In this document: one piece after another, positions 1 to 64,000 of the stretch | Layout: every line of letters starts with the position of its first letter | Numbering within the stretch: the stretch's first letter is position 1 | Origin: Dimorphilus gyrociliatus | Lineage: Eukaryota > Animalia > Annelida | Direction: 5' to 3' | DNA length: 64,000 nucleotides | Assembly (NCBI GenBank): GCA_904063045.1 | Contig: CAJFCJ010000012.1 | Coordinates: 310,001-374,000, forward strand | The notes under the pieces: generated by a model | What the model saw: the letters and a program-made list of their open reading frames with translations, nothing else | What the model was told of the DNA's origin: nothing | Databases searched by the model: none | Program-made: the position numbers and the translations under genes

Positions 1-599
1 ATTACCATGACAATAATTCAAATATGGTATTCTCTTGTTTGTGGACAATAGTTACAGAAGACAGAATATAAAATTCCAGTTCAATTAGCTGTATTTGTCA
101 TAAATAAAATATTTTCTTTATTTGTCAGACAAAAATTTTTATGATTCAAGTTTTGCAATGTTAATTAATTCTCTTGAGAGTTGTTAATTACCAAAGAATT
201 AATGACAGGGAATGCGTTAGATTTTGATTTACTATAGCAAGAGAATGGTGTTAAATGCATTATATGTCTCATACACAGAGAATAGAAGTTCTTTTCTACA
301 TATTATTTCACTAAATATAGTATATTATGTGAATTATTTGTGAATTATGCATATTGTACATGGCATTATTTGTTCATTTTCACGTTGAATGTAATTTTAA
401 CCAACTCTAATATATACTTAAATAAATTAATAATATATAGAACTGAGAGCAATTTGTGTAACAAATTGATATATTTCATTCTTTTATTTATTTTAATAAA
501 GAGATTTTCACAATGACTTGCAAATAATGAAACTCTGAAAGAAAAATGTAAAGAAAGGGTTGATCATAGACCTAGAAAGAAAGAGATACAAAGCGTGAG

Positions 600-616
600 A
601 AGAGAGAGAGAGAGAG
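600..616. repeat. (GA)n microsatellite
   Basis: Read directly from the sequence. Confidence 0.9.
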
Positions 617-2311
617 GAATAAAGATGAAAAGAGAGGCAGTGAGGTAGCGAAGGCGTGACACGGATATAAAATTTAAGCGACTAATTTAAAACACTAAAT
701 TAGATTCGATTTAAGTTTCCCGGTAAATACAACAAAAAGTAATAAAGTAGTCCATGACGTAGAAAGCTTACGTCATTTTGCTATTCTGGATAACAAGTAG
801 TATTATTTGATGAGAATCATTTAAAGTTATTATTTTTTCATACAAATATATCATAATTATATATATAGGGCTAATGTTTACTTATATTTTTATCAGATCA
901 AGGCTAGATATTATCTAATTAGACCTTATTATACTCTCTCAACTTATCAAACTTTTAAAGATATATTACGAGTTTTATGAAAGTACAAATAAATATGTCA
1001 TTTAGATCTTTGTAATCTATTACCTAATTAATCTACTGGGCTTTGTTTTATTGTTTAGAGAAATTTCTTTTTATTTTTATAACTTATTTTTTAAAAAATA
1101 GATAAGAACACAAATAAATAGAAGCCACTGGACAACTTTCATATCATTCAATTTTATGCTGTTAACCAAATAGTTATATTTTCTTTTTTAGTACAACGTC
1201 AACAGTAACTAATTGAATACGAAGTACGAAAAAGAGACAAAAGAAAACAAAAATCTTACTTAATTGTTACAGCTGCTACTGAAACAATTGTGATCTGTTG
1301 CTTTGCTAAATACTTATTCATTCAGTAATAGGCAAATCATTTAAAGAGAAGCTAAAAGTTAATACCTGTAAAAAAAAAAGCTTGAATATTTTCAAGACTC
1401 ATCTCTTTTTGAAGGTAAGAAGTCAAAAGAAAAAAAAAACAAGTTATACATAATATTTAAATTATAACAATTATAATAATAATAGATAATTATATTAATT
1501 ATTAATTATAATAATAGATAATATATGTATATTATATATTTAACTAGTTGATTTTTAGATTATCAGAATGAAAATAAAAGATTATTAGTATCTTTTCTTA
1601 CCTCTAAAAAATTTTTAGAGTATAAACGAAATAAGATAGAATTATTGAAAATAGAGATTGGAACAATGTTGATTTGCATGGAAATAGGGTAACTGAAATA
1701 TTCTGATAATTATTATGGTTTCTCTATATTACTTTTATACTTTCCATCAAAGAAATATCCATAGGCTTATGTTAAAAAATAGTACTTCAAGATTAAATTG
1801 TATATATATAAGCTATAGAGAAAATTCTGAAGTATTTACCACAAAAGTGTAATCTTTAACGAGATGCGTAAATTGAAATAGATTAAGTGCTTCTTTGTTT
1901 ACGATCTTTCACAGTGTTATTTTATTCTCCTACTGTTTAAACCTGATCTTAGAACGGATATCTACTTTCTACCTTAATAAAAACAAAATATATTAGTCAT
2001 GGTAAAGGCATACAATCATATCTTGATTTCAAATCGAAGTATATCATTAAACTTGTTTTAACCTTTTAGTTAGCAGCCTTAGAAAAAGTATCTATGCATA
2101 TAAAGCAAAAAATTTCAGGATTTAACCTCATGACCAATGATAAGATTTAAATGGATCGTGCATTATAAAAAGAGAATTAATAATTTTAGAGCTTTAACTT
2201 GTTTACACTTGAACTTTTATAGATACTAGTTCTGAACTATCTAAGTATTATTTGTTACTATTTATTACAGATAATTCTCGTATTCCTAAATTATTGGCTG
2301 GAAGAGAGAAA

Positions 2312-5300
2312 ATGAACTCAAAAAGAAAACCTTTGACACTAATAATAAACGAAAAATTGGTATATTTTTTCCATATTAGTTTATTATTTTGTCTAAATGT
2401 ATAACAAGATATAAATATTAAATGTAGGTCTACATTGATAGAAACACTATTTGTATATATTGTATATTGTGTAATAAGTAATTAAATATATTAAAAAAAT
2501 ATACCAGTTGCCATGGTCTGAGAGTTAAAAGGCTTTATTTAACTTATTCAGAGAGTTTTAAATAATTTCAAATTACTTATCTTGCAGATAAAAGATCCAT
2601 CGGTCGACCCAGAGCAAACAGTTCTAAGCTATCTAAGAGATAACTGTAAGCAAAATAGAATTTCTGAATACTATACAGTATATTCTCTGAAGTTTATGTA
2701 ATTTTGCAATAACTATCTGTCTAAATGTCGAAATACTATAAAATGATACATTAATCTGATTAGAATATATAGTATACTGTATAATTGTATATATCGTTAT
2801 GTAATATTTTAATATAATTTAAAGTATTGTGTAGGCTACAAAGTTTTTTTATATTAGTGAGGTTGACAGGAAGTAAATTAGCATGTGGTGAAGGTGGTTG
2901 CGGGGCTTGTACTGTTATGGTTTCAGCCCTTGCGAAATCGAAAAACGAGATAAAGTATGACATTTGCCCTATTTTTCCTATTTTTATGAATAATATTGAA
3001 AAATATGTGCTTACATTTGTCTTATTTTAAGGCATTACTCTATCAACTCGTGTATAACACCTATACTATCACTTCATGGTTTAGCTGTGACAACAGTTGA
3101 GGGAATTGGTAATTTGAAGGGCGGAGTTCATCCTGTTCAAGAAAGAATTGCTAAAGCCCATGGAGTACAATGTGGTTATTGCACTCCTGGATTTGTTATG
3201 AGCATGTACACTCTATTGAAAAACGTTCCACAACCAGAAAAAAAGCAAGTTGAGGAAGCTTTTCACGGTAATATTTGCCGTTGTACTGGGTACAGATCAA
3301 TTTTAAGTGGCTGTTACACTTTCTGCAAAAATAATAAAGTAAGGACTTTGTAAAAAAATTATTTATCTCTCATTCAATAAAATCACAGAAAAAAGGGAAA
3401 AATATTTAAATAAGTCCTTAATATGATTTCATTTTTTATGTATTTTATTGAAGCAAGTATGATAAATTTCTTATGTAGTTTAAGACAGTATTATAAGATA
3501 TATACTGTTTTCAGACAGTTGATATTGAAGAATTAAGCCTTGGGGATGGAAGTAATTTATACTGTAAAAAGTCTTTTGACGCCTCAGACTGGAAAAACTA
3601 CAAAACATGTAATGGAGAAACCATCCCACTGAAGTCACTTGTAATTTATTCTTGCAATTATATTGTCTCTTTAGCTAATACTGTATAAAAATAATCTGAA
3701 TCTTTTATTAGAAAATAGATGAAGAATTCCAGCACGAGAAAAAGGGAAAATGCTGGATTAGAGCTGAATCTATTCAACATTTGACAACCTTAAAGTTTAA
3801 TCATCCAGAAGCTCCCTTAATTGCAGGAAGCACTGAATTATCTGTTGAAAAACTAACTAAAAAGGAAGAAAAATCTGCAATCTTAATTCACGTACCACAT
3901 TATTTAGATAATACAATAGAACAGGATGGCAATTGTATGATTGTTGGCTGCTCGACAACCCTAACTGATCTCGAAGATTATGTTAAAAATCATGATAGAG
4001 ATTTTAATACATTTGAAGCAATTGAGGAATGCTTAAAATACTTTGGTAGTAACCAAATTAGAAATGTTGCAACAGTTTCTGGAAACGTCTATACGTCTAG
4101 CCCAATATCTGATCTAATACCAATTCTAGTTGCAACTAAATCTTCCGTTATTCTAAAATCAAAATTTGCAGAGAGAAAGGTTTATATAAACGAAGATTTT
4201 TTCACCGGCTATAGAAAGAATGTCATTGAAGATATTGAAATTATTTCAAAGTTTATCATACCGATGACCTTAGAGAAGAATGAATACATAAGATTTTATA
4301 AACAAGCCAAAAGAAAATATGACGATATCTCCATAATAAATGCTTGTTTTTACGTTAAATTAACAAATGATCAAACTATTGAGGATATTAGAATTGTTTA
4401 CGGAGGCATTTCTTTTAGAGTTGTAGAAGCTACGCAAACGTCTGAAAAGTTGATTGGCTTAAAATGGAACAAGAAAATGTCAGAAACGGCTACATGTAAT
4501 TTAATAAAAGAATTATTTATTACAAAAGGTAGTCCAGGTGGTGAAGAAACTTACAGAAATAATTTATTATTAAGTTTATATTTCAAATTCTATCTGGATG
4601 TTTGTCAGAAACTTGATGGTTTTAAACACGAAAATTCAGTTCAGACAATATCAGGAATTCAATTATTCGATGCCATCCCTGGAGAGAATACAATAGGTAA
4701 ATCTTTGTCCATTCCTGCAGCTTTAAAGCATACAACAGGAGAATCTGATTTTATATGCGACATGCCAAAGTTCGAGAATGAATTGATTATTTATCCTATA
4801 ATTTGTCCAATTGCCTGTGCAAAATTTAATCTAAAAAATCGGGAAGAAATTTTAAGGATGGAAGGTGTTATTGATATTTGGGATTGGAAAGTATTTTATG
4901 ATTGTTGGAAATGGAAGAGTGTAAGCTATTATGTATCCTCAATTATTGCTCTGATTGCGACAGATGAAACTATCTATGCTGGTCAACCAATTTATTTTGT
5001 CATTGCAACTGACTTGGCAATGGCTGAAAAAGCGGGTATTCTTATGGAAATTGAATACAACAGAGTTGAAACACCTCTTTTGACTGTTGATGATGCTATA
5101 GCGGCAAATTCTTTTCACAAATCAAAAGCTTATCCATCCATTGAATTAGGGGACGTTGAAGAAGAATTTAAGGTTAAATACTTAAATAAATCTATACTTT
5201 CAGTATAAAATTCTTCAACTTGAAAATTCTATTGTAGAGGTCGGATGAAGTACTTGTTGGAGAAGTAAATGTAGGTAAACAAGAACATTTCTATATGGAA

Positions 5301-7395
5301 ACTCAATCAGCTTTAGCTGTTCCAAGAGACGGAGATGCTTTAGATGTTTACAGTAGTACACAAAATGTTGGCGGTGACCATAGATATATAGCCTCTATAC
5401 TAGATAAACCTCAGCATTTAATTAACGTTATTTGTAAAAGATGTGGTGGTGGATTTGGTGGTAAAGAAAATCAAGCTATTACCACCTCAATACCAGCTAG
5501 CTTAGTTGCAGAAAAATTCAAAAGACCTACGCGATATATAATGAACAGACAAATCGATATGCAAGTGACCGGAGGCAGAAATCCGATGAAGGCAAAGTAC
5601 AAAGTTGCCTTTAGTAAATCCGGAACAATTAAAGCCTTAGAGGTGACAATATATATGAATTCAGGTTACTCCATGGAATGTGGCTATGATGTAGGAATTA
5701 AATGTGTTAAGTCTGTAGGGGGAGGTTATAGAATTCCTCATATGTCTGTTAACGTAAAATTTTGCAAAACGAATATAGTTAGCAATACTGCATTTAGGGG
5801 ATTTGGTACACCTCAGGCTGCAATAATCACTGAGAGTATTATAGAAAACATCGCGCATAAATTGCAACTTGGATCAGACCATATTCGTGAAATAAATATG
5901 CTGAAAGATGGTGAACCAACAAAACTATGTGGGCATGCAAGTCTAACAAGTATGCAAAATGATTCGCTCGGAAAATGTTGGAGAGAAATGATGAAACTAT
6001 ACAAAGTTGAAGAGAGAAAGAGTTCAATTATACAATTTAACAAAGAAAATAGATGGAAAAAACGTGGAATTGCTTCAACAGTAGTTGAACACTACATTGG
6101 TTTCAATAAAGGATGCTTGATGCAAGGAAATGCACTGGTGAATATTTATAGAGACGGATCGATCTATTTGTCTTTCAGTGGGGTTGAAATGGGACAAGGT
6201 CTAAATGCCAAAATGCAACAAGTTGCATCTTCTGCCTTAAATGTTGAATATGATAGAATTTATATTCCTGACACGTCGTCTTATTGTACACCCAACTCCA
6301 CAATAACAGCAGCAAGTTGTGGAACAGATGTCAATGGGTTTGCGGTATTGGATGCATGCCAAAAACTTAACAGAAGACTTAACGGCGTTAGAGAAAAGTT
6401 TCCAAATGCATCCTGGGAAGAAATAGTAAGCGGAGAATAGAATTTAAAAGTTTAATATACAAATTAACTTATGAAAACATTGTTTCCTTCTCTATAATAG
6501 GTGGAAAAAGCCTATATCCAACAAATTAACCTCTCTGCCAGTGGACATCATAAATTGTATACTATATATTTCTTTCTCGGTTGATACGGAAAGTTAAATA
6601 CTTATTTCAATTATTTTCAGTGAAATTTTTCAAAATCAAGATAAAAATAAGAGCGGTGACGATGGTTTATATGTCGTTTGGGGTACATCAACAACTGAAG
6701 TTGAGATTGACAGTTTAACGGGGGATGTTGTTGTTTTAGAATCAGACATTGTTATGGACATTGGGAAGTCTATGAATCCGGCTGTTGACATTGGTCAAAT
6801 AGAAGGAGCTTTTGTACAGGGTAAAATTTCAAATGTTATCATAGTTTCATTTAAATTAAAAAAAAATATTGTTAATTGCTATTTTGTTCCTTATTAAAGA
6901 TGTTTTCAAGCTTTTCTTTATTTTATTCTAGGATTAGGTTTAGTTCTTCTTGAGGAACAACTTTATAATCCTTCCAGCGGGCAACTAATTACAAATGGTC
7001 CTGGAAAATATAAATTACCGTCTGTGAGCAATATACCGAGAAAATTTAATGTTACATTGCTTAGGGGAGGAGACGATGGTGAGAAAAAAGCTATTCACTC
7101 ATCAAAGGTAACTTACTTATTCATTAAGCATTTTTACAATTACTCTATAATTCCAACCAATCAGGGTGTTGGAGAGCCAGCTATATCTTTGGCAGCATCT
7201 GCAGTTTGTGCTGCCAGAAAAGCTGTAGCGTCATCTCGTTTCGATGATAAAAATACGCAACAATTTGTTATTGATACTCCAGCAACGCCATCTATCATAA
7301 GAAATTTATGTACTGATGATTTGCTTTTAAAAGTTACTGAAGAGGAGAAAAGGAGACAAGAGACTTTAGAAAAAGAATGGTGTGTCCGTGTATAA
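2312..7395 (+). CDS. XDH: Xanthine dehydrogenase/aldehyde oxidase family molybdo-flavoenzyme (multi-exon)
   Basis: Spliced by hand from ATG 2312 using GT-AG junctions (exons approx. 2312-2359, 2588-2645, 2858-2954, 3032-3338, 3515-3640, 3712-5172, 5238-6425, 6501-6556, 6622-6820, 6932-7107, 7165-7395). Motifs: 2Fe-2[10 protein letters not shown] and QCGYCTPG...GNICRCTGY; FAD domain [17 protein letters not shown] and FFTGYRK; Moco domain [53 protein letters not shown]. Whether it is XDH or an AOX-like paralog is uncertain (see findings). Confidence 0.93.
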
Positions 7396-8865
7396 GTGAC
7401 AAAAGAAAAATCATAGATGATTACAATATTTTTTCATTTGAAATAGTTTATTCCTTAATTGATTACGCAACTTATAGAGTGTTTCTTACTAGAAATCAAA
7501 ATATCTTTGTAAATATGCAATCAATTTATTTTATTCAGTATCTAGAAATCATATGTACATTATAGTTAATTATTTATCATGATTCTATTTTTTTGTCATA
7601 ATCATTGAGTAAACTATCATTTTCAAATATCTCTTCCAAGGTACCTCAGAAAGAGATAATCATCAAAGCTTGAATAGAGAAAAAAGAAAAAATAGATAGA
7701 TTACTTTTTATAATTTTAACGATATTTTTGTAAATGTTTTAATTTGAAAAATAAAGAAATATTTACCTCCAATCTCCCAAGGAATCTCTTGAGTCGCTTC
7801 GTTTATGAACAATCAATTTACAAATTGCTTGGCAGTGTGCAGATTTTGAATGATTCCTATTAAGTTTTATACATAATATTTTAATTATAATAATCATTTA
7901 TTTTTAACATCTTACTTGCACAAATCGATGCAGTTGTGATCTCTATCCAGCTTTGCCAAAATAGGGGCAATTAAGCAAATGGCGAATAAAACTTTCAGAG
8001 TTTTTGTAAACATTTTCAATATCTATTTAAAAAAATAACCTACATTGTTACATCAACTGTAAAGAAGATGTAATAAATCTTGCCTACCTTTTATCTATTA
8101 TAAACCTTGTAGTTGTTTGTTGATCGCAAAGAGTCTGAACGAGTGTTGGCGACACTAGTTATTTATGTTTTGCATATATTAAGAATTGAAAATGAGGCTT
8201 TAGTTTTACTTGTAAAATATTTTTGATTAATTGTTATTATTCGTCTTGTAATTATAAATGTTTTATATCCTATTATCTTTATATAAATTGCAATTTTATA
8301 GCTAAAATTGAGTTTATTTCAAAGAATAACGTAGTAACTTAGTAAATATGTCTAATAGAAATACTATAGAAAAAAAGAGGAAATTTATTATTATAAAAAT
8401 ATCTAAAAATATAAATTCTTAAAAAAAATTCCACAGTAAAAATACACACTAGTCTTTATATTATTCTTATCAAATCGGATACCCCTTTATAAAGCTAAAA
8501 GGAACTGCTTTAGTTGCAAAATTGTCTTATTAACTGTAAAAAATATGCCAAAGGAGATATACGTTGTTAGATGTCAAATAAACATGTTAATTTTGGCTAG
8601 AATTTCCAAACCATAAGATAAATACTTTCTTCACAGTTGAAACTTGTCAAAAGAATTTATGGACCGAAAAATCGGTGTATTTATAAGACTTTTTTCATAT
8701 AATAATCTTTGAGCGCATTGATAGTAAAGAGAGAAGAAAAACAAAGAGACAAACAAACAAAAAAGGGATGTAACACTAATATGAAAATTATTAACATATT
8801 TCATTGTTTGTAAGATTAAGTGTATTTGTCAGCTTGCCTCTTCAAAACTTTTAATTTTTGAATAA

Positions 8866-11542
8866 TTACCATCCCAGTGGTATGTTTTTCGTTTCAATAT
8901 ACACGTCTAACCATTTCTCTAGAGGCTCAAAAAAATTTCGCAGGGCTTTCGAGTCAAATTTATTCGTTCCGGTAAATTCCTCAAGTACCTCACGCCATGG
9001 TCTCTTAGAACCTAACTCTAACATTGACCTATATGAAATTTTAATAAGAGTTGTATAATTAGCCAAACTATTGAAAATCTCCAAACTCACTTCAATTTAT
9101 TTCCAGCTTTGGTCGATTTATAAATGTCGCATAGGTAGACAGGACCTTCATGCTTTTTTTCTTTGCATAACGCTTCGTGAAACTGAAATTGAGCTACAAA
9201 TGAAAAGAGATACCTGAAAAAAAGAAAATCGCTTTATTGGTTGAAAAGGAATACTATCAAGAGTTTTTACCTCAAGTAAGGTGTAAAAGATGCAACATGG
9301 TACTTGGAAGCAGCATCCATATCTATATCATCATCTCTTTTAACTGGTGGTTTTATACCTTGATATTTTTTTCTATTCAAATAATACATAAAAATATAGA
9401 AACATTACTTTGATACAAGAGGATTATTATATTCGCTTACCTTAAATACCACCAAAATTTATTATAATCTTTTGGTTTTATTTCTCCTCTTCGAACTGCC
9501 CAGGTCCACTTGCATATGACCAGGGACCATGGAACAACTGTCAGTTTTTCTAATGCTTTTTGTAGTAAATAGTTAATATTTCTCTCTGTAAGTTTAGTCA
9601 AAACGTAATTATTAGTTATTTAATTAACGAACAAGAATTTAATTACTTTCTCTATCCAAAGGATTTTTTAATTCTTTGAATAGACCGATAGTTTTTAAAT
9701 GTGTTGGATTGCCAGCTGACAAAGCAATAGTATCTCCAATCTAAAGATAACAAAATGACAAGTAAATAAATAACTTGATCAAAAAAGATATTATGTAACT
9801 CAACGTACCGCTTCGTGAAATGCAGGATTCGCTCCGTTTCTATAAAAATAAGACTGATTTCTGTAAGACATGTAATACTCAATATGTCCCATTTCGTGAT
9901 GTATAGTTAGAAAGTCAGTCTGAGCCACAACAGCACACATTTTAATTCTAAAAGTAGACAAATAAAAAATATTTTAAAGGTAAACAAAACAGAAAAAATA
10001 GTCTGATTACTATTCTACCTATAGTCGTTCTTATATCCTAAATCAAAGGCTGCCGGATGACAAACAACCTGCCTTCCATCAGTAGGCTATATAGATATTT
10101 TGTTAAAAAGAAAAAAGGATTCATTAAATTTCTTTAAAAACCTTAATCGTTTTTTCTAACCTTAGTGAACATACTATTTTTCCAAAATTTCTCTACCATA
10201 GGAAATAAAGTAATAGATTTAAAGAATTTTTCTGCAGTTTTAAACATATCAACAACTGTAAAATTTTTTTCTGATAGTGAATTTGAAAAATTCATAGAAT
10301 CCAGTAAATCTGGATATGGTGCAACAATATCGAGTATTTCGGGCCATTGTTGAGCCCACATGTTTCCGAGTAAATTGGCTTTCATATATCCATATGGTTT
10401 TTGATAATTTCCATAAAATTTATGTAGTTTATATCTAACGTAGGCATGTAATTTTTCATATAAAGGTTTTAGATCATCGTATAAATCTGAAGCTTCCTTT
10501 TCAACTTTATCATCTCCGTAAGACTCTTTCAATCTAAATTTTATGGGATCTTTTTGCCCTAAAATGAAACAAGGTAAATTATTATTTATTTGTAATACAA
10601 TATAATAAATTTAATTAAAGTGTTTCTTTTTATCGCTAAAAATAGTTGAATTTATGGCAAGTATTGTAGAATTTAATTATTTCAATTAAAAATATACAAA
10701 CCATTTTCCGCATCAATTTCTCTTTCAATCTCAATGATTTTTGGATATATTTTTCGAATTTTCCTACCAACAGAATTTCTCCATTCAATCCATATTTTTT
10801 CTAGTACTTTTGGATTTCTAGATTTGGCTAACATAGTAGTAATATTTGGTTCTAAAGGATATTTTATTCCATCTAGTTCTACTGTTCCCTCCCCATAATC
10901 GGCTTCGCATTTAGATTTTAATTTTAATAGTTCCCTGTAGATTATAAAACAGTTTTTATTTTCTTTTAAAAAGGATAATTATATTTAACCAACCTGTTCT
11001 TTGATTCGTTTTTGCTTGCAGTACTAATTGAAATACCTTTTAATATTTTTAAAAGAGTCTCATTTTTGCTATTTTTTAAATTATCTAAAAGATATTTAGC
11101 ATGTTCCTCTAAAGGTCTTTCCTTCCTTTGTATTTCAGCTGAAAATTCATTCATGGCCTTCATATTAGAATCGGTGATATTTGAAAGATAATTAAAGCTC
11201 AAAAGACTTGAATAATATGCAATTTTATCACGTCGATGGCCATATTCTTCAATCCATTTTTTTGCCTCAAGTTCAATTTCGTATAAATCTGTAATATCAT
11301 AAATAATACAGGGTAATATATTTAAACAATAACTTCTTACCAGATGGTTTTTTCTCTTTATTTTGAAATATTTTTTTCAAAATTTCCCTTAAACGTGGAG
11401 TATTTAACTCTACTTTATCAGCATGTCTTTCATTTAGAAGATTATAAAAGGTTTTTAATATTTCATCTTCCTCAGATATTACTGATTTCACTGAGCAACA
11501 CGTGACCAATAATAAGACAGGTAGAATAAAATGAAATTCCAT
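8866..11542 (-). CDS. ACE: Angiotensin-converting enzyme-like (peptidase M2), single catalytic domain, secreted, no C-terminal TM anchor
   Basis: Signal peptide [20 protein letters not shown] motifs: [27 protein letters not shown] zinc motif (HEMGH at 9898-9884), GANPAFHEA|[33 protein letters not shown]-like FFEPLEKWL. Ends IPLGW-stop with no hydrophobic tail. Multi-exon with short introns. Confidence 0.93.
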
Positions 11543-12445
11543 TCGTGAAATGTGACAAAAAATTCTAACGTTTGGTTAAAAACTGCAAAGAATGAAATGT
11601 AATTTATAACTCAAATTAAATAAAGAAATTTATTAAAACAAAACAAATACGCAGCATATGGTTCAACTCTATTCATTTGCGTATATCATTGAACAGCTTT
11701 ACTAATAAAAATATAGTAAAATTAATACTAGTTTGAGCTGTTTCCTTTATTTTAAAAACAAAATTAAAGGTGATTAATTACTTATTTTACCTATTAAACC
11801 AAAAACTAACTGCAAGTCATATCTGTTTTGGAAAAGATTTAAAAGAGCTATGCTCTGGACTGTTTAGCAGGCCATCTAAAACTGGTTTCGTTCAAAACCA
11901 TATTGAAAAGCATATTCACACCAATTATTTCCTAGTGTCAAGTTGTATAACCTGTTTTTTTTTGAATAATCACAAACGCCATCTATGGTATAATTGAATA
12001 GATTGTATAAAAAAGTATCAAGTCTATTTGATTCAAATAAATATAATAGTATGTTAATCAACAAAACGTTTAAACTTAATATTTGTCTTAATCTACTTTT
12101 ACAGCTTTAAAAACAATTATAAACCGTTGATATAAAAGTATATAAAGCATATCAAAGTAGTTTTTATACCAGATGATACATACATTTATGGATATATAAG
12201 AAGTAATTCTTATATTTTTTTAAAGAAAAGCTTTGTTATTGTTTAGATGATAATCGACTGGTTTTAATAATAATAATTATTTATTAATTTCTCCATACTT
12301 TCAAGTTAATATTTTATAAGAATAAAAGAAAAATACTGAATTGGAGTATCACAGTCACAGCGAGCAGAATTTTTTTTAAAAACGCTATTCAATCAGCTAA
12401 CTCTAAATATAAATAGTTTTTGAACCAACAGACTTTCTTTATCAA

Positions 12446-12517
12446 TCTCTCTCTCTCTCTCTCTGTTAGTTATCTTTATCCCTTTCCTTGTCTATCTTTC
12501 TCCCCTCCCTTCCCCTA

Positions 12518-12554
<37 letters not shown>
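12446..12554. repeat. (TC)n microsatellites (12446-12464 and 12521-12554) in a pyrimidine-rich tract
   Basis: Read directly from the sequence. Confidence 0.95.
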
Positions 12555-12558
<4 letters not shown>

Positions 12559-13023
12559 GTCTTTCTTAGGCACAAAAATTATAAAAAATAAAAAAGATAA
12601 ATGAATAGATATTTTCCCTTAAAAGATATGAAAAGAAATAATTTATCTTCCTTTGGCACATAATTTTTAATTATATTACATTAATTTTTTTAACTAAAAA
12701 TATTATCTTTTCTCCTCTTGTTTCTTGTTCTCAGATAGGTAGAAATTAGCTGATTTTGTTTTTGTTTCGTTTAAAATTTTCGTGTAGGTAAATGCAACAA
12801 AAAAAAAACAAAAAGAAAAATACAAAGGTAAATTTTACAACAGGAAAAAAAAAGATGACAATTAAAAAATATTTCTTTTTCTTATGAAAAACTTGTGTAA
12901 TACAGTCATAAAGCAAATAAGTCTGCAGAATGAGCTTTTTTTCTGTTTTGAGTATTCCAATATTAAAAAAAAACACAATTTTTTATAGGGAGGGAAGAAT
13001 AGGATATATGTAAACTTCCTCCG

Positions 13024-16000
13024 TTAAGTTTCTCTGCCACGTTTTTCGTTATTGTAGCTTTCTAAATTCTGTTCAGCTTCTTTTAAAAGGTCTTGCCTTA
13101 ATTTCTTTTGATATTCTTTCATATTATCAGGACCAGGAATTGATCCTGCCCTAGTAATTATCCACGGATGACATAAAATGTCGATGGCTGTGTACCTTTT
13201 CTTTACATTTACTACGAGCAGTTTCTCGATTAAGTCTTTAGCAACTGGAGAGAAAGAAATATTCCATTATGAGCGCAAAGTATAAATGTAAAGAAGTCAT
13301 TAAATTGTGACAAAAGAGGTTTTTTAGTATGTTTACAGCGAGAAGATATTTAAAAGGGCTATTTACGTTTTGAGATTCCATCCCAATAAGGCCTTAGAAA
13401 TTCAAATTCTCCGGCTTTAATGAATTCAAACAACTCAGTCTGATTCCTATCAGGCGATCGGAATGGAGGAAACCCGCAAAGTAAAATGTAACTTATTACA
13501 CCAACAGCCCAATTGTCTATTTCTAGACCATAGCCTATAGGGAGAATAAATTATGGGAAATAATAATAGATATAATACAAAAAGATAGCTTATTGACTTA
13601 CCGCTTTCTAGGAGAATTTCCGGAGCAACGTAAGTAGGAGTTCCGCAAACGGTAAACAATGGTTTCGTTACCTCCATTGCTAAACCAAAATCAGCTAATT
13701 TCAAAGATATTGTACCATCAGTATTTCTATGAACCTGTGTTATTAATAGAATCAATTGTTAGATAATAATTATTAATAGTTGTTTTTGTTAGTTACCAGA
13801 AGATTTTCAGGTTTCAAGTCTCTATGGACGATATTTCTTGAATGTAGATAAAAGAGGGCATTTGCTAAGTCGTTTACCATACTTGAAGATTCTTGTTCCC
13901 CGAATTTTACACTTTGAGTTATAGCGTCGAATAAATCTCCACCCTAATAATATATTAAATTTAATAGGTTAATGATAAGAAAATAGAGATATATTCAATT
14001 ATTCCTGCCGTATTGTATATATTTATACAACGTAGTTTTATAATTAAAGCGTAATTTACTAATATTAGACTTGTTTTTTTAAAGAGGGCGCTCTTTTCAA
14101 ACGTGGAATATATTTCTTTAATGATATTGCTATTTACCTTTACTAATTCCATTATTAGATATATTTCATCTCCGGTTTCATACTCTTCAATCAATTTGCA
14201 GATATTCGGATGATTGCAGTCTTTCATGATTTCAATTTCATTTTCAATCATTTGCTCCTTTCCTTTCAATTTGGCTTTATCGATAACTTTCATGGCATAA
14301 TCAGTATTAGGAGGTTTTCTTAATCTGCAGGGTTTAACTATAGCAAAATTTCCATCTCCTAATGGTTTTTTGCTAGTTATTTCATATTTATCAAAAACAG
14401 TTTGCGGACTAGTAATTTGTCGTTCCAATTTAGTTTTGTAAACAATCTGTTTACTCTTTTTACGTTTTGGTTTTTCCTTTAAAGGTGTTCTAATAGCATC
14501 GGGTTCTTGCAATACTGATCGAGGTCTATCGGTTTTTTTTGGTACTTTCTCATTGTTTTCTATTTCGGACTTATCTTTTACTTTTTTTTCAACTTTAGAT
14601 TTACTCTTCTTTTCAGTTTCTTCCGGAATATCTTTATTTTCTTTATTGTCCATTTTTGTACTTGTCTTTTTTGGTTTGTCATTTTCGGTCTTTTCTTTTG
14701 TTTTTTCTTTTGTTTTTTCTTTTAATTTCTCTTTAACAGGATCCTTTTCCTTTTTCTTTTCCTTTAGTTTTTCATCTTTTTCCTTCGACTTTTCGTCCTT
14801 TTCCTTATCTGTTATTTTTTTATCTTTTTCTTTTGCTTTTTCATCCTTTTCCTTATCTTTTTTCTCTTTTTCTGTATCCTCTTCGTTACCTTGTTCAATT
14901 TCTAAAATTCTAAAACCTGTAGGTTTGTCTTTTCCTCTTTTCTTTGCTCCATCGTCTTTATCTAAATCTTGCTGACTTTCTTTGCCTTTATCATTATCTT
15001 TCTCTGTGTCCGTATCTTTATTATTTTCTTTTCCTTGACCCACAGCTAATAATTTGACTCCTGCGAGTTTGCTTTTGTCTTCATCAGCTTTAGAACCTTT
15101 TGGCTGTTTATCCCTCCTATCATGCTTATCATTCTTTTCTTTTAGTAATTTTTCGTTATCATATGGCTCTTTGTCAGCTCCTTTATTTCTTGGAGTTAAT
15201 TTCTTCTTATTATTTCCTTCATCACCCTTTTGCACTACAATTATTTTGGATTCTTCGTCTCTTGGCTTTCTGGGAGACCATCGTCCTCCCTCTTTATCCT
15301 CATAGGGTTGTAAGCCTCTTAATTTTCTTTCATCTTCCAGTGCTCTTCTTTCTAGCTCTTGTCTTCTATGTTTAGCCCTTCTGGCTCTTTCCCGTTCTTC
15401 ATCAGCATACCTTAAATGAAAAGAATAATTGACATTAAGCCTAAGGTAAAATATTATAAAAATAGTCCTAGATGAGAGGTTTATCTATGTGAAACATTTA
15501 CCTTAGTCTTTGAGCTTCGAGATTCTTTTTCCTTGCTTTCTTAAGCATTCTCTCGGGATCTTCAGATCCTTCACTACCAATGCCACTATCATCCTGCTTA
15601 CCCTCTTCGAATTTTCTACCTTTTTTCCTGTTCTTTTCCCAGAGTTTGGCTAAATTTTTGGCATAAGGAGAGTCGGGGTATAATTCTTCCAAAATATCCT
15701 GGACATCAGTTCCTGTGATACTCTCGTTTCCAACCCCGACGAAAACATCATCGTCCCGAAAAACATCACCAACACCTTTTACTTCCCTTCCTTTTAGGGT
15801 ATATAAACTCTTTACTTTGTTGTTTTTATATTTAGGACCGAATGCTTCCGAAATATCTGTGACTAACTCCTCAAATGATTTAATTCCTCTTCTGTTCAGT
15901 AAAATTTTTACATTCGTTCTTGGACGTTGTCCATTTCTAACAACAGTAATTACTTTCGGTCTGTAGTTGGGAACTTCATTCCTCGAAGTTGATGCCCAGT

Positions 16001-18696
16001 AGCTACCAGGTCCAGCTCTACTGCCAAATGTTCCGGGAGGTAGGTATCTTTTTGGAGGATATGATTGGCGGAGTCTTGAAGGATGAAAACCATCCAGGAG
16101 AGGTCGATAAAAGTCGTGTTGGTGTACTTTACCTGAAATGAAATTTATCAATACATCAAAAATGCTTTTTATTTTCTTTGATAAATGAACAGACAATCTC
16201 GTCCCCAAATGTACTTCCGATACAGTAACGGAGGATCAGGTCCTATATCTATCACTTTAACTTTTGGCTTATGTTTGAAACCAAATTTTTTAGCTAAGCT
16301 ATCAACATTACTCGTACTTGCTACAGCAGCCATTTTGAAACGATCTGGTTTTGAACGAAAGCTAACGTTTCTCTGATCTATAAGGATTGAATGCGTATGG
16401 AAATTGTATTTGTTTAATGGCGGTAATCGCTCGATATTTACTGCATTCCACCGTCTTGGTTACAAGTTTCTTAGCAGTTTGGGTTGGCAATGTTGACCAT
16501 TCATTAAATTAAAAGCTTGACAACTATTCTCTTATAAAAAATCTTCAGTTTTTCTTAAAAATTAAAACTTTCAAATATTCAATTAAAACCTCTCAAATAA
16601 ATATCAGTGACATTCTAGGATCGATAGACGTTAAAAATCAATAGATGTCATTAAATTGAAATTAACGACCTGCCCTATCACTTCCGTTTCGTAAGGGCAA
16701 TGTGGGAGGACATAAATAAAGCAATTAATAAATAAAATATTATTATTTAGATAGTCGCATTTAATTCAAAAGCATTTTTTTACGAAATGCTTAGCAGCCT
16801 AAGTGAAAGGGTCAATTTTATTCTCAATGGGAAATTATTGATCTAAAGTTTATGACTTTGATTTCGAGACTTTCTTTATATGTTAATGTTCTTTTACTAT
16901 TTCCTTTTCTATTTAATACTGACATTTTCTTTATGATTTGTGCAAACTACCGGTTAGTTTTTAATAAACGAAAGTCAGAAGGATAGGTAAACTATTGATT
17001 AGCCTAAAATTCATTAACTGATATATCTCCATCAACAATACAATGACTTTCCTGATTCTAATCTATAATTTTGTTAAATCACTTTTATGAATGAAAAGTT
17101 TTTCCACTTTAGTTTAATAAATTTAATGTTTGAATCTGTCTTTATTTGATATAATAAAATAAGATATCGGAAGAGATCTATCTTTGTATTGGTGTAACAA
17201 ACCTTTTCTTTTAAAGAAATGGTAAAGAATTTACCTTTAAGGTTATAAAAGGCCTTATAATTAGTATTGTATACCTTAACAGGCTACTGATAATTTCCCT
17301 TAAATTACTAATTAAAGACTAAAATAAAAGCTAATAAAAAGTAATGGATATACTATATCTATATTTAGATTTTAAAATCACTCAACCATCAAATTAAAGT
17401 CTTTTAATCTTTCTAATCTTTATTTAATCCAGTTTTGTTGTTGAATGAAAACTATTAGAAATTCATTGTCTACTTGAAACTTTCAGTATAGAAGTTGCAA
17501 AGTAATATTATTATATTTTCTATTATTTTTTTAAAGTCTGCCTTCTGTTCTTAAACTGGAAACAATAAATTGTTTGCAATTTTTTTCTGTTAGATATTCC
17601 AAAGATCGCAGTTTAGATTAATCTATTGGATTTTTTATAGCTTCTTTAATAGCATTTTCAAGAAAAGAGAGAAATTTCGGTTTCTATTTTTAGGAATGTG
17701 TAAATAATTACTTAGCATTGAATGAAGAAATCAATGTTCATGTTTTCATTAGGTGATATATTGCCGCTTCTTATTCAGGATAGCAGGAAATGCTACTTCT
17801 TTAATCAAAATTCGTATTAATTACCTACTCAATTAGTGGGTAATTTTCTCATCAAAAAAAGGTACTTTCTATTCAGGAGTTTCGTAGCCAGGAATAAAAA
17901 ATAAGAGATTATCTATTTGTTAAAATGGACAACACCAGACCTTTTAAACGCTTGCGATAAAAAAAACGATATGCAGCAATAGATAATAGATAAGCTGAAG
18001 TTTAATAATTGTGAACCATTTATGAATGTTTTATTGTCTTAATTACCTGATGAAATACGATTATTATAATACTAATTTGGACTTTAAAACGCTACTGAAT
18101 AATAAATTATAAATTAAAGAGGGTACAAAGCTACTTTTATACCATCTCTGGTCTGTGAACTGTGACAAAAGAAGCATTTCAAAGGGCTATATTAGTTATT
18201 GAATTACTGATGCTTAAAATTTAGAGTTAAGCACATAGGGAATAGTTAGAAAATGTCAAAATAACAAACTACTTTAGAATAAAGTTACAATAGACTACTT
18301 ACTAGACAAACTCCAAGGTTCGGGAGGACCTTCACCGTAATTTAGCGTTTTAAAACCTTCAAAACCAGCACAAACATAAGAACTACCATCTTGAAGCTCT
18401 TCAATATCTCTGACTCTTTTCCCCCTCATGGGTGTATAAATCTGACGAACCCCATAAGGCAAAGTAACATTGGAACTTAATTTATCCGTCAAATCATTGA
18501 GCAAATCTTGAAAATTTACGTATCTATGAGGGGTAATATACAGTTTTCTCCCTTTAAAATATCGGTCTCCATTTGCGAAGAATCTTAATTTTTTCGGTCT
18601 TCTTAATTCTCTATATTTGTCATCTACAATGTCTCTGTGAGATGTTGATATATCTTGATTATTCCAAATACGCCTATTCATAGTCTCTGCAGCCAT
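13024..18696 (-). CDS. DCLK3: Doublecortin-like Ser/Thr kinase (DCLK3-like): two DCX domains, long K/E/D-rich linker, CAMK-type kinase domain
   Basis: DCX1 exon 18696-~18303 ([12 protein letters not shown]...[10 protein letters not shown], donor TCTA|gtaagt). DCX2 in 16132-15502 (RPKVITVV...LLNRR...ISEAFG...LYTLKGRE). Kinase motifs [71 protein letters not shown]; stop at 13026-13024. DCLK3 subfamily assignment is from remembered motif similarity, not a search. Confidence 0.88.
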
Positions 18697-19820
18697 TTTC
18701 TGATCTTAGGCACTTCGCATTGCTGTTCTTAATAAATAGACTTTATTTGTACAACAAATCTCTCTTATTATTCTTTCGATAATTAAAAAAACTATTAGTT
18801 ATAGAACACTACCTTGTATAGAGTTCAGTTTCCCGCTTATCGCGTAATTCTAATTACGTAACACTGATAAATGATCAAAACTAGGTCGGACGATTGCAGG
18901 GTAAAAACTGTTCAAGCGTCGTTATTACTGCTCTTCTAATCGATAACGGGATTATAGGCCTCGTAACTCAATCAGGCCTTTTGTCATTTCAACCAGTTTC
19001 TGTTGATAGGGTAAGTATATTTCGTATATCTTATGCGCGGATATATGAATAATTGATTTATTCATTCGACTACCGATAGACCATCATTGTTTTTAAGAGT
19101 TAATTCTATAAAAGATTTTAAATATTGATAATGGCAATAATTAATACAGCTAGAATTAACTTATTTCTATCGTTTCCCTTTAAATACTCCTTACAAGCTT
19201 AATGATTTGAAAGTGCAATTAAAAAAAGTTTCCCTTTCATTTCACTACTTATTGACAGATTGCGTTATTTTTTTGAGAAGACATACCGGAAGTACTTCGA
19301 CTATTCGTATTGTATTTTTGTTGTCAGTAAGGAGAGCGAACGAAAGACGATTTTTTAATAACTATCAATTTAAATCTCTTCGTTTCCGTTCAAATTATCT
19401 ATAAATATATTGTTATATATGTAATGTCAATAGTCAATTAGAACTTCAAAGAAATATTTTATATATAGACAATTGAAGCTAGACATTTCTTTTATTTTAG
19501 ATTAGACTTGACCAAATTTATTAAAAAGTCTATATGGTAAAAATTCTAAAAGTATAACAATTGAATATTTTAATAACAATGAAAGAAAGTTGATTTTAAC
19601 GCTGTCAAATAAAGAGAAAAAAATACAGGAAACTACTTTCTTTTGTTTAGAAATTCAATGAAAAAAAATCTAATAAAGATAAAAAAGTATAATAGAGAAA
19701 AAGGTGCTAACAAAAAAACTTTTGAATATAGAACGTTTTCTCTTTTTTTCCATTTAATTCCAATAAACGATCATTTATCAATGTTCTATATTTATTAAAC
19801 ATAATTATTAATCTTTAATT

Positions 19821-19822
19821 AC

Positions 19823-19855
<33 letters not shown>
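19821..19855. repeat. (AT)n microsatellite
   Basis: Read directly from the sequence. Confidence 0.9.
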
Positions 19856-20419
19856 CATTTATATATATTTGTTCACACTAAAGTTTTATCTTTAAATTAA
19901 AGATACAATATTGTTAGATATAAATAAACTATAAGCAAATACAAGATAAATAACCCGTATTCTAAGTATCATGTGACTTTTGTATATAATTTTATTATTA
20001 GGTAAAGAAAATATAGTTTGTAATAATCAAGTTTACGTCCGTCAAACAAATATGAATAAACATAAAGTTTTTCATTTTTTGATAATGACTGTCACAATAT
20101 ATTGCTAAGTCTCAATTTTTTCTCCAGGTGGCGCATCAAACTTGCATAGCAAATAGTAAGATCAATATTAAAGCGCCATCTTGAGATATAGAAAGCTTAT
20201 TTCTTCATGAGCATAATGTTATGTAAGAATTAAAAGAAAAAGGGATTGAAAAATAGAGACCGTACACCAGATGCCACTACAAAACACCTGTAAAATAACA
20301 TAATATTGATTATAGACCGAGTATAATATACATTGTACAGAGATAAACGTGCAATGTATAGTTATAAACTGGAATGTTTAACAATGAAAAATAAACGTAC
20401 AAATGCTGAAACAATCGAT

Positions 20420-20833
20420 TCAAATTGTACTATCAAAACCAGGATTCGTTATCCCTTTACTAGCATGTCTTCTATATTTGCCATAAAACTTATCTCCATC
20501 AGCCTCTTCCAACTCAATTTTCTTTCTTTCTTTTATCCTATATTTACAATAACTCGTCATGCAGCATCCCATGCTTAATAATGTTAATATTCCACCAATA
20601 ATTAAATAAATTAATCCAACTTTTGTGTCTTCGTCTTCTGAAGAAATAATAAATAAAACAGCTCCAATAATGAGTAATATTAAGGCAGGTAAGATAAATT
20701 GTAGACTCCCTATAGGTAAGTTGTATAAGCACGATTTTAAGATAGATCTTTCGGTTATCGGTTTAACTTTGGGTATTCCTCTTCTTGGTCCTTCTTCCAA
20801 CCTCAGATCAAATGTTTGTGATAATCTATTCAT
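20420..20833 (-). CDS. Small (137 aa) two-transmembrane protein, family unassigned
   Basis: Single ATG-initiated ORF. Two hydrophobic segments (FILPALILLIIGAVLFII; VGLIYLIIGGILTLLSMGCC) joined by a short acidic loop, juxtamembrane Cys cluster followed by a basic stretch, C-terminus NPGFDSTI. Confidence 0.7.
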   Translation of the reverse strand: MNRLSQTFDLRLEEGPRRGIPKVKPITERSILKSCLYNLPIGSLQFILPALILLIIGAVLFIISSEDEDTKVGLIYLIIGGILTLLSMGCCMTSYCKYRIKERKKIELEEADGDKFYGKYRRHASKGITNPGFDSTI

Positions 20834-23800
20834 AGTTTATCATAAAACTTATTAAGTCTTGAACATTTTTTCAATAAAACGAAAGGCCTTTCTGTGTATT
20901 GTAATAATCCTATATTGAATTTATATTGCAGCTGTTCCGTATCGATGAGCACGTCTTTTTTAGTATCCTCTTTCTGTAATTTTGGTCTGTTTTTACTTCT
21001 ATAAAGATCGAAGAGAACGTGAATATTAATTTATAAACAACCAAACGTAACTTGAAAAAGACATGCTCACAATTTTAACATAAATAAGAACAACTTGAAA
21101 TTCTACTATATGCTATATGCTATAGACGCTGTGTTCTTTTTTTCAATACAATTTTACGATATTTGAAAACAGTTACATCGATTTTTCTTCCATTCATCTT
21201 ATATAATTAGAAAAATGAACGTTTTAAAAATATTTTTGTTGGGCAGATGACAAGACATTACCTGTAGAAAATCCGATCATTTCTCCATACAATATTGATT
21301 TCAAGTATAGATGGCACTGTTGTATTTTTAATTATCGACTTTCTAAAACGTTTATTGGATGAATTTCTTAAAAATGAAGAGCAACGAAACGTGTAGTAAC
21401 TATAAAGAGATGTACACACTCTTTATAGCTTATGGTTAAATGAATTGTTTAATGTTTTTTTTTTTGCAACATATCTATATTTTTTCTAATTATAGAATCA
21501 AATATTTTAGAGCTTGTCTAACGAATATACTATTACAAATATTCAAAACCTAACCTAATCTTTATTCTATTAGCTATATACACGAATAAATTAATAAGAT
21601 GTCAAAATTAATAAACACAATAGCTATCATTAGCTATTAGAAGAGTTCTTTTTCATATTCTTACTACGTTTTAATAAGCAGAACATTGATATCTAATATT
21701 CAGTGTTAGCAGCTATTTGAAATATTTAACATGTATTTTATAATTTCCATCAGTCAGTGTTTATCCTCTAAATCAATTAAATAACGAATATAATGCATTT
21801 GTTATAGTTTCATGAGAATTTAAAAATGTTAATCAATATCTAAAAGAATTTAATTATTTTACATATTTTTTCCGTTATTATTCTATTAATATCATTCAGA
21901 AATATATAGACTGCTTTAACGTATACGTAAAATTTAACATATGTATGTGTTCATGAGCAATTATTGTCTATTATGATTTTTTATATATATATATATATAT
22001 TTTCTTTTCTACTACTATTTTCACTTTAACTAAACGTCTCAGGTAACCGTTGTTGATTCTATATCACATGTTTGTCAAATTCTTTGTTGACTAATTGTGC
22101 TATTTGTCCTAGTTCTAACTAATAAAAAGTTATTTTTGACTTTGATAATTCCTTGCTGTTGATTTTGTTAGAGTTTAGTAATGAGTAAGGTTGTAACTCA
22201 AACCTTACAGAATGATCTCTGCCATTTTATTACCTCACTCGTTAGCTAATATTTCAGTGTCGACTACATCAATCTCGTATATTATTGTTATTATATTTTA
22301 CGATTGTAAAAGTAATATTTGTACATCACATCTAATTTAAACTACAAAGTAATGAATCATATCTAAAGCATTAATAGACATTTTAAATATTTTGTTATGT
22401 AAAATTAAACTGATTGGACATATTGTGGAAATGAAATTGATGTCTCTAAACAATAATTGAGCTCTTATGATAGTTATACGAGAATGATAATCTTTATCTT
22501 CCGCATGTACCTAATTGTTTCTTTTAAACATTTAGTACTTTTCAATAAAGAGAATTCTTTGCCCTTCAAGAAAATTATCTGCAAAATGTTGAAATTTTCT
22601 GTATTGTTTGAAGTACACATCTTCAAAAGTCTAAAAACAAGTACTTTTTAGGAGGAGACAGGTTTGTATTTAATCCAAGCCTTTTAGGTAGGTAAACGAA
22701 CTATAGAAGTGAAATTCAAGAGAATATAATTACCAAAAGAGGAATCCAATTTCAAATTCAAGTGGTATAAATGGGTTTTTTAAGAACTTTAAAAGAACAT
22801 TTTACTTAGAAAGACGTAAAATATCTATAATTGTGTGAGAATTGTTATTACTTTCATTTGTACTTTTTTTAAGCCTATTTCAAGTGCAAGTGCTATATCC
22901 ATATTTCAGTTGTTAAGAAGACAAACTAAACATACTTCGATTGCCAAGGCAAAAAACTTATAATAATAAAGATTATAGAAGACTCTTGTCCTGGGAAATT
23001 GGCTGACTGACACTTACCGATTGCCGGTGAAAAAGTAGACAGAAGGTTTTTAGTAGATAACAATTAGTTTGAAGAGGCAAAGTATTATAATAATGATGTG
23101 CATATAAATGATAAAGTTAATAGAATATTTGCATGAAGCAAAGGGAAAAGGAATAAAACTGCCAATCTTGATTCTCACAAGTCTATTCATATATTCATCC
23201 TTCGCCGAGGGATTTAGAAACACAAATGAGAAAGAAATAATCACAAAAGAGTATCCAAAAATTTAGAAAATATAGGAACGATATTCAACTAATTTAAAAA
23301 AGATATCAAGATTATTGGAGAATTAGTTGAGAAGAAGTAAAACTAAACTATTTAACAAAAGAAGTAAGTCGAGAAGAGTAGAAGAAGAAAACGAATGCAT
23401 TTCTACTTTTCTACTTTTGAAAAACTTACAATGTTAAAGTATTTTAAACGTTCACTTTACTTTTCTTCTATACTGTTTTCAACATATTTTTGTACAATCA
23501 TTAAATTAGTATTTCATTCTGCTAGTAAGATATGAATTAATTAGTTTATCTTGATATTGTATATTAAATCAATATGTTACCTTCCCTGTGTTAAAAGGCA
23601 TTTTTATATTAAAGTGAGCTTCTCTTACATTCCTTTTTAATTTTAAGTATATTAAATAAGCATTACTGATAGTAGATTAAATAAGATAAGATGTAATGTC
23701 TATTATAGACTATACCTTACATGGAAGGAGATATTCCGTGTGAAGTAAATTGAAATATTTTTTCATATCATGCTTTTGACAAGAAAAGTTTATTTCACAG

Positions 23801-25010
23801 AAATTTCTACAAATTTATACGTGCATCATGTTTAACTTGCATTAGACTGATGCTGTGACTTAAAATATTTTATTAAAACAGCTGGTGTTCAATGTATAAG
23901 CAGTTTTTTTTCTCATTGATTAAATGAGTAAGCTTATACTAGTTCCTTGTCTATTAACATTTCTCATAATATGAAAAAGCGCCCGCCTATACTAACAAAT
24001 CTTGTAAAATTCATTGCGATGAAAATCTTATTTATTAGAAAATTCCAATGCTATTCCATATATCTGTTTAATTGAATATATTGTGCCCTTAAAAAATACA
24101 TATTTTAGCAATTACAAGGAATACCGTTTTTATTTTAATCATCATTAAATTTACATTTTATCTTTGCCGGAGATATGCTAATACTGTATACTGTTTAAAA
24201 ATATAATAAATCAATACTTTATTGCTAGTGATTATATCATAGATGAACCCTTCAATTGATAGAAAATTGTGCTGTGAGATTCTACCTAGAAAATCGGCTA
24301 AATATTTCAATTAATGCTGTTTCTATACTTTAAAGGTAACACAAAAATAAATCAGGAAGCTATAACTAAATACAAATAAAAAATTTACGGTATGAAAGGA
24401 CAAAATAATGAAGATGTAAGGGTTTAGTGAAACTTCACTTTCTATAAAGCGGAATATTAGAAAACTTCGACAGATGGCACAATAGTACGATATTTCCAAT
24501 TTGGTTACTACACTGTAAATTAACGAATGTTGTTAACTTTTCAGAATTAGATAAGAAAAATGCTCCTTATTCATGCTAGATATTTAAGAAATTGAAAAAG
24601 TCTCGATAAAATCGAAGATATTGAAAGAATTTTATAAGCAAATAAACAGAATTACCTTCACACGTGTATGCAACATACAGAATATTCGTATTATTATTTA
24701 TTTTAATTTTAGAAAGCTATTTTACATTACAAAGCAAATCTGGCACAATTTCAAGAAAACATTGTAAAAATGAATTGACTTTTTCTATATAAATACTAAT
24801 ATATCAAGTAAACTGCATAAAAACTGGAACATCTTGAATTTTGATAGGCCAAACATTACAAATTTTTTTCACTATGAAAAAATGTATTTTTTTTTATTTT
24901 TTCCGTGTTAAATATTAGATTAAGCTTAGATTTATATCCGAATTCCTTTCAAATAGCATTTAGGTAAGTTTTTATATCATTTTTTTTAGTAAAATAGTTA
25001 TGAACAGGTG

Positions 25011-25079
25011 TCACATGTTCTCAATTGGACTGAGGTTGGAGCTCTTTGCGGGCCAATCAAGAAGATGGATGCCATTCTT
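25011..25079 (-). mobile_element. Decayed Tc1/mariner transposase fragment
   Basis: Minus strand reads KNGIHLLDWPAKSSNLSPIENM* and matches the Tc1 motif HLLDWPSQSPDLNPIE(H/N)LW around the catalytic Glu, with Trp changed to TGA. No TIRs or longer ORF found. Confidence 0.7.
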
Positions 25080-26055
25080 GCTGTTGTTCGTAATTTTCCT
25101 AGTTCGTTGTATTTCTTGTTTGCAATATCTCAAACATCTTTACTCCACTTCATAATTAAATAAAGAATGAACTAATATAATTAAAATTGACAATAAGTGA
25201 GAAACTTAGCTTAAAAAGGCAAATAAGTTGAAAAAATGTTGTTTAAAACATCTATTTGAATGCCAAATAATTGACTATTGCAATAACTCTGCATCGCGAC
25301 AAAATAAAGAACAAATTATCGAAAACTACTAAAAATATTTTCCTACTGATATTCACAAATATCATCATTTTCTCTATTTTTTCAAAATTACGTAAACATA
25401 ACTTTCTTTTAGATAAATTTAGACAAAAAAAACTACTTTAGAACGAACAAACAATGTTAAATGTTAATTAAAAGTTAGCCTATTAAAAATTTACGGTGTC
25501 CATTTTTTTCAGATTTTTTACTATATATTTTAGTGTATTAGAAACGATCAGTCAAAAAATGAAAAATTCTTATATTTTTTAACGACTCAGCAAATTTTTA
25601 TTACCATTTAAATAATTGTGTAAGGATTTGCTTGACCTAAATATTAATTCAAATTTCGTACCACTCTTGTGCTGGTACGGCTTTTGATAGAAAGTGACTT
25701 AAGGATTCCATTGAATATTATAATGTATTCAAAATTGTTTATATTATTGATGTAAAATCTTCAATAGCTGTTGAAAAAAAGTATTCTGAAATGCTTGTTA
25801 TATTTAGTTAGGCAATTATCATCCTCTTTTGATATCTTGAGATAAAACCTGATAAAGTTAGTATTATTAGTAGACGAATTTTATGTAAATATCTACAGCA
25901 AACTTCACTCATTATCGATTTCTAATATTGTTTATGTAAACTTTGTCTAGCTAGGCAACCGACGAACAACTACAAATATAGCTAATACTATATATTCGTT
26001 CATTCAACAGTGATAAATACAGTTTATTCTACCTTTTGTCTTTATTTCTTTTAAT

Positions 26056-29000
26056 ATGAATCAATTGATTGGAGTAATAAAAAAATTTTCACCGGTTGTT
26101 TCTTTAAACGAGGAAAAATTTGAAGAATTTTCAGGATTACTAAAAGAAAATGACATCACAACAAAATGGTCCTTAAAAGAGATAGAAGAATATGTTAATA
26201 CATTAAAAATTGAATTTTGCAATGATAAATGTCCCGCAATTAACACAGTCGGTGAAAGGGCGATAAAAGAGAGTTTTGAAATTTTTTCGAATCAAGTATA
26301 CAGGTTTGTAAAAGAAGTTTACTCTTAAGCCATAGTAAATTTATATTTCTTAAATAGCTACTATGCTCTTAAAAGTGGAGAAGATGAAGAATGTTTCTTT
26401 GTTTATGAAAAATTTTTTGATTTGATGTTCACTGCAATGGAAGGAAATTATATATCATCAGGGAATGAGTCCTGCTTTGACAAAATATTTTACCAAGTTC
26501 CCGGAGTTATACGTTTTACTAAAGTCAGTAAAAGCGTTATTCCGTTAAGAATAATATTGAATATTCTATTATACAGTATATATACTGTATATATATATAT
26601 ATATATATATATGATTTTAATAGAATATGAACGAAAATCACGTAAAGAGATTCATTAAAAGTTTAACTAGAAAATTTGAGCCACGACCTCAAGAAACTGA
26701 TGAGAGCAAATGGAAAAAAACAATAAAACGTTGGCCTAGTGAAATTATTTATCATCTTAAGTAAGTCACTTGAAAATTAGATTGAATGATGGCTGAATCT
26801 AAATTTGTATTGTAAACTTTTCTATTCAAGAAAAGAAGGCCTTCTTCAGTCAAGGAAAGAAATAATTATATATATCAATTTCTGGCTTGAATTAAGTCAG
26901 CAGTATAAAGGTTCTTCGAGTGATAATCTTATGATTTATGTGTGTCATGAAATGCTTTCGTTTGCTGCATCAATGGTTAGAGATATGGGAGGTTCTACTT
27001 TATTTGAGGTAAAAACTATTCAAAATTATTCACTTACCATTTATATAATATAAATTATAATTTCATTGAAGGAAGGTTCCACCGACGATGTTGAAAATTT
27101 GCTGCGTACTTACCATACAATTTTCTTCATGGAGGATTTTCCTCGAAATGAATGTGCAGTTGACGCTTGGAGAGACATTATTGTCGAAAGTCTTCAAGTA
27201 GCTATAAAGTGAGTATCAAGCACATAAAATTTGTTCCAGATTTTATTAGTGCCTCTTTTTTTCTGATAGAGATAATAACAAACTGACAGCTATTACTTAT
27301 GATTTTACTTCAAAGGTGTTGTTTTTTGGTAATGATCACGAAACACCCAGATCACTTTCAGATTTAGCAAAAGCCTTGTGTAAAAAGTATATGGAAATAG
27401 ACGTGAGTTAAAAAATAGACATTCAAAGAGTTCATTAAAAAAGTTTTCTTAACATTTTAGTTTGAATCTGTAGGAATGAAGAGCCATTTGGATATCTTCA
27501 TTGAAGAAGTAAAAATGATGAAAGAAGATGAACATGTCTATAGACAATTTGAACATAAAGAGGAAATATTTTTAAATCATTTGGTTCCAAAGTTTCAGTC
27601 AGTATTGCCCTTATACATCAAACGCGTAAAGAAATGTAATGGGTGTACACTTTCAGGGATAATGTAGATAAATTAAAAGAGTTACTTGTCGTAATCATAA
27701 AGAATCCATTGTGGAGAATTGCTTGTGAATACTTTGAAGGTGCAAATGACAAAAAAAAATTAGTGAATTTAAAGAAGAATCCTGAAATCTTCAATTTAAT
27801 GTTCAGTACCATGGACAATCCAGATATACCTTATAATACCGATACACTAGATGCTTTTAAACGTATAGGATATACATTATATGACATAATGGAGTAAGTT
27901 ATTGTAAGAACTTTGTTTACATATAAAACACGAATAAAACTTGAACAGAAAACAAAAAGTTTTCAAGAAAATGACCAGTCTAGTTTACGATGTCATTGAA
28001 AGTGCGTTCAAATATACTAAACATCCTATTCATAGTGCGATATGGCGGTTTTCTATAGCAGTTGATTGGAAGGTAAGAAATGATTATAATATTAAAACTA
28101 CCATTAGTAATTTCTATATTCTGTGTTGGATATAAAAAGGATGAATTACCAAGGTTTAATAATATACTTGTGAGAATTAAATCGATATTGGAAAAGGATC
28201 AAAACATAGTAAAGAAATTCGACATTCTTGTTGAAGTAGTGGATTTTTTCTTTCAAAAATTTAGCTATGTCTATACGTAAGATGGATAAGATGTTCTTTC
28301 GCAATTCTTTACCTGATTTAATTGTCTTTTGCAGAAATGATAAAAGAGTATTGGAATTAAAAGATAACATGGCAGATCTTTACAACTACTGTTACACTTT
28401 ACCATGGACGATAGATGAGGACGATGAAAGACTTCGAGATTCAGACATTTCAGATGAAGAATCTCTAACACTAGCCGGCTACTTTCTTTTCGTCGCTACA
28501 AAATATTTTTATATTCCAGTAAGAGCAATTACATAAAACTCAATATGTTTTAAGTTTGCATTAAACAGAATAACAACATTACCGAGCTAGTAATACCTAT
28601 TGTTCAAACTGCCAAAAATCTACGGAAACAGGAAGATAATGATCTGTTACAGGTGATCAGAATAACTTCTTCAATTATAATATTTACTGTAAAAATATTT
28701 CTTTTATCAGGGACAAGCCGATAAACTATTAAAAGAATTAACAGACACGGCAGACATTCTTGGTGATGATACAGGAAAAGAAATAATCGATGAATTCCTC
28801 CAAACAGAAGATAATACTTTATTAAGTAAAGTTTAATCCATCGAAAATTTATATAGGAAGTTAACAGTATATTTCTTTTTAATAATAGCAAAAGTAATTC
28901 TTATGTATCCCCAATTTACCGATTACATCCATGAAAAACTACCAACAATTTTGGAAATTTCAAAAAGAGGAAATTTAGGGATTGAGATGAATTTTTTAAG

Positions 29001-31221
29001 TTTGCTCAATCAGGTTGCCTCAAAAAATCCTCAAGTATTTAATCAGGATACTTTTGACTATCTCATTGATCAACTGGAGGGGACAAAAGTGACTCAATGC
29101 TATTTAATCTTTCAATCCCTGACTACAAAACAGAATCAGCTGTTCCAAAAGCACGACAAACGATTTGCAGAATTAGTGCAAAATGACAGTTCAGGTTTGT
29201 CATACTGCAATATTTTACCTGAAATAGCAAATTCTCTGGAAAAAGCACAGTACTTTACAAAAGTTCTCTGGGAAAAACTTCAAAGCGAAAGTGGAATTAA
29301 CCGTGCAACGGTAATATATGCCTTACGAAACATGGCTCTTAGGTTCAAAGAACCTGTATTAGTTTATAAAAGCCATCTCACAAAAATGAAAGACGACGTT
29401 CAAATAAAAGACTCGGTAACTGCACTTCTTGATACTTTGGAAGGAAGGTCATTAGAAACTGTCGCAATAGACGTGGAGGAACAGAGAGAAGATATTGATA
29501 ATTTAGATTCCAGAGTTACGAATAATGAAGATAAAATTGAAAATCTTGATAATGATGTCAGAGAAACTAAAGAAGACGTCGCCAATGTTAAACAAGATGT
29601 CAAAGAAACTAAGGAACGCATTGATCAAATTGAATATACAATCAAAGGACTCGATGAAAGAGTTGAAGAACTCAGTCATATGACTCTTTCACATGCTCCC
29701 GCTTGGACTCGTCATGTTTCCGAATTAATGAATGATCAAACCGATCACGATTGGAGACTCTTAGCTATGAAACTCAATTATACAAACGACGATATACGAA
29801 ATTGGGCTACTCAACCAGATCCTTGTCTATCGATGTTTGATGAATGGTTTGCTACTCACAAAACAAGAGAAGCTACAAACGCCATTTTAACTAATCTGAA
29901 AGAAATGAACAGATTAGACGCTGCTGAAATTGTGGAAAGTGCACTTGCAAATGTGAAAGATGTTGTTCAAGATGACGAAGATGAAGAGTTTGAGAAACCA
30001 GAAGTGTTTCTCAGCTATCAATGGGGACATCAACAAGAAGTGAAACTTCTGCGTAAACACTTGGAGATGGCCGGATTCAAGGCATGGATGGACATTGGCC
30101 AAATGGGTGGAGGTGACAAATTATACGCCAAAATCGATGATGGTGTTCGTTCAGCCAAAGTGATTATCAGTTGTGTAAGTGAGAAATATGCAAAATCCGC
30201 AAATTGCTGTAGAGAAGTTAACTTGTCAACAAATCTTGGAAAACCAATGATACCAATACTCATGGAACAATTATCGTGGCCTCCTGCAGGTCCGATGGGA
30301 CCAATCATGTCTGAATATTTGTATATTAGGTTCTTCAAGTCTGGTGGAATGGAAAAAGGCGACTCTGTATTTTGGTTGCCAGCAAAATTTCAAGAACTTC
30401 TCATGCAAGTTCGATACTTCGTCGTACCAGATATGAAACTCATTACGAATGATTCTCCTTATAAAGGATGGATGAATCCACCGGAAGAAGAAATCATCAT
30501 TCCGAAACGAGAACAAAAGGCCATTGAATCAAGCAATGGGAAATCGGAAGAGAACACGGAACAAGAAGTTTCGCCAGATGTCTTTATATCTTATCAATGG
30601 GGAAAACAACCACAAATTAAACGTCTATATAAAAAGCTTAGTGAAATGGGCTATTACTGTTGGTTAGATATCATGCAGATGGGAGGAGGAGATTCTCTTT
30701 TTGATAAAATTGATAAGGGAATCAGAGGAGCAAAAGTGATAATATCATGTGTTACTCCAAAGTATGCATTGAGTGCGAATTGTCGAAGAGAAGTTTCATT
30801 ATCAGGAGCATTGAGTAAGCCAATTGTTCCTTTATTATTAGAAGACATGAAATGGCCACCAGAAGGACCAATGTCGATGACATTTACGGAGCTTTTATAC
30901 ATTGGATTTCACAGAAAGAAAGACGATAAGTTGTGGGAGGGTGATGAATTTAATCAATTAATTTCAAAAATTGACCTGAATGCATCAGGATGTCGAATGA
31001 TTTCGGAGGCAGCGGAGACTAATGAAAGTAGTAAAAAAGCTGAAGATAATGAAGAGGCCGCTCGTAAAAGAAAATTGGAAGAGGAAAATAAGCAAAAAGA
31101 GTTGGAGAAGGAAAATGCGAAAAGAATTGAAGAAGAAAGAAGAAAGGAGGCTGAAGAAATGAAAGAAAAAAATACTGATCAGTCACCAAAAAAGAAGTCA
31201 TCGTTATGTGTTTTATTGTAG
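26056..31221 (+). CDS. Array copy 1: helical N-terminal region - coiled coil - Death - TIR - TIR - charged tail - CaaX (CVLL); 14 exons, 1449 aa
   Basis: Exons traced with consistent phases: 26056-26303, 26358-26523, 26624-26760, 26831-27008, 27072-27208, 27270-27402, 27461-27597, 27657-27893, 27949-28072, 28140-28276, 28335-28518, 28569-28652, 28711-28825, 28889-31221 (total 4350 nt). Death domain ~29701-29946 (DWRLLAMKLNY...W...AT...L..MNRLDAA). TIR1 from 30004 (VFLSYQW...SANCCRE), TIR2 from 30580 (VFISYQW...SANCRRE). Confidence 0.88.
26589..26612. repeat. (AT)n microsatellite in intron 2 of array copy 1
   Basis: Read directly from the sequence. Confidence 0.9.
29485..30993 (+). repeat. 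1,509-bp near-identical coding repeat, copy 1 of 4 (coiled coil-Death-TIR-TIR)
   Basis: Constant offsets of +7769, +13611 and +19465 to the other copies. Sense and antisense translations are essentially identical; only about 6 variable sites were seen by eye. Confidence 0.97.
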
Positions 31222-31545
31222 TTAGAAAACTTTTATGAAAAGAATTTTAATTTTCATAGTGCGATTTTCGTTAATGTTTTATAATTAATAGAAAAGAGAA
31301 ATATGCGATTATTAAATTTAATTAATCAAATATAGAAATATGATTTTATGAATATTTGAAATATTTGTGCGAGAAACGCTGGAAATGAAGTAATTGAGGT
31401 TGAAAATGATTTTGATTTGAAAACTACCATTGATGAATAAATGGTTTGTTGGTCACAATAGTAGCGAGTGGGCATGATCACTAATGATCGTCCTTGACCA
31501 GTATAGCTGGAAGAAAGATATCTTCATTTTGTAGATGAGATAGTT

Positions 31546-31904
31546 TTTTAATGAAAATGTAGATAAGATATTTCATAGATATGTACTGATATCGATTATG
31601 TTACTGTTTGTTTAAATAATTATATACAGTATATACTATCTTTGTTTTTTAACTTCCTGGTGAACATTTTGAATTAATATGAAAAAGGAATTTTTATTTT
31701 TTAATCTTCTGCTAATTTTTTTGAGATAAATGTTTAATGAAAATGTAGATAAGATATTTCATAGATATGTACTGATATTGACTATGTTACTTTTTGTTTA
31801 CATAGTTATATACAGTATATACTATCTTTACTTTTTAACTTCCTGGTGAACATTTTGAATTAGTATGAAAAAGAATTTTTATTTTTGAGTGTTCTGCTAA
31901 TTTT
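31546..31904. repeat. Two-unit tandem direct repeat, period ~186 bp, in the copy 1-copy 2 spacer
   Basis: ATGAAAATGTAGATAAGATATTTCATAGATATGTACTGATA... starts at 31551 and 31737. Both units share AACTTCCTGGTGAACATTTTGAATT and TTCTGCTAATTTT, with scattered substitutions. Confidence 0.9.
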
Positions 31905-33645
31905 ATGAGTAGAGTGAATTCTGTACTTGAGTAATGTTTATAATTGATTGCAATATAAGCAAAAGTGTGAAATTGATTGAATTGTTTGTTCAATTATTAA
32001 GAAAACGCAGAAAATTCTAATTTTTATTATTTATACACTTCGTATTGTTAAATTTCTTAGTAATATTGAAAAAAGCTATCAATGTTTAAGAATTATATGA
32101 AATGTTTATTTTGCGGTTACGTATTGTGTGTAATTAATGAATGTACTTACAAATTTTATAATTAGTTTTTGCCCCAACATGTAACAGTTTTATAGAGGTA
32201 ACTGTTTTATTTATTGATACATAACAGAGAATTGTTCTAATTGATATGTATTCTTTTATTACTTTCGTTTAATATTTTCCACTCCTTTAGTTGACATAGT
32301 TTGAAAGGCATCTAAGTTTATGTAATTATTGTTGATAGCTAAACATAAATATAACTAATTTTGTTAAAGAAAATGATAAATATCTAAAAAAAAATGTTGA
32401 TAATTATTCTTCTAACTATAGTATAAAAATATATTGGACTATTTTATTCAATTGGTATCAAAGTTCCTACTGTGTGTTACTTTATACAATTTTCAATATA
32501 TTACTTTGGTTTAAAGCCTATCTGGAATTGAATTGGGATTTGTTTTACTTTTCTTTTTGCTTGAGGACTTCGAATGATTCAGAGTCATTAGAAACAAGCT
32601 TTGAAAAGAAAAACCGCCAGACTAGTGAATTTGTTTGGCTGACTTAGAGATTTTAAAAATTACAAGATAAGCTTAATTTTCTCAATAGGTTAGAGTTTTT
32701 GATAAGGTTTCTTTAAATTTGTTAATTGACTCTGTATTGATACAAATCTTACTGGTGAGTGTTTATGGAAAATATTGATTTGTGTTGATTTATTCCTCTA
32801 AGGACTACATGAAAAATTTATTGACGAAATCTAGTGTAGAATATAATATATTAGTCATTTGCAAGAGATTCAGTTATTGAATGCTAAAACCTTATTTTTA
32901 AGTTACCTTATTTTCCCACTATTTATTTGAATAGTGGCAGAAAGGCCTTTATGATCTGATTTCTGTACAATCCCTTTATTTGATGTTCAAATACTTTTCC
33001 TAAAATAGAGCAAACTATAAAAAGACATGTGGAAAATATTAAATACAAGTTAATAAGAGTGTTAAATTGAGTCCGTTGTCATTTATAATCAGGTAACCAG
33101 TTTAAGATTCAAAAAGATGGAGTTATAAAAAATTTATGTTATTTGTATTACAACTCTAAATATAAGATATAAACAATAAAATCAATTCTATAACATTTAT
33201 ACTGATATAAAATAGTAACCTACGTCTTAAACTATAAAATGAACAGTTTGATATTATCTCAAACAAATCTCCAAGTATATTTTGCGCAGCAATTGTTATT
33301 TCTGCTATGTAGGTTTAGGAAAAGTTTGTATAATTCTAAAAAAATGCTCTTGACTGCTTTAATTTAACATTTACATAGTTACATAGTTGTAATACCGATA
33401 CGTTAGTACTTAACATTGGTTAAGCATGTTTATAACGTATCAGGAATAAGAGTTTGTTCCTAACGCTCTTATACCATACTTATTTGTGTTCAAAGAAATG
33501 AAAACACTAAGCTGTTGATAGTTGTGAAAAAAGTGAATTTTAGCTTGGTGATAAAAAAAAATAATGTGATAAGACTCTTTTGCAATATTAATAACTCCAT
33601 GTAGATAAAACCAGTACTATTGATTCGTTTCGCACTTATTTATAA

Positions 33646-33692
33646 ATTGCTAGGTTACACTTGACGGTGTCAGTTCAGCAAATTTTTCCTTA
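33646..33692 (+). promoter_or_regulatory. Conserved upstream block of array copy 2 (X-box-like + TGACG + TCAGCA-AT-rich)
   Basis: ATTGCTAGGTTACACTTGACGGTGTCAGTTCAGCAAATTTTTCCTTA aligns with the block upstream of copy 3; ~100-145 bp before the ATG. Confidence 0.5.
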
Positions 33693-33790
33693 TTCTAGAA
33701 AATATTCTGTAGTTTATTATCAACTGCGTATTTTGGTAGAAGCCTTAGACAATAATAATTAATACCAGTCTACTCTTGTAGATTTTTGCT

Positions 33791-36700
33791 ATGGACAAGG
33801 GAATAAAATTAATAAAGAAATATTCTCCGCTTGCTCAAATAACAGAAGAAAAGCAAGCGAAATTTGAAGATGAACTCTATGACGTATCGACCGAAAATAA
33901 GCCAAGCATTAAAGATTTACTCTCTTATGGAAACGTTCTTAAACCGGAATTATTGAATGAAAAAGGTTCGAGTGGCAGCTCTCCTGGAGAGTCTGCAATC
34001 AATGAAGCATTTCGTCATTTATCAAATGTTATCTCTGAGTTAGTATACTTATGAACAAATTATTTTTCATTTTTCAACTAATGAAAAGTAAAAAAAATAG
34101 ATATTTTACATAAGAATAAATGATAAAAGGGGTGAATCTAACATTTTTTTTTCTTTCCGACTTTTTAGACATTATAGCAATGATGAATCGAATTTGGAAC
34201 ACTTGAAACCTCTTTATAAAGATTTAATGAATCTTATAACAACTGCTTATGAAGGAAACTATGTAACGTCTGGAAATTGTGACGCAATTAGAACCATACT
34301 TCAATTTGACTATTATAGTGACTATATTGAGGTTAGCAACAGTTTTTGTTTAAAGAAAACAAATAAGATAAACTGATTTTAACTTTTTAGAAAGAAGTAA
34401 CAGTAGATGATATTAGACGTTTGATGAGAGGAATTTGTCGTGACTTCAAACCTAGGGAAAATGACACAACCTTGACTACATGGAAAAACGATGTATACTA
34501 TCCTTTGGGTGAGATCATCGGCTGTGTAAAGTACGTAGAGATTATCTGACTAGCTATTCTACAAGAAAGTTTTATTGATATTAAAATTTCAGATTCGAAG
34601 TGCTTAGAAAGTGTAAAGCTGAAATAATTCACGGATTACTATTTTGGGCAGAGACAGGTATGAAGTATAAGGAAGATGACGACTCTGTTGAACATTTTAT
34701 ACAGTTTACGAATCTTATGAGTAGTGTTTTCGAAACTGCTTGCAATTCAATGCTTGATGATGAGAAGGGAGCACTTTTATTTATGGTAAATTTCATATGC
34801 ATTAATGATATATCAATAATCTTGTTCTAATGTACATAGGACATTGATGACAAAACATTCGATTCATTTTTATCAAGAGCAGACAAAATACTCTCAAATA
34901 AAGACTTTCCTCCAAATCGTTATCCCGAAGATAACATGCAACTTCTTGTACAAAATTGCCTTACAAGCTTTATCCAGTAAGATAAATACTTGAAAGATAG
35001 GTTACGATTGATAGTATATCTTATAATTTTTTTCCTTTTAGAGAAAGTAATGATTCAAAGATGTTAGGAAAAGTCTATGGTTTATACAATAAATTTGCTT
35101 CGTCAAGCAATGGAAAAGCTTTTGATATAGTAGAAGATATGAAGACGACGTTTCAAGAAAAGCTATCATTAATTGATGTAATCTATCATGTGTTTGAATT
35201 ACATATATTAACACAGTATAAATGTATATGCTGTATATATGTATAACAGTTTGAAGCTATTGGAATGAAAAGTGCCCTTGACCAATTCTTAGACGATTTA
35301 CGAGCAATAGAAAATGAAAATCAAGTCTCTCTTGTACGGGATAAGTACGAAAAGAGTTACGCGAAGGAGTATCTTCCGAAATTAAAGTTTGTCAATTTTA
35401 ATGAAGAATATGAGCTATTTTATCATTTGAGTTTTTAATTTTACACAGGAAAGATATTAACAAATTGAAGGAATTTATTCAAATTTTGATAGAAAATCCC
35501 TATTATGGCATATGCAGGGAATATTTTGACGACCATGTTACACAAAAGAAACTATTCACTTTTAAAGAAAATCCGGAAATACTTAATTTCATTTTTGATT
35601 TAATGTATAAATCAAAGTATGAATATAATGAAAGATTTAAGAGTGCTTATGATATAATAGGCCAAAGTTGTGTCCAGTTACTTGAGTAAGTGTATAAACG
35701 AATTCATTTGCAAAATTAAAACAAATATCTTTAACAGAAAGGAAAAATTATTGACAAAACGGAAAAAAGATCTATTAGATATTTTGGAACGATGCTTCGA
35801 AGTACCCAAACACCCTTATCATTCTGCTTGCAGCAATCTACTGTACCATGTCGAATGGAAAGTGAGCATTATAGAATAAAATTAATATAAAATATGTAAA
35901 AGAATTATAATTATAGGGAGAGATCGAGAGATATTCTAGAATTGTTAAAAAGCTGAGAGTTCATGTGGAAAAAGAGAATTCATATATAGAAAAGGATGAT
36001 GTTATAGTTCGTATAACTTCACAAGTAACTGAATATGTTAACTATCACAATGGGTATATATGAAAATTCAATCTGTTTTAAATTTAATTTAATGTTTTCT
36101 CAAAGAAAAAATAAAAAATTTATTGAATACGCTGACTCGTTTGCTGATCTTTTTAAATACTGCGTTAAGTTATCGTGGCTTTACGATTCTGATGATAAGA
36201 TTGTTAATGATAGAGATTTGGATGAGGATGAGAGGAGAACGCTCGCTGGAACAATTCTCATTAAACTTATGACCAATATCTACGAACCGGTAAAATAAAG
36301 AGTCTAGTTGATTGTATAATTAATAACACTAATATCAATAACTTAGAATAACGACTTCAATGATTTTGTACAACCAATTGTCGAAACGTTAAAGAAGCTG
36401 AAAAAACAAGACGACGATGAACAGATACAAGTAAGATAGTAACTACTGACTTAAGGTATTTGAAGAATTTCTCTTATATAAAGGAGTGTGCCAAGAACTT
36501 AGTAAGTGAACTAACTGATCAAATGGAACTTCTTGGTGATGAAGCAGGAGAAGATATAATTGAAGAGTTTTTGAATGATCGTGAGATATCTCAATTAGGT
36601 AGCCGTCTATTTTAAATATTTTACTGATATACTTTAAGGTTTCTATAAACAATTCAGATCGAATAGCCAGCATGTATCCATCCTGTCAAGTCAAGATACA

Positions 36701-39065
36701 CGAAAGCTTAGAAGAGATACTAGATATCGCAGAAGAAAATGGAGATGTAGGAATGATCACTTTACAAACCTTATTGAATAAAATTGCCGACAATGATCCC
36801 AAACAAATAACAAAAAAAGTATTTGACTATGTCATGAGCATATTAGACACAAACTTTGGAACTGCATATTTCTTTTTCTTACAAAAACTGGCTCCAAAAA
36901 GACCTCAGTTGTTTGATAATTACCACACCAGAATCAATGATCTCATTAGACAAGGCGAACACGGTAATGTCTTTTTACAACTACTGCCGGACTTGTCCCG
37001 AACAAAAGAACTAGCTCAAACAAATGCCAAGCTGACATGGGAGATATGTCAAAAAAATGATCCAACTTACGCGATAAGTGCTTATTATACACTACGATCC
37101 ATTGCCCTACGATTTAAAGAGACTGTTGAGGAGTATAAACCTCAATTGGAAAAACTAAAAGACGACCCAAAATTACGAGATAGCATAATGTCAATTCTTG
37201 ACGTATTGGAAGGAAGGACGTTAGAAACTGTAGCAAATGATGTTGAAGAACAAAGAGAAGATATTGATAATTTAGATTCCAGAGTTACGAATAATGAAGA
37301 TAAAATTGAAAATCTTGATAATGATGTCAGAGAAACTAAAGAAGACGTCGCCAATGTTAAACAAGATGTCAAAGAAACTAAGGAACGCATTGATCAAATT
37401 GAATATACAATCAAAGGACTCGATGAAAGAGTTGAAGAACTCAGTCATATGACTCTTTCACATGCTCCCGCTTGGACTCGTCATGTTTCCGAATTAATGA
37501 ATGATCAAACCGATCACGATTGGAGACTCTTAGCTATGAAACTCAATTATACAAACGACGATATACGAAATTGGGCTACTCAACCAGATCCTTGTCTATC
37601 GATGTTTGATGAATGGTTTGCTACTCACAAAACAAGAGAAGCTACAAACGCCATTTTAACTAATCTGAAAGAAATGAACAGATTAGACGCTGCTGAAATT
37701 GTGGAAAGTGCACTTGCAAATGTGAAAGATGTTGTTCAAGATGACGAAGATGAAGAGTTTGAGAAACCAGAAGTGTTTCTCAGCTATCAATGGGGACATC
37801 AACAAGAAGTGAAACTTCTGCGTAAACACTTGGAGATGGCCGGATTCAAGGCATGGATGGACATTGGCCAAATGGGTGGAGGTGACAAATTATACGCCAA
37901 AATCGATGATGGTGTTCGTTCAGCCAAAGTGATTATCAGTTGTGTAAGTGAGAAATATGCAAAATCCGCAAATTGCTGTAGAGAAGTTAACTTGTCAACA
38001 AATCTTGGAAAACCAATGATACCAATACTCATGGAACAATTATCGTGGCCTCCTGCAGGTCCGATGGGACCAATCATGTCTGAATATTTGTATATTAGGT
38101 TCTTCAAGTCTGGTGGAATGGAAAAAGGCGACTCTGTATTTTGGTTGCCAGCAAAATTTCAGGAACTTCTCATGCAAGTTCGATACTTCGTCGTACCAGA
38201 TATGAAACTCATTACGAATGATTCTCCTTATAAAGGATGGATGAATCCACCGGAAGAAGAAATCATCATTCCGAAACGAGAACAAAAGGCCATTGAATCA
38301 AGCAATGGGAAATCGGAAGAGAACACGGAACAAGAAGTTTCGCCAGATGTCTTTATATCTTATCAATGGGGAAAACAACCACAAATTAAACGTCTATATA
38401 AAAAGCTTAGTGAAATGGGCTATTACTGTTGGTTAGATATCATGCAGATGGGAGGAGGAGATTCTCTTTTTGATAAAATTGATAAGGGAATCAGAGGAGC
38501 AAAAGTGATAATATCATGTGTTACTCCAAAGTATGCATTGAGTGCGAATTGTCGAAGAGAAGTTTCATTATCAGGAGCATTGAGTAAGCCAATTGTTCCT
38601 TTATTATTAGAAGACATGAAATGGCCACCAGAAGGACCAATGTCGATGACATTTACGGAGCTTTTATACATTGGATTTCACAGAAAGAAAGACGATAAGT
38701 TGTGGGAGGGTGATGAATTTAATCAATTAATTTCAAAAATTGACCTGAATGCACCAGGATGTCGAATGATTTCGGAGGCAGCGGAAACGAAGGAAAGTAG
38801 TAAAACAGCAAAAGATGATGAAGAGGCCGCTCGTAAAAGAAAATTGGAAGAGGAAAATAAGCAAAAAGAGTTGGAGAAGGAAAATGCGAAAAGAATTGAA
38901 GAAGAAAGAAGGAAGGAGGCTGAAGAAAGGAAGAAACTGGCTGAAGAAAAACGGAAACAAGAGGAAGAATCAAAGAGAAAGCAAGAAGAAGATAGGAGTA
39001 AAAAAGATGAAAATAAGAGTGCTCAACCGCGAGCAAAGAAATCATCAATGTGTACCTTACTCTGA
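33791..39065 (+). CDS. Array copy 2: same architecture, ends CTLL
   Basis: ATG 33791. Same 13 intron positions and phases as copy 1, open frame across all junctions I traced. Terminal exon from ~36658 contains the identical core at 37254-38762. Confidence 0.88.
37254..38762 (+). repeat. 1,509-bp near-identical coding repeat, copy 2 of 4
   Basis: Offset +7769 from copy 1. Confidence 0.97.
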
Positions 39066-39464
39066 TAGAAATATTGAATTTATTAATACTGATTAATTTT
39101 GTAAAATTTTTGCTCATGATTGTACAATATGAAATAGAGATTTTTAATGATCAAATTTACCTAAGACACATAAAAGTTATCTGGTTTAACAGTACATATC
39201 TCTTATGCCGTATCTTTTTTTCTGATAATAATCCAAAGATTTCAGAGCCACCTTCGAATTATTATCTTTTTTATAATGATTGTTTTTGGCCATATGTTTT
39301 GGCCTTAATATTACAACTCATATAGGTGCCCTTCCATTGGACTACCGCTTTTTATGTCCTACTTTCGTAAGTAGTCTCGGTTAATAATCTAATATATTCT
39401 TATACCGATTTCTGTTTAGCAAATAATATATGAAGCCATTGATTATATCTTTGTTTCTCTATTC

Positions 39465-39515
39465 GTTGCCAAGTTACAATTGACGTTCGTCAACTCAGCA
39501 GAATATTTTTCCTTA
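39465..39515 (+). promoter_or_regulatory. Conserved upstream block of array copy 3
   Basis: GTTGCCAAGTTACAATTGACGTTCGTCAACTCAGCAGAATATTTTTCCTTA; ~75-125 bp before the ATG. Confidence 0.5.
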
Positions 39516-39588
39516 GACCACTAAAAAGTTCAATTTTTGGAAGTAAGCAGCCAAAGACAAATCGTTTTGGGTGAATAGCCGATAAAGT

Positions 39589-42500
39589 ATGGACAAGGCT
39601 ATAAAACTACTTAGGCAATATTCCCCGTTTGGTGAAATAGAGGAGGGTGCACTGTCAGACGTCAGAGAAATTTTTTCGTCAAGTGCTCCAAAAGAATGTA
39701 CTATTCCTGAGCTAATTATATTTACGAAGTATTTTCGAGAGGAATTATTAAAACAGCCATTACCTGTTTACAATTCAAATGGTGAATCGGCTTTCCGTGA
39801 ATTCGGCCAATATTTAAAATATAGGATCAACGAGTAAGCGTTATTAGAGAATATTTCATAATATTACTAATAATATATTAAACACTTTTATTAATCAGAA
39901 TTCTTTATTCTTGCAGAATGTGTTTTCTAATAACTGCACAACTAAATGTTTGAATCATTAACTATATTTACTTTTCTTTTCCAGTCAATATAATCGAGAC
40001 GACAAACTTCCAATAGTAAAACCATTGTATGATGAGTTTATTGAAACTATACTAAAGGTTTACGAAGAGGATTGCGTAACTTCAGGAAATTATAGTTCCC
40101 TTAGGGATCTAATATATGGGAGCAACTTTAAAACATATGCTAAGGTTAGAAAATATATAAATATTAGTTTATTCTTCATTTGAACAAGAGTTATAAATTC
40201 TTTTATAGGAGAACTTTACAGAAACTCACATGAAAAGGCTTATTCAAGCATTCAAAAGAGAATTTGAGCCAAAAAAAGAGACTAATGTTCGATCATGGAC
40301 ATCAAATATGCCTTATCCAGCTGGTGAAATATTGGATATGATAAAGTAAAAATAAATATTTATTGAAATATCTAAAGAATACATTTAATATTATTTATAT
40401 TTAGTCCTAAAGTCTGCGAATCAAATAAAAAGGAAATGATTGAGTTACTGCTATTTTGGTGTGAAAATTCAATGAAGTATAAAGGTGACGATGACGGCAC
40501 CAGGAATAAAATAGCTTTGGTCAGCAAAATTCTTTCGGTGTTTGAGTCACCATTGAAAGTCTCAAGGAAAGAAAACAATAATAGATGTATGCTTTTTATG
40601 GTTTGTTATAAATTACTATCAATTTTATATAGTTCTAAAGAAAAGTTATTCAGGATTTAGATATGAAAATTTATGACTATGCGTTTGGAAAGTTTCGTGA
40701 AATTATGATGTCAGAAGATTATGGGGCTAACAGATATGTCAATGATATTATTTCATTCTTAGTGAAGGAGTCGTTAGCGATTGAACTAGAGTAAGCAAAT
40801 AACTGTTTTAATTGATAAAAGATTTAAAAAATATAACATATTAATAGACATACTACCAACAATGAACTCTTAGCAAAAGCCTTTGCATTTTGCATGGATA
40901 TAAGAAAAAATGCAAAAAAAGATTCCAAATATCTTTCAAAGAAAATGATTGAAAAGATGAATGAAAGATATCTTACTATTGATGTAAGTTGAAATATAAT
41001 TCATTTAATAATGTTAATTATTTCCTTTAATTTTCTCAAAAATTAATAGTTTAAGGCAGTTGGTATGAAGGATCATTTTGATCAATTTTTAGACGAATTA
41101 GCCAGTATACGTACAAGAGAAGAATGCTCTAGTCTAGTTGAATTAAGGAAAAAGCATTTTGAAGAAAAGTTTTTTTCCATCATTCAGTAAGATAATATAA
41201 ATTAGTAATATAAATGATAAGAATTCATATTTAATTTGGATTTTCAGAAATGATATTGAACAGTTGAAACGTTTTTTAAAAGTAATTCTTGAAAATCCAT
41301 GGAGAGAAGTACTAAATACGTTTTATGTGGAAAAATTAGAAAAAAAGAAGCTTATAAACTTTAAAAAGAATGCCGAAATATTTTCATATATTTTTGATGT
41401 TGCTTATAATGCGAAATTAGATTATGACGAGAGAATATTGGATTGCTATTGGAAAATTGGTTTATCACTTTACGAAGCATTAGAGTTTGTTTTAAAACAC
41501 ATTTAATAGCCATGGTATTAAGATTTTTTCTCTTTACATAAACTTCTTAGCAAGCAAAACTGTATTGCAAAATTCAAGAAAGATATTGTAAAAGTTATCG
41601 ATAAAGCTTTCGATTTCTCTAAGCATCACCTACACAGTGCTGTATTCAGAATGACCTATGGAATTGAATGGAAGGTATAACCAGTGACACATTTTACGGC
41701 AATGTATATTATTACATTCAGTGTACTAATAATTCGTTAAATTTTTAACAAGAATGAATTAGCGACATTTCATAGTATTCTTCGTAAACTGAACGTTATT
41801 ATAGCGAGAAAAGAAGACCTAAGTCATCCATCAGATAGAATATGCGAAACTGCAAAATTAGTTATAGAAAGAATCTCATATGGAGTCGGGTATGAAAGCC
41901 GATGTCATAATTTTTTTTAATATTTACAAGCTATTGAACTTGAACAGCAAAAATAAGAAAATACTTGAGATAAAGGATACTTTGGGTGAACTTTTTAACG
42001 CTTGTTACGACCTACCATGGTCCATTGATGATGACGATCCTAGAATCGCAAAAAAATTGATTGTTAATGATGATGATAAGCGAACTCTGGCAGGACACAT
42101 TCTGAAGACTTCGTTAAAAACGATCTATCAGACAGTACTTATTCAATAAAGACAGACGAAATATTAGATAACATATGAAATTTTTCAGAATAACGACTAT
42201 AGTGAACTTTTATTTCCGGTTATCGAAGTAATAAAGAAATTAAAAAGACAAGACGATGACCAAGAGTTACAGGTTTAATAGTTGATATTTTAGCTCGGCG
42301 ACACTGAATTGTCTTTTCAAAACAGAACGCAGCAACTGACTTGATAAAAAATTTAACAGATCAGATGGAACTATTAGGGGATGAAGGTGGTATAGAGATT
42401 ATAGATGAATTTCTTGAAGAAAGAAATGGTGCTCTTTTAGGTTACAAACTTAATTATTCTAAATAAAATTAATATAATAAGGAAGATGATCATTTATAGG

Positions 42501-45009
42501 AAAGGTTGCTGAAATGTATCCAAACTGCTCTGACTATATCCATGAGAAGATCCCTGAAATTTTGGAAATAACTCAGGAAGAAGAAAATCTGGCCATGCAC
42601 TATTTCGTTCAATTAATGGGAAAAGTCATTCAACATCATCCTGAACAAATCACGGAAGACATAGTTGATTTCTTAATGACATATTTAGACGGACATCTAG
42701 CGGCGTCAACTTTTCAAATCTTTCAAAAAATCGCAACGACAAACTCACGCCTCTTAGAAAAACACCACACAACGATTGGTGACTTCATTCAAAATCACGA
42801 ATACGGCGGTATGTTTTGTAATTTAACAGCTGATCTTTCAAATTCCGAGCAGACGGCCAGTTATTTTACTGACATTATATGGAAAAGACATATTGCGACT
42901 GGTGAAACACCTTATACACCATCTCTTCTATATTCTTTTCGTTCAATGGCTCACAAATACAAAGAACCAGTTGCCAAATACCGACAAGAATTTGAAAAAA
43001 TGAGAGAAGGAAAACATAAAGATGCTATTTTAGCAATATTTGATGTACTAGACGGAAGGACGTTAGAAAATGTAGCAAATGATGTTGAAGAACAAAGAGA
43101 AGATATTGATAATTTAGATTCCAGAGTTACGAATAATGAAGATAAAATTGAAAATCTTGATAATGATGTCAGAGAAACTAAAGAAGACGTCGCCAATGTT
43201 AAACAAGATGTCAAAGAAACTAAGGAACGCATTGATCAAATTGAATATACAATCAAAGGACTCGATGAAAGAGTTGAAGAACTCAGTCATATGACTCTTT
43301 CACATGCTCCCGCTTGGACTCGTCATGTTTCCGAATTAATGAATGATCAAACCGATCACGATTGGAGACTCTTAGCTATGAAACTCAACTATACAAACGA
43401 CGATATACGAAATTGGGCTACTCAACCAGATCCTTGTCTATCGATGTTTGATGAATGGTTTGCTACTCACAAAACAAGAGAAGCTACAAACGCCATTTTA
43501 ACTAATCTGAAAGAAATGAACAGATTAGACGCTGCTGAAATTGTGGAAAGTGCACTTGCAAATGTGAAAGATGTTGTTCAAGATGACGAAGATGAAGAGT
43601 TTGAGAAACCAGAAGTGTTTCTCAGCTATCAATGGGGACATCAACAAGAAGTGAAACTTCTGCGTAAACACTTGGAGATGGCCGGATTCAAGGCATGGAT
43701 GGACATTGGCCAAATGGGTGGAGGTGACAAATTATACGCCAAAATCGATGATGGTGTTCGTTCAGCCAAAGTGATTATCAGTTGTGTAAGTGAGAAATAT
43801 GCAAAATCCGCAAATTGCTGTAGAGAAGTTAACTTGTCAACAAATCTTGGAAAACCAATGATACCAATACTCATGGAACAATTATCGTGGCCTCCTGCAG
43901 GTCCGATGGGACCAATCATGTCTGAATATTTGTATATTAGGTTCTTCAAGTCTGGTGGAATGGAAAAAGGCGACTCTGTATTTTGGTTGCCAGCAAAATT
44001 TCAGGAACTTCTCATGCAAGTTCGATACTTCGTCGTACCAGATATGAAACTCATTACGAATGATTCTCCTTATAAAGGATGGATGAATCCACCGGAAGAA
44101 GAAATCATCATTCCGAAACGAGAACAAAAGGCCATTGAATCAAGCAATGGGAAATCGGAAGAGAACACGGAACAAGAAGTTTCGCCAGATGTCTTTATAT
44201 CTTATCAATGGGGAAAACAACCACAAATTAAACGTCTATATAAAAAGCTTAGTGAAATGGGCTATTACTGTTGGTTAGATATCATGCAGATGGGAGGAGG
44301 AGATTCTCTTTTTGATAAAATTGATAAGGGAATCAGAGGAGCAAAAGTGATAATATCATGTGTTACTCCAAAGTATGCATTGAGTGCGAATTGTCGAAGA
44401 GAAGTTTCATTATCAGGAGCATTGAGTAAGCCAATTGTTCCTTTATTATTAGAAGACATGAAATGGCCACCAGAAGGACCAATGTCGATGACATTTACGG
44501 AGCTTTTATACATTGGATTTCACAGAAAGAAAGACGATAAGTTGTGGGAGGGTGATGAATTTAATCAATTAATTTCAAAAATTGACCTGAATGCACCAGG
44601 ATGTCGAATGATTTCGGAGGCAGCGGAGACTAATGAAAGTAATAAAAAAGCTAAAGATGATGAAGAGGCGGCTCGTAAAAGAAAATTGGAAGAGGAAAAT
44701 AAGCAAAAAGAGTTGGAGAAGGAAAATGCGAAAAGAATTGAAGAAGAAAGAAGGAAGGAGGCTGAAGAAATGAAGAAACTGGCTGAAGAAAAACGGAAAC
44801 AAGAAGAGGAAATCAGAATGCGAGAAGAAGAAATTAGAAAGCGGGAAGAAGCAATAATGAAGCGAGAACTAGAATTGAAAAAGGTAGAAGAAGATAATAG
44901 GCGAAAAAATGAGGAGAAACAGAGGCGAGAAACAGAGTTGAGAAGGAGAAATGAAGAGGAAAATCGTGATAATCCTCCGAAAAAGTCATCTACCTGTTCA
45001 ATTTTATAA
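39589..45009 (+). CDS. Array copy 3: same architecture, longest charged tail, ends CSIL
   Basis: ATG 39589. Same exon structure with open frame. Core at 43096-44604. Confidence 0.88.
43096..44604 (+). repeat. 1,509-bp near-identical coding repeat, copy 3 of 4
   Basis: Offset +13611 from copy 1. Confidence 0.97.
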
Positions 45010-45541
45010 ATATTTAATAATTTTAAAAAAGTATATTTTTTAAAGTGCAAATGGTGCTGTATATATGGATAAAAGTTTATATTCTAGTAAATACTATTGT
45101 CGACATGAAATGAATTAAAGGTTTTTTTTGTGAAGTTATTGTTGTGGCTGAATGAAAATCTTGAAATACAAATTTTTTTGAGTTGTGTTACTTTAAATAA
45201 TATAATTTCTTTAGATACAAATTTTTCATAAAAACGAGTTATAAGCTTTGCTAAAACGATTGTTTTTTTGTTCAGTTACACATGTTTTGTATATTTTTTG
45301 ATATGAAGCATGATCGTTTTGCATATAGCACAGCTATCTTTATTACTTAATTGATTTATTATTACAGCGAATTGTTTATTTTCTACGAAAGTGCTTTAGG
45401 AATTGATTATTTCTATGTTATGCTTGTTGGCAAGGTGAAACTAACTAATAACAGCGCAGCTCAAATTTTCTATATAGATTGCTTAACCTCATATTTCATT
45501 TTGAAATTGAAAATTCGTAAACAAAACACCTTGATTTTCGA

Positions 45542-48500
45542 ATGATGGATGTTTTTATAAAAGAAGTTGATAAATTTTCTCCTTTTAGTGGAATAACTGA
45601 TGATAAACTCTCCAAGTTTCGTGAAATTTGTCGGAAAGATTGTCCCGAAACAGCTTCAGTGGACGATTGCTTAAAATTTATAAAATTTTTTCGGAAGGAG
45701 TTGATGAAGAAACCATTACCGATCAACAATGATTCGGCGTCATCGGCCTTTGAAGAATGCGGCGTAATTGTCCGGCGTTTAGGTTCCAAGTAGGTTCATT
45801 TAATCGTTAAAAGCGATTTGCTGAGAATAAAGTGATTTTAATTTTATGGTCATCCAGTATAAAAGATAATGAAATGGTAAATCAGTTATTTGATGAGTGT
45901 GTGGAAACTATCATTAAAGTCTATGAAGAAGATTGCGTAACATCTGATAATTACAGTTCGCTAAGGTCATTAATACATGTAAAAAAATTTACCGAATACG
46001 CCGAGGTTTATGTTTAATTGTGCTAATTCTGATCTTATAAATAATTAAAAATCTATACAACAGACGAATACAACAGATATTCAACTGAAAAGACTTATTA
46101 ATGCTTTTAAAAGAGAGTTTGATCCAAAAGGTGAGAATGATCTGAAACAATGGGCCGGAAATATGCCTTACCCAGCTGGTGAATTATTGGAGAGTTTCAG
46201 GTAAGATTGATAAAATTTATTGGTTTATACTTAGTGCATTATTAGCCATATTATATATTTTTAGTTCTAAGGCTGTTAAAGAAAGTAAAAAAGAATTTAT
46301 AGAAATATTCATATTTTGGGCTGAAACTGCATTAAAGTACAAAGAAAAAGATAGTGATCACGTATTTTATTTATATTTGATTGCTAAAGTGCGCTCAATT
46401 TTTGAACGTCCATTGGAGAAAATCTCTAAAAAGGAGAAAGCAGAGATTCTTTTCATCGTTTGTATAAAATTACTATAAAATTTATAAAAAATCAATAATT
46501 CACGCTATTTAGAATTTGGACACAGAAGTTTACGATTATGCCTTCTCCAAATGTCAGAAAATCATGTTTTCTCCCGATTTTCTTTCAAATAGATATCCTA
46601 AGGATGTTATTGAGCTTCTAATCACAACTTCTCTGACCTATGCAATAAAGTAAAGTAGTTCACTAGTAATTTTTTCGTCTTTAGAAAGAACTAAGTTTTT
46701 CTTTTACAGAAATAATCCTACGAATAAATTATTAGCAAAAGCTTATGACTTTTCTTATACAATGTATAAAAATGATGAGAGAGTCGTCAAACGCCTTGTT
46801 GATAGCTTATTTAAATACCTTAATGGAAACTTTCTAACAATTGATGTAGGTTTTATAGTATAACTTTTAGAGAATAGTGCGTCTTAATTCCTAATGTATA
46901 TTGCTTTCTAAAAATATTTAGTTTGTGGAGGTTGGTATGAAAAGCCACTATGATCAATTTTTGGATGAGATAGCTAACATTAGAACAGGACCAGAAGCTA
47001 ACCAAGTGGTTGATTTGAGAAAAAAGCATTTTCAAGAAAAGTATTTTTATCTTATTCAGTAAGATTCTTGAATGTCATTGTAATAGATGTTATAAAAAGT
47101 TTCATTCAATTTTTAGACAAGATAAAGAAAATTCAAAAAAATTTTTAAAAGTGTTACTTGAAAATCCATGGGATAAAATAATAAGAACATTTTTCGTTGA
47201 CGCTATGAATAAGAACTTAATAAATTTCCATCAAAATCCCGATATATTTTCATATACTTTTGATTTGGCTTATAAGACTAAAATCTACTATGATGAAAGA
47301 TCACGTAGTGGCTATTGGACAATTGGTTCAACAATCTGTGAAGTGTTACAGTTGCGTTGAATATTAACAAAACGCAGTCTATATTCTAATATATTTTCTA
47401 TTGTATTTAGAAACCAGGGACTCATCAGCAAACTAAAAAAAGATATTTTTCGAGCTATTGAAGCGACTTTTGATTTTTCTAAACATCAACTACATGATTT
47501 CATTGTTGGATTTATACAAACTTTAAAATGGAAGGTCCAAACATGATAATTCTCAATAGTTGAAAATTATGATGTATCTTTTTTATACAGGGCGAAATAT
47601 CAACATTCAAGAGTATTCTTGTTAAGCTTAAAATAATCATAGACAAAAAAGAAAATATATGCGATGCTGAAGATAAGATCTGTAGGGTTACAAAAGCAGT
47701 CTTTGAACAAGTCAATATTGATTTAGCGTATGTAGAATAGAATAAATGAATGTTTTTCTTTATTAATTCACCAAAATTTTATAGAAAAAATAGGAAACTT
47801 CTTCAGATAAAGGATGCTTTGGGTGAGCTCTTTAATGCTTGCTACAACAATTCCTGGTCTATTTCAAATGATGATTCGAGGATTGCAAAACAGATATGTA
47901 TCGGTGATGATGAAAAGAGAACACTAGCCGGACAAATCCTAAAAGTTACAATGAACTCTATTTATCAATATGTACTTTCAGTGTATTAAATAAGAAGAGA
48001 AATCTGATAATGTATAATTAAATTTTTTCAGAATTTTGAATTCACTGCTCTATTTGAGCCAACAATCGAAACACTGAGACTTTTAAGAAAGCGATATGAA
48101 GATAAAGAACTACAGGTTCAACAAAATTTTTCTTTTCATTACTCTAGCAATTACAGTCGTTTATTTAAAAATACAGAAAGCAGCATCAGAAACAATATTA
48201 GGTTTATCTGATAAAATAGAGTTGATAGGAATTGATACAGGACACGACATCATTGATCAATTCATTGAAGAGAGAAGTATTCGAATCTTTGGTACAAATA
48301 CTAAATATTATATAACGCTGCAAAATACTGTAAAAAAATAACTAATATATTTACAGGAAAAGTTACCGAATTGTATCCTAGTTGTGCAGATTATATTCAC
48401 AAACACCTAGAGGAAATTCAAGATATAGCTGAGGACGAAGGTCAAATAGGACTTAATAATTTTGTACAACTAGTAACCAAAATTGGACAACATAACCCAA

Positions 48501-50626
48501 AAGAAATAACGCAGAAAATGGTTGACTTTTTAATCGACTATGTCGACGGACCATTTGCTTTTACAGCAATTCAACAAATAATACTACATCGAGTAGAGAC
48601 CTTAGAAAATTATCATGATAACTTTGCCAATGCCATAAAGTTTTCCCAATATGGTGGACTTTATATACCAGATAATATTATATTAGCCCTATGTACTACT
48701 GAAGAGAGAGCAAAATTCTATAGTAAAGCTTTATGGGAAAAGCATCTCCAGAATCAGGACACACCATATACCAAAGGAATTCTATACGCCCTTCAGCAAA
48801 TTGCTCAAAAGTACAAAAATGCAGTTGTCACTTACCAAAAAGAAATACAGAATATGAAAGACGGGAAGTATCAAAGTGCAGCTGCTGATGTCATCAATGT
48901 TTTAGAAGGAAGAACTCTGGCGAATGTAGCAAATGATGTTGAAGAACAAAGAGAAGATATTGATAATTTAGATTCCAGAGTTACGAATAATGAAGATAAA
49001 ATTGAAAATCTTGATAATGATGTCAGAGAAACTAAAGAAGACGTCGCCAATGTTAAACAAGATGTCAAAGAAACTAAGGAACGCATTGATCAAATTGAAT
49101 ATACAATCAAAGGACTCGATGAAAGAGTTGAAGAACTCAGTCATATGACTCTTTCACATGCTCCCGCTTGGACTCGTCATGTTTCCGAATTAATGAATGA
49201 TCAAACCGATCACGATTGGAGACTCTTAGCTATGAAACTCAACTATACAAACGACGATATACGAAATTGGGCTACTCAACCAGATCCTTGTCTATCGATG
49301 TTTGATGAATGGTTTGCTACTCACAAAACAAGAGAAGCTACAAACGCCATTTTAACTAATCTGAAAGAAATGAACAGATTAGACGCTGCTGAAATTGTGG
49401 AAAGTGCACTTGCAAATGTGAAAGATGTTGTTCAAGATGACGAAGATGAAGAGTTTGAGAAACCAGAAGTGTTTCTCAGCTATCAATGGGGACATCAACA
49501 AGAAGTGAAACTTCTGCGTAAACACTTGGAGATGGCCGGATTCAAGGCATGGATGGACATTGGCCAAATGGGTGGAGGTGACAAATTATACGCCAAAATC
49601 GATGATGGTGTTCGTTCAGCCAAAGTGATTATCAGTTGTGTAAGTGAGAAATATGCAAAATCCGCAAATTGCTGTAGAGAAGTTAACTTGTCAACAAATC
49701 TTGGAAAACCAATGATACCAATACTCATGGAACAATTATCGTGGCCTCCTGCAGGTCCGATGGGACCAATCATGTCTGAATATTTGTATATTAGGTTCTT
49801 CAAGTCTGGTGGAATGGAAAAAGGCGACTCTGTATTTTGGTTGCCAGCAAAATTTCAAGAACTTCTCATGCAAGTTCGATACTTCGTCGTACCAGATATG
49901 AAACTCATTACGAATGATTCTCCTTATAAAGGATGGATGAATCCACCGGAAGAAGAAATCATCATTCCGAAACGAGAACAAAAGGCCATTGAATCAAGCA
50001 ATGGGAAATCGGAAGAGAACACGGAACAAGAAGTTTCGCCAGATGTCTTTATATCTTATCAATGGGGAAAACAACCACAAATTAAACGTCTATATAAAAA
50101 GCTTAGTGAAATGGGCTATTACTGTTGGTTAGATATCATGCAGATGGGAGGAGGAGATTCTCTTTTTGATAAAATTGATAAGGGAATCAGAGGAGCAAAA
50201 GTGATAATATCATGTGTTACTCCAAAGTATGCATTGAGTGCGAATTGTCGAAGAGAAGTTTCATTATCAGGAGCATTGAGTAAGCCAATTGTTCCTTTAT
50301 TATTAGAAGACATGAAATGGCCACCAGAAGGACCAATGTCGATGACATTTACGGAACTTTTATACATTGGATTTCACAGAAAGAAAGACGATAAGTTGTG
50401 GGAGGGTGACGAATTCAATCAATTAATTTCAAAAATTGACCTGAATGCACCAGGATGTAGAACACTGTCAACATCAAGCAGAGTAAAAGATCAGTCGACA
50501 ACTGTTTCGTTAAATAAGAAAAGTGTTCAGAAAAATTCCGAGAAAAGAGATGACACAAACAGTTTGTTTGAATACAAGTACCAAAATTCTAATAGCAATA
50601 CATCAGGGGCATGCCAGATTTTATAA
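45542..50626 (+). CDS. Array copy 4: same architecture, unrelated short tail, ends CQIL
   Basis: ATG 45542. Same exon structure with open frame. The track's start at 48371 (TTG) is internal to the last exon. Core at 48950-50458. Confidence 0.87.
48950..50458 (+). repeat. 1,509-bp near-identical coding repeat, copy 4 of 4
   Basis: Offset +19465 from copy 1. Diverges immediately after ...GCACCAGGATGT. Confidence 0.97.
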
Positions 50627-52239
50627 ATTTTTAATTGATTTTTTATAGCATTTACTATATAAATTAGCTGAATAATTCTGTTTCTTTCGTAAAAATAATT
50701 CACTTTATATTTTGTGATCTGTCGTTTAAAGGATTTACATTTTAATAGACAGTTTTATTCAAATATATATTTTACTTTATAAATAAAATTGGATATTTTT
50801 TATGATATATTGCTTTTTTAACTTACAATGCTATGGTTAATGCGTAGCCATGTTCACAAAGTTGAAATATTTTTTGTGAAAAGTTAAAAAAAGTTGATTT
50901 TTTTACGTGTTTTAGATAAGTGAGAATGTTTTAGATGAAGTACTGGAACAGAGTTGAATTTAGCAACTCATGTTTGTGTATTGCTTAGTGGTGCACTCTG
51001 TGTTGTATATGACAAAGTAGATATTATTGCACAATAGCTGTTGTTTTAGAAAACAGTAAATGTGCACTCTAAAAGTTTTAATAACACAGTTTTTATTATT
51101 GCAAATTTTGTTTGATTCTTTGTCACTAGAATGTTAACAATATGTTTTCATTTATTTGAAAAAATGATATTCTATGGGATGTAATTATTAGAATTCCTAG
51201 GAACGGAATTATTCACAATAGAGATGAGTATTAGCTATATATTTGGGAATAATGAGAACTAGTATATCCCGTAGTCTTGAAGTATGACTTAGATCTGGAT
51301 AAGAAGACATATGACTGAAATCAATATTTTAGAACTAGTTTTAGAAAAATATCATTTGAGAAAGTATTAGAATCGACAAAACCAACAACAACTTATTGAA
51401 GCCTTGTAACAGTCATGAATAAAAGGAATACAATCAAAAATATATGCGAAGAGAGAAACTGATCAAAATAACTTAATGGAAAAGGTTAATAAGTCTGAGA
51501 AAAATAAGTTTCTTTCTAATACAAAGTGCTGAAAAATAGAATAAGAAGTAGAGAAAACATTAAATAATCAAAAGAACTTTTTGTAAAAAATTTCTATTGA
51601 ATTAATGAAAAAAATTGAGTAAACCCTACTGTTACCAGGAATTTTTTTCAAGTAATGTATTAAATAATGATGAAATGTACTCTTTCATGTAATTAATCAA
51701 TTTGAAGATTGGAGCCTATGAATAGACATCTACAAGATATTTTCTCTGATACCCTTAAATTTATAGTATGTTTTTTGATAATTCGTGTATTTAACAGTTA
51801 TTTACTAAAATATAAAGATATTTTGAATGTTATTCTCTTACAAATCTTTGATAAATTGTTCGATTGCGTGTTTTAACTTTTTTTTGCATTGTTGAAGAAA
51901 GAGTATAATAGAGATGTCTTAATTTCATACTACTGTCTCTAAATGACAGTAATAACATAAATTGTCAGCTATTAACATATCAAGAAAAAATTATGCTTAT
52001 TCAGCTAATTTAAGATTCTTTAATACTGTAAATCATAAATCATAGTTGTCACATAGAGACATATTTAACATACTCCATCCCTGTTTTTCATAACATATGG
52101 AACATTAAATTATTAACTATTGGTGTCTTAAATAAATGTGTTTTCATCTTGTTTATCGCGAGTGTCCCTTGAGAACGAATCATATTATGGTGCTATCTTC
52201 TCCATTACTCTAATTAGATTTCTTATAGAGATATTAAAA

Positions 52240-52905
52240 TAGTTACATCTAAGGAATCTGGTAGCCAAAATATAAACGAATATGATTATATTCCGGTGAT
52301 TTCTATAAACTCTTAGCAGTAAGAGTTTTGCCAAGAAAAAATTTACGAAAATAGATTATTAGCACTTGCCTAAAATGATAAAATAAACTTAGCAGTTTTG
52401 AGATTAAGTAAAAACGTCTAGATAGAGCAGGCTACATTACGTAAGGATAGAGTGTCCTTAATATAGGAGGAAATTTTTGTCCAAAAGATTTTTCAATATC
52501 TCGACGTTTTCTTATTCGGTATACCATAAAAGTAAATGAGTTAAAATGAAAAAATCCAAGGTTCAATTAAATGTAGTCAAGGAAATTGAGACTTATTTTT
52601 AGTGTTTTGCTACTGTTTATCTTATATCACCAAAATTGATGTTTCCTCTTTGGATGCTCAACGAAACGAAAATGAATTTAAAAAGCCAGCTTGTCGAGTA
52701 TGAAAAGCAGAATAATAATAGACCTTTTTTCGAAAAAAGTCCAAGTTCTAACTTGAGGGTTCTTTGCTTCTAAATTTAGCAATGACAAGCCATTGAGCGG
52801 AAGTAAAAAGTGAGGAATTGATGAGGAAATTGTAAACAAGAAACAAACTCACAAAAGGAGCGACTGAGAAACTTTTACCGTAGAGTAAAAAGTAGATAAA
52901 CTGAA
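52240..52905 (+). mobile_element. Possible heavily decayed DIRS-like retroelement relic
   Basis: Scattered motif-like translations across frames: QYLDVFLFG (~52494; cf. YLDDFL), KSEELMRKL (~52807), VDKLNR (~52892; cf. RNase H ADxLSR). Many stops, and the spacing is shorter than expected. Confidence 0.25.
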
Positions 52906-55900
52906 TAGGAGTACGTGATAAGCAAACTAAAAGTTCTTGTTCTGTTTACAGATTCTTCGGAGAAAGTAAAAAAAGTAAAAACCTTTATCTATCCATAACC
53001 ACATTAAACATAACTGTCACTATAATTTTACTTATACTTGTGACATAAATTGGTTAAAATCACTTCCTAAACTGATTACTATAGTGTTAAATAAATATTA
53101 ATTTTACCAAGATTATTATTTAAAAGAGAGAGATCGATAAGTTACGTAGCCTTAAAACTGTTCTAAAAGTTCTCTTGTTTGCGTTTATGCAGCTTTTTCC
53201 TCTAAAGATAACTGTCTATTTATTTTATGTATAATAGACGATATAGTAATGGTTATAGAACCAAAGTTATACGAAAATAAAGGGAAAATAAGCAATTTCA
53301 TTGCATTATTCCTATAATTTTAGACGACACATATATAATTTTTTTAGGTAACATAAAACGAATAAATGCCATTACTCACTAGAATATGTGAATTGAGCAA
53401 ATATCACTTTGAAATATTTTAAGAAATGTATAAGTCTATTCAAACATGCTGTTCAGTTATACTCTTAGATTCTCTGAAAGAATGAGTATATATTGAATAA
53501 ATCCTCTTATTAGAAAATTGTCCCTTTATGAAAGGTCAATATTGACCTAAAATCTTATTAATTGAAAATCTAATGAATGGTTAGCATGTAAATCTACAGG
53601 TGGAATTACGTAATCAATGTTTGAAGTCATAGCACTATAAATATACTGAAATAGGATATATGAAAGGAGGATGTTAGATAGAAGAGAAAGAAAAGCGGAA
53701 AGTAAAATGTTAGGAAAGTTGAGAAAATATATTGATCAGTTATTTTTAAGGTATAACAATAAAATTATTATGTTATTTTTTTTAATAGAGTATAACAAGG
53801 CATTATAATTAACCAATGTAAATAAATATAAAGGTATAAAGGTATCTATATATAGAATATTATATATATAATGTATATATATACTGTATAATATTATATA
53901 TATAGTACATATTGCAATGGATATTCTTGTATTATAAAATTATGGTTTATTAAATTAGACCTTGTTTTTTTTAATTTTAACCAGAAAGTAATGAGATTTC
54001 AACTACTCGCACAATAGCTTTTTATCAAATCTACCCTATAAACAGCCGAGAATAGGATTCTTACGTTTTGTTTTCTTATTGTTGATTATACAGCTGCCTA
54101 ATTAAATATTCGTATATGACCTTGAAGTTGTCATACAATTTGTCAACACTCCTCCTTGTCAAAAGCATATATACAGTATATAGCCATATACCTTGCTAAA
54201 TATATTTGTATATTAGAGTTATACAAACAATTTTTAAAATTGAAAGTATGAGATATGTACAAATTTCTTTCTGTGCTTATATTATTATTACTAATATATT
54301 ACTATTTGAATATTACTATTTGAAAAATTCTAACATCTTATCAATTAAATTGGACCATTTTTGTTTATATTTACAGCAATATTATACTTAGAATATTTAC
54401 GATTCAAAGTATAAAAAGAGATTTTAACCGTGTAATTTAGTCTTGTTATCCATGCTAATATATTGTTTTTTCCTTCCTCTATATATATTTGTGTAAACGT
54501 CTCAATATCACAATGTAATTAGGAATTTTATGAAGAATAATTACTAGATGGATGAAAAATTTGTCAAAATTAGGTTAAATGATTCCTAGAAACGATTTGT
54601 ATGTGAAATAACCTACATTCCTTGAAAGTCAAATAAAATAGTTAAGCTTAGATGAGATCAGCTAAACTGTGTGCATCTGTTCTGTGACCCTTCGGATATA
54701 TGCTGCAGTCTAAAATTCTTACGGAGGAATTTTACATTTCTTTTTAAAAAGAATACAAAACAAAACATAATTAAATGAATAGTAATTATACTTAAATGAG
54801 ATAATTAATATACTCATTTAATTGGGAATTTGATGTAAAGAAAAGTTACAAATTTACTAAATTTAATTGATAAGCTCAATATAATTTAATACTAAATGCA
54901 TAAATGCATAAAAGTAAATATTATTAATACTTCGGTATACACTGATTAGATAATTTGTTTTCTTCGTATTTTTCCACCTTCTTTAGTAATTTTTTGAACT
55001 TTTTCTGCCTTTAATCAGCTGATGTTTCCTGAGTTAAATCTTGGCTTTGTGTTGTGTTATTTATTTCACCTGTGTCTTTAAAACAATAAGATAAAAACTT
55101 TGAAACAATTTTTAGAGAAGAATAAATTCTAAAAACCTTGAACATCATCATTTTTTGGCGCTGGTTTATGTGCTAACTTCACGTAAATGCATACTATTAA
55201 AACAGATACAATTAGTATTGAAGAGAATATGACGCCAAACATGTTGGAAGCTCTGTACGGAAATAATAATACATGATATATATATATGGTACATATTAAA
55301 TATATATCATTCTACTATTGAAGTAACGCTTTAAAATGTATTATTTATGGCAAAATACCACTTGTAAAAAATAAATATATCCGTATTAAATATGAATAAG
55401 TTATAGTGGCGTTAATTTAGAAGTGGCATATATTTTAATTATCGTTAAATTATAGATATATACATACTTATGTTACCTTTCATAAGGATTTACATATGCT
55501 ATTATCATTTATGATAGTGTGAACCTCTAATTAAACTTACAATACAGCTTACATATTTAAATATATTCTGTTTGATTATTCTATTTGTCTTTACTTTAAT
55601 ACTAATTTAGGCTTGTAAAATTCTCTTTCAACTATTATTTTTAAATAAGAAGGAGTCTTTGTTTGAACAATTACTGTCAATAAGCCTTATTTTACTTAAA
55701 TCCATTAGGTGTAAACTATATAAGAATTTAAAAGATATCTCTTTCGAGAAATCTTATATAGATCAAATATTATAATTAAAAAATTATTTATTAACGTATT
55801 TACAACGAATTGTAAAGAAGTATTTATAGAACTTAGCTACGTTTATGAATGAATACATTAGATAAAACATAAATGATGTATACTTACATGTCCGAAAATT

Positions 55901-56909
55901 TACAGCACTTTTGACCATCGGGAGGGTTTAAACAACAGTAAGTATGACTATCTGGTTCGCCTGGTCTTGGACAGTTAAATCTATCCCACATATGCTTTCC
56001 ATTCGGTAGAGCGATATAATTTCGGCACTGATCTTCTGACATTATTCTTAAGAATTATTATTTGAAGGTCTTCATAAAATGACTATAAATTTTTAGAACT
56101 GCCACACTTGAATATCGAACGCTTATTCTTGCTTATTATAGTACATAGAAACCAACGATTTTTCTTGTTCAACTGGCGGTTGGGAGTTGAATGGTAATCA
56201 ATAATAGCACCTCGTTTATATATATTTGAACAATATGAAGATTTTATGAAGGTCAATAAAAAACGCACTAGTGTTGTTGTTCATTTGTCAACTAATACTC
56301 GTAATAATATTTAAAATGAAATATCGCTTTTGTTGACAGCCAATTAGCTTTGTCAACTTTTTAAGGTGTATTTTAGAAGGGGTCTTTTATATAAATGGTC
56401 ATAAATGAGAATTATAATCCTATCTGTGTCCATACAACTAATTAATAATTTCTCAAATAGTATGCAAATTTTTATAATATATTATCAATAAGAATTTGTT
56501 TTGTTATGCAAAAATATATAGTTGCCTATCTTATAATAATCAGATTATTTACATTTTCAAAAAATCTCTTCTCAATGTCATTGAATTTTGGATTAGATAG
56601 TGTAAAGATTAAGTATAAACTGTCTTTTACAAAGAGTTATTACGTAAATACTCACAAGAAAGTACTTGAGAAGTGATAAGTAGGGTAATTTCATCATTGA
56701 TATATGTTAAACTCTTATATGTTTTTATCAGTTTCTGATAAAATTGAAATGTATTCTTTTTCCTATTTGCTTTTATACTATTTGACCCTTTAAGATAAGA
56801 TTACTTATATAATTTTCTTTGTTAATACAATTGTCTTCAGCTAAAAGGTTAAAGTTTAATATTAAAGAAAGTTATATGGAATGGTGAATTCTTGCTGGCG
56901 AAGAAACTT

Positions 56910-58383
56910 ATGATGACTGACAGAATCGACAATTTAAAGACGATAGCTTGTAGAGCAATCGATGATCATTCTCTTCAATTAAAAGAAATCGGTGATAAAA
57001 TTTGGGAAAATCCAGAGCTAGGTTTAAAGGAGTATTATGCTCATGATCTTTTGACAAAATTTTTCTCAGAACACGGATTTGATGATGTTGAAAAGTCATT
57101 TGTTACCGATACGGCTTTTCGCGTTACAGCATCAAATCCTGATCCAAAAGCCCATGTTGCAGTTTTATGCGAATATGATGCCTTACCGGAAATAGGCCAT
57201 GCTTGTGGACATAATTTAATTGCAGAAGCTGGTGCGTCAGCTGCTCTAGGAATTCTAGCAGCGATTAAAGCAGGATTGAGGGGAAAGGTTGCTCTTAAAA
57301 ATAAAAAATTTTATTTTAGGAAAATTATAAATTTTCTAAATTTATCATAATTTTACAGTTAACTGTTTTCGGAACACCAGCAGAGGAGTCGGATGGGGGA
57401 AAATTATTTCTTATTGATAAAGGCGCCTTTAAAGACGTGGACGCTGCAATGATGGTTCATCCTGCAGCAATCAATTCATTTAAAACCGACTATTTATCAA
57501 TAAAGTCTTTTTGCATAACTTATCGTAAAAGTGCACATCATGAACTTAAAGTATAATGAGTTCATACATTAGTTTGTTTACTGAACATCTGTATTTTTAA
57601 GGATATATGGGAAAAGCTCAATCCATTAGATGCTGCAATTATTGCTTATAATTCTATATCAGCCTTGAGGTCAAAAATGAGGCCAACTTGGAGAATTCAT
57701 GGTAAATATCCATTCTAATAATGAGATAAGAAAATCATCTATATTTTTCCTTTTTTAGGTATAATCGCTGATGGCGGAGTCAGTCCATGTGTACTCCCAG
57801 AGAAATCAGTCTTAAAATATTACTTAAGGACGCCCACAGAGGTTTACCCATAGCGTATATTTTATTTACAAAAGAAAAGCCTATTTATAATTAGGTTTCC
57901 TTTTTAGTAAGATACTGTTGCTTTCAGGCTGAAATGATAAGTTTGGAAGAAGACGTAAGGAAGTGTTTTGATAGCGCTGCTATTGCTACGAATTGTACAG
58001 TTGAGATAGAACTTGACGAAGGTCATTACAAAAGCATTCAGCACAATGATGCAATGATCGATACTTTTAGCGCCAACGCGAAGAAATTTGGCATAATATC
58101 GGATCCATACGATAATTGCAAACCCAGTGGTTCAACTGATATGGGAAATGTTTCTCACGAGGTTCCAAGTATTCATCCGAAATACGCTTTAGCAACAAAT
58201 GCAAACATTCACACAAGGGAATTTGCTGAAGCAGCAGCAAGTGACAAATCGCAAATTGTAACTATTCAAATGGCGAAGACTTTAGCGATGACAGCAATCG
58301 ATCTTATTGAAGATTCCAGTTTGATGAAAAGAGCTAAAGATGAATTCAATGAGAGAAAAACTGGTCAGGTCGAGACGAAATAA
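56910..58383 (+). CDS. PM20D2: Peptidase M20 domain-containing protein 2-like (ACY1L2 / amidohydrolase)
   Basis: ATG 56910. Motifs [81 protein letters not shown]. Multi-exon, stop at 58381-58383. Confidence 0.92.
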
Positions 58384-58422
58384 GATTTATAAGAAAAGCT
58401 GTGGTGAGGAAAGAGAAAGACT

Positions 58423-58441
58423 AGAGAGAGAGAGAGAGAGG
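58423..58441. repeat. (GA)n microsatellite in the PM20D2 3' region
   Basis: Read directly from the sequence. Confidence 0.9.
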
Positions 58442-61400
58442 AATCGATAATTTTATATTTTCATAATCTTTGCAATTGTTTCGTTTTCAACCATAAACGA
58501 TTTTCTACTTAGTGTAAAGCAATGACTTAAAGATTCATTTAATTCAACTAGAGAGTAATGTATTATAGATTTTCTGCTAAGTAATAAATTAAGCCAAATT
58601 AATCACATTTCAAATCTTTCAACTGTAATACATAATCTTTGAACGAGCTATTATACCTAATAAATCTGTTACTATTACTTAAATTAATTATTAGGGGAAA
58701 TAGAAAATGTATTTTATTCTCTCTGACGTAAAGATTCTTTACCGTAATTATGGTATTTTATAATTTACTTCAGTTATAGCCTTAATGATTTTGTTTACTT
58801 TTCATTTCTATTTTTATCTACTTATAGAGAATTTACTATATTTTTGTGTTTCATAAGATAAAAAGCGTATGCACTCATTTCACTACTCTTTATCTAATAA
58901 TTCAGCAATTACGTAGTTCAAAGCAAAGGACAAAAAAAATATTTCCTGACTTTGATAATATAAATGTTATAGGCGATTGTACTTTGTTAAGAAAGGTGTT
59001 GATCTTTTAATAGAATTTTTAGTAGAAAATACAAACAGAGTCCTTGTTATAAACCTTAAAATAATTATTAATGCGCAGATCACAAATAATAAATTGCGCA
59101 ATAACATTTTAAAATTCTCAATGTCGAATATATGATAATTATACGATTAAGACTTTCAAATATACACTATTGGAAATAAATGTAAAGAAAAAAACAACAA
59201 AATACGTTAAGAATATTAAAAGATACTGTTATGTAGAGCGATTAATTATAATGCTGAATACCAAGCTTTAATAACATTTTAATTGATTCTGATTCAATTA
59301 ATTGATTGAATCATTAAGGAATATCTTTGTTTCGCTCCTATTTGATAAATTATATAGCTGATAGACTTTAATAGAAAATAATAAATTTTTTTGTTTTATA
59401 GATTACGTAATATAAGTAAAACATTTAAATTTCTGTCGATTTATCTCATTTGCAAAAGCACAACTTTTACAGATATATTCTCTTCTTTATTCTATTCTAT
59501 TTCATATTCCAATGCTTATTCTTTTATTAATATAAAAATACCTTTTTCTTTTTATCAAAAATAATTATCGCAAAGGTAAACAAGTTTAACGGTTTATATA
59601 CTAATATAATTTGTATACTTTCAGTTGATGTCCATAGCAACCGAGTTATTAATTATACCTTAAAGCAATCTTAACAAAAAATAGCCTAAAGAATTCCCTC
59701 GCAATATCGAAACTGTAAGAACAGAAGAAGGATTTATGTACGTTGTTAATTTATCTTAAAACTGACCTTTTAAATCTGTTATGGAATCAAGTAGATAATT
59801 TAATTAATCTATTCTTCAAGTAAATTATAACCTTTAAAAGAATAAAAACAATTTAAATATCAGTAAACGTTTTTGTCTATCTTCCCAATTTATCACAGCA
59901 TTCAACAAGCTTTTAAAAAAAGATGGGTTTTTGTCCATACTCTCTTAGATAAAAAAGTATGTAAATATGCTGCATGCAGTATATATATTTAGAGAAATAT
60001 TTATAGCCAATGTTAAAAAATTTTCAAAATATTGGCTAAATTTGTTTAAATGTTCCTTTGGGAGTATAGCATCGCGATAAATTGAATCTAAATAACGCAT
60101 AATTTAATAACTTCCATTGATTGTTTGTAGTACATCTTTTTCATTCATAAAAACTCTTTATTATCAATAAAAAAAAATAATAAATGTAATATGCAATGAA
60201 TAGATTATATAAATATTTATTGAATAAATTAATCTATTGCATATACAGTAACTAGATAGTGTTTTTCACATTATTTTATTCTTACATCTTCTTCCTCAAT
60301 CTCTTCACTTTCTTTCTTATTTTAATTCTCTTCTACAGACTTTTTCGTTACCAATGTGATGATAATCAGTTTATTTTTAGTAACAAATAATTGCTATGAG
60401 TCAACTTAGGTCTAGTTGTATTCATTGTTGTATAGTTGATGAATACTTTATAAACATAAAGATAAATATTTTTTAAGCTACAAATTAAACTATATGCAAA
60501 TTAGTTTCTTTTTTGTTTGACCTTCAATATTATCAAGCTTTACCAACTGAATGTAAATTATTAGAAACATTATAGAGTCTCTATTTATAAAGAAAGAAGA
60601 AATAGAGTTCCATACAATGGAGGAATTTTATTATTCCTTCGTTATATCTTTTAAAATAGATCGTTAAAGAGCAAAGAGACGGTAAATAGCAACAGCCTCA
60701 TCTTCTAAGATGATGCTATAAATAAATTGTCAATGCTTAAGTAGATATTTCGACTTGCATATACTTTCCCTAAATTTATTTAGTAAGATTTTTTCAAATA
60801 TCTATTGCTTTATATTAAAGTTAGCCTTATAGATAGCAGTAGTAATTTTTACCAATAGCAAAAAATGTGAAAAATATATGCCTATAAATTGATAAACTAT
60901 TAAACAAGGTATAATCTTTCTGTCATTTTTGGCCTAGGCAAAATTAGGCGATAATTTCGTTCTCATCAACAAAAAATATTATTTTATTATATTAAAACGA
61001 GTTCTAGCGTAAATGGATCAAATGAATTCCAAGAATTTTTGTTACAATTGCATATATCACTAAAAGCTGTCAAAGAATAATTTGGTTTTATTAATTAAGA
61101 TATTTATAAAATATCATCTTAATCTGTTTATGTTTAGAAAATACAGCTTAGTGAAAGTATAAATTGGTTTTAAACTAAGTATGATACTAATTGGTAATTT
61201 TAATTTAATATTCTTGAATACGATTTTTGAAATTTCCCATGATAATACTATTATTTTCCTTTAATTCATATAGAGAACTTGGAGAGTAGCTTTCATTCTT
61301 GTTTATTCTTTACTTTAAAATAAATAAATCAACTGTAAGTATCCTCTTCTTTAAATATAAATTCTCAGAAACGTCTTATGGTGTTGTTATTTTGCATATG

Positions 61401-62791
61401 AAAAAAGTTAAAGGTAAAATACTCTTTTCTCCTTTTCTCCATTGATTATAATGTATATCAGTTAAAAAAAAGTAGGATAGAAACGTTATCTGTTTCTATC
61501 TGCTACAGTGCCCATAAATAATCGATAGTATTTAAAATAGAAGCACATAAATCAAAAGGTTAATGTTAAAAGTAGATGCCCTCTTTTTTACCAACCGATA
61601 CAGAATACTCGGAAAATAACAAGCCTTATTATTTCGATAGAGTATACAGCAATAATTGCTTATATTTTTAAGGAAATAGAATAAATTAGATTCCTCAGTT
61701 GACTATAGTTATGCTAATGTATGTTAAAGTAATATAAGATTTGCAAAAGAAGGTCTTCTATTTCTAAATTAATTTACTAACGCTCGCAAACTGTTTCCTT
61801 GAATTGCGGACGGAAAAATGTCGAACCGTTTTATCTTCTACGAAAAAATAAAGGTGTATAGATATGTTTATTTGCCTTCCTGCGGAGCCATTAACCAGGG
61901 AGAGATGAAAGAAATTATAAAGGAAACTTTACTTAGAATGCAAACAATACCTCAACTCATTTTCATCGAAATAAAAGTTAAAGTAATATAACGAAATTGC
62001 ATTGGTAAATAGGCTATACTTCTTTTCTGTGAAATATGATAAGAATATAATATTAAATATTAATTCGTACAATCGTATAATATTACAAGAAATATGTTAA
62101 CAAAAGAGAACTTATGTTTTATCAAAATTAAATAATTATTATATTTAATTAGTTATATTCGTCTTGTCTTTTCCAAAGCATTCCAAGCATTGATGGCTTA
62201 GAGAATAATTAATATATCTTATATATCCATAAGAATAATTTCAATACTCTAAGATGTTTTTATTAGCTGTATAATAAGCATATGTATGAGATATTGAATA
62301 CCAAAGAAAATATTAGCATTGTACTTATTAACACATCCTGTATTTACAAAAATAGTCTAGTTTTTCATCATACTTTGTAATATTTTCTGATAAATTTTGA
62401 ACAAATTTTCCCCTCGAGTTGTTTGTAAATTTTGGCAAATTGATAATCAACAAATGCTTTTGTTTACTTTTCATTATTTACTTTGAAATATGCACGTACG
62501 CTGAGGTAAAGTTACAAAGTAAATGAATGAAGTTATACGCTTTAGCAGAAGGATAATTTTATAAATATACAGTTTTATTTATTGTAAATGAAACAAACTA
62601 TGATAACTCTACTTTTCTATTATCTTTTCACAATCTCATTCAAAGGATAAAACTTGCTAATATCATAATTACATGGAAGGGATTAAATTTGTATCTATCA
62701 AAGATTTTTTAAGGCCGATACTAGCGCCAACTTTTGAGTAGCGTCACCTGTAACGCTTTCTCACTTTTGCGATTCTGAGCGCCGGTGCAAA

Positions 62792-64000
62792 ATGAATACT
62801 ACCATCTCTCCTGGTGTAAAAGAACTTGAAGAAATTTGGAATGAAAGACTGAAATTATTTTACAAATACTCTTTACCGAATTTGATTGCCTTCGGCTTGA
62901 TTGGACATATGATTGCTATTAGTGTATTTTTGCTATCGAAGAAACGATTTCGGTCCTCAAGCGTTTATTTAACTGCGTTATCCGTTGCCGATTGCTGTTT
63001 TCTGCTCTCTCTTATTCCTATAAGCTTGGGATATTTTCAAATTGAACTATTTCACATTCCAGTTTTTTGCCAGTTGTTGATATTCGTCATACAGAATTCT
63101 GCTGCATTATCAGTTTGGTTCGTTGTATGTTTCACTGTCGAAAGATATGTGGCCGTTTTCCTACCGCTAAAGAAAGCCAACTGGTGTACTACTAGAAGAG
63201 CCAGAATTGTAGTAGTTACTCTTTCAATATTCTCTTCAATTCTTTACTTAGATTATCCTCTATCTCTTGATGTGCAAGTTCGTTCGAATTAAATCCAGAG
63301 CTATTAACATAAGAGATCTCATTAAAAAGTCTTAAAAGCTGGATAACAATAGCATTTCGAGTTATGATATTGTTAAGAATTAAAGAGACATTATTATAAG
63401 AAGTTTTAAGTAGTAGATTTCAATTACTGACATCTTAAAAATTGCTAACATTCTTAATATTCTACTGAGAGGTTCCCTATTACTTATAGGTTAATCTAAG
63501 CTATAATGCTTTATATATACTTTATATAATAGTATATTTCAACTTTTCTTTTAGCTTTTCCACATATCTATGTCTTTTACTCATGTGCTATTTCTGTACT
63601 GCTCTACCTTGGATGTCATTTTTAAGCAGAGCTCTCGTCTAAGCACTTTAAATTATCTTATTATTTTCAAAGTATAAAATATTATTAGCTAATAAAATAA
63701 GCCAAGGATATAATTCGGACGAATAATAGTTCAACACTAAGAAAAACAAAACTCTGTGCGAAACAAAGTCTAAATGGTTCAAGATCATCAATATTCATAA
63801 TTCCGTTGATACAATGTTAACTTGTATTTTACCAACTTTGATAATATTCTCGTTCAATCTCTCAATAGCATATAAAATATGGGCTACAGAAAAGAGGAGA
63901 AAACAGAGATTAATAGCTGGTAGACAATTACCACAATCTAATGATGTTAAAATTACCATTCTTTTAATAACGATATCAACTATATTTCTTCTTCTGAATG
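62792..64000 (+). CDS. Class A (rhodopsin-like) GPCR, peptide-receptor type, 3' end beyond window
   Basis: Exon 1 (62792-~63277) covers TM1-TM4: SVYLTALSVAD, C in ECL1/TM3, FTVERYVAVFLPL, CTTRRA. An in-frame exon from 63730 gives ECL2 Cys, TM5 (DTMLTCILPTLIIFSFNLSI), ICL3 and the start of TM6 (ITILLITISTIFLLLN). Confidence 0.88.

Follow-up and report, generated by a model that had tools for sequence, protein, structure and literature searches.

A 64-kb window of the genome of Dimorphilus gyrociliatus, a tiny marine worm, is the whole stretch of DNA analysed here; it carries four expressed genes in tandem that are paralogs within an ancient protein family of invertebrates, with direct transcript evidence for the second and third genes. 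Each protein joins a long helical solenoid to a core of coiled coil, Death domain and two TIR domains, and the sequences indicate that non-allelic gene conversion has repeatedly copied the 1.5-1.7 kb coding from the coiled coil to the second TIR from one gene onto another. The best explanation of the locus as a whole, with a probability of roughly 0.55, is that an array of this old family carries a converted core and would act as a prenyl-anchored oligomer with SARM1-like TIR output restrained by the solenoid.

The array occupies positions 26056-50626 of the window, where four intact, co-oriented genes (g1-g4) lie on the forward strand (Table 1). Gene models, public annotation and transcript contigs bear out the original prediction of this arrangement, with 14 coding exons in each gene, and all introns of the models are bounded by GT..AG. 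One or two splice sites are chosen differently in the models of g1 and g4 than in the public annotation (GCA_904063045.1, CAJFCJ010000012.1:300001-364000), a difference of 4-6 residues; the g1 model is 100% identical to P0001 across 1441 aligned residues and the g4 model 100% identical to P0002 across 1421. Direct splicing evidence comes from spliced transcript contigs of run X2 for g2 (3738 nt) and g3 (3234 nt), with g1 and g4 resting on models and annotation. All 13 coding introns are confirmed in both g2 and g3, as is a 5'UTR intron of g3 (39367-39419) following a 5'UTR exon that ends at 39366. These contigs also confirm the predicted splicing of the N-terminal exons to the terminal exon. 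No other family members were found elsewhere in the 64-kb window.

Table 1. Coordinates of the four genes and of their main features, in positions of the window.
Feature	Positions	Strand	Details
g1 (DgyrCDS8667)	26056..31221	+	14 coding exons, 1445 aa; homology- and splice-site-guided model; annotation 1449 aa
g2	33791..39065	+	14 coding exons, 1480 aa; homology/splice-site model and transcript contig; annotation 1480 aa
g3	39200..45009 (including 5'UTR)	+	ATG 39589; 14 coding exons, 1513 aa; transcript contig; annotation 1513 aa
g4 (DgyrCDS8671)	45545..50626	+	14 coding exons, 1427 aa; homology/splice-site model; annotation 1421 aa
g1 Melted/VEPH1-like part	28067-29403	+	equivalent of g3 segment
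g2 Melted/VEPH1-like part	35856-37172	+	equivalent of g3 segment
g3 Melted/VEPH1-like proximal part	41669..43014	+	aa 502-849; hhalign, profile matches, Foldseek
g4 Melted/VEPH1-like part	47529-48868	+	equivalent of g3 segment
g1 core	29470..30984	+	coiled coil 29470-29679, Death 29707-29964, TIR1 30001-30420, TIR2 30577-30981; Pfam
g2 core	37239..38753	+	coiled coil, Death, TIR1, TIR2
g3 core	43081..44595	+	coiled coil 43081-43290, Death 43318-43575, TIR1 43612-44031, TIR2 44188-44592
g4 core	48935..50449	+	coiled coil, Death, TIR1, TIR2
g1 C-terminus	31207-31218	+	CVLL
g2 C-terminus	39051-39062	+	CTLL
g3 C-terminus	44995-45006	+	CSIL
g4 C-terminus	50612-50623	+	CQIL

The anatomy first read from the DNA (helical N-terminus, coiled coil, Death, two TIRs, charged tail and CaaL end) was correct in every item. 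Each protein begins with a HEAT-like solenoid of ~865 aa; a coiled coil of ~70 aa, one Death and two TIR_2 domains, a spacer tail and CaaL follow in that order, with Pfam recovering Death (E about 1e-11) and both TIR_2 domains (E about 1e-41) in all four. TIR1 and TIR2 of one protein are 50% identical. In the predicted model the N-terminus is an all-helical solenoid (mean pLDDT 87.8), of HEAT type by fold comparison, and the coiled coil is a single 70-residue helix with a hydrophobic spacing of 3-4-7 that is also evident on direct reading. The AF2 model of the core has a pTM of 0.37, and the arrangement of TIR1 relative to TIR2 is therefore not reliably predicted. Among solved structures the Death domain comes closest to those of p75NTR (E=4e-4) and UNC5, and MyD88 reaches E=0.06; the p75NTR and UNC5 Death domains are not those of immune adaptors.

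Both SARM1 and MyD88 had been proposed as analogues; for the TIR domains, sequence, fold and the catalytic-position glutamate favour SARM1, and the MyD88 analogy is the weaker. A phmmer search with TIR1 returned the SARM1 TIR first (E=3e-5), aligning the query glutamate to chain residue 86, which corresponds to SARM1 E642; a gap falls where SARM1 has KDWVH, just before this glutamate, which means that conservation of the pocket is incomplete. TIR2 matched AbTIR, SARM1 and bacterial TIRs, and by sequence the family TIRs match only SARM1 and enzymatic TIRs of bacteria and plants, with none from MyD88 or TLR. Foldseek with the core model ranked SARM1/TIR-1 first, then SPARTA and AbTir; the TIRs of HyTRR-2, TLR15 and MAL were among the fold matches, and no MyD88 TIR occurred in the top 50. 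Both TIR glutamates, together with the motifs SYQWG, MGGGD, S-NC--E and WPP-G, show no variation across 53 sequences that represent eight phyla. Glutamate at the catalytic position is necessary, though not sufficient, for NADase activity.

SARM1 and C. elegans TIR-1, NAD+ hydrolases of ARM-SAM-SAM-TIR architecture, share with the family N-terminal helical repeats, an oligomerisation module and a TIR_2-type TIR, and SARM1 provides the nearest solved TIR by sequence and fold, with its Glu642 position kept in both family TIRs. The family differs in having a coiled coil and Death domain instead of SAMs, two tandem TIRs, a C-terminal CaaX and a solenoid that does not specifically match the ARM domain of SARM1, and its NAD+ hydrolase activity is predicted. 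Pfam scans of the full-length proteins detected no SAM domains, in contrast to the tandem SAM that the SARM1 family has between ARM and TIR. MyD88 has a single C-terminal TIR with the signatures FDAFICY (Box 1), RDVLPG (Box 2) and CDYT (beta-E; PMC7075850). The proteins here depart from this pattern: they have a pair of TIRs, VFLSYQWG and DIGQMGGGD take the places of the boxes, and the MyD88 signatures are absent. MyD88 is similar in being a cytosolic protein with Death N-terminal to TIR, but the TIRs and Death domain of the family are closest to those of other proteins, and the family protein is ~5 times larger, with solenoid, coiled coil, second TIR and CaaX. Two TIRs in one chain are also found in the Drosophila cADPR hydrolase Raw, where both are needed and have essential glutamates (PMC13455253), though Raw belongs to another family, contains dimerisation domains and no Death, solenoid or CaaX, and showed no sequence relationship.

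These comparisons bear on a rival reading, in which the proteins would be non-enzymatic TLR sorting or bridging adaptors like MyD88 or TIRAP: the prenyl anchor would localise them to the membrane, their TIRs would bind receptor TIRs, the Death domain would nucleate a Myddosome-like complex and the glutamates would be structural. TLR adaptors are known to reach the membrane by lipid binding or lipid modification. Such targeting, the C-terminal localisation domain of arthropod MyD88 (PMC7075850), the MyD88-like order of Death then TIR, a sea-urchin relative with a MyD88-like database name and the HyTRR-2, TLR15 and MAL fold matches all speak for this reading. It is nonetheless rather unlikely, considering the restriction of sequence matches to SARM1 and enzymatic TIRs, the replacement of the MyD88 boxes, a Death domain closer to those of p75NTR and UNC5 than to that of MyD88, and a glutamate kept in both TIRs through eight phyla, which would be unusual for purely scaffolding domains.

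The C-termini of g1-g4 follow the CaaX pattern: cysteine stands at -4, position -2 is aliphatic and the last residue specifies the transferase; under the GGTase-I rule, terminal leucine directs geranylgeranylation. A CaaX end is present in 104 of 120 homologs, mostly after KKKS(K/S). The family consensus KKKS(K/S)xC-a-a-L, with its upstream basic patch, resembles the polybasic-CaaX anchors of K-Ras4B and Rho GTPases, but differs in that it sits on a TIR signalling protein, that prenylation is predicted and that g4 has no polybasic stretch ahead of the CaaX, its tail being rich in Ser/Thr/Asn rather than Lys/Glu as elsewhere. The four proteins are probably membrane-anchored via CaaL.

Profile and fold comparisons indicate homology between the protein-binding adaptor domain of Melted/VEPH1 and the last ~350 aa of the solenoid, which make up the proximal third of the N-terminus. 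Alignment of the family N-terminal profile to a Melted/VEPH1 alignment (hhalign) gave a probability of 99.7% (E=1.6e-26, 332 columns), profile-search matches of the N-terminus carry the names melted/VEPH1, and Foldseek matched zebrafish VEPH1 over query residues 470-858. According to a review, the VEPH1 gene has no known paralog (PMC6734325), and the link to this family thus appears not to have been noted before. Melted of Drosophila and VEPH1 of vertebrates are alike in combining an N-terminal armadillo-like domain with a C-terminal membrane-targeting device, but they end in a PH domain and lack coiled coil, Death and TIR. Pfam scans of the full-length family proteins found no PH domain, which the Melted/VEPH1 matches do have, and with only the one domain shared, membership of the Melted/VEPH1 family was rejected. 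The Melted/VEPH1 adaptor domain binds TSC1, FoxO and ALK5, and the protein acts in growth and TGF-beta signalling (PMC6734325), a role that by analogy speaks against the sensing of pathogens. The N-terminus gave no evidence of diversifying selection, its whole-domain dN/dS being 0.2-0.35 with dS saturated. The original proposal that each paralog would detect its own ligand or pathogen effector through the N-terminus thus gained no direct support.

Proteins of this architecture are also found outside the locus; the family is widespread in invertebrates and functionally uncharacterised. Relatives with a collinear core occur in at least eight phyla, spanning molluscs, annelids, nemerteans, flatworms, rotifers, echinoderms, hemichordates and amphioxus, and residues 0-505 of the g1 core, aligned almost indel-free, share 45-84% identity with ~100 proteins of eight phyla. 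To call the system undescribed, as was done at first, was hence an overstatement as regards architecture, though a literature search recovered no functional study (enzymatic, localisation, interaction or infection) of any family member. Database entries name the relatives 'uncharacterized protein' and, once, 'MyD88-like protein L1'. A class termed ecTIR-DC was reportedly named by Gerdol et al. in 2017. The family is probably among the catalogued ecTIR-DC proteins (PMC6321704, PMC8662601). Its genomic context is of an immune type: tandem paralogs recur in many species, with lineage-specific expansions in Haliotis, Branchiostoma, Antedon, Ptychodera, Lytechinus, rotifers and Dimorphilus, one Dimorphilus paralog adjoins a NACHT-LRR gene, and the D. 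gyrociliatus genome paper describes locally duplicated immune-type families in this species (bioRxiv 10.1101/2020.05.07.078311).

A non-immune role, such as membrane-proximal growth, metabolic or injury signalling with the paralogs as equivalents of tissue- or stage-specific isoforms, is unlikely. It is consistent with the homology to an adaptor domain that binds TSC1, FoxO and ALK5 (PMC6734325), with a Death domain nearest to those of the neuronal receptors p75NTR and UNC5, with N-terminal dN/dS below 0.4, and with the function for which SARM1 is best known, axon degeneration (PMC13455253). However, repeated lineage-specific tandem expansion is more typical of defence genes, the absence of the family from vertebrate, arthropod and nematode entries among the matches listed is also defence-like, and there is the NACHT-LRR neighbour.

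The core protein (505 aa) is 100% identical across g1-g4, and its DNA (1515 nt) has 9 variable sites among the four genes, all at synonymous third positions; this identity is based on the genome assembly and transcriptome contigs. The N-termini of the same genes are 27-45% identical, with synonymous sites, four-fold sites and introns saturated or unalignable, and dS is 0.003-0.027 in the core versus 1.5-3.3 (saturated) in the N-terminus, ~100-fold apart. Among g1-g3, near-identity runs ~160-196 nt past the core into the tail; that of g4 to the other copies stops directly after the core. The 5' edge of the tract lies at most ~25 nt from the first coiled-coil codon, and thus coincides with a domain boundary. 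The N-terminal tree does not allow g1-g4 to form one clade (AU test against monophyly, p=0.0025), and in it g2 clusters with the unlinked DgyrCDS3196/3184 (support 96/97); in the core tree g1-g4 are identical. The rejection of monophyly by the N-terminal trees argues that the core was homogenised by region-restricted gene conversion, and, judged by sequence comparison, the four N-termini represent different ancient paralog lineages. The locus accordingly displays both hallmarks of concerted evolution, excess likeness of paralogs in the core and discordance between converted and flanking phylogenies. The nine differences form a mosaic, with all four haplotypes present at core sites 308 and 923, where the four-gamete test fails. 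For comparison, the core of the unlinked DgyrCDS3196 is 84% identical in amino acids and 79% in nucleotides, and in other members of the family a core identity of 71-84% goes together with an N-terminal identity of 25-28% between paralogs. GC3 is 0.30 in the core, 0.27-0.30 in the N-terminus and 0.26 in the unconverted paralog, and so hardly raised, giving no sign of long, intense conversion.

The invariant core, which according to the original proposal would let paralogs co-oligomerise, is real, yet gene conversion explains it with no need for such selection. In the most economical account, conversion would be a self-sustaining by-product: the core is slow to evolve and so stays similar enough to keep recombining, and the N-termini would be too diverged for it. 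The outcome is that several distinct input domains are coupled to one output module. That homogenisation is instead actively selected, with identical modules allowing paralogs with different sensors to co-assemble in one oligomer, seems doubtful. The domain-boundary position of the 5' edge, the purely synonymous residual differences and the transcription of g2 and g3 in the same whole-animal library, with the core at higher summed depth, would fit such selection. But the data fit neutrality equally well, under which conversion would be expected to last only in stretches of high similarity, other paralogs of the family and of Dimorphilus function with cores 71-96% identical, and core GC3 is barely above that of the N-terminus or the unconverted paralog. 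Region-restricted gene conversion is known from other clustered receptor genes, for example protocadherin variable exons and plant NLR clusters. There, too, one part of tandem paralogs is homogenised while the recognition part diverges, but in this array homogenisation affects an intracellular coiled-coil/Death/TIR/TIR module, 100% protein-identical in four genes whose adjoining N-termini have diverged to saturation.

Under the preferred explanation of a solenoid-restrained, SARM1-like oligomer, the protein would be geranylgeranylated and held at the cytosolic face of a membrane, where the coiled coil would form a constitutive dimer or trimer; as this helix is identical in g1-g4, mixed oligomers are possible. 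The solenoid would bind a protein partner or ligand and restrain the C-terminal module, until a trigger led the Death and TIR domains to form higher-order oligomers. By analogy with SARM1, the paired TIRs would most probably be NAD+-consuming or nucleotide-signal-producing enzymes, and the Death domain would recruit Death-domain kinases or adaptors. A bolder reading takes the family as pan-invertebrate membrane-tethered TIR enzymes lost in vertebrates, arthropods and nematodes, each with a prenyl-anchored, coiled-coil-oligomerised pair of SARM1-like TIRs and a Death domain, the Melted/VEPH1-related solenoid as an exchangeable receptor for pathogen-derived or danger signals that controls them, and the Dimorphilus array as a combinatorial, hetero-oligomeric innate immune receptor. 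This is distinctly improbable; if true, four different receptors would feed into a common output module maintained by conversion, and animals would have, in this array, an equivalent of plant TIR-NLR or bacterial TIR-effector logic that does without a STAND NTPase.

Assemblers and polishers are known to struggle with nearly identical 1.5-kb segments in tandem, but an assembly or polishing artefact, or a very recent whole-gene duplication followed by explosive N-terminal evolution, is highly implausible, as protein-level selection cannot, after a recent duplication, yield saturated N-terminal synonymous sites and unalignable introns, unlinked paralogs interleave in an N-terminal phylogeny that rejects monophyly of the array, the mosaic of synonymous differences is unlike a collapsed or mis-polished repeat, and core transcript contigs are single and variant-free (0 differences over 1209 nt), break exactly at the core start (in a separately filed run) and reach a summed depth ~7 times that of a unique N-terminal contig. 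Further support for conversion comes from a coral metatranscriptome, in which the transcripts of a close relative depart from g3 at 13 positions in 911 nt of the core; at 12 of these 13 g1-g4 agree.

Four long + strand open reading frames (ORFs; 751-831 aa), all containing one long identical stretch, lie at 28.9-50.6 kb in AT-rich eukaryotic DNA (GC ~29% across the window). Upstream of each, paralog-versus-paralog tblastx identifies short conserved coding blocks separated by gaps of ~55 nt. Two of the corresponding tandem genes, g2 and g3, are expressed and spliced in a public transcript run (X2): one 3234-nt contig joins 15 exons of g3 through 14 GT..AG introns, the first within the 5'UTR, and reaches into the long terminal exon, while a 3738-nt contig recovers 13 of the 13 coding introns of g2. 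Models of g1-g4 built on these contigs as template have 14 coding exons each (see table). Those of g1 and g4 correspond to the annotated DgyrCDS8667 and DgyrCDS8671 save for 4-6 residues at alternative splice choices, and the public products of the four genes are 1449, 1480, 1513 and 1421 aa long. Pfam recognises one Death and two TIR_2 domains in each. Transcript-guided models, annotation and domain searches therefore bear out the start coordinate, exon count and domain list of the original prediction. A search of the window revealed no additional family copies, fragments or pseudogenes, and no other immune-type gene is annotated within 10 kb of the array.

Coordinates of the tandem genes and their annotated neighbours in the window
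Feature	Position	Strand	Coding exons	Product (aa)	Remark
g1	26056-31221	+	14	1445	
g2	33791-39065	+	14	1480	
g3	39589-45009	+	14	1513	
g4	45545-50626	+	14	1427	
Annotated neighbour	16056-18696	-		988	Upstream of array; no Pfam match
Annotated neighbour	20420-20833	-		137	Upstream of array; no Pfam match
Annotated neighbour, M20 peptidase	56910-58383	+			Downstream of array

Residues 1-880 of g1 are modelled as an all-helical solenoid (AlphaFold2, 44-sequence alignment; mean pLDDT 87.8). Its neighbours in Foldseek searches of PDB and Swiss-Prot models are generic HEAT proteins (SF3B1, CAND1, karyopherins/importins and MMS19; TM 0.2-0.3), with no SARM1-ARM-specific match, and an ESM Atlas look-up of the N-terminus again gave generic matches. 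In the AlphaFold2 model of the shared core, the coiled coil forms a single 70-residue helix with hydrophobic residues spaced 3-4-7, followed by a six-helix Death domain, TIR1, a disordered linker of ~30 residues, TIR2 and a helical Lys/Glu-rich tail; the pTM of this model is 0.37, and the packing of TIR1 against TIR2 is not readable from it. The two TIR domains are 50% identical, and the four proteins end in CVLL, CTLL, CSIL and CQIL.

The core, 505 residues from DVEEQRED to ISKIDLNA, is identical in g1-g4 and is the product of domain-restricted gene conversion (concerted evolution). Its 1515 nt contain nine variable sites among the four genes, all at synonymous third positions. DNA identity rises from ~50% to 100% within ~60 nt at the 5' edge, at the first coiled-coil codons; at the 3' edge it drops directly behind the core in g4, and among g1-g3 it is kept for another 160-196 nt of tail. 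Core dS is 0.003-0.027, versus 1.5-3.3 for the N-terminal 860 codons of the same genes, where protein identity is 27-45% and dN 0.44-0.75; the N-terminal dN/dS of 0.2-0.35 carries little information on site-wise selection, since this dS is saturated. Rapid change at the protein level would leave synonymous sites and introns similar; the duplications are thus old and the core identity secondary. Maximum-likelihood analysis of the 300 proximal residues of the N-terminus places g2 with the unlinked DgyrCDS3196/3184 (support 96/97) and g1 with DgyrCDS14397; for this region the AU test rejects monophyly of g1-g4 (p=0.0025). In the core tree, g1-g4 are identical. The N-terminus of DgyrCDS3196 is as distant from g1 as is that of g4, and its core is merely 84% (aa) or 79% (nt) identical. 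Other paralogs in the family have N-termini 25-28% and cores 71-84% identical. All four combinations occur between core site 308 (T,T,C,C) and core site 923 (A,G,G,A), which makes the converted stretch a mosaic produced by at least two events.

A coral metatranscriptome (X1) contains transcripts 95-99% identical to the exons and core of g3, g3-specific exons included, indicating that a close relative of D. gyrociliatus was present in the coral sample. Over 911 nt of core, 13 sites separate these transcripts from g3, of which 12 are synonymous; at 12 of the 13, g1-g4 have one letter in common. The X1 contigs are of low depth, match g3-specific exons and core at window positions 39610-44402 and share one splice joint (40142/40207).

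A neutral account of the conversion is the simplest: the slowly evolving core would keep similarity sufficient for recombination, and the N-termini would not. The original prediction had proposed that an invariant core lets paralogs co-assemble. The identity is real (505/505 aa) and is explained by concerted evolution; selection of core homogenisation for co-assembly is possible but unsupported. Strong biased conversion is not indicated, as GC3 is barely raised in the core (0.30, compared with 0.27-0.30 in the N-terminus and 0.26 in an unconverted paralog), a difference too small to use as a signature of GC-biased conversion. An assembly artefact is an unlikely source of the identity on the evidence of the transcriptome contigs, with contigs breaking exactly where the unique N-termini join the shared core and the core itself covered by single contigs without variants. 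The locus is a sharp, statistically supported case of domain-restricted concerted evolution, a point new here.

The terminal exon of g3 matches 163 proteins at E<=1e-5. The 120 listed are from molluscs, annelids, a nemertean, a flatworm, bdelloid rotifers, echinoderms, hemichordates and amphioxus, nearly all named 'uncharacterized'; vertebrate, arthropod, nematode and cnidarian proteins are absent from these 120 of 163 matches. The core is alignable end to end across the family with hardly any indel, and a 53-sequence alignment contains 61 invariant columns, including SYQWG, MGGGD, S-NC--E and WPP-G in both TIRs. A CaaX end is present in 104 of the 120 listed proteins, typically as KKKS(K/S)xCxIL; N-termini are ~800-890 aa long in protostomes and ~505-556 aa in deuterostomes. 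Given this collinear core, the retention of motifs and CaaX across the listed phyla and the common occurrence of tandem paralogs on one contig, the architecture is old and conserved rather than peculiar to the g1-g4 locus. The original prediction of an undescribed receptor system holds insofar as g1-g4 belong to a family for which the searchable literature yields no functional study, only catalogue-level mentions of 'evolutionarily conserved TIR-domain-containing' proteins; it needs amending in that the family is conserved across invertebrates. Two relatives carry extra domains: P0168 (1571 aa) has LSM14-FDF-YjeF_N ahead of solenoid-Death-TIR-TIR, and P0153 (1180 aa) has an added C-terminal UBX domain. 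Both are probably products of gene-model merging, but could be genuine fusions.

The TIR domains are, by sequence and model comparison, SARM1-like rather than MyD88-like, an affinity that is new here. Searched against all PDB sequences, TIR1 best matches the SARM1 TIR (E=3e-5), then bacterial TIRs, Cat1 and AbTIR, and TIR2 matches AbTIR, SARM1 and bacterial TIRs; neither list contains a MyD88 or TLR TIR. With the core model as Foldseek query, human SARM1 and C. elegans TIR-1 rank top, followed by the SPARTA and AbTir TIRs. The Death domain is closest to those of p75NTR and UNC5, with MyD88 a weak match (E=0.06). In the TIR1-SARM1 alignment, the Glu of 'CCREV' falls on chain residue 86, equivalent by the full-length-chain offset to E642, the catalytic residue in the title of entry 7cm7; the corresponding Glu of TIR2 was placed through the TIR1/TIR2 alignment. 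Both, Glu1115 and Glu1307 in the numbering of P0001, which matches g1, are invariant across the 53-sequence alignment, and their family-wide presence is new here, as is that of the polybasic CaaX end. SARM1 has four residues before its catalytic Glu that TIR1 of g1-g4 lacks, which leaves catalysis plausible but uncertain.

Searching 1.8 billion representatives with a profile built from the N-terminal alignment gave 850 matching proteins at E<=1e-3. Those beyond the family include proteins of 750-1100 aa ending in a PH domain, the first ~360 residues of which match profile positions ~450-830 (E=1e-27 to 1e-34). Profile-profile comparison with Melted/VEPH1 gave 99.7% probability (E=1.6e-26, 332 columns), aligning family residues ~498-844 with Melted/VEPH1 25-356, the conserved armadillo-like domain, and Foldseek independently placed zebrafish VEPH1 on residues 470-858. 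The relationship, also new here, is one of homology in a single domain and not of membership. The armadillo-like domain of Melted/VEPH1 mediates ALK5 binding, and Melted binds TSC1 and FoxO at the membrane (PMC6734325), which points to a protein-binding platform in the membrane-proximal third of the solenoid. This homology provides a first handle on the N-terminal domain and supplies distant relatives for VEPH1, the gene of which 'has no paralog' according to a review (PMC6734325). Many ~300-aa matches at profile positions 160-490 were rejected as a separate domain family; they are unnamed fragments from short metagenome or rotifer contigs and most likely partial gene calls. Giant proteins matched in multiple stretches were likewise rejected as members on account of generic HEAT-repeat similarity. 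Among them, P0151 (Parachlamydia sp., 2515 aa; Ank-NACHT-HEAT array) and P0181 (metagenome, 3076 aa; SIR2-nSTAND1-HEAT array) match positions ~560-785 10-11 times over and are STAND NTPases with HEAT 'sensor' arrays.

In the proposed mechanism, geranylgeranylation would tether the proteins to the membrane and the coiled coil would provide constitutive oligomerisation, with mixed oligomers allowed because it is identical in g1-g4. The solenoid would restrain the protein or bind a partner until a trigger brings about higher-order assembly of Death and TIR domains, upon which the paired TIRs might consume NAD+ or produce a nucleotide signal, and Death-domain partners might be recruited. We assign a probability of about 0.45 to the TIRs being enzymatic. 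A purely scaffolding TIR adaptor is the less likely alternative and somewhat doubtful, and the remaining probability falls to something other than either. A 2026 paper states that, until recently, no TIR protein of animals other than SARM1 was recognised as an enzyme (PMC13455253). With two SARM1-like TIRs bearing the invariant Glu, a Death domain and a lipid-anchor motif, the family, which spans rotifers to amphioxus, is a concrete candidate for another signalling system of animals based on enzymatic TIRs, and one that is easily testable. Sensor, immune and NADase functions of g1-g4 are hypothetical at this stage. Pointers to an immune role are repeated tandem expansions, a paralog adjoining a NACHT-LRR gene and the pattern of family loss; a role in growth, injury or neurons is possible. 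The Dimorphilus array represents a natural experiment, with four anciently diverged inputs on one protein-identical output module, and its differing inputs suit it to chimera-free tests of the role of the solenoid.

At the unlinked locus L001, DgyrCDS3196 (10001-15137) adjoins a 1598-aa gene (3476-8335, - strand) with weak NACHT and faint LRR matches, and a 429-aa LRR gene also lies directly upstream of it; together they may form a small neighbourhood of immune-type genes.

Two transcripts occupy the gaps within the array. A contig at window positions 32465-33790, in the 2.5-kb gap between g1 and g2, contains a minus-strand intron of 224 nt with CT..AC ends (GT..AG on the - strand) at ~33000-33223, and is fused with the g2 transcript in the assembly graph. 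Its spliced minus-strand sequence holds no ORF of at least 40 aa, and it is therefore probably a non-coding RNA transcribed divergently upstream of g2. Operons and trans-splicing have been excluded for D. gyrociliatus by the genome paper (bioRxiv 10.1101/2020.05.07.078311). The g3 contig reaches ~267 nt beyond 39200 on its upstream side, into the unique 3' end of g2, whose stop lies at 39065 (window 38933-39420). It spans the 523-bp g2-g3 intergenic gap and reflects read-through or UTR overlap, or else a join made during assembly.

Follow-up and report, generated by a model that had tools for sequence, protein, structure and literature searches.

How can near-identical and deeply diverged coding sequence come to lie side by side in a single exon, and do so in each of four neighbouring genes? 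This question is raised by array 1 of the tiny annelid Dimorphilus gyrociliatus, a set of four tandem, same-strand paralogs (DgyrCDS8667, 8668, 8670 and 8671, here genes A, B, C and D) contained in the window, the whole 64-kb stretch of DNA analysed here. A sequence-only reading of the window had noticed a block that recurs in all four genes at an almost unchanged sequence, and had attributed it to recurrent gene conversion or recent module transfer.

Results

Four Tandem Paralogs with a Common Architecture

The four proteins range from 1421 to 1513 aa and have the same overall architecture: a long helical N terminus leads into a coiled coil and a Death domain, after which come two TIR domains, a charged tail and a terminal CaaX motif. 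Their positions in the window are as follows.

26056..31221, + strand: gene A, DgyrCDS8667, 1449 aa, C-terminal CVLL; the window ORF matches P0122 exactly, with coordinates from gene record L005; Pfam Death and two TIR_2
33791..39065, + strand: gene B, DgyrCDS8668, 1480 aa, C-terminal CTLL; architecture as in gene A; window ORF, annotation coordinates
39589..45009, + strand: gene C, DgyrCDS8670, 1513 aa, 14 exons, C-terminal CSIL; spliced cDNA contigs from runs X2 and X4
45545..50626, + strand: gene D, DgyrCDS8671, 1421 aa, C-terminal CQIL, with a tail unrelated to the others; the window ORF matches P0121 exactly; annotation coordinates

The spliced cDNA contigs (runs X2 and X4) define 13 introns in gene C, all GT..AG and 53–151 nt long, and joining its exons gives an open frame of 1513 aa, equal in length to the annotated P0159. 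Pfam identifies the Death domain of gene A (E = 1.6e-11) and TIR_2 twice (E = 3.7e-42), and confirms in these proteins the order of one Death domain and then two TIRs. No Pfam family matches the N-terminal region, for which the atlas yields just weak HEAT-repeat-like leads. We also asked whether a catalytic glutamate occupies the position of SARM1 Glu642, which characterizes SARM1-type NAD-cleaving TIR domains. The SARM1 TIR provides the closest solved chains (E = 2e-4), and the alignment, which covered TIR1, suggests that the Glu within C-R-E-V of TIR1 corresponds to the glutamate of the SARM1 K-E-I motif.

The order of coiled coil, Death, TIR and TIR is that of a metazoan Death-TIR-TIR family. 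Homologs of 1100–1460 aa, with the same Pfam set and 50–60% core identity, are found in molluscs, echinoderms, hemichordates and amphioxus, and one sea urchin member is labelled “MyD88-like protein L1” in UniRef. No functional test of any member of this family was found in the literature searched. Between 425 and 2536 aa, there are no further annotated proteins with an identical core.

A Homogenised Core between Diverged Flanks

Each of the four genes contains one copy of a 1.5-kb core.

29485..30993, + strand: core copy A, 503 codons comprising the coiled coil, Death, TIR1 and TIR2; four-way MAFFT alignment, dS
37254..38762 (+7769), + strand: core copy B; self-BLAST and MAFFT
43096..44604 (+13611), + strand: core copy C; self-BLAST and MAFFT; a single path in the Logan contigs of run X1
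48950..50458 (+19465), + strand: core copy D, the shortest tract, with its three private differences within the last 100 nt

Self-BLAST and MAFFT reproduce the block and all three offsets that had been read from the sequence, and the estimate of about six variable sites proves to be exactly 6 columns in 1509 nt, 5 of which are synonymous. In A coordinates, and with the letters in the order ABCD, five sites fall at codon position 3 (29778 TTCC, 30393 AGGA, 30891 GGGA, 30945 TTTC and 30951 TTTC), and the sixth, 30985 TCCC, is at codon position 1 and exchanges Ser and Pro. Any two cores differ at 1–6 positions, corresponding to 99.6–99.9% identity, a dS of 0.003–0.017 and a dN of 0–0.0008 (Nei-Gojobori). 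The longest perfect runs extend over 614–1238 nt, compared with at most 115 nt in 2000 column shuffles, for every pair (P ≤ 5e-4 each), and in the core tree A–D form one clade with zero branch lengths.

The 186–193 codons immediately 5′ of the core, in the same exon, have a dS from 1.7 to saturation, a dN of 0.47–0.68 and an amino-acid identity of 30–40%. The deep divergence noted by eye over the ∼194 upstream codons therefore stands, with the proposed identity of 25–35% being slightly low, and core and N-terminal dS, once computed, are not equal (0.003–0.017 versus at least 1.7). Further upstream, similarity is detectable only in exons (25–64% amino-acid identity by tblastx); introns and spacers do not align, in agreement with the earlier remark on the introns. 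In the N-terminal tree the paralogs are 1.5–1.8 substitutions per site apart, C and D are sisters and B is nearest to a second array (see below). Monophyly of A–D on the 870-aa N terminus is not rejected by the AU test (p = 0.138), so the discordance between core and N terminus is one of branch lengths rather than of proven topology, and only the branch-length discordance is used here. The N termini of C and D are sisters with 100% support, yet their tails are unrelated, and the tail of C clusters with those of A and B.

Flank identity is 35–60% on both sides for every pair that includes D, and A, B and C break on the 3′ side at ∼31160–31183. With diverged DNA on both sides, the core is a patch, rather than the product of a crossover or of whole-unit duplication. 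A footprint of GC-biased conversion was sought and rejected: in neither array is there an excess of core GC3, which at 0.30 lies within the range of the N-terminal region (0.25–0.32).

Tract Ends Are Staggered around the Module Borders

The tract begins ∼590–600 nt inside the last exon, which in gene C starts at 42497 (cDNA contigs). Its 5′ end coincides with the start of the coiled coil, and its 3′ end lies 11 residues past TIR2 as delimited by the Pfam TIR_2 envelope. The borders had been placed correctly at the coiled-coil start and just past TIR2, with the refinement that both ends are staggered rather than single.

29423..29484, + strand: staggered 5′ edge; B, C and D are identical from ∼29458–29460 (A coordinates), A only at 29485; B and C are ∼89% alike from 29423
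30994..31183, + strand: older 3′ extension, shared by A/B/C to ∼31160 (11 variable sites in 170 nt) and by B/C to ∼31183; D is unrelated from 30994

In A coordinates, the ends in array 1 are 29443, 29458, 29460 and 29485 on the 5′ side and 30984, 30993, 31159–31163 and 31183 on the 3′ side. The informative sites 29778 (AB/CD) and 30393 (AD/BC) are mutually incompatible and, together with the staggered ends, indicate more than one event. Identity also falls from 99.6–99.9% in the core to ∼93–98% in the A/B/C tail, a gradient that points to events of different ages. Over the 3′ extension, the contigs of run X1 reach 2.8x and 1.8x, consistent with three and two copies, respectively.

A Second Array Shows the Same Pattern

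Scaffold CAJFCJ010000005.1 carries a second array of three genes, with E and F in tandem and G ∼50 kb away. The E/F tract spans 1559 nt with 5 mismatches, and its core dS of 0.0135 compares with an N-terminal dS of 1.24. Gene G has a core dS of 0.106, with 58 differences in the E/G tract. The tract ends, in A coordinates, are 29440–30992 for E/F and 29506–30983 for E/G, versus 29458/29485–30993 in array 1. Between the two arrays, the cores are 80% identical at the nucleotide level, with a dN of 0.08, a dS of ∼1.9 and a dN/dS of ∼0.04, so purifying selection does not keep silent sites identical; the earlier argument that it cannot alone homogenise them is upheld. Homogeneity thus drops with distance, from a dS of 0.0135 for neighbours through 0.106 at ∼50 kb to ∼1.9 on another scaffold.

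Cores in a Sister Lineage and in Other Species

The core of a sister lineage (run X6) differs from all four array 1 cores at ∼13 of 1098 nt, nearly all of them third positions, at which the four agree with one another. By comparison, X6 N-terminal pieces each resemble a single paralog at 96–98%, and C-type exons are 96–98% identical to gene C, a difference of ∼2–3%. One B-type N-terminus contig carries A-type letters at the 5′ edge (29423..29484). The expectation that cores would cluster by species and N termini by paralog is borne out in part: the X6 contigs, few and of low depth, fit a core that follows the lineage and N termini that follow the paralog, and the AU result (p = 0.138) confines the argument to branch lengths. 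Across 14 other species, paralog pairs with 25–50% N-terminal identity show 60–86% core identity, compared with 95.8–100% for Dimorphilus pairs. Core identity tracks N-terminal identity between the paralogs of these other sampled species, and near-identical cores have so far been seen in Dimorphilus only.

Read Data and Copy Number

Read evidence came from Logan contigs (k = 31), which drop minor variants; those of the genomic run X1 were built from k-mers without reference to the assembly. They contain one dominant core path, contiguous for up to 982 nt at ∼7x single-copy depth, which carries two of the variable sites of the assembly. Contigs specific to B, C and D each enter this path at single-copy depth (232, 220 and 222, respectively). 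The same core is recovered in cDNA contigs from two transcriptomes, the 2017 and 2020 libraries; RNA depth was left out of the copy-number estimate because of 3′ bias.

Short-read depth in X1 corresponds to ∼7 core copies versus 4 assembled, an excess for which the sources considered below do not account, so that the assembled copies probably represent an incomplete set of donors and recipients. GC bias was rejected as its source, as the first core contig has a flank-like GC of 0.294 and still reaches 7.2x, and the tails, at a GC of 0.37, give 2.8x and 1.8x. The genes of the second array were likewise rejected, with a DNA identity of just 80%; they explain no more than local extra contigs, such as a loose end before 43495 that encodes a second-array variant. 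A multi-copy gene D was discarded on the depth of its specific contig (222).

The assembly was built from error-prone PacBio RS II reads with Quiver, Pilon polishing with 101-nt Illumina reads and HaploMerger2. Polishing with such short reads could have erased a few genuine differences between the copies and, combined with the loss of variants in Logan contigs, could mean that true core divergence is somewhat above 0.1–0.4%; the length of the contigs argues against a divergence above roughly 1–2%.

Discussion

Considered together, the patch-like identity that includes silent sites, the saturation between arrays, the several end points, the replication with the same ends in a second array and the decay with distance make recurrent interlocus gene conversion, confined to a constrained module, the best explanation, and one in which we have high confidence. 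The conversion or module transfer proposed from the sequence alone is thereby supported by the patch, the staggered ends, the conflicting sites and the second array. On this model, the four paralogs are old, with the N-terminal 870 residues, introns, spacers and, in part, the tails saturated at silent sites, and the 1.5-kb coiled-coil/Death/TIR/TIR module is overwritten from copy to copy, repeatedly, by non-reciprocal homologous recombination. Strong purifying selection on the core (dN/dS ∼0.04 between arrays) would slow its divergence, so that recombination can continue to act on it. The N-terminal region and tails, which diverge fast and differ in length, would block the extension of heteroduplex into them, and conversions that erase distinct N termini are probably purged by selection. 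Such a feedback would produce a sharp, stable border within the exon and may account for ends that fall at the borders of the module.

In place of continuing conversion, the module may have been replaced recently, once or a few times, or crossovers in the core may have yielded chimeric genes by non-allelic homologous recombination; the core would then be a hinge about which heads and tails are reshuffled. The mismatch between the sister N termini of C and D (100% support) and their unrelated tails, with the C tail grouping with A and B, is what such exchange might leave; direct repeats of 1.5 kb spaced 5.8–7.8 kb apart are good substrates for it, and read depth suggests a copy number unlike that of the assembly. 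A single crossover would not, however, leave every pair diverged on both sides of the tract, and the staggered ends, the conflicting informative sites, the identity gradient from core (99.6–99.9%) to A/B/C tail (∼93–98%), with its events of different ages, and the graded series in the second array all speak against it, so that we regard this account as unlikely.

The near-identity could also be an artefact in which Quiver/Pilon or haplotype merging made truly different copies alike: with PacBio RS II errors, 101-nt Pilon reads and HaploMerger2, multi-mapping short reads can pull copies towards the majority sequence, and core depth is at odds with the assembled copy number. This is very unlikely, given the single core path of up to 982 nt at ∼7x in assembly-independent X1 contigs, with two of the assembly's variable sites, and the agreement of two transcriptome libraries. 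Moreover, polishing left 6 copy-specific differences here, and 5 (E/F) and 58 (E/G) through the same pipeline, and it cannot create borders with ∼50%-identical flanks. Very recent duplication of whole genes, followed by accelerated or targeted mutation of the N-terminal region, would suit a likely specificity part with high dN (0.47–0.68), and nucleotide-level selection might be invoked for the core. Both variants are already contradicted, and we find them barely credible: saturation extends to silent sites, introns and spacers, the N-terminal exons of gene C differ from those of X6 by the ∼2–3% of an ordinary rate, and the core reaches a dS of ∼1.9 between arrays.

Theory of sequence-dependent conversion and of the escape of duplicates, reportedly developed by Walsh in 1987 and by Teshima and Innan in 2004, is said to predict two regimes in a single gene pair: slowly evolving regions stay homogenised, and regions under diversifying selection or weak constraint escape to diverge without restraint, with sharp borders between them. 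That work is a model; Dimorphilus illustrates it in nature with unusual clarity, and the border recurs at the same place in two arrays. In the protocadherin and UGT1A clusters, splicing joins variable exons to constant exons that exist as one shared set. The result likewise is a variety of N-terminal parts with one invariant signalling part, but each Dimorphilus gene has its own constant part, and it is recombination that maintains the likeness of the copies.

The process itself is already known from mammalian TLR1/TLR6, where conversion affects the signalling end of the gene, most of the TIR included, codons are 96% identical inside the tract versus 56% outside, and across nine mammals the sharp tract ends recur to within 25 nt (Kruithof et al., 2007, PMC2077338); Dimorphilus is a very clean new example. 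Both systems involve tandem paralogs of innate-immune type, an intra-exonic tract, identity at silent sites and a freely diverging N-terminal recognition part. In contrast to the two-gene TLR1/TLR6 system, Dimorphilus has four genes and three more in a second array, so that recurrence is seen in two arrays within one genome rather than across nine species. The tract is 1509 nt, compared with ∼920 nt, with 1–6 rather than 5–35 differences per pair, and its module belongs to a predicted cytoplasmic prenylated protein and comprises a coiled coil, a Death domain and two TIRs, rather than LRR, transmembrane segment and TIR.

Conversion and divergence coexist here within one exon in an unusually clean form, with 503 codons at a dS below 0.02 abutting codons at saturated dS; this offers a way to measure how long conversion tracts are, which homology thresholds apply and how selection helps to fix tract borders. 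As a practical warning, the locus is liable to mis-assembly and copy-number error. A more speculative possibility, which we consider less likely than not, is that the array as assembled is incomplete, and perhaps structurally polymorphic, with ∼3 more same-core genes bearing other N termini and tails lost in haplotype merging; on that view the invariant core may serve both to homogenise the module and, as a recombination hinge, to reshuffle heads and tails, which would give a 74-Mb genome a combinatorial repertoire of receptors. For an uncharacterised, widely conserved family of animal proteins, the tract marks coiled-coil/Death/TIR/TIR as one functional module and indicates that the freedom to specialise lies in the N-terminal 870 residues. 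The four genes would accordingly encode proteins in which different N-terminal, presumably sensing or binding, parts are mounted on one common signalling and membrane-anchoring chassis.

A near-identical module in four tandem paralogs

The window, CAJFCJ010000012.1:310001-374000 in the Dimorphilus gyrociliatus assembly GCA_904063045.1, carries four family members, A to D, arranged head-to-tail and all on the + strand. A second array (E, F and G) lies on scaffold CAJFCJ010000005.1, where G is ∼50 kb from E/F.

Genes of the two arrays, with C-terminal motifs and the stretches that hold them
26056-31221, +, gene A, DgyrCDS8667, 1449 aa; CaaX-type end CVLL, 31186-31221
33791-39065, +, gene B, DgyrCDS8668, 1480 aa; CTLL, 39030-39065
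39589-45009, +, gene C, DgyrCDS8670, 1513 aa; CSIL, 44974-45009
45545-50626, +, gene D, DgyrCDS8671, 1421 aa; CQIL, 50591-50626
CAJFCJ010000005.1, stretches L003:10001-21083 and L004:10001-15137, second array: DgyrCDS3205 (E), its tandem neighbor (F), DgyrCDS3196 (G)

Ordinary neighbor genes in the window are a xanthine dehydrogenase/aldehyde oxidase (exons at 3781-6440, +) and a doublecortin plus protein-kinase gene (13961-16208, -), the latter in a region whose base composition is strongly skewed (AT skew of -0.39 over 14001-16000). The spacer 3′ of gene A contains two tandem copies, 91% alike, of a 186-nt AT-rich unit (31536-31904). A NACHT-LRR gene adjoins DgyrCDS3196.

Gene C has 13 GT..AG introns of 53-151 nt, as defined by spliced cDNA contigs of two public libraries; its joined exons give an open 1513-aa frame, with the last exon beginning at 42497. 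All four genes appear to be transcribed, as contigs and loose ends specific to each of them occur in cDNA runs. After the N terminus, each protein comprises a coiled coil, a Death domain, two TIR_2 domains, a tail (Lys/Glu-rich in A, B, and C, with D the exception) and a CaaX-type end. The N-terminal ∼870 residues match no Pfam family and give weak HEAT-like leads only. The Cys-aliphatic-aliphatic-Leu end follows a basic or Ser-rich stretch in all four proteins despite their differing tails, and recurs in the three second-array proteins and a homolog from another species (CSIL, CLLL, CNIL, CILL). The solved chains nearest to the TIR domains are SARM1 TIR chains, and alignment predicts a counterpart of the SARM1 catalytic glutamate in TIR1.

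Self-BLAST and a four-way alignment confirm what the sequence-only reading had described: the 1509-nt core encoding the coiled-coil/Death/TIR/TIR module (29485-30993 in A) has further copies at +7769, +13611, and +19465, and six of its columns vary. Five of these are third codon positions, and the sixth is a Ser/Pro change in A. Among A-D the core has a dS of 0.003-0.017 and a dN of at most 0.0008, whereas the 186-193 codons directly upstream in the same exon have a dS from 1.7 to saturated, a dN of 0.47-0.68 and 30-40% amino-acid identity. Third-position identity jumps from 0.35-0.50 to 1.00 across ∼150 nt (50-codon windows), and the longest perfect run in each pair measures 614-1238 nt, whereas none of 2000 column shuffles gave a run above 115 nt. 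Farther upstream, exons alone are recognizably related (25-64% amino-acid identity by tblastx); introns and spacers of A-D do not align between genes.

In the core tree, A-D form a single clade with zero branch lengths. N-terminal trees separate them by 1.5-1.8 substitutions per site, with C and D as sisters and B closest to the second array and to the other-species homolog. An AU test does not reject A-D monophyly in the N-terminal tree (p = 0.138), so the argument rests on branch lengths, not topology.

Staggered borders and conflicting sites

The tract starts with the coiled coil, ∼600 nt inside the exon, and ends 11 residues past the second TIR envelope, but its ends are staggered on both sides. 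In gene A numbering, B, C, and D are identical from ∼29458-29460 and A only from 29485; on the 3′ side D drops out at 30994, the A/B/C tract, in which 11 of 170 nt vary, extends to ∼31160, and the B/C tract reaches farthest, to ∼31183. All three differences private to gene D fall in its tract's final 100 nt. Two sites are parsimony-informative, 29778 (AB|CD) and 30393 (AD|BC), and they conflict; no single exchange-free history can explain both.

Independent reads and a sister lineage

The assembly was built with PBcR and Quiver from PacBio RS II reads, polished by Pilon with 101-nt reads, and processed with HaploMerger2. We compared one 5901-nt stretch, gene C, with Logan contigs (k = 31) of public runs X1-X6. 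X1 is genomic; X2 (2020) and X4 (2017) are cDNA, X4 being filed under a different organism name that we take to be an older name of D. gyrociliatus. Runs X2, X3, X4, and X5, labeled "DNA?" or "?", are transcriptomes, as their contigs skip the gene C introns.

In X1, C-, B-, and D-specific contigs (depths 220, 232, and 222) enter the shared region by 30 nt, as a k = 31 graph requires, and the core is one path of contigs of 160-982 nt. X2 and X4 contain the same core as the window. The core divergence of 0.1-0.4% is a lower bound, as Logan contigs lose minor variants and Pilon may have erased a small number of true differences; divergence of several percent is unlikely, since it would have fragmented the 982-nt contig. 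The same pipeline kept 58 differences in the E/G tract. The contrast between core and flanks is safe.

The coral-tank metatranscriptome X6 contains a sister lineage. X6 fragments of the C N-terminal exons match gene C at 96-98% identity. Over 1098 nt of core, ∼13 sites, almost all of them third positions, set X6 apart from every window copy, and at these sites the four window copies agree with one another. These few low-depth contigs thus fit, on thin data, the clustering foreseen by the sequence-only reading, with cores grouping by lineage and N termini by paralog. One X6 contig fuses a B-type N terminus (29/30 nt) to A-type letters at 43070-43095, which argues that at least one tract end shifted after the lineages split.

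X1 depth relative to single copy is 2.8x for the A/B/C-shared tail and 1.8x for the B/C-shared tail. Core contigs (43096-44604) reach 6.7-8.2x, against four copies assembled and annotated. GC bias does not explain this excess; the second array, just 80% identical, is ruled out, as is a multi-copy B, C, or D, since each of these has single-copy N-terminal contigs. No identical core was found in further annotated proteins of 425-2536 aa. The excess departs from the A/B/C tail at 44604/44605, the D-type 3′ edge, and depth sums over 43074-43095 suggest a B/C/D-type 5′ edge. Its source would be either ∼3 core-bearing genes missing from the haplotype-merged assembly, a multi-copy gene A, or, if 220 is half depth, a locus heterozygous for very different haplotypes. 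Separately, contigs from both genomic and cDNA runs follow the Lys/Glu-rich tail of C up to loose ends at 44693, 44757, and 44822, beyond which their sequence is absent from the window and all proteins retrieved. These contigs may represent additional paralogs, or unrelated genes that have low-complexity words in common with C.

A second array separates exchange from constraint

Between the arrays the core has a dN of 0.08, a dS of ∼1.9, and 80% nucleotide identity; the module protein is thus strongly constrained, and its silent sites saturate without exchange. On this sequence comparison, the silent-site identity of the window cores is best read as conversion, not constraint. Over the 1559-nt tract common to E and F there are 5 mismatches (dS 0.0135; N-terminal dS 1.24), and the core dS of E/F to G is 0.106 (N-terminal dS 1.9-2.6). 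Homogeneity therefore declines with distance, from neighbors to genes ∼50 kb apart to another scaffold. The second-array tracts end in the same places as those of the window (29440-30992 and 29506-30983 in A coordinates). In 14 other species, family paralog pairs with 25-50% N-terminal identity have core identities of 60-86%; for Dimorphilus pairs the core figure is 95.8-100% at an N-terminal identity of 27-45%.

These data show repeated, non-reciprocal exchange limited to the module. Core GC3 is not in excess. Feedback may maintain the border: strong protein constraint would slow core divergence and keep the core recombination-competent, while fast-evolving N termini and length-variable tails would block heteroduplex extension, and selection probably eliminates tracts that would wipe out the distinct N termini.

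In mammalian TLR1/TLR6, a tract of ∼920 nt that runs from the last LRRs through the transmembrane segment and over most of the TIR domain was homogenized independently in nine species, with ends that agree within ∼25 nt (PMC2077338). Of the known cases this one lies nearest, and the process in Dimorphilus is of the same kind. The Dimorphilus example differs in protein family and phylum, involves more genes, and has a longer and cleaner tract with an internal replicate.

Follow-up and report, generated by a model that had tools for sequence, protein, structure and literature searches.

In TRAM and TIRAP/Mal, a short terminal signal brings a TIR protein to the membrane, by N-myristoylation in TRAM and by PIP2 binding in TIRAP/Mal, and phosphorylation of a serine beside the lipid releases TRAM. 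SARM1 carries an N-terminal mitochondrial signal. Among GTPases, Cdc42 ends in ...KKSRRCVLL and Rap1B in ...KKSSCQLL, and a CaaX box in which X is leucine is, by an established rule, a substrate of GGTase-I. An N-terminal helix anchors the Dictyostelium TIR NADase TirC at the ER, and without this tether the protein forms filaments and kills the cell (bioRxiv 10.64898/2026.04.30.722052).

The TIR proteins of Dimorphilus gyrociliatus described here resemble TRAM and TIRAP in bearing a short terminal signal, but the signal is C-terminal, is inferred to be prenyl rather than myristoyl, and belongs to a different protein family. Like TirC, they would be enzymatic TIR proteins tethered to a membrane; the TirC tether, in contrast, is a transmembrane helix and not a lipid, on an unrelated architecture of bacterial origin. 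By analogy only, filament formation and killing by untethered TirC suggests one possible use of such a tether. Full-text literature searches found no description of a prenylated or CaaX TIR protein, although a mention in the key review of invertebrate TIR families by Gerdol et al. 2017 (Dev Comp Immunol) cannot be ruled out; the claim that prenylation is unusual for TIR proteins is consistent with this absence.

The window analysed, a 64,000-nucleotide stretch of the D. gyrociliatus genome, contains four genes on the forward strand, each of 14 exons, to which the published proteins mapped exactly. Copy 1 (DgyrCDS8667, protein P0123, mapped in 14 blocks) occupies 26056..31221 and encodes 1449 aa, with its terminal exon at 28889-31221. 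Copy 2 (DgyrCDS8668, P0121; 33791..39065) encodes 1480 aa, copy 3 (DgyrCDS8670, P0124; 39589..45009) 1513 aa, and copy 4 (DgyrCDS8671, P0125; 45545..50626) 1421 aa, with terminal exons at 36658-39065, 42500-45009 and 48357-50626, respectively. For the last three introns of copy 1 our own splice-site prediction equalled the published model, and the upstream exons of copies 3 and 4 are colinear. The annotation pipeline behind the published models gives transcript assemblies tenfold weight (PMC7854359). The earlier note had spoken of the open reading frames as TIR proteins; by these models each is only the terminal exon of a gene encoding 1421-1513 aa, and the TTG start listed for the copy 4 frame is an internal leucine codon. 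An exact database look-up of the four ORF translations gave no match, the entries there being the complete proteins encoded by all 14 exons. Neither a fifth copy nor a remnant of one was found in the flanks of the cluster.

All four proteins share one domain order: a HEAT-like solenoid, a coiled coil, a Death domain, two SARM1-like TIR domains, a variable tail and a CaaL end. Pfam searches identified a Death and two TIR_2 domains in each copy. In copy 1 this signalling core lies at 29734..30981 on the forward strand (Death 29734-29943, TIR1 30004-30420, TIR2 30580-30981), and alignment showed its protein sequence to be identical in 4/4 copies. Self-BLAST placed the core within a homogenised tract, at 29437..31168 (forward strand) in copy 1 with partners at 37206-38936, 43051-44778 and 48925-50462 (98.7-99.7% identity), which stops 5' of the CaaL codons in every copy. 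Nine sites vary in 1515 nt of the core and all nine are synonymous, from which it follows that the four genes are live. An assembly artefact behind the identical cores was rejected, since the flanks are distinct and the nine synonymous differences are copy-specific.

Among solved structures, SARM1 came closest in sequence to both TIR domains, and the terminal-exon model likewise had SARM1 as its top structural match. In both TIRs the glutamate of a REV motif aligns with Glu642 in the KEI motif of SARM1, the catalytic residue, which is kept in the family; conservation of this catalytic-type glutamate is complete in TIR1 and at least 90% in TIR2. NADase activity of the tandem TIRs is inferred from these features, and no activity data exist. 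Both SARM1 and the worm proteins have a helical-repeat N-terminal region. The ARM-SAM-SAM-TIR architecture of the NADases SARM1 and C. elegans TIR-1 is not that of the worm proteins, in which a Pfam search found no SAM domain. In place of SAM domains stand a coiled coil and a Death domain, and the worm family differs further in its second TIR, its solenoid of ~860 aa and the CaaX at its C-terminus. The adaptor MyD88 likewise has a Death domain followed by a TIR, but the TIRs of the family are duplicated and of SARM1/TIR_2 type, and the long solenoid, coiled coil and lipidation signal set it further apart (no phylogeny was made).

The N-terminal head proved harder to place. Pfam found no domain in the first 860 aa, no match upstream in the window came from tblastn queries taken from the N-terminal ends of distant homologues, and a fold search of the region returned only generic HEAT solenoids (importin-beta, SF3B1, CAND1). 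The head is a HEAT-like solenoid of ~860 aa specific to each paralogue, joined to a constant coiled coil-Death-TIR-TIR module.

The four forward-strand frames end in CVLL, CTLL, CSIL and CQIL, where the earlier note had placed them. Copy 1 closes with PKKKSSLCVLL and TAG (31186..31221; Ser at -7 31198-31200, Cys 31207-31209, CVLL 31207-31218, stop 31219-31221). Copy 2 closes with AKKSSMCTLL and TGA, of which KKSSMCTLL and the stop span 39036..39065 (Ser at -7 39042-39044, CTLL 39051-39062, stop 39063-39065), and copy 3 with PPKKSSTCSIL and TAA, KKSSTCSIL and the stop spanning 44980..45009 (Ser at -7 44986-44988, CSIL 44995-45006, stop 45007-45009). The tail of copy 4, NTSGACQIL and TAA, has neither a lysine patch nor a second cysteine; SGACQIL and the stop lie at 50603..50626 (Ser at -7 50603-50605, CQIL 50612-50623, stop 50624-50626). 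A cysteine at -4, an aliphatic a2 and a terminal leucine are present in 4/4 copies (VLL, TLL, SIL, QIL), and the full-length paralogues elsewhere in the genome all end in CaaL with an aliphatic a2 and X = Leu. Only these four of the 185 open frames of at least 60 aa in the window end in C-x-[ILVM]-[LIMVF], so the shared ending is beyond chance. Gene conversion was excluded as its source: the motif lies outside the homogenised tract and its codons vary synonymously between copies (AAA/AAG, TCG/TCA/TCT, TTG/CTC/TTA, TGT/TGC).

Such an ending matters only if the proteins stop there. The genomic stops are the ends of the independently published gene models in 4/4 genes. Readthrough past the CaaL stops was rejected, as three different stop codons are used and the frames that follow are unrelated to one another and end after 0-21 codons. 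An alternative 3' exon in D. gyrociliatus cannot be excluded, and the main transcripts might end elsewhere, by use of an alternative last exon or of an internal polyadenylation site, leaving a CaaL isoform that is minor or never made. The 3' ends given here rest on no RNA reads, and the 600 nt after the copy 2 stop contain no canonical poly(A) signal, both of which would allow this. The published models nevertheless stop at the CaaL stops, the final 400 nt of copies 1, 2 and 3 contain no strong donor consensus, the frames beyond the stops close at once and are not conserved, and the ATG of the next gene follows ~530 nt downstream of copies 2 and 3. Tight conservation across phyla of an end that is not used would also be hard to explain, and this was judged the least probable of the alternatives considered.

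That conservation was assessed in a set of 185 homologues from seven phyla: annelids, a nemertean, molluscs, echinoderms, hemichordates, amphioxus and rotifers. A cysteine stands at -4 in 164/185, and the remaining 29 terminal positions hold almost no cysteine. Among these 164, a2 is I, L or V in 160, and X is L in 103, M in 27, I in 18 and V in 7. A serine at -7, three residues before the cysteine, is kept in 161/164, copy 4 included, and is more conserved than the lysines; the tail before the motif varies in both length and sequence. The motif is absent from 21/185 homologues, several of which are labelled partial or low quality, the remainder being unexplained. The family has expanded to many copies in molluscs and echinoderms. 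Databases name its members only as uncharacterised or 'MyD88-like', and one sea-urchin member bears the depositor's name 'MyD88-like protein L1'. Selection on the motif, which had been proposed from the four copies alone, is borne out, since the cysteine, the aliphatic a2 and a prenyl-type X are kept in seven phyla despite the variable tail, and the codons differ synonymously outside the conversion tract.

The same conservation could in principle reflect a role without a lipid, the Ser-x-x-Cys-a-a-X end being kept as a PDZ-type or degron-type C-terminal ligand or for a redox or metal-binding cysteine. A hydrophobic C-terminus can act as a PDZ class II ligand, and no lipid has been shown on any family member. 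However, the constraint is that of a CaaX box, with an unvarying cysteine at -4, no restriction on a1, an aliphatic a2 and only prenyl-type residues at X; a lysine-rich patch lies upstream as in the genome's own Rho GTPases, and a single cysteine could not chelate a metal. A non-lipid role is accordingly regarded as very improbable, and prenylation remains the preferred reading. A 22-aa tail used as query against PDB sequences gave no match. In an AF2 model of the copy 3 terminal exon (ma823f2ce1593), the last 13 residues have pLDDT < 50 and are predicted to be flexible or disordered, and would on this model be accessible. The same model predicts a single unbroken helix of ~100 residues (helix 719-817) for the Glu/Lys/Arg-rich stretch between TIR2 and CaaL (44668..44964, forward strand). 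The length of this charged stalk differs by copy, from none in copy 4 to ~100 residues in copy 3.

The machinery for such a modification is encoded in the D. gyrociliatus genome, which contains GGTase-I beta (C6:2727873-2728762), FTase beta, RabGGT beta, alpha-subunit repeats, Rce1 and ICMT. As an in-genome control, terminal exons resembling Rho, Rac, Cdc42 and Ral were found to end in KKKKCVLL, QQRKCTLL, KKKGACTVL and RGKCLII. The CVLL of copy 1 is the end of the worm's Cdc42-like protein and the CTLL of copy 2 that of its Rac-like protein. Like the TIR family, Rho/Rap GTPases combine a lysine patch, a serine near the cysteine and a terminal C-aliphatic-aliphatic-Leu; here, in contrast, the tail sits on a HEAT-Death-TIR-TIR protein of 1450 aa and not on a GTPase, the lysine patch is shorter, and the serine is fixed at Cys-3 family-wide. 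These ends, the GGTase-I beta gene and the X = Leu rule support the proposal of GGTase-I as the enzyme, with prenylation itself inferred. At least some copies might carry farnesyl or a lipid mixture instead, as cross-prenylation of CaaX proteins is established, an FTase beta is encoded, and other lineages tolerate Met, Ser or Gln at X. In rotifer-type sequences, where X is Met, the lipid class may have shifted to the farnesyl type with the signal itself kept. All D. gyrociliatus paralogues, however, have the canonical GGTase-I signature of X = Leu with an aliphatic a2, and the identity of two ends to those of the worm's own Cdc42-like and Rac-like proteins also favours geranylgeranyl, making a farnesyl or mixed anchor in this species improbable.

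The earlier note had further compared the tails with the plasma-membrane patch of K-Ras4B and Rac1. The net charge of the 15 residues before the cysteine is about +3, +2, -1 and 0 in copies 1 to 4, the basic residues being KKK in copy 1, KK and one Arg in copies 2 and 3, and none in copy 4, which is weaker than in the worm's Rho ends. Targeting to the plasma membrane is therefore plausible for copies 1 and 2 only; the patch is short, is weak in copy 3 and is missing from copy 4. The description of the copy 4 tail as otherwise unrelated does not wholly hold, for it keeps the family-invariant serine at -7. This serine would fit a phospho-switch, and contact with a prenyl-binding chaperone could account for it equally well. 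In high-affinity cargo of PDE6-delta, a serine at -3 from the prenylated cysteine bonds Glu88 (PMC5512577). The worm has a PDE6-delta gene, which keeps the corresponding glutamate.

Taken together, the CaaL ends are read as working prenylation signals of a conserved protein family, to which we assign a probability of roughly 85%; lipidation itself is inferred, and there are no biochemical or localisation data for any member. After translation, GGTase-I would add a 20-carbon geranylgeranyl to the cysteine four residues from the end, Rce1 would cut off the last three residues and ICMT would methylate the new C-terminus, tethering the ~1450-aa protein to the cytosolic face of a membrane. With two or three lysines upstream, copies 1 to 3 would be directed preferentially to acidic membranes, for instance the plasma membrane; copy 4, having neither lysines nor a second cysteine, would be expected to remain on endomembranes. 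The invariant serine would most likely control membrane residence, by phosphorylation or as a contact for a PDE6-delta-type carrier.

A wider picture is offered as conjecture and is unlikely to hold in full. It pictures the proteins as lipid-anchored, SARM1-like sensors that consume NAD and belong to an ancient bilaterian family; a prenyl-plus-serine signal would switch their membrane residence, with phosphorylation or PDE6-delta-type extraction as the means. In D. gyrociliatus, one Death-TIR-TIR engine may be kept identical by gene conversion while the HEAT-solenoid heads, tether stalk and charge diversify, each paralogue watching a different ligand at a different membrane and distance.

TIR proteins act by assembling, and the site of assembly decides the effect. 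This SARM1-like TIR family most probably acts while bound to a membrane, through a prenyl anchor that is, as far as we could find, undescribed for any TIR protein. Outside the folded domains, no feature of the family, which occurs in at least seven phyla, is conserved as well as this putative anchor. The anchor would connect innate-immune signalling in invertebrates with the machinery of prenylation and of prenyl chaperones, and it opens a family of uncharacterised and 'MyD88-like' proteins to concrete, cheap experiments.

The four long forward-strand open reading frames (ORFs) at 28903-31221, 36672-39065, 42514-45009 and 48371-50626 are only part of larger real genes. The published models DgyrCDS8667 (copy 1; 26056-31221, 1449 aa), DgyrCDS8668 (copy 2; 33791-39065, 1480 aa), DgyrCDS8670 (copy 3; 39589-45009, 1513 aa) and DgyrCDS8671 (copy 4; 45545-50626, 1421 aa), all on the forward strand, have 14 exons each, map to the window with zero mismatches over those exons and share the stops of the four ORFs. 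An AG lies 14 nt 5' of every apparent ORF start, where the reading frame is open. Further upstream, splice prediction gave three short exons of conserved size (84 and 115 nt), and ten more coding blocks are colinear across the copies; the last three intron positions from this independent prediction were those of the published models. Introns in the four genes are 50-154 nt long, in agreement with the D. gyrociliatus median of 66 bp (PMC7854359). A TTG start codon for the copy 4 ORF was rejected: because the 14-exon model extends upstream of the ORF, this TTG is an internal leucine codon. Transcript assemblies were weighted ten times ab initio calls in the annotation, the support for these particular genes being undetermined (PMC7854359).

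The C-termini read PKKKSSLCVLL followed by TAG (copy 1), AKKSSMCTLL by TGA (copy 2), PPKKSSTCSIL by TAA (copy 3) and NTSGACQIL by TAA (copy 4), exactly the strings and positions given in the earlier note when compared with the window sequence, ORFs and stops. A strict CaaX-like end was found in 4 of 185 open frames of at least 60 aa in the window, all four being these copies. Full-length paralogues elsewhere in the genome, 58-81% identical over the core, all end in CSIL, CLLL, CNIL, CTIL or CLLL after K(K/T)SST. Two protein searches yielded 185 homologues from annelids (Dimorphilus, Capitella, Owenia), a nemertean, many molluscs, echinoderms, hemichordates, amphioxus and rotifers. Cysteine occupies position -4 in 164 of these and is nearly absent from the other positions of the last 30 residues; the second aliphatic position is I, L or V in 160/164, and the last residue is L in 103, M in 27, I in 18, V in 7, S in 5, Q in 3 and F in 1. 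Of the 21 homologues that lack the motif, several bear a partial or low-quality label. Rotifer-type sequences carry a farnesyl-type CS(I/L)M box, a different predicted lipid class with the putative lipidation signal nonetheless kept. Many of these matches (P0084-P0119) end in (K/R)R(I/V)(G/K)SAPxxxQSRACS(I/L)M, in which the box follows an R-x-x-S-x-P stretch resembling a 14-3-3 binding site; this tail recalls the hybrid of prenyl and phospho signals reported for Rnd3.

Self-BLAST revealed a forward-strand tract of 1.5-1.8 kb common to the four copies (29437-31168, 37206-38936, 43051-44778 and 48925-50462) at 98.7-99.7% DNA identity. The core (coiled coil, Death, TIR1 and TIR2) has 99.4-99.9% DNA identity between the genes, and all nine variable sites in 1515 nt of it are third-position and synonymous. 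Protein identity between copies is merely 30-38% where the terminal exon encodes solenoid and 30-45% over the solenoid exons as a whole, and blastn gave no match between copies in the DNA flanking the tract. Judged from the sequences, this step-like mosaic is concerted evolution of the effector module, while the heads and tails attached to it diverge. The CaaL ends as a by-product of gene conversion were ruled out: the tract ends at least 53 nt 5' of every stop codon, in copy 4 already at residue 697, and the Lys, Ser, Cys and Leu codons of the motif are not the same between copies. Selection acting on each gene separately therefore maintains these residues, in keeping with the selection proposed in the earlier note.

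A feature beyond those already described is a serine three residues before the CaaX cysteine, Ser(-7), present in 161/164 CaaX-bearing homologues and invariant in the family alignment. Lysines at -8 and -9 occur in only about half of the first 104 such homologues. Copy 4 (S-G-A-C-Q-I-L) has indeed lost the lysines, but its tail cannot be called otherwise unrelated, since Ser(-7) is kept. Two readings fit this serine, a phospho-switch or a contact with a prenyl carrier. Phospho-switches adjacent to the CaaX cysteine are known in Cdc42, RhoA, Rap1B and K-Ras4B. In PDE6-delta complexes, a serine at -3 from the prenyl-cysteine hydrogen-bonds Glu88, and together with a hydrophobic residue at -1 it raises affinity ~50-fold or more (PMC5512577). 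The residue at -1 is Leu in copy 1 and Met in copy 2, and the D. gyrociliatus PDE6-delta gene (C16:282125-282535) keeps the Glu88-equivalent glutamate.

The 3' ends of the transcripts rest on published models, poly(A) signals and conservation. Copies 1, 3 and 4 have poly(A) signals 90-215 nt past their stops; neither AATAAA nor ATTAAA was found within 600 nt after the copy 2 stop. The stop-to-next-ATG gaps at 39066-39588 (copies 2/3) and 45010-45544 (copies 3/4) are only about 525-535 nt; each of these short stretches must accommodate both the 3' end of a gene and the promoter of its downstream neighbour. The 2.6-kb gap between copies 1 and 2, the sole long intergenic space of the cluster, contains a 184-nt unit in one direct repeat (31536-31904, 92% identity); the region has no similarity to the four genes.

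Pfam identified a Death and two TIR_2 domains in each ORF. Copy 3 residues 1-862, for which Pfam gave no match, were modelled by AF2 as an all-alpha solenoid (mean pLDDT 92, pTM 0.77), and a fold search returned generic HEAT-repeat proteins only. The AF2 model of the copy 3 terminal exon (mean pLDDT 80) comprises the solenoid end, a 57-residue coiled-coil helix, Death, TIR1, a disordered linker, TIR2, a second linker, an unbroken Glu/Lys/Arg-rich helix of ~100 residues and a flexible motif-bearing end. Full-length SARM1 and C. elegans TIR-1 were its top structural matches, at low TM-score. The SARM1 TIR is the closest sequence relative of TIR1 and TIR2, and its KEI-motif glutamate aligns with the REV-motif glutamate of both. 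Among 54 aligned homologues this REV-motif glutamate is invariant in TIR1, and in TIR2 its conservation is 90% or higher.

A different gene, L019 (G000:C2:1363783-1367229, minus strand), encodes COR-A (Roc/COR), Death and one TIR_2 and ends CTVCTIL; the genome thus has another TIR architecture, its second, that finishes in a predicted CaaL, here with an extra cysteine that could be a palmitoylation site. L029 (G000:C13:953276-956515, minus strand), a TIR open frame with an apparent short GTAAGT...TAG intron before a frame ending KSRACLIM, may represent a third kind of TIR protein, one whose CaaX is of the farnesyl type. The 918-aa model DgyrCDS3184 (L009, match P0001; G000:C5:160986-165746) begins with a five-residue mini-exon and lacks the ten upstream solenoid exons of its siblings; since the duplicate contig C246 has a matching exon 1.8 kb upstream, the model probably misses its 5' part. 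In the pairs L009/L010 (C5/C246) and L011/L012 (C35/C186), a large and a small contig carry genes that are identical or nearly so; uncollapsed haplotigs are the most likely explanation, and paralogue counts from the assembly are therefore inflated.

Databases name the family uncharacterised, Death domain-containing or, once, MyD88-like L1. Prenylation of a Death-TIR-TIR protein had been considered unusual, in line with full-text literature searches, which turned up no description of a TIR protein that itself carries a CaaX box (the main review of invertebrate TIR families was not covered). New here are the true gene structure, the invariant serine and the two ways to read it, the enzyme and GTPase controls from within the genome, the argument from the conversion tract, and the models of solenoid and stalk.

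The genome encodes three prenyltransferase beta genes, which among solved structures best match FTase beta, GGTase-I beta and RabGGT beta, together with alpha-subunit repeats, ICMT and Rce1. As an internal control, Rho/Rac/Cdc42/Ral-like terminal exons end KKKKCVLL, QQRKCTLL, KKKGACTVL, RGKCLII, RRCVVL and KKCCIL; the CVLL and CTLL ends of the worm's Rho-family GTPases are the boxes of copies 1 and 2. The proteins would be geranylgeranylated by GGTase-I, cleaved by Rce1, methylated by ICMT and tethered to membranes; lipidation, localisation and enzymatic activity are inferred, without data for any family member. Membrane targeting of prenylated proteins follows an established two-signal rule. 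By this rule the plasma membrane is a possible destination for copies 1 and 2, whose last 15 residues have net charges of +3 and +2; a plasma-membrane polybasic patch, as first suggested, is plausible for them and doubtful for copy 3 (-1); copy 4, with charge 0 and no second cysteine, would be expected to stay on endomembranes. Such proteins depend on oligomerisation through TIR and Death domains, which membrane confinement would either promote or hold back. For tethering, a useful parallel may be an enzymatic TIR protein of Dictyostelium, lethal once its membrane helix is removed (bioRxiv 10.64898/2026.04.30.722052). The stalk from TIR2 to the putative anchor is predicted to have ~45 helical residues in copy 1 and ~75 in copy 2 (from sequence) and ~100 residues in copy 3 (from the model), and is replaced in copy 4 by a Ser/Asn-rich, non-helical stretch. 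We infer from these differences that the paralogues would share one Death-TIR-TIR engine but differ in the membrane to which it is tethered, in its distance from that membrane and in the solenoid head above it.
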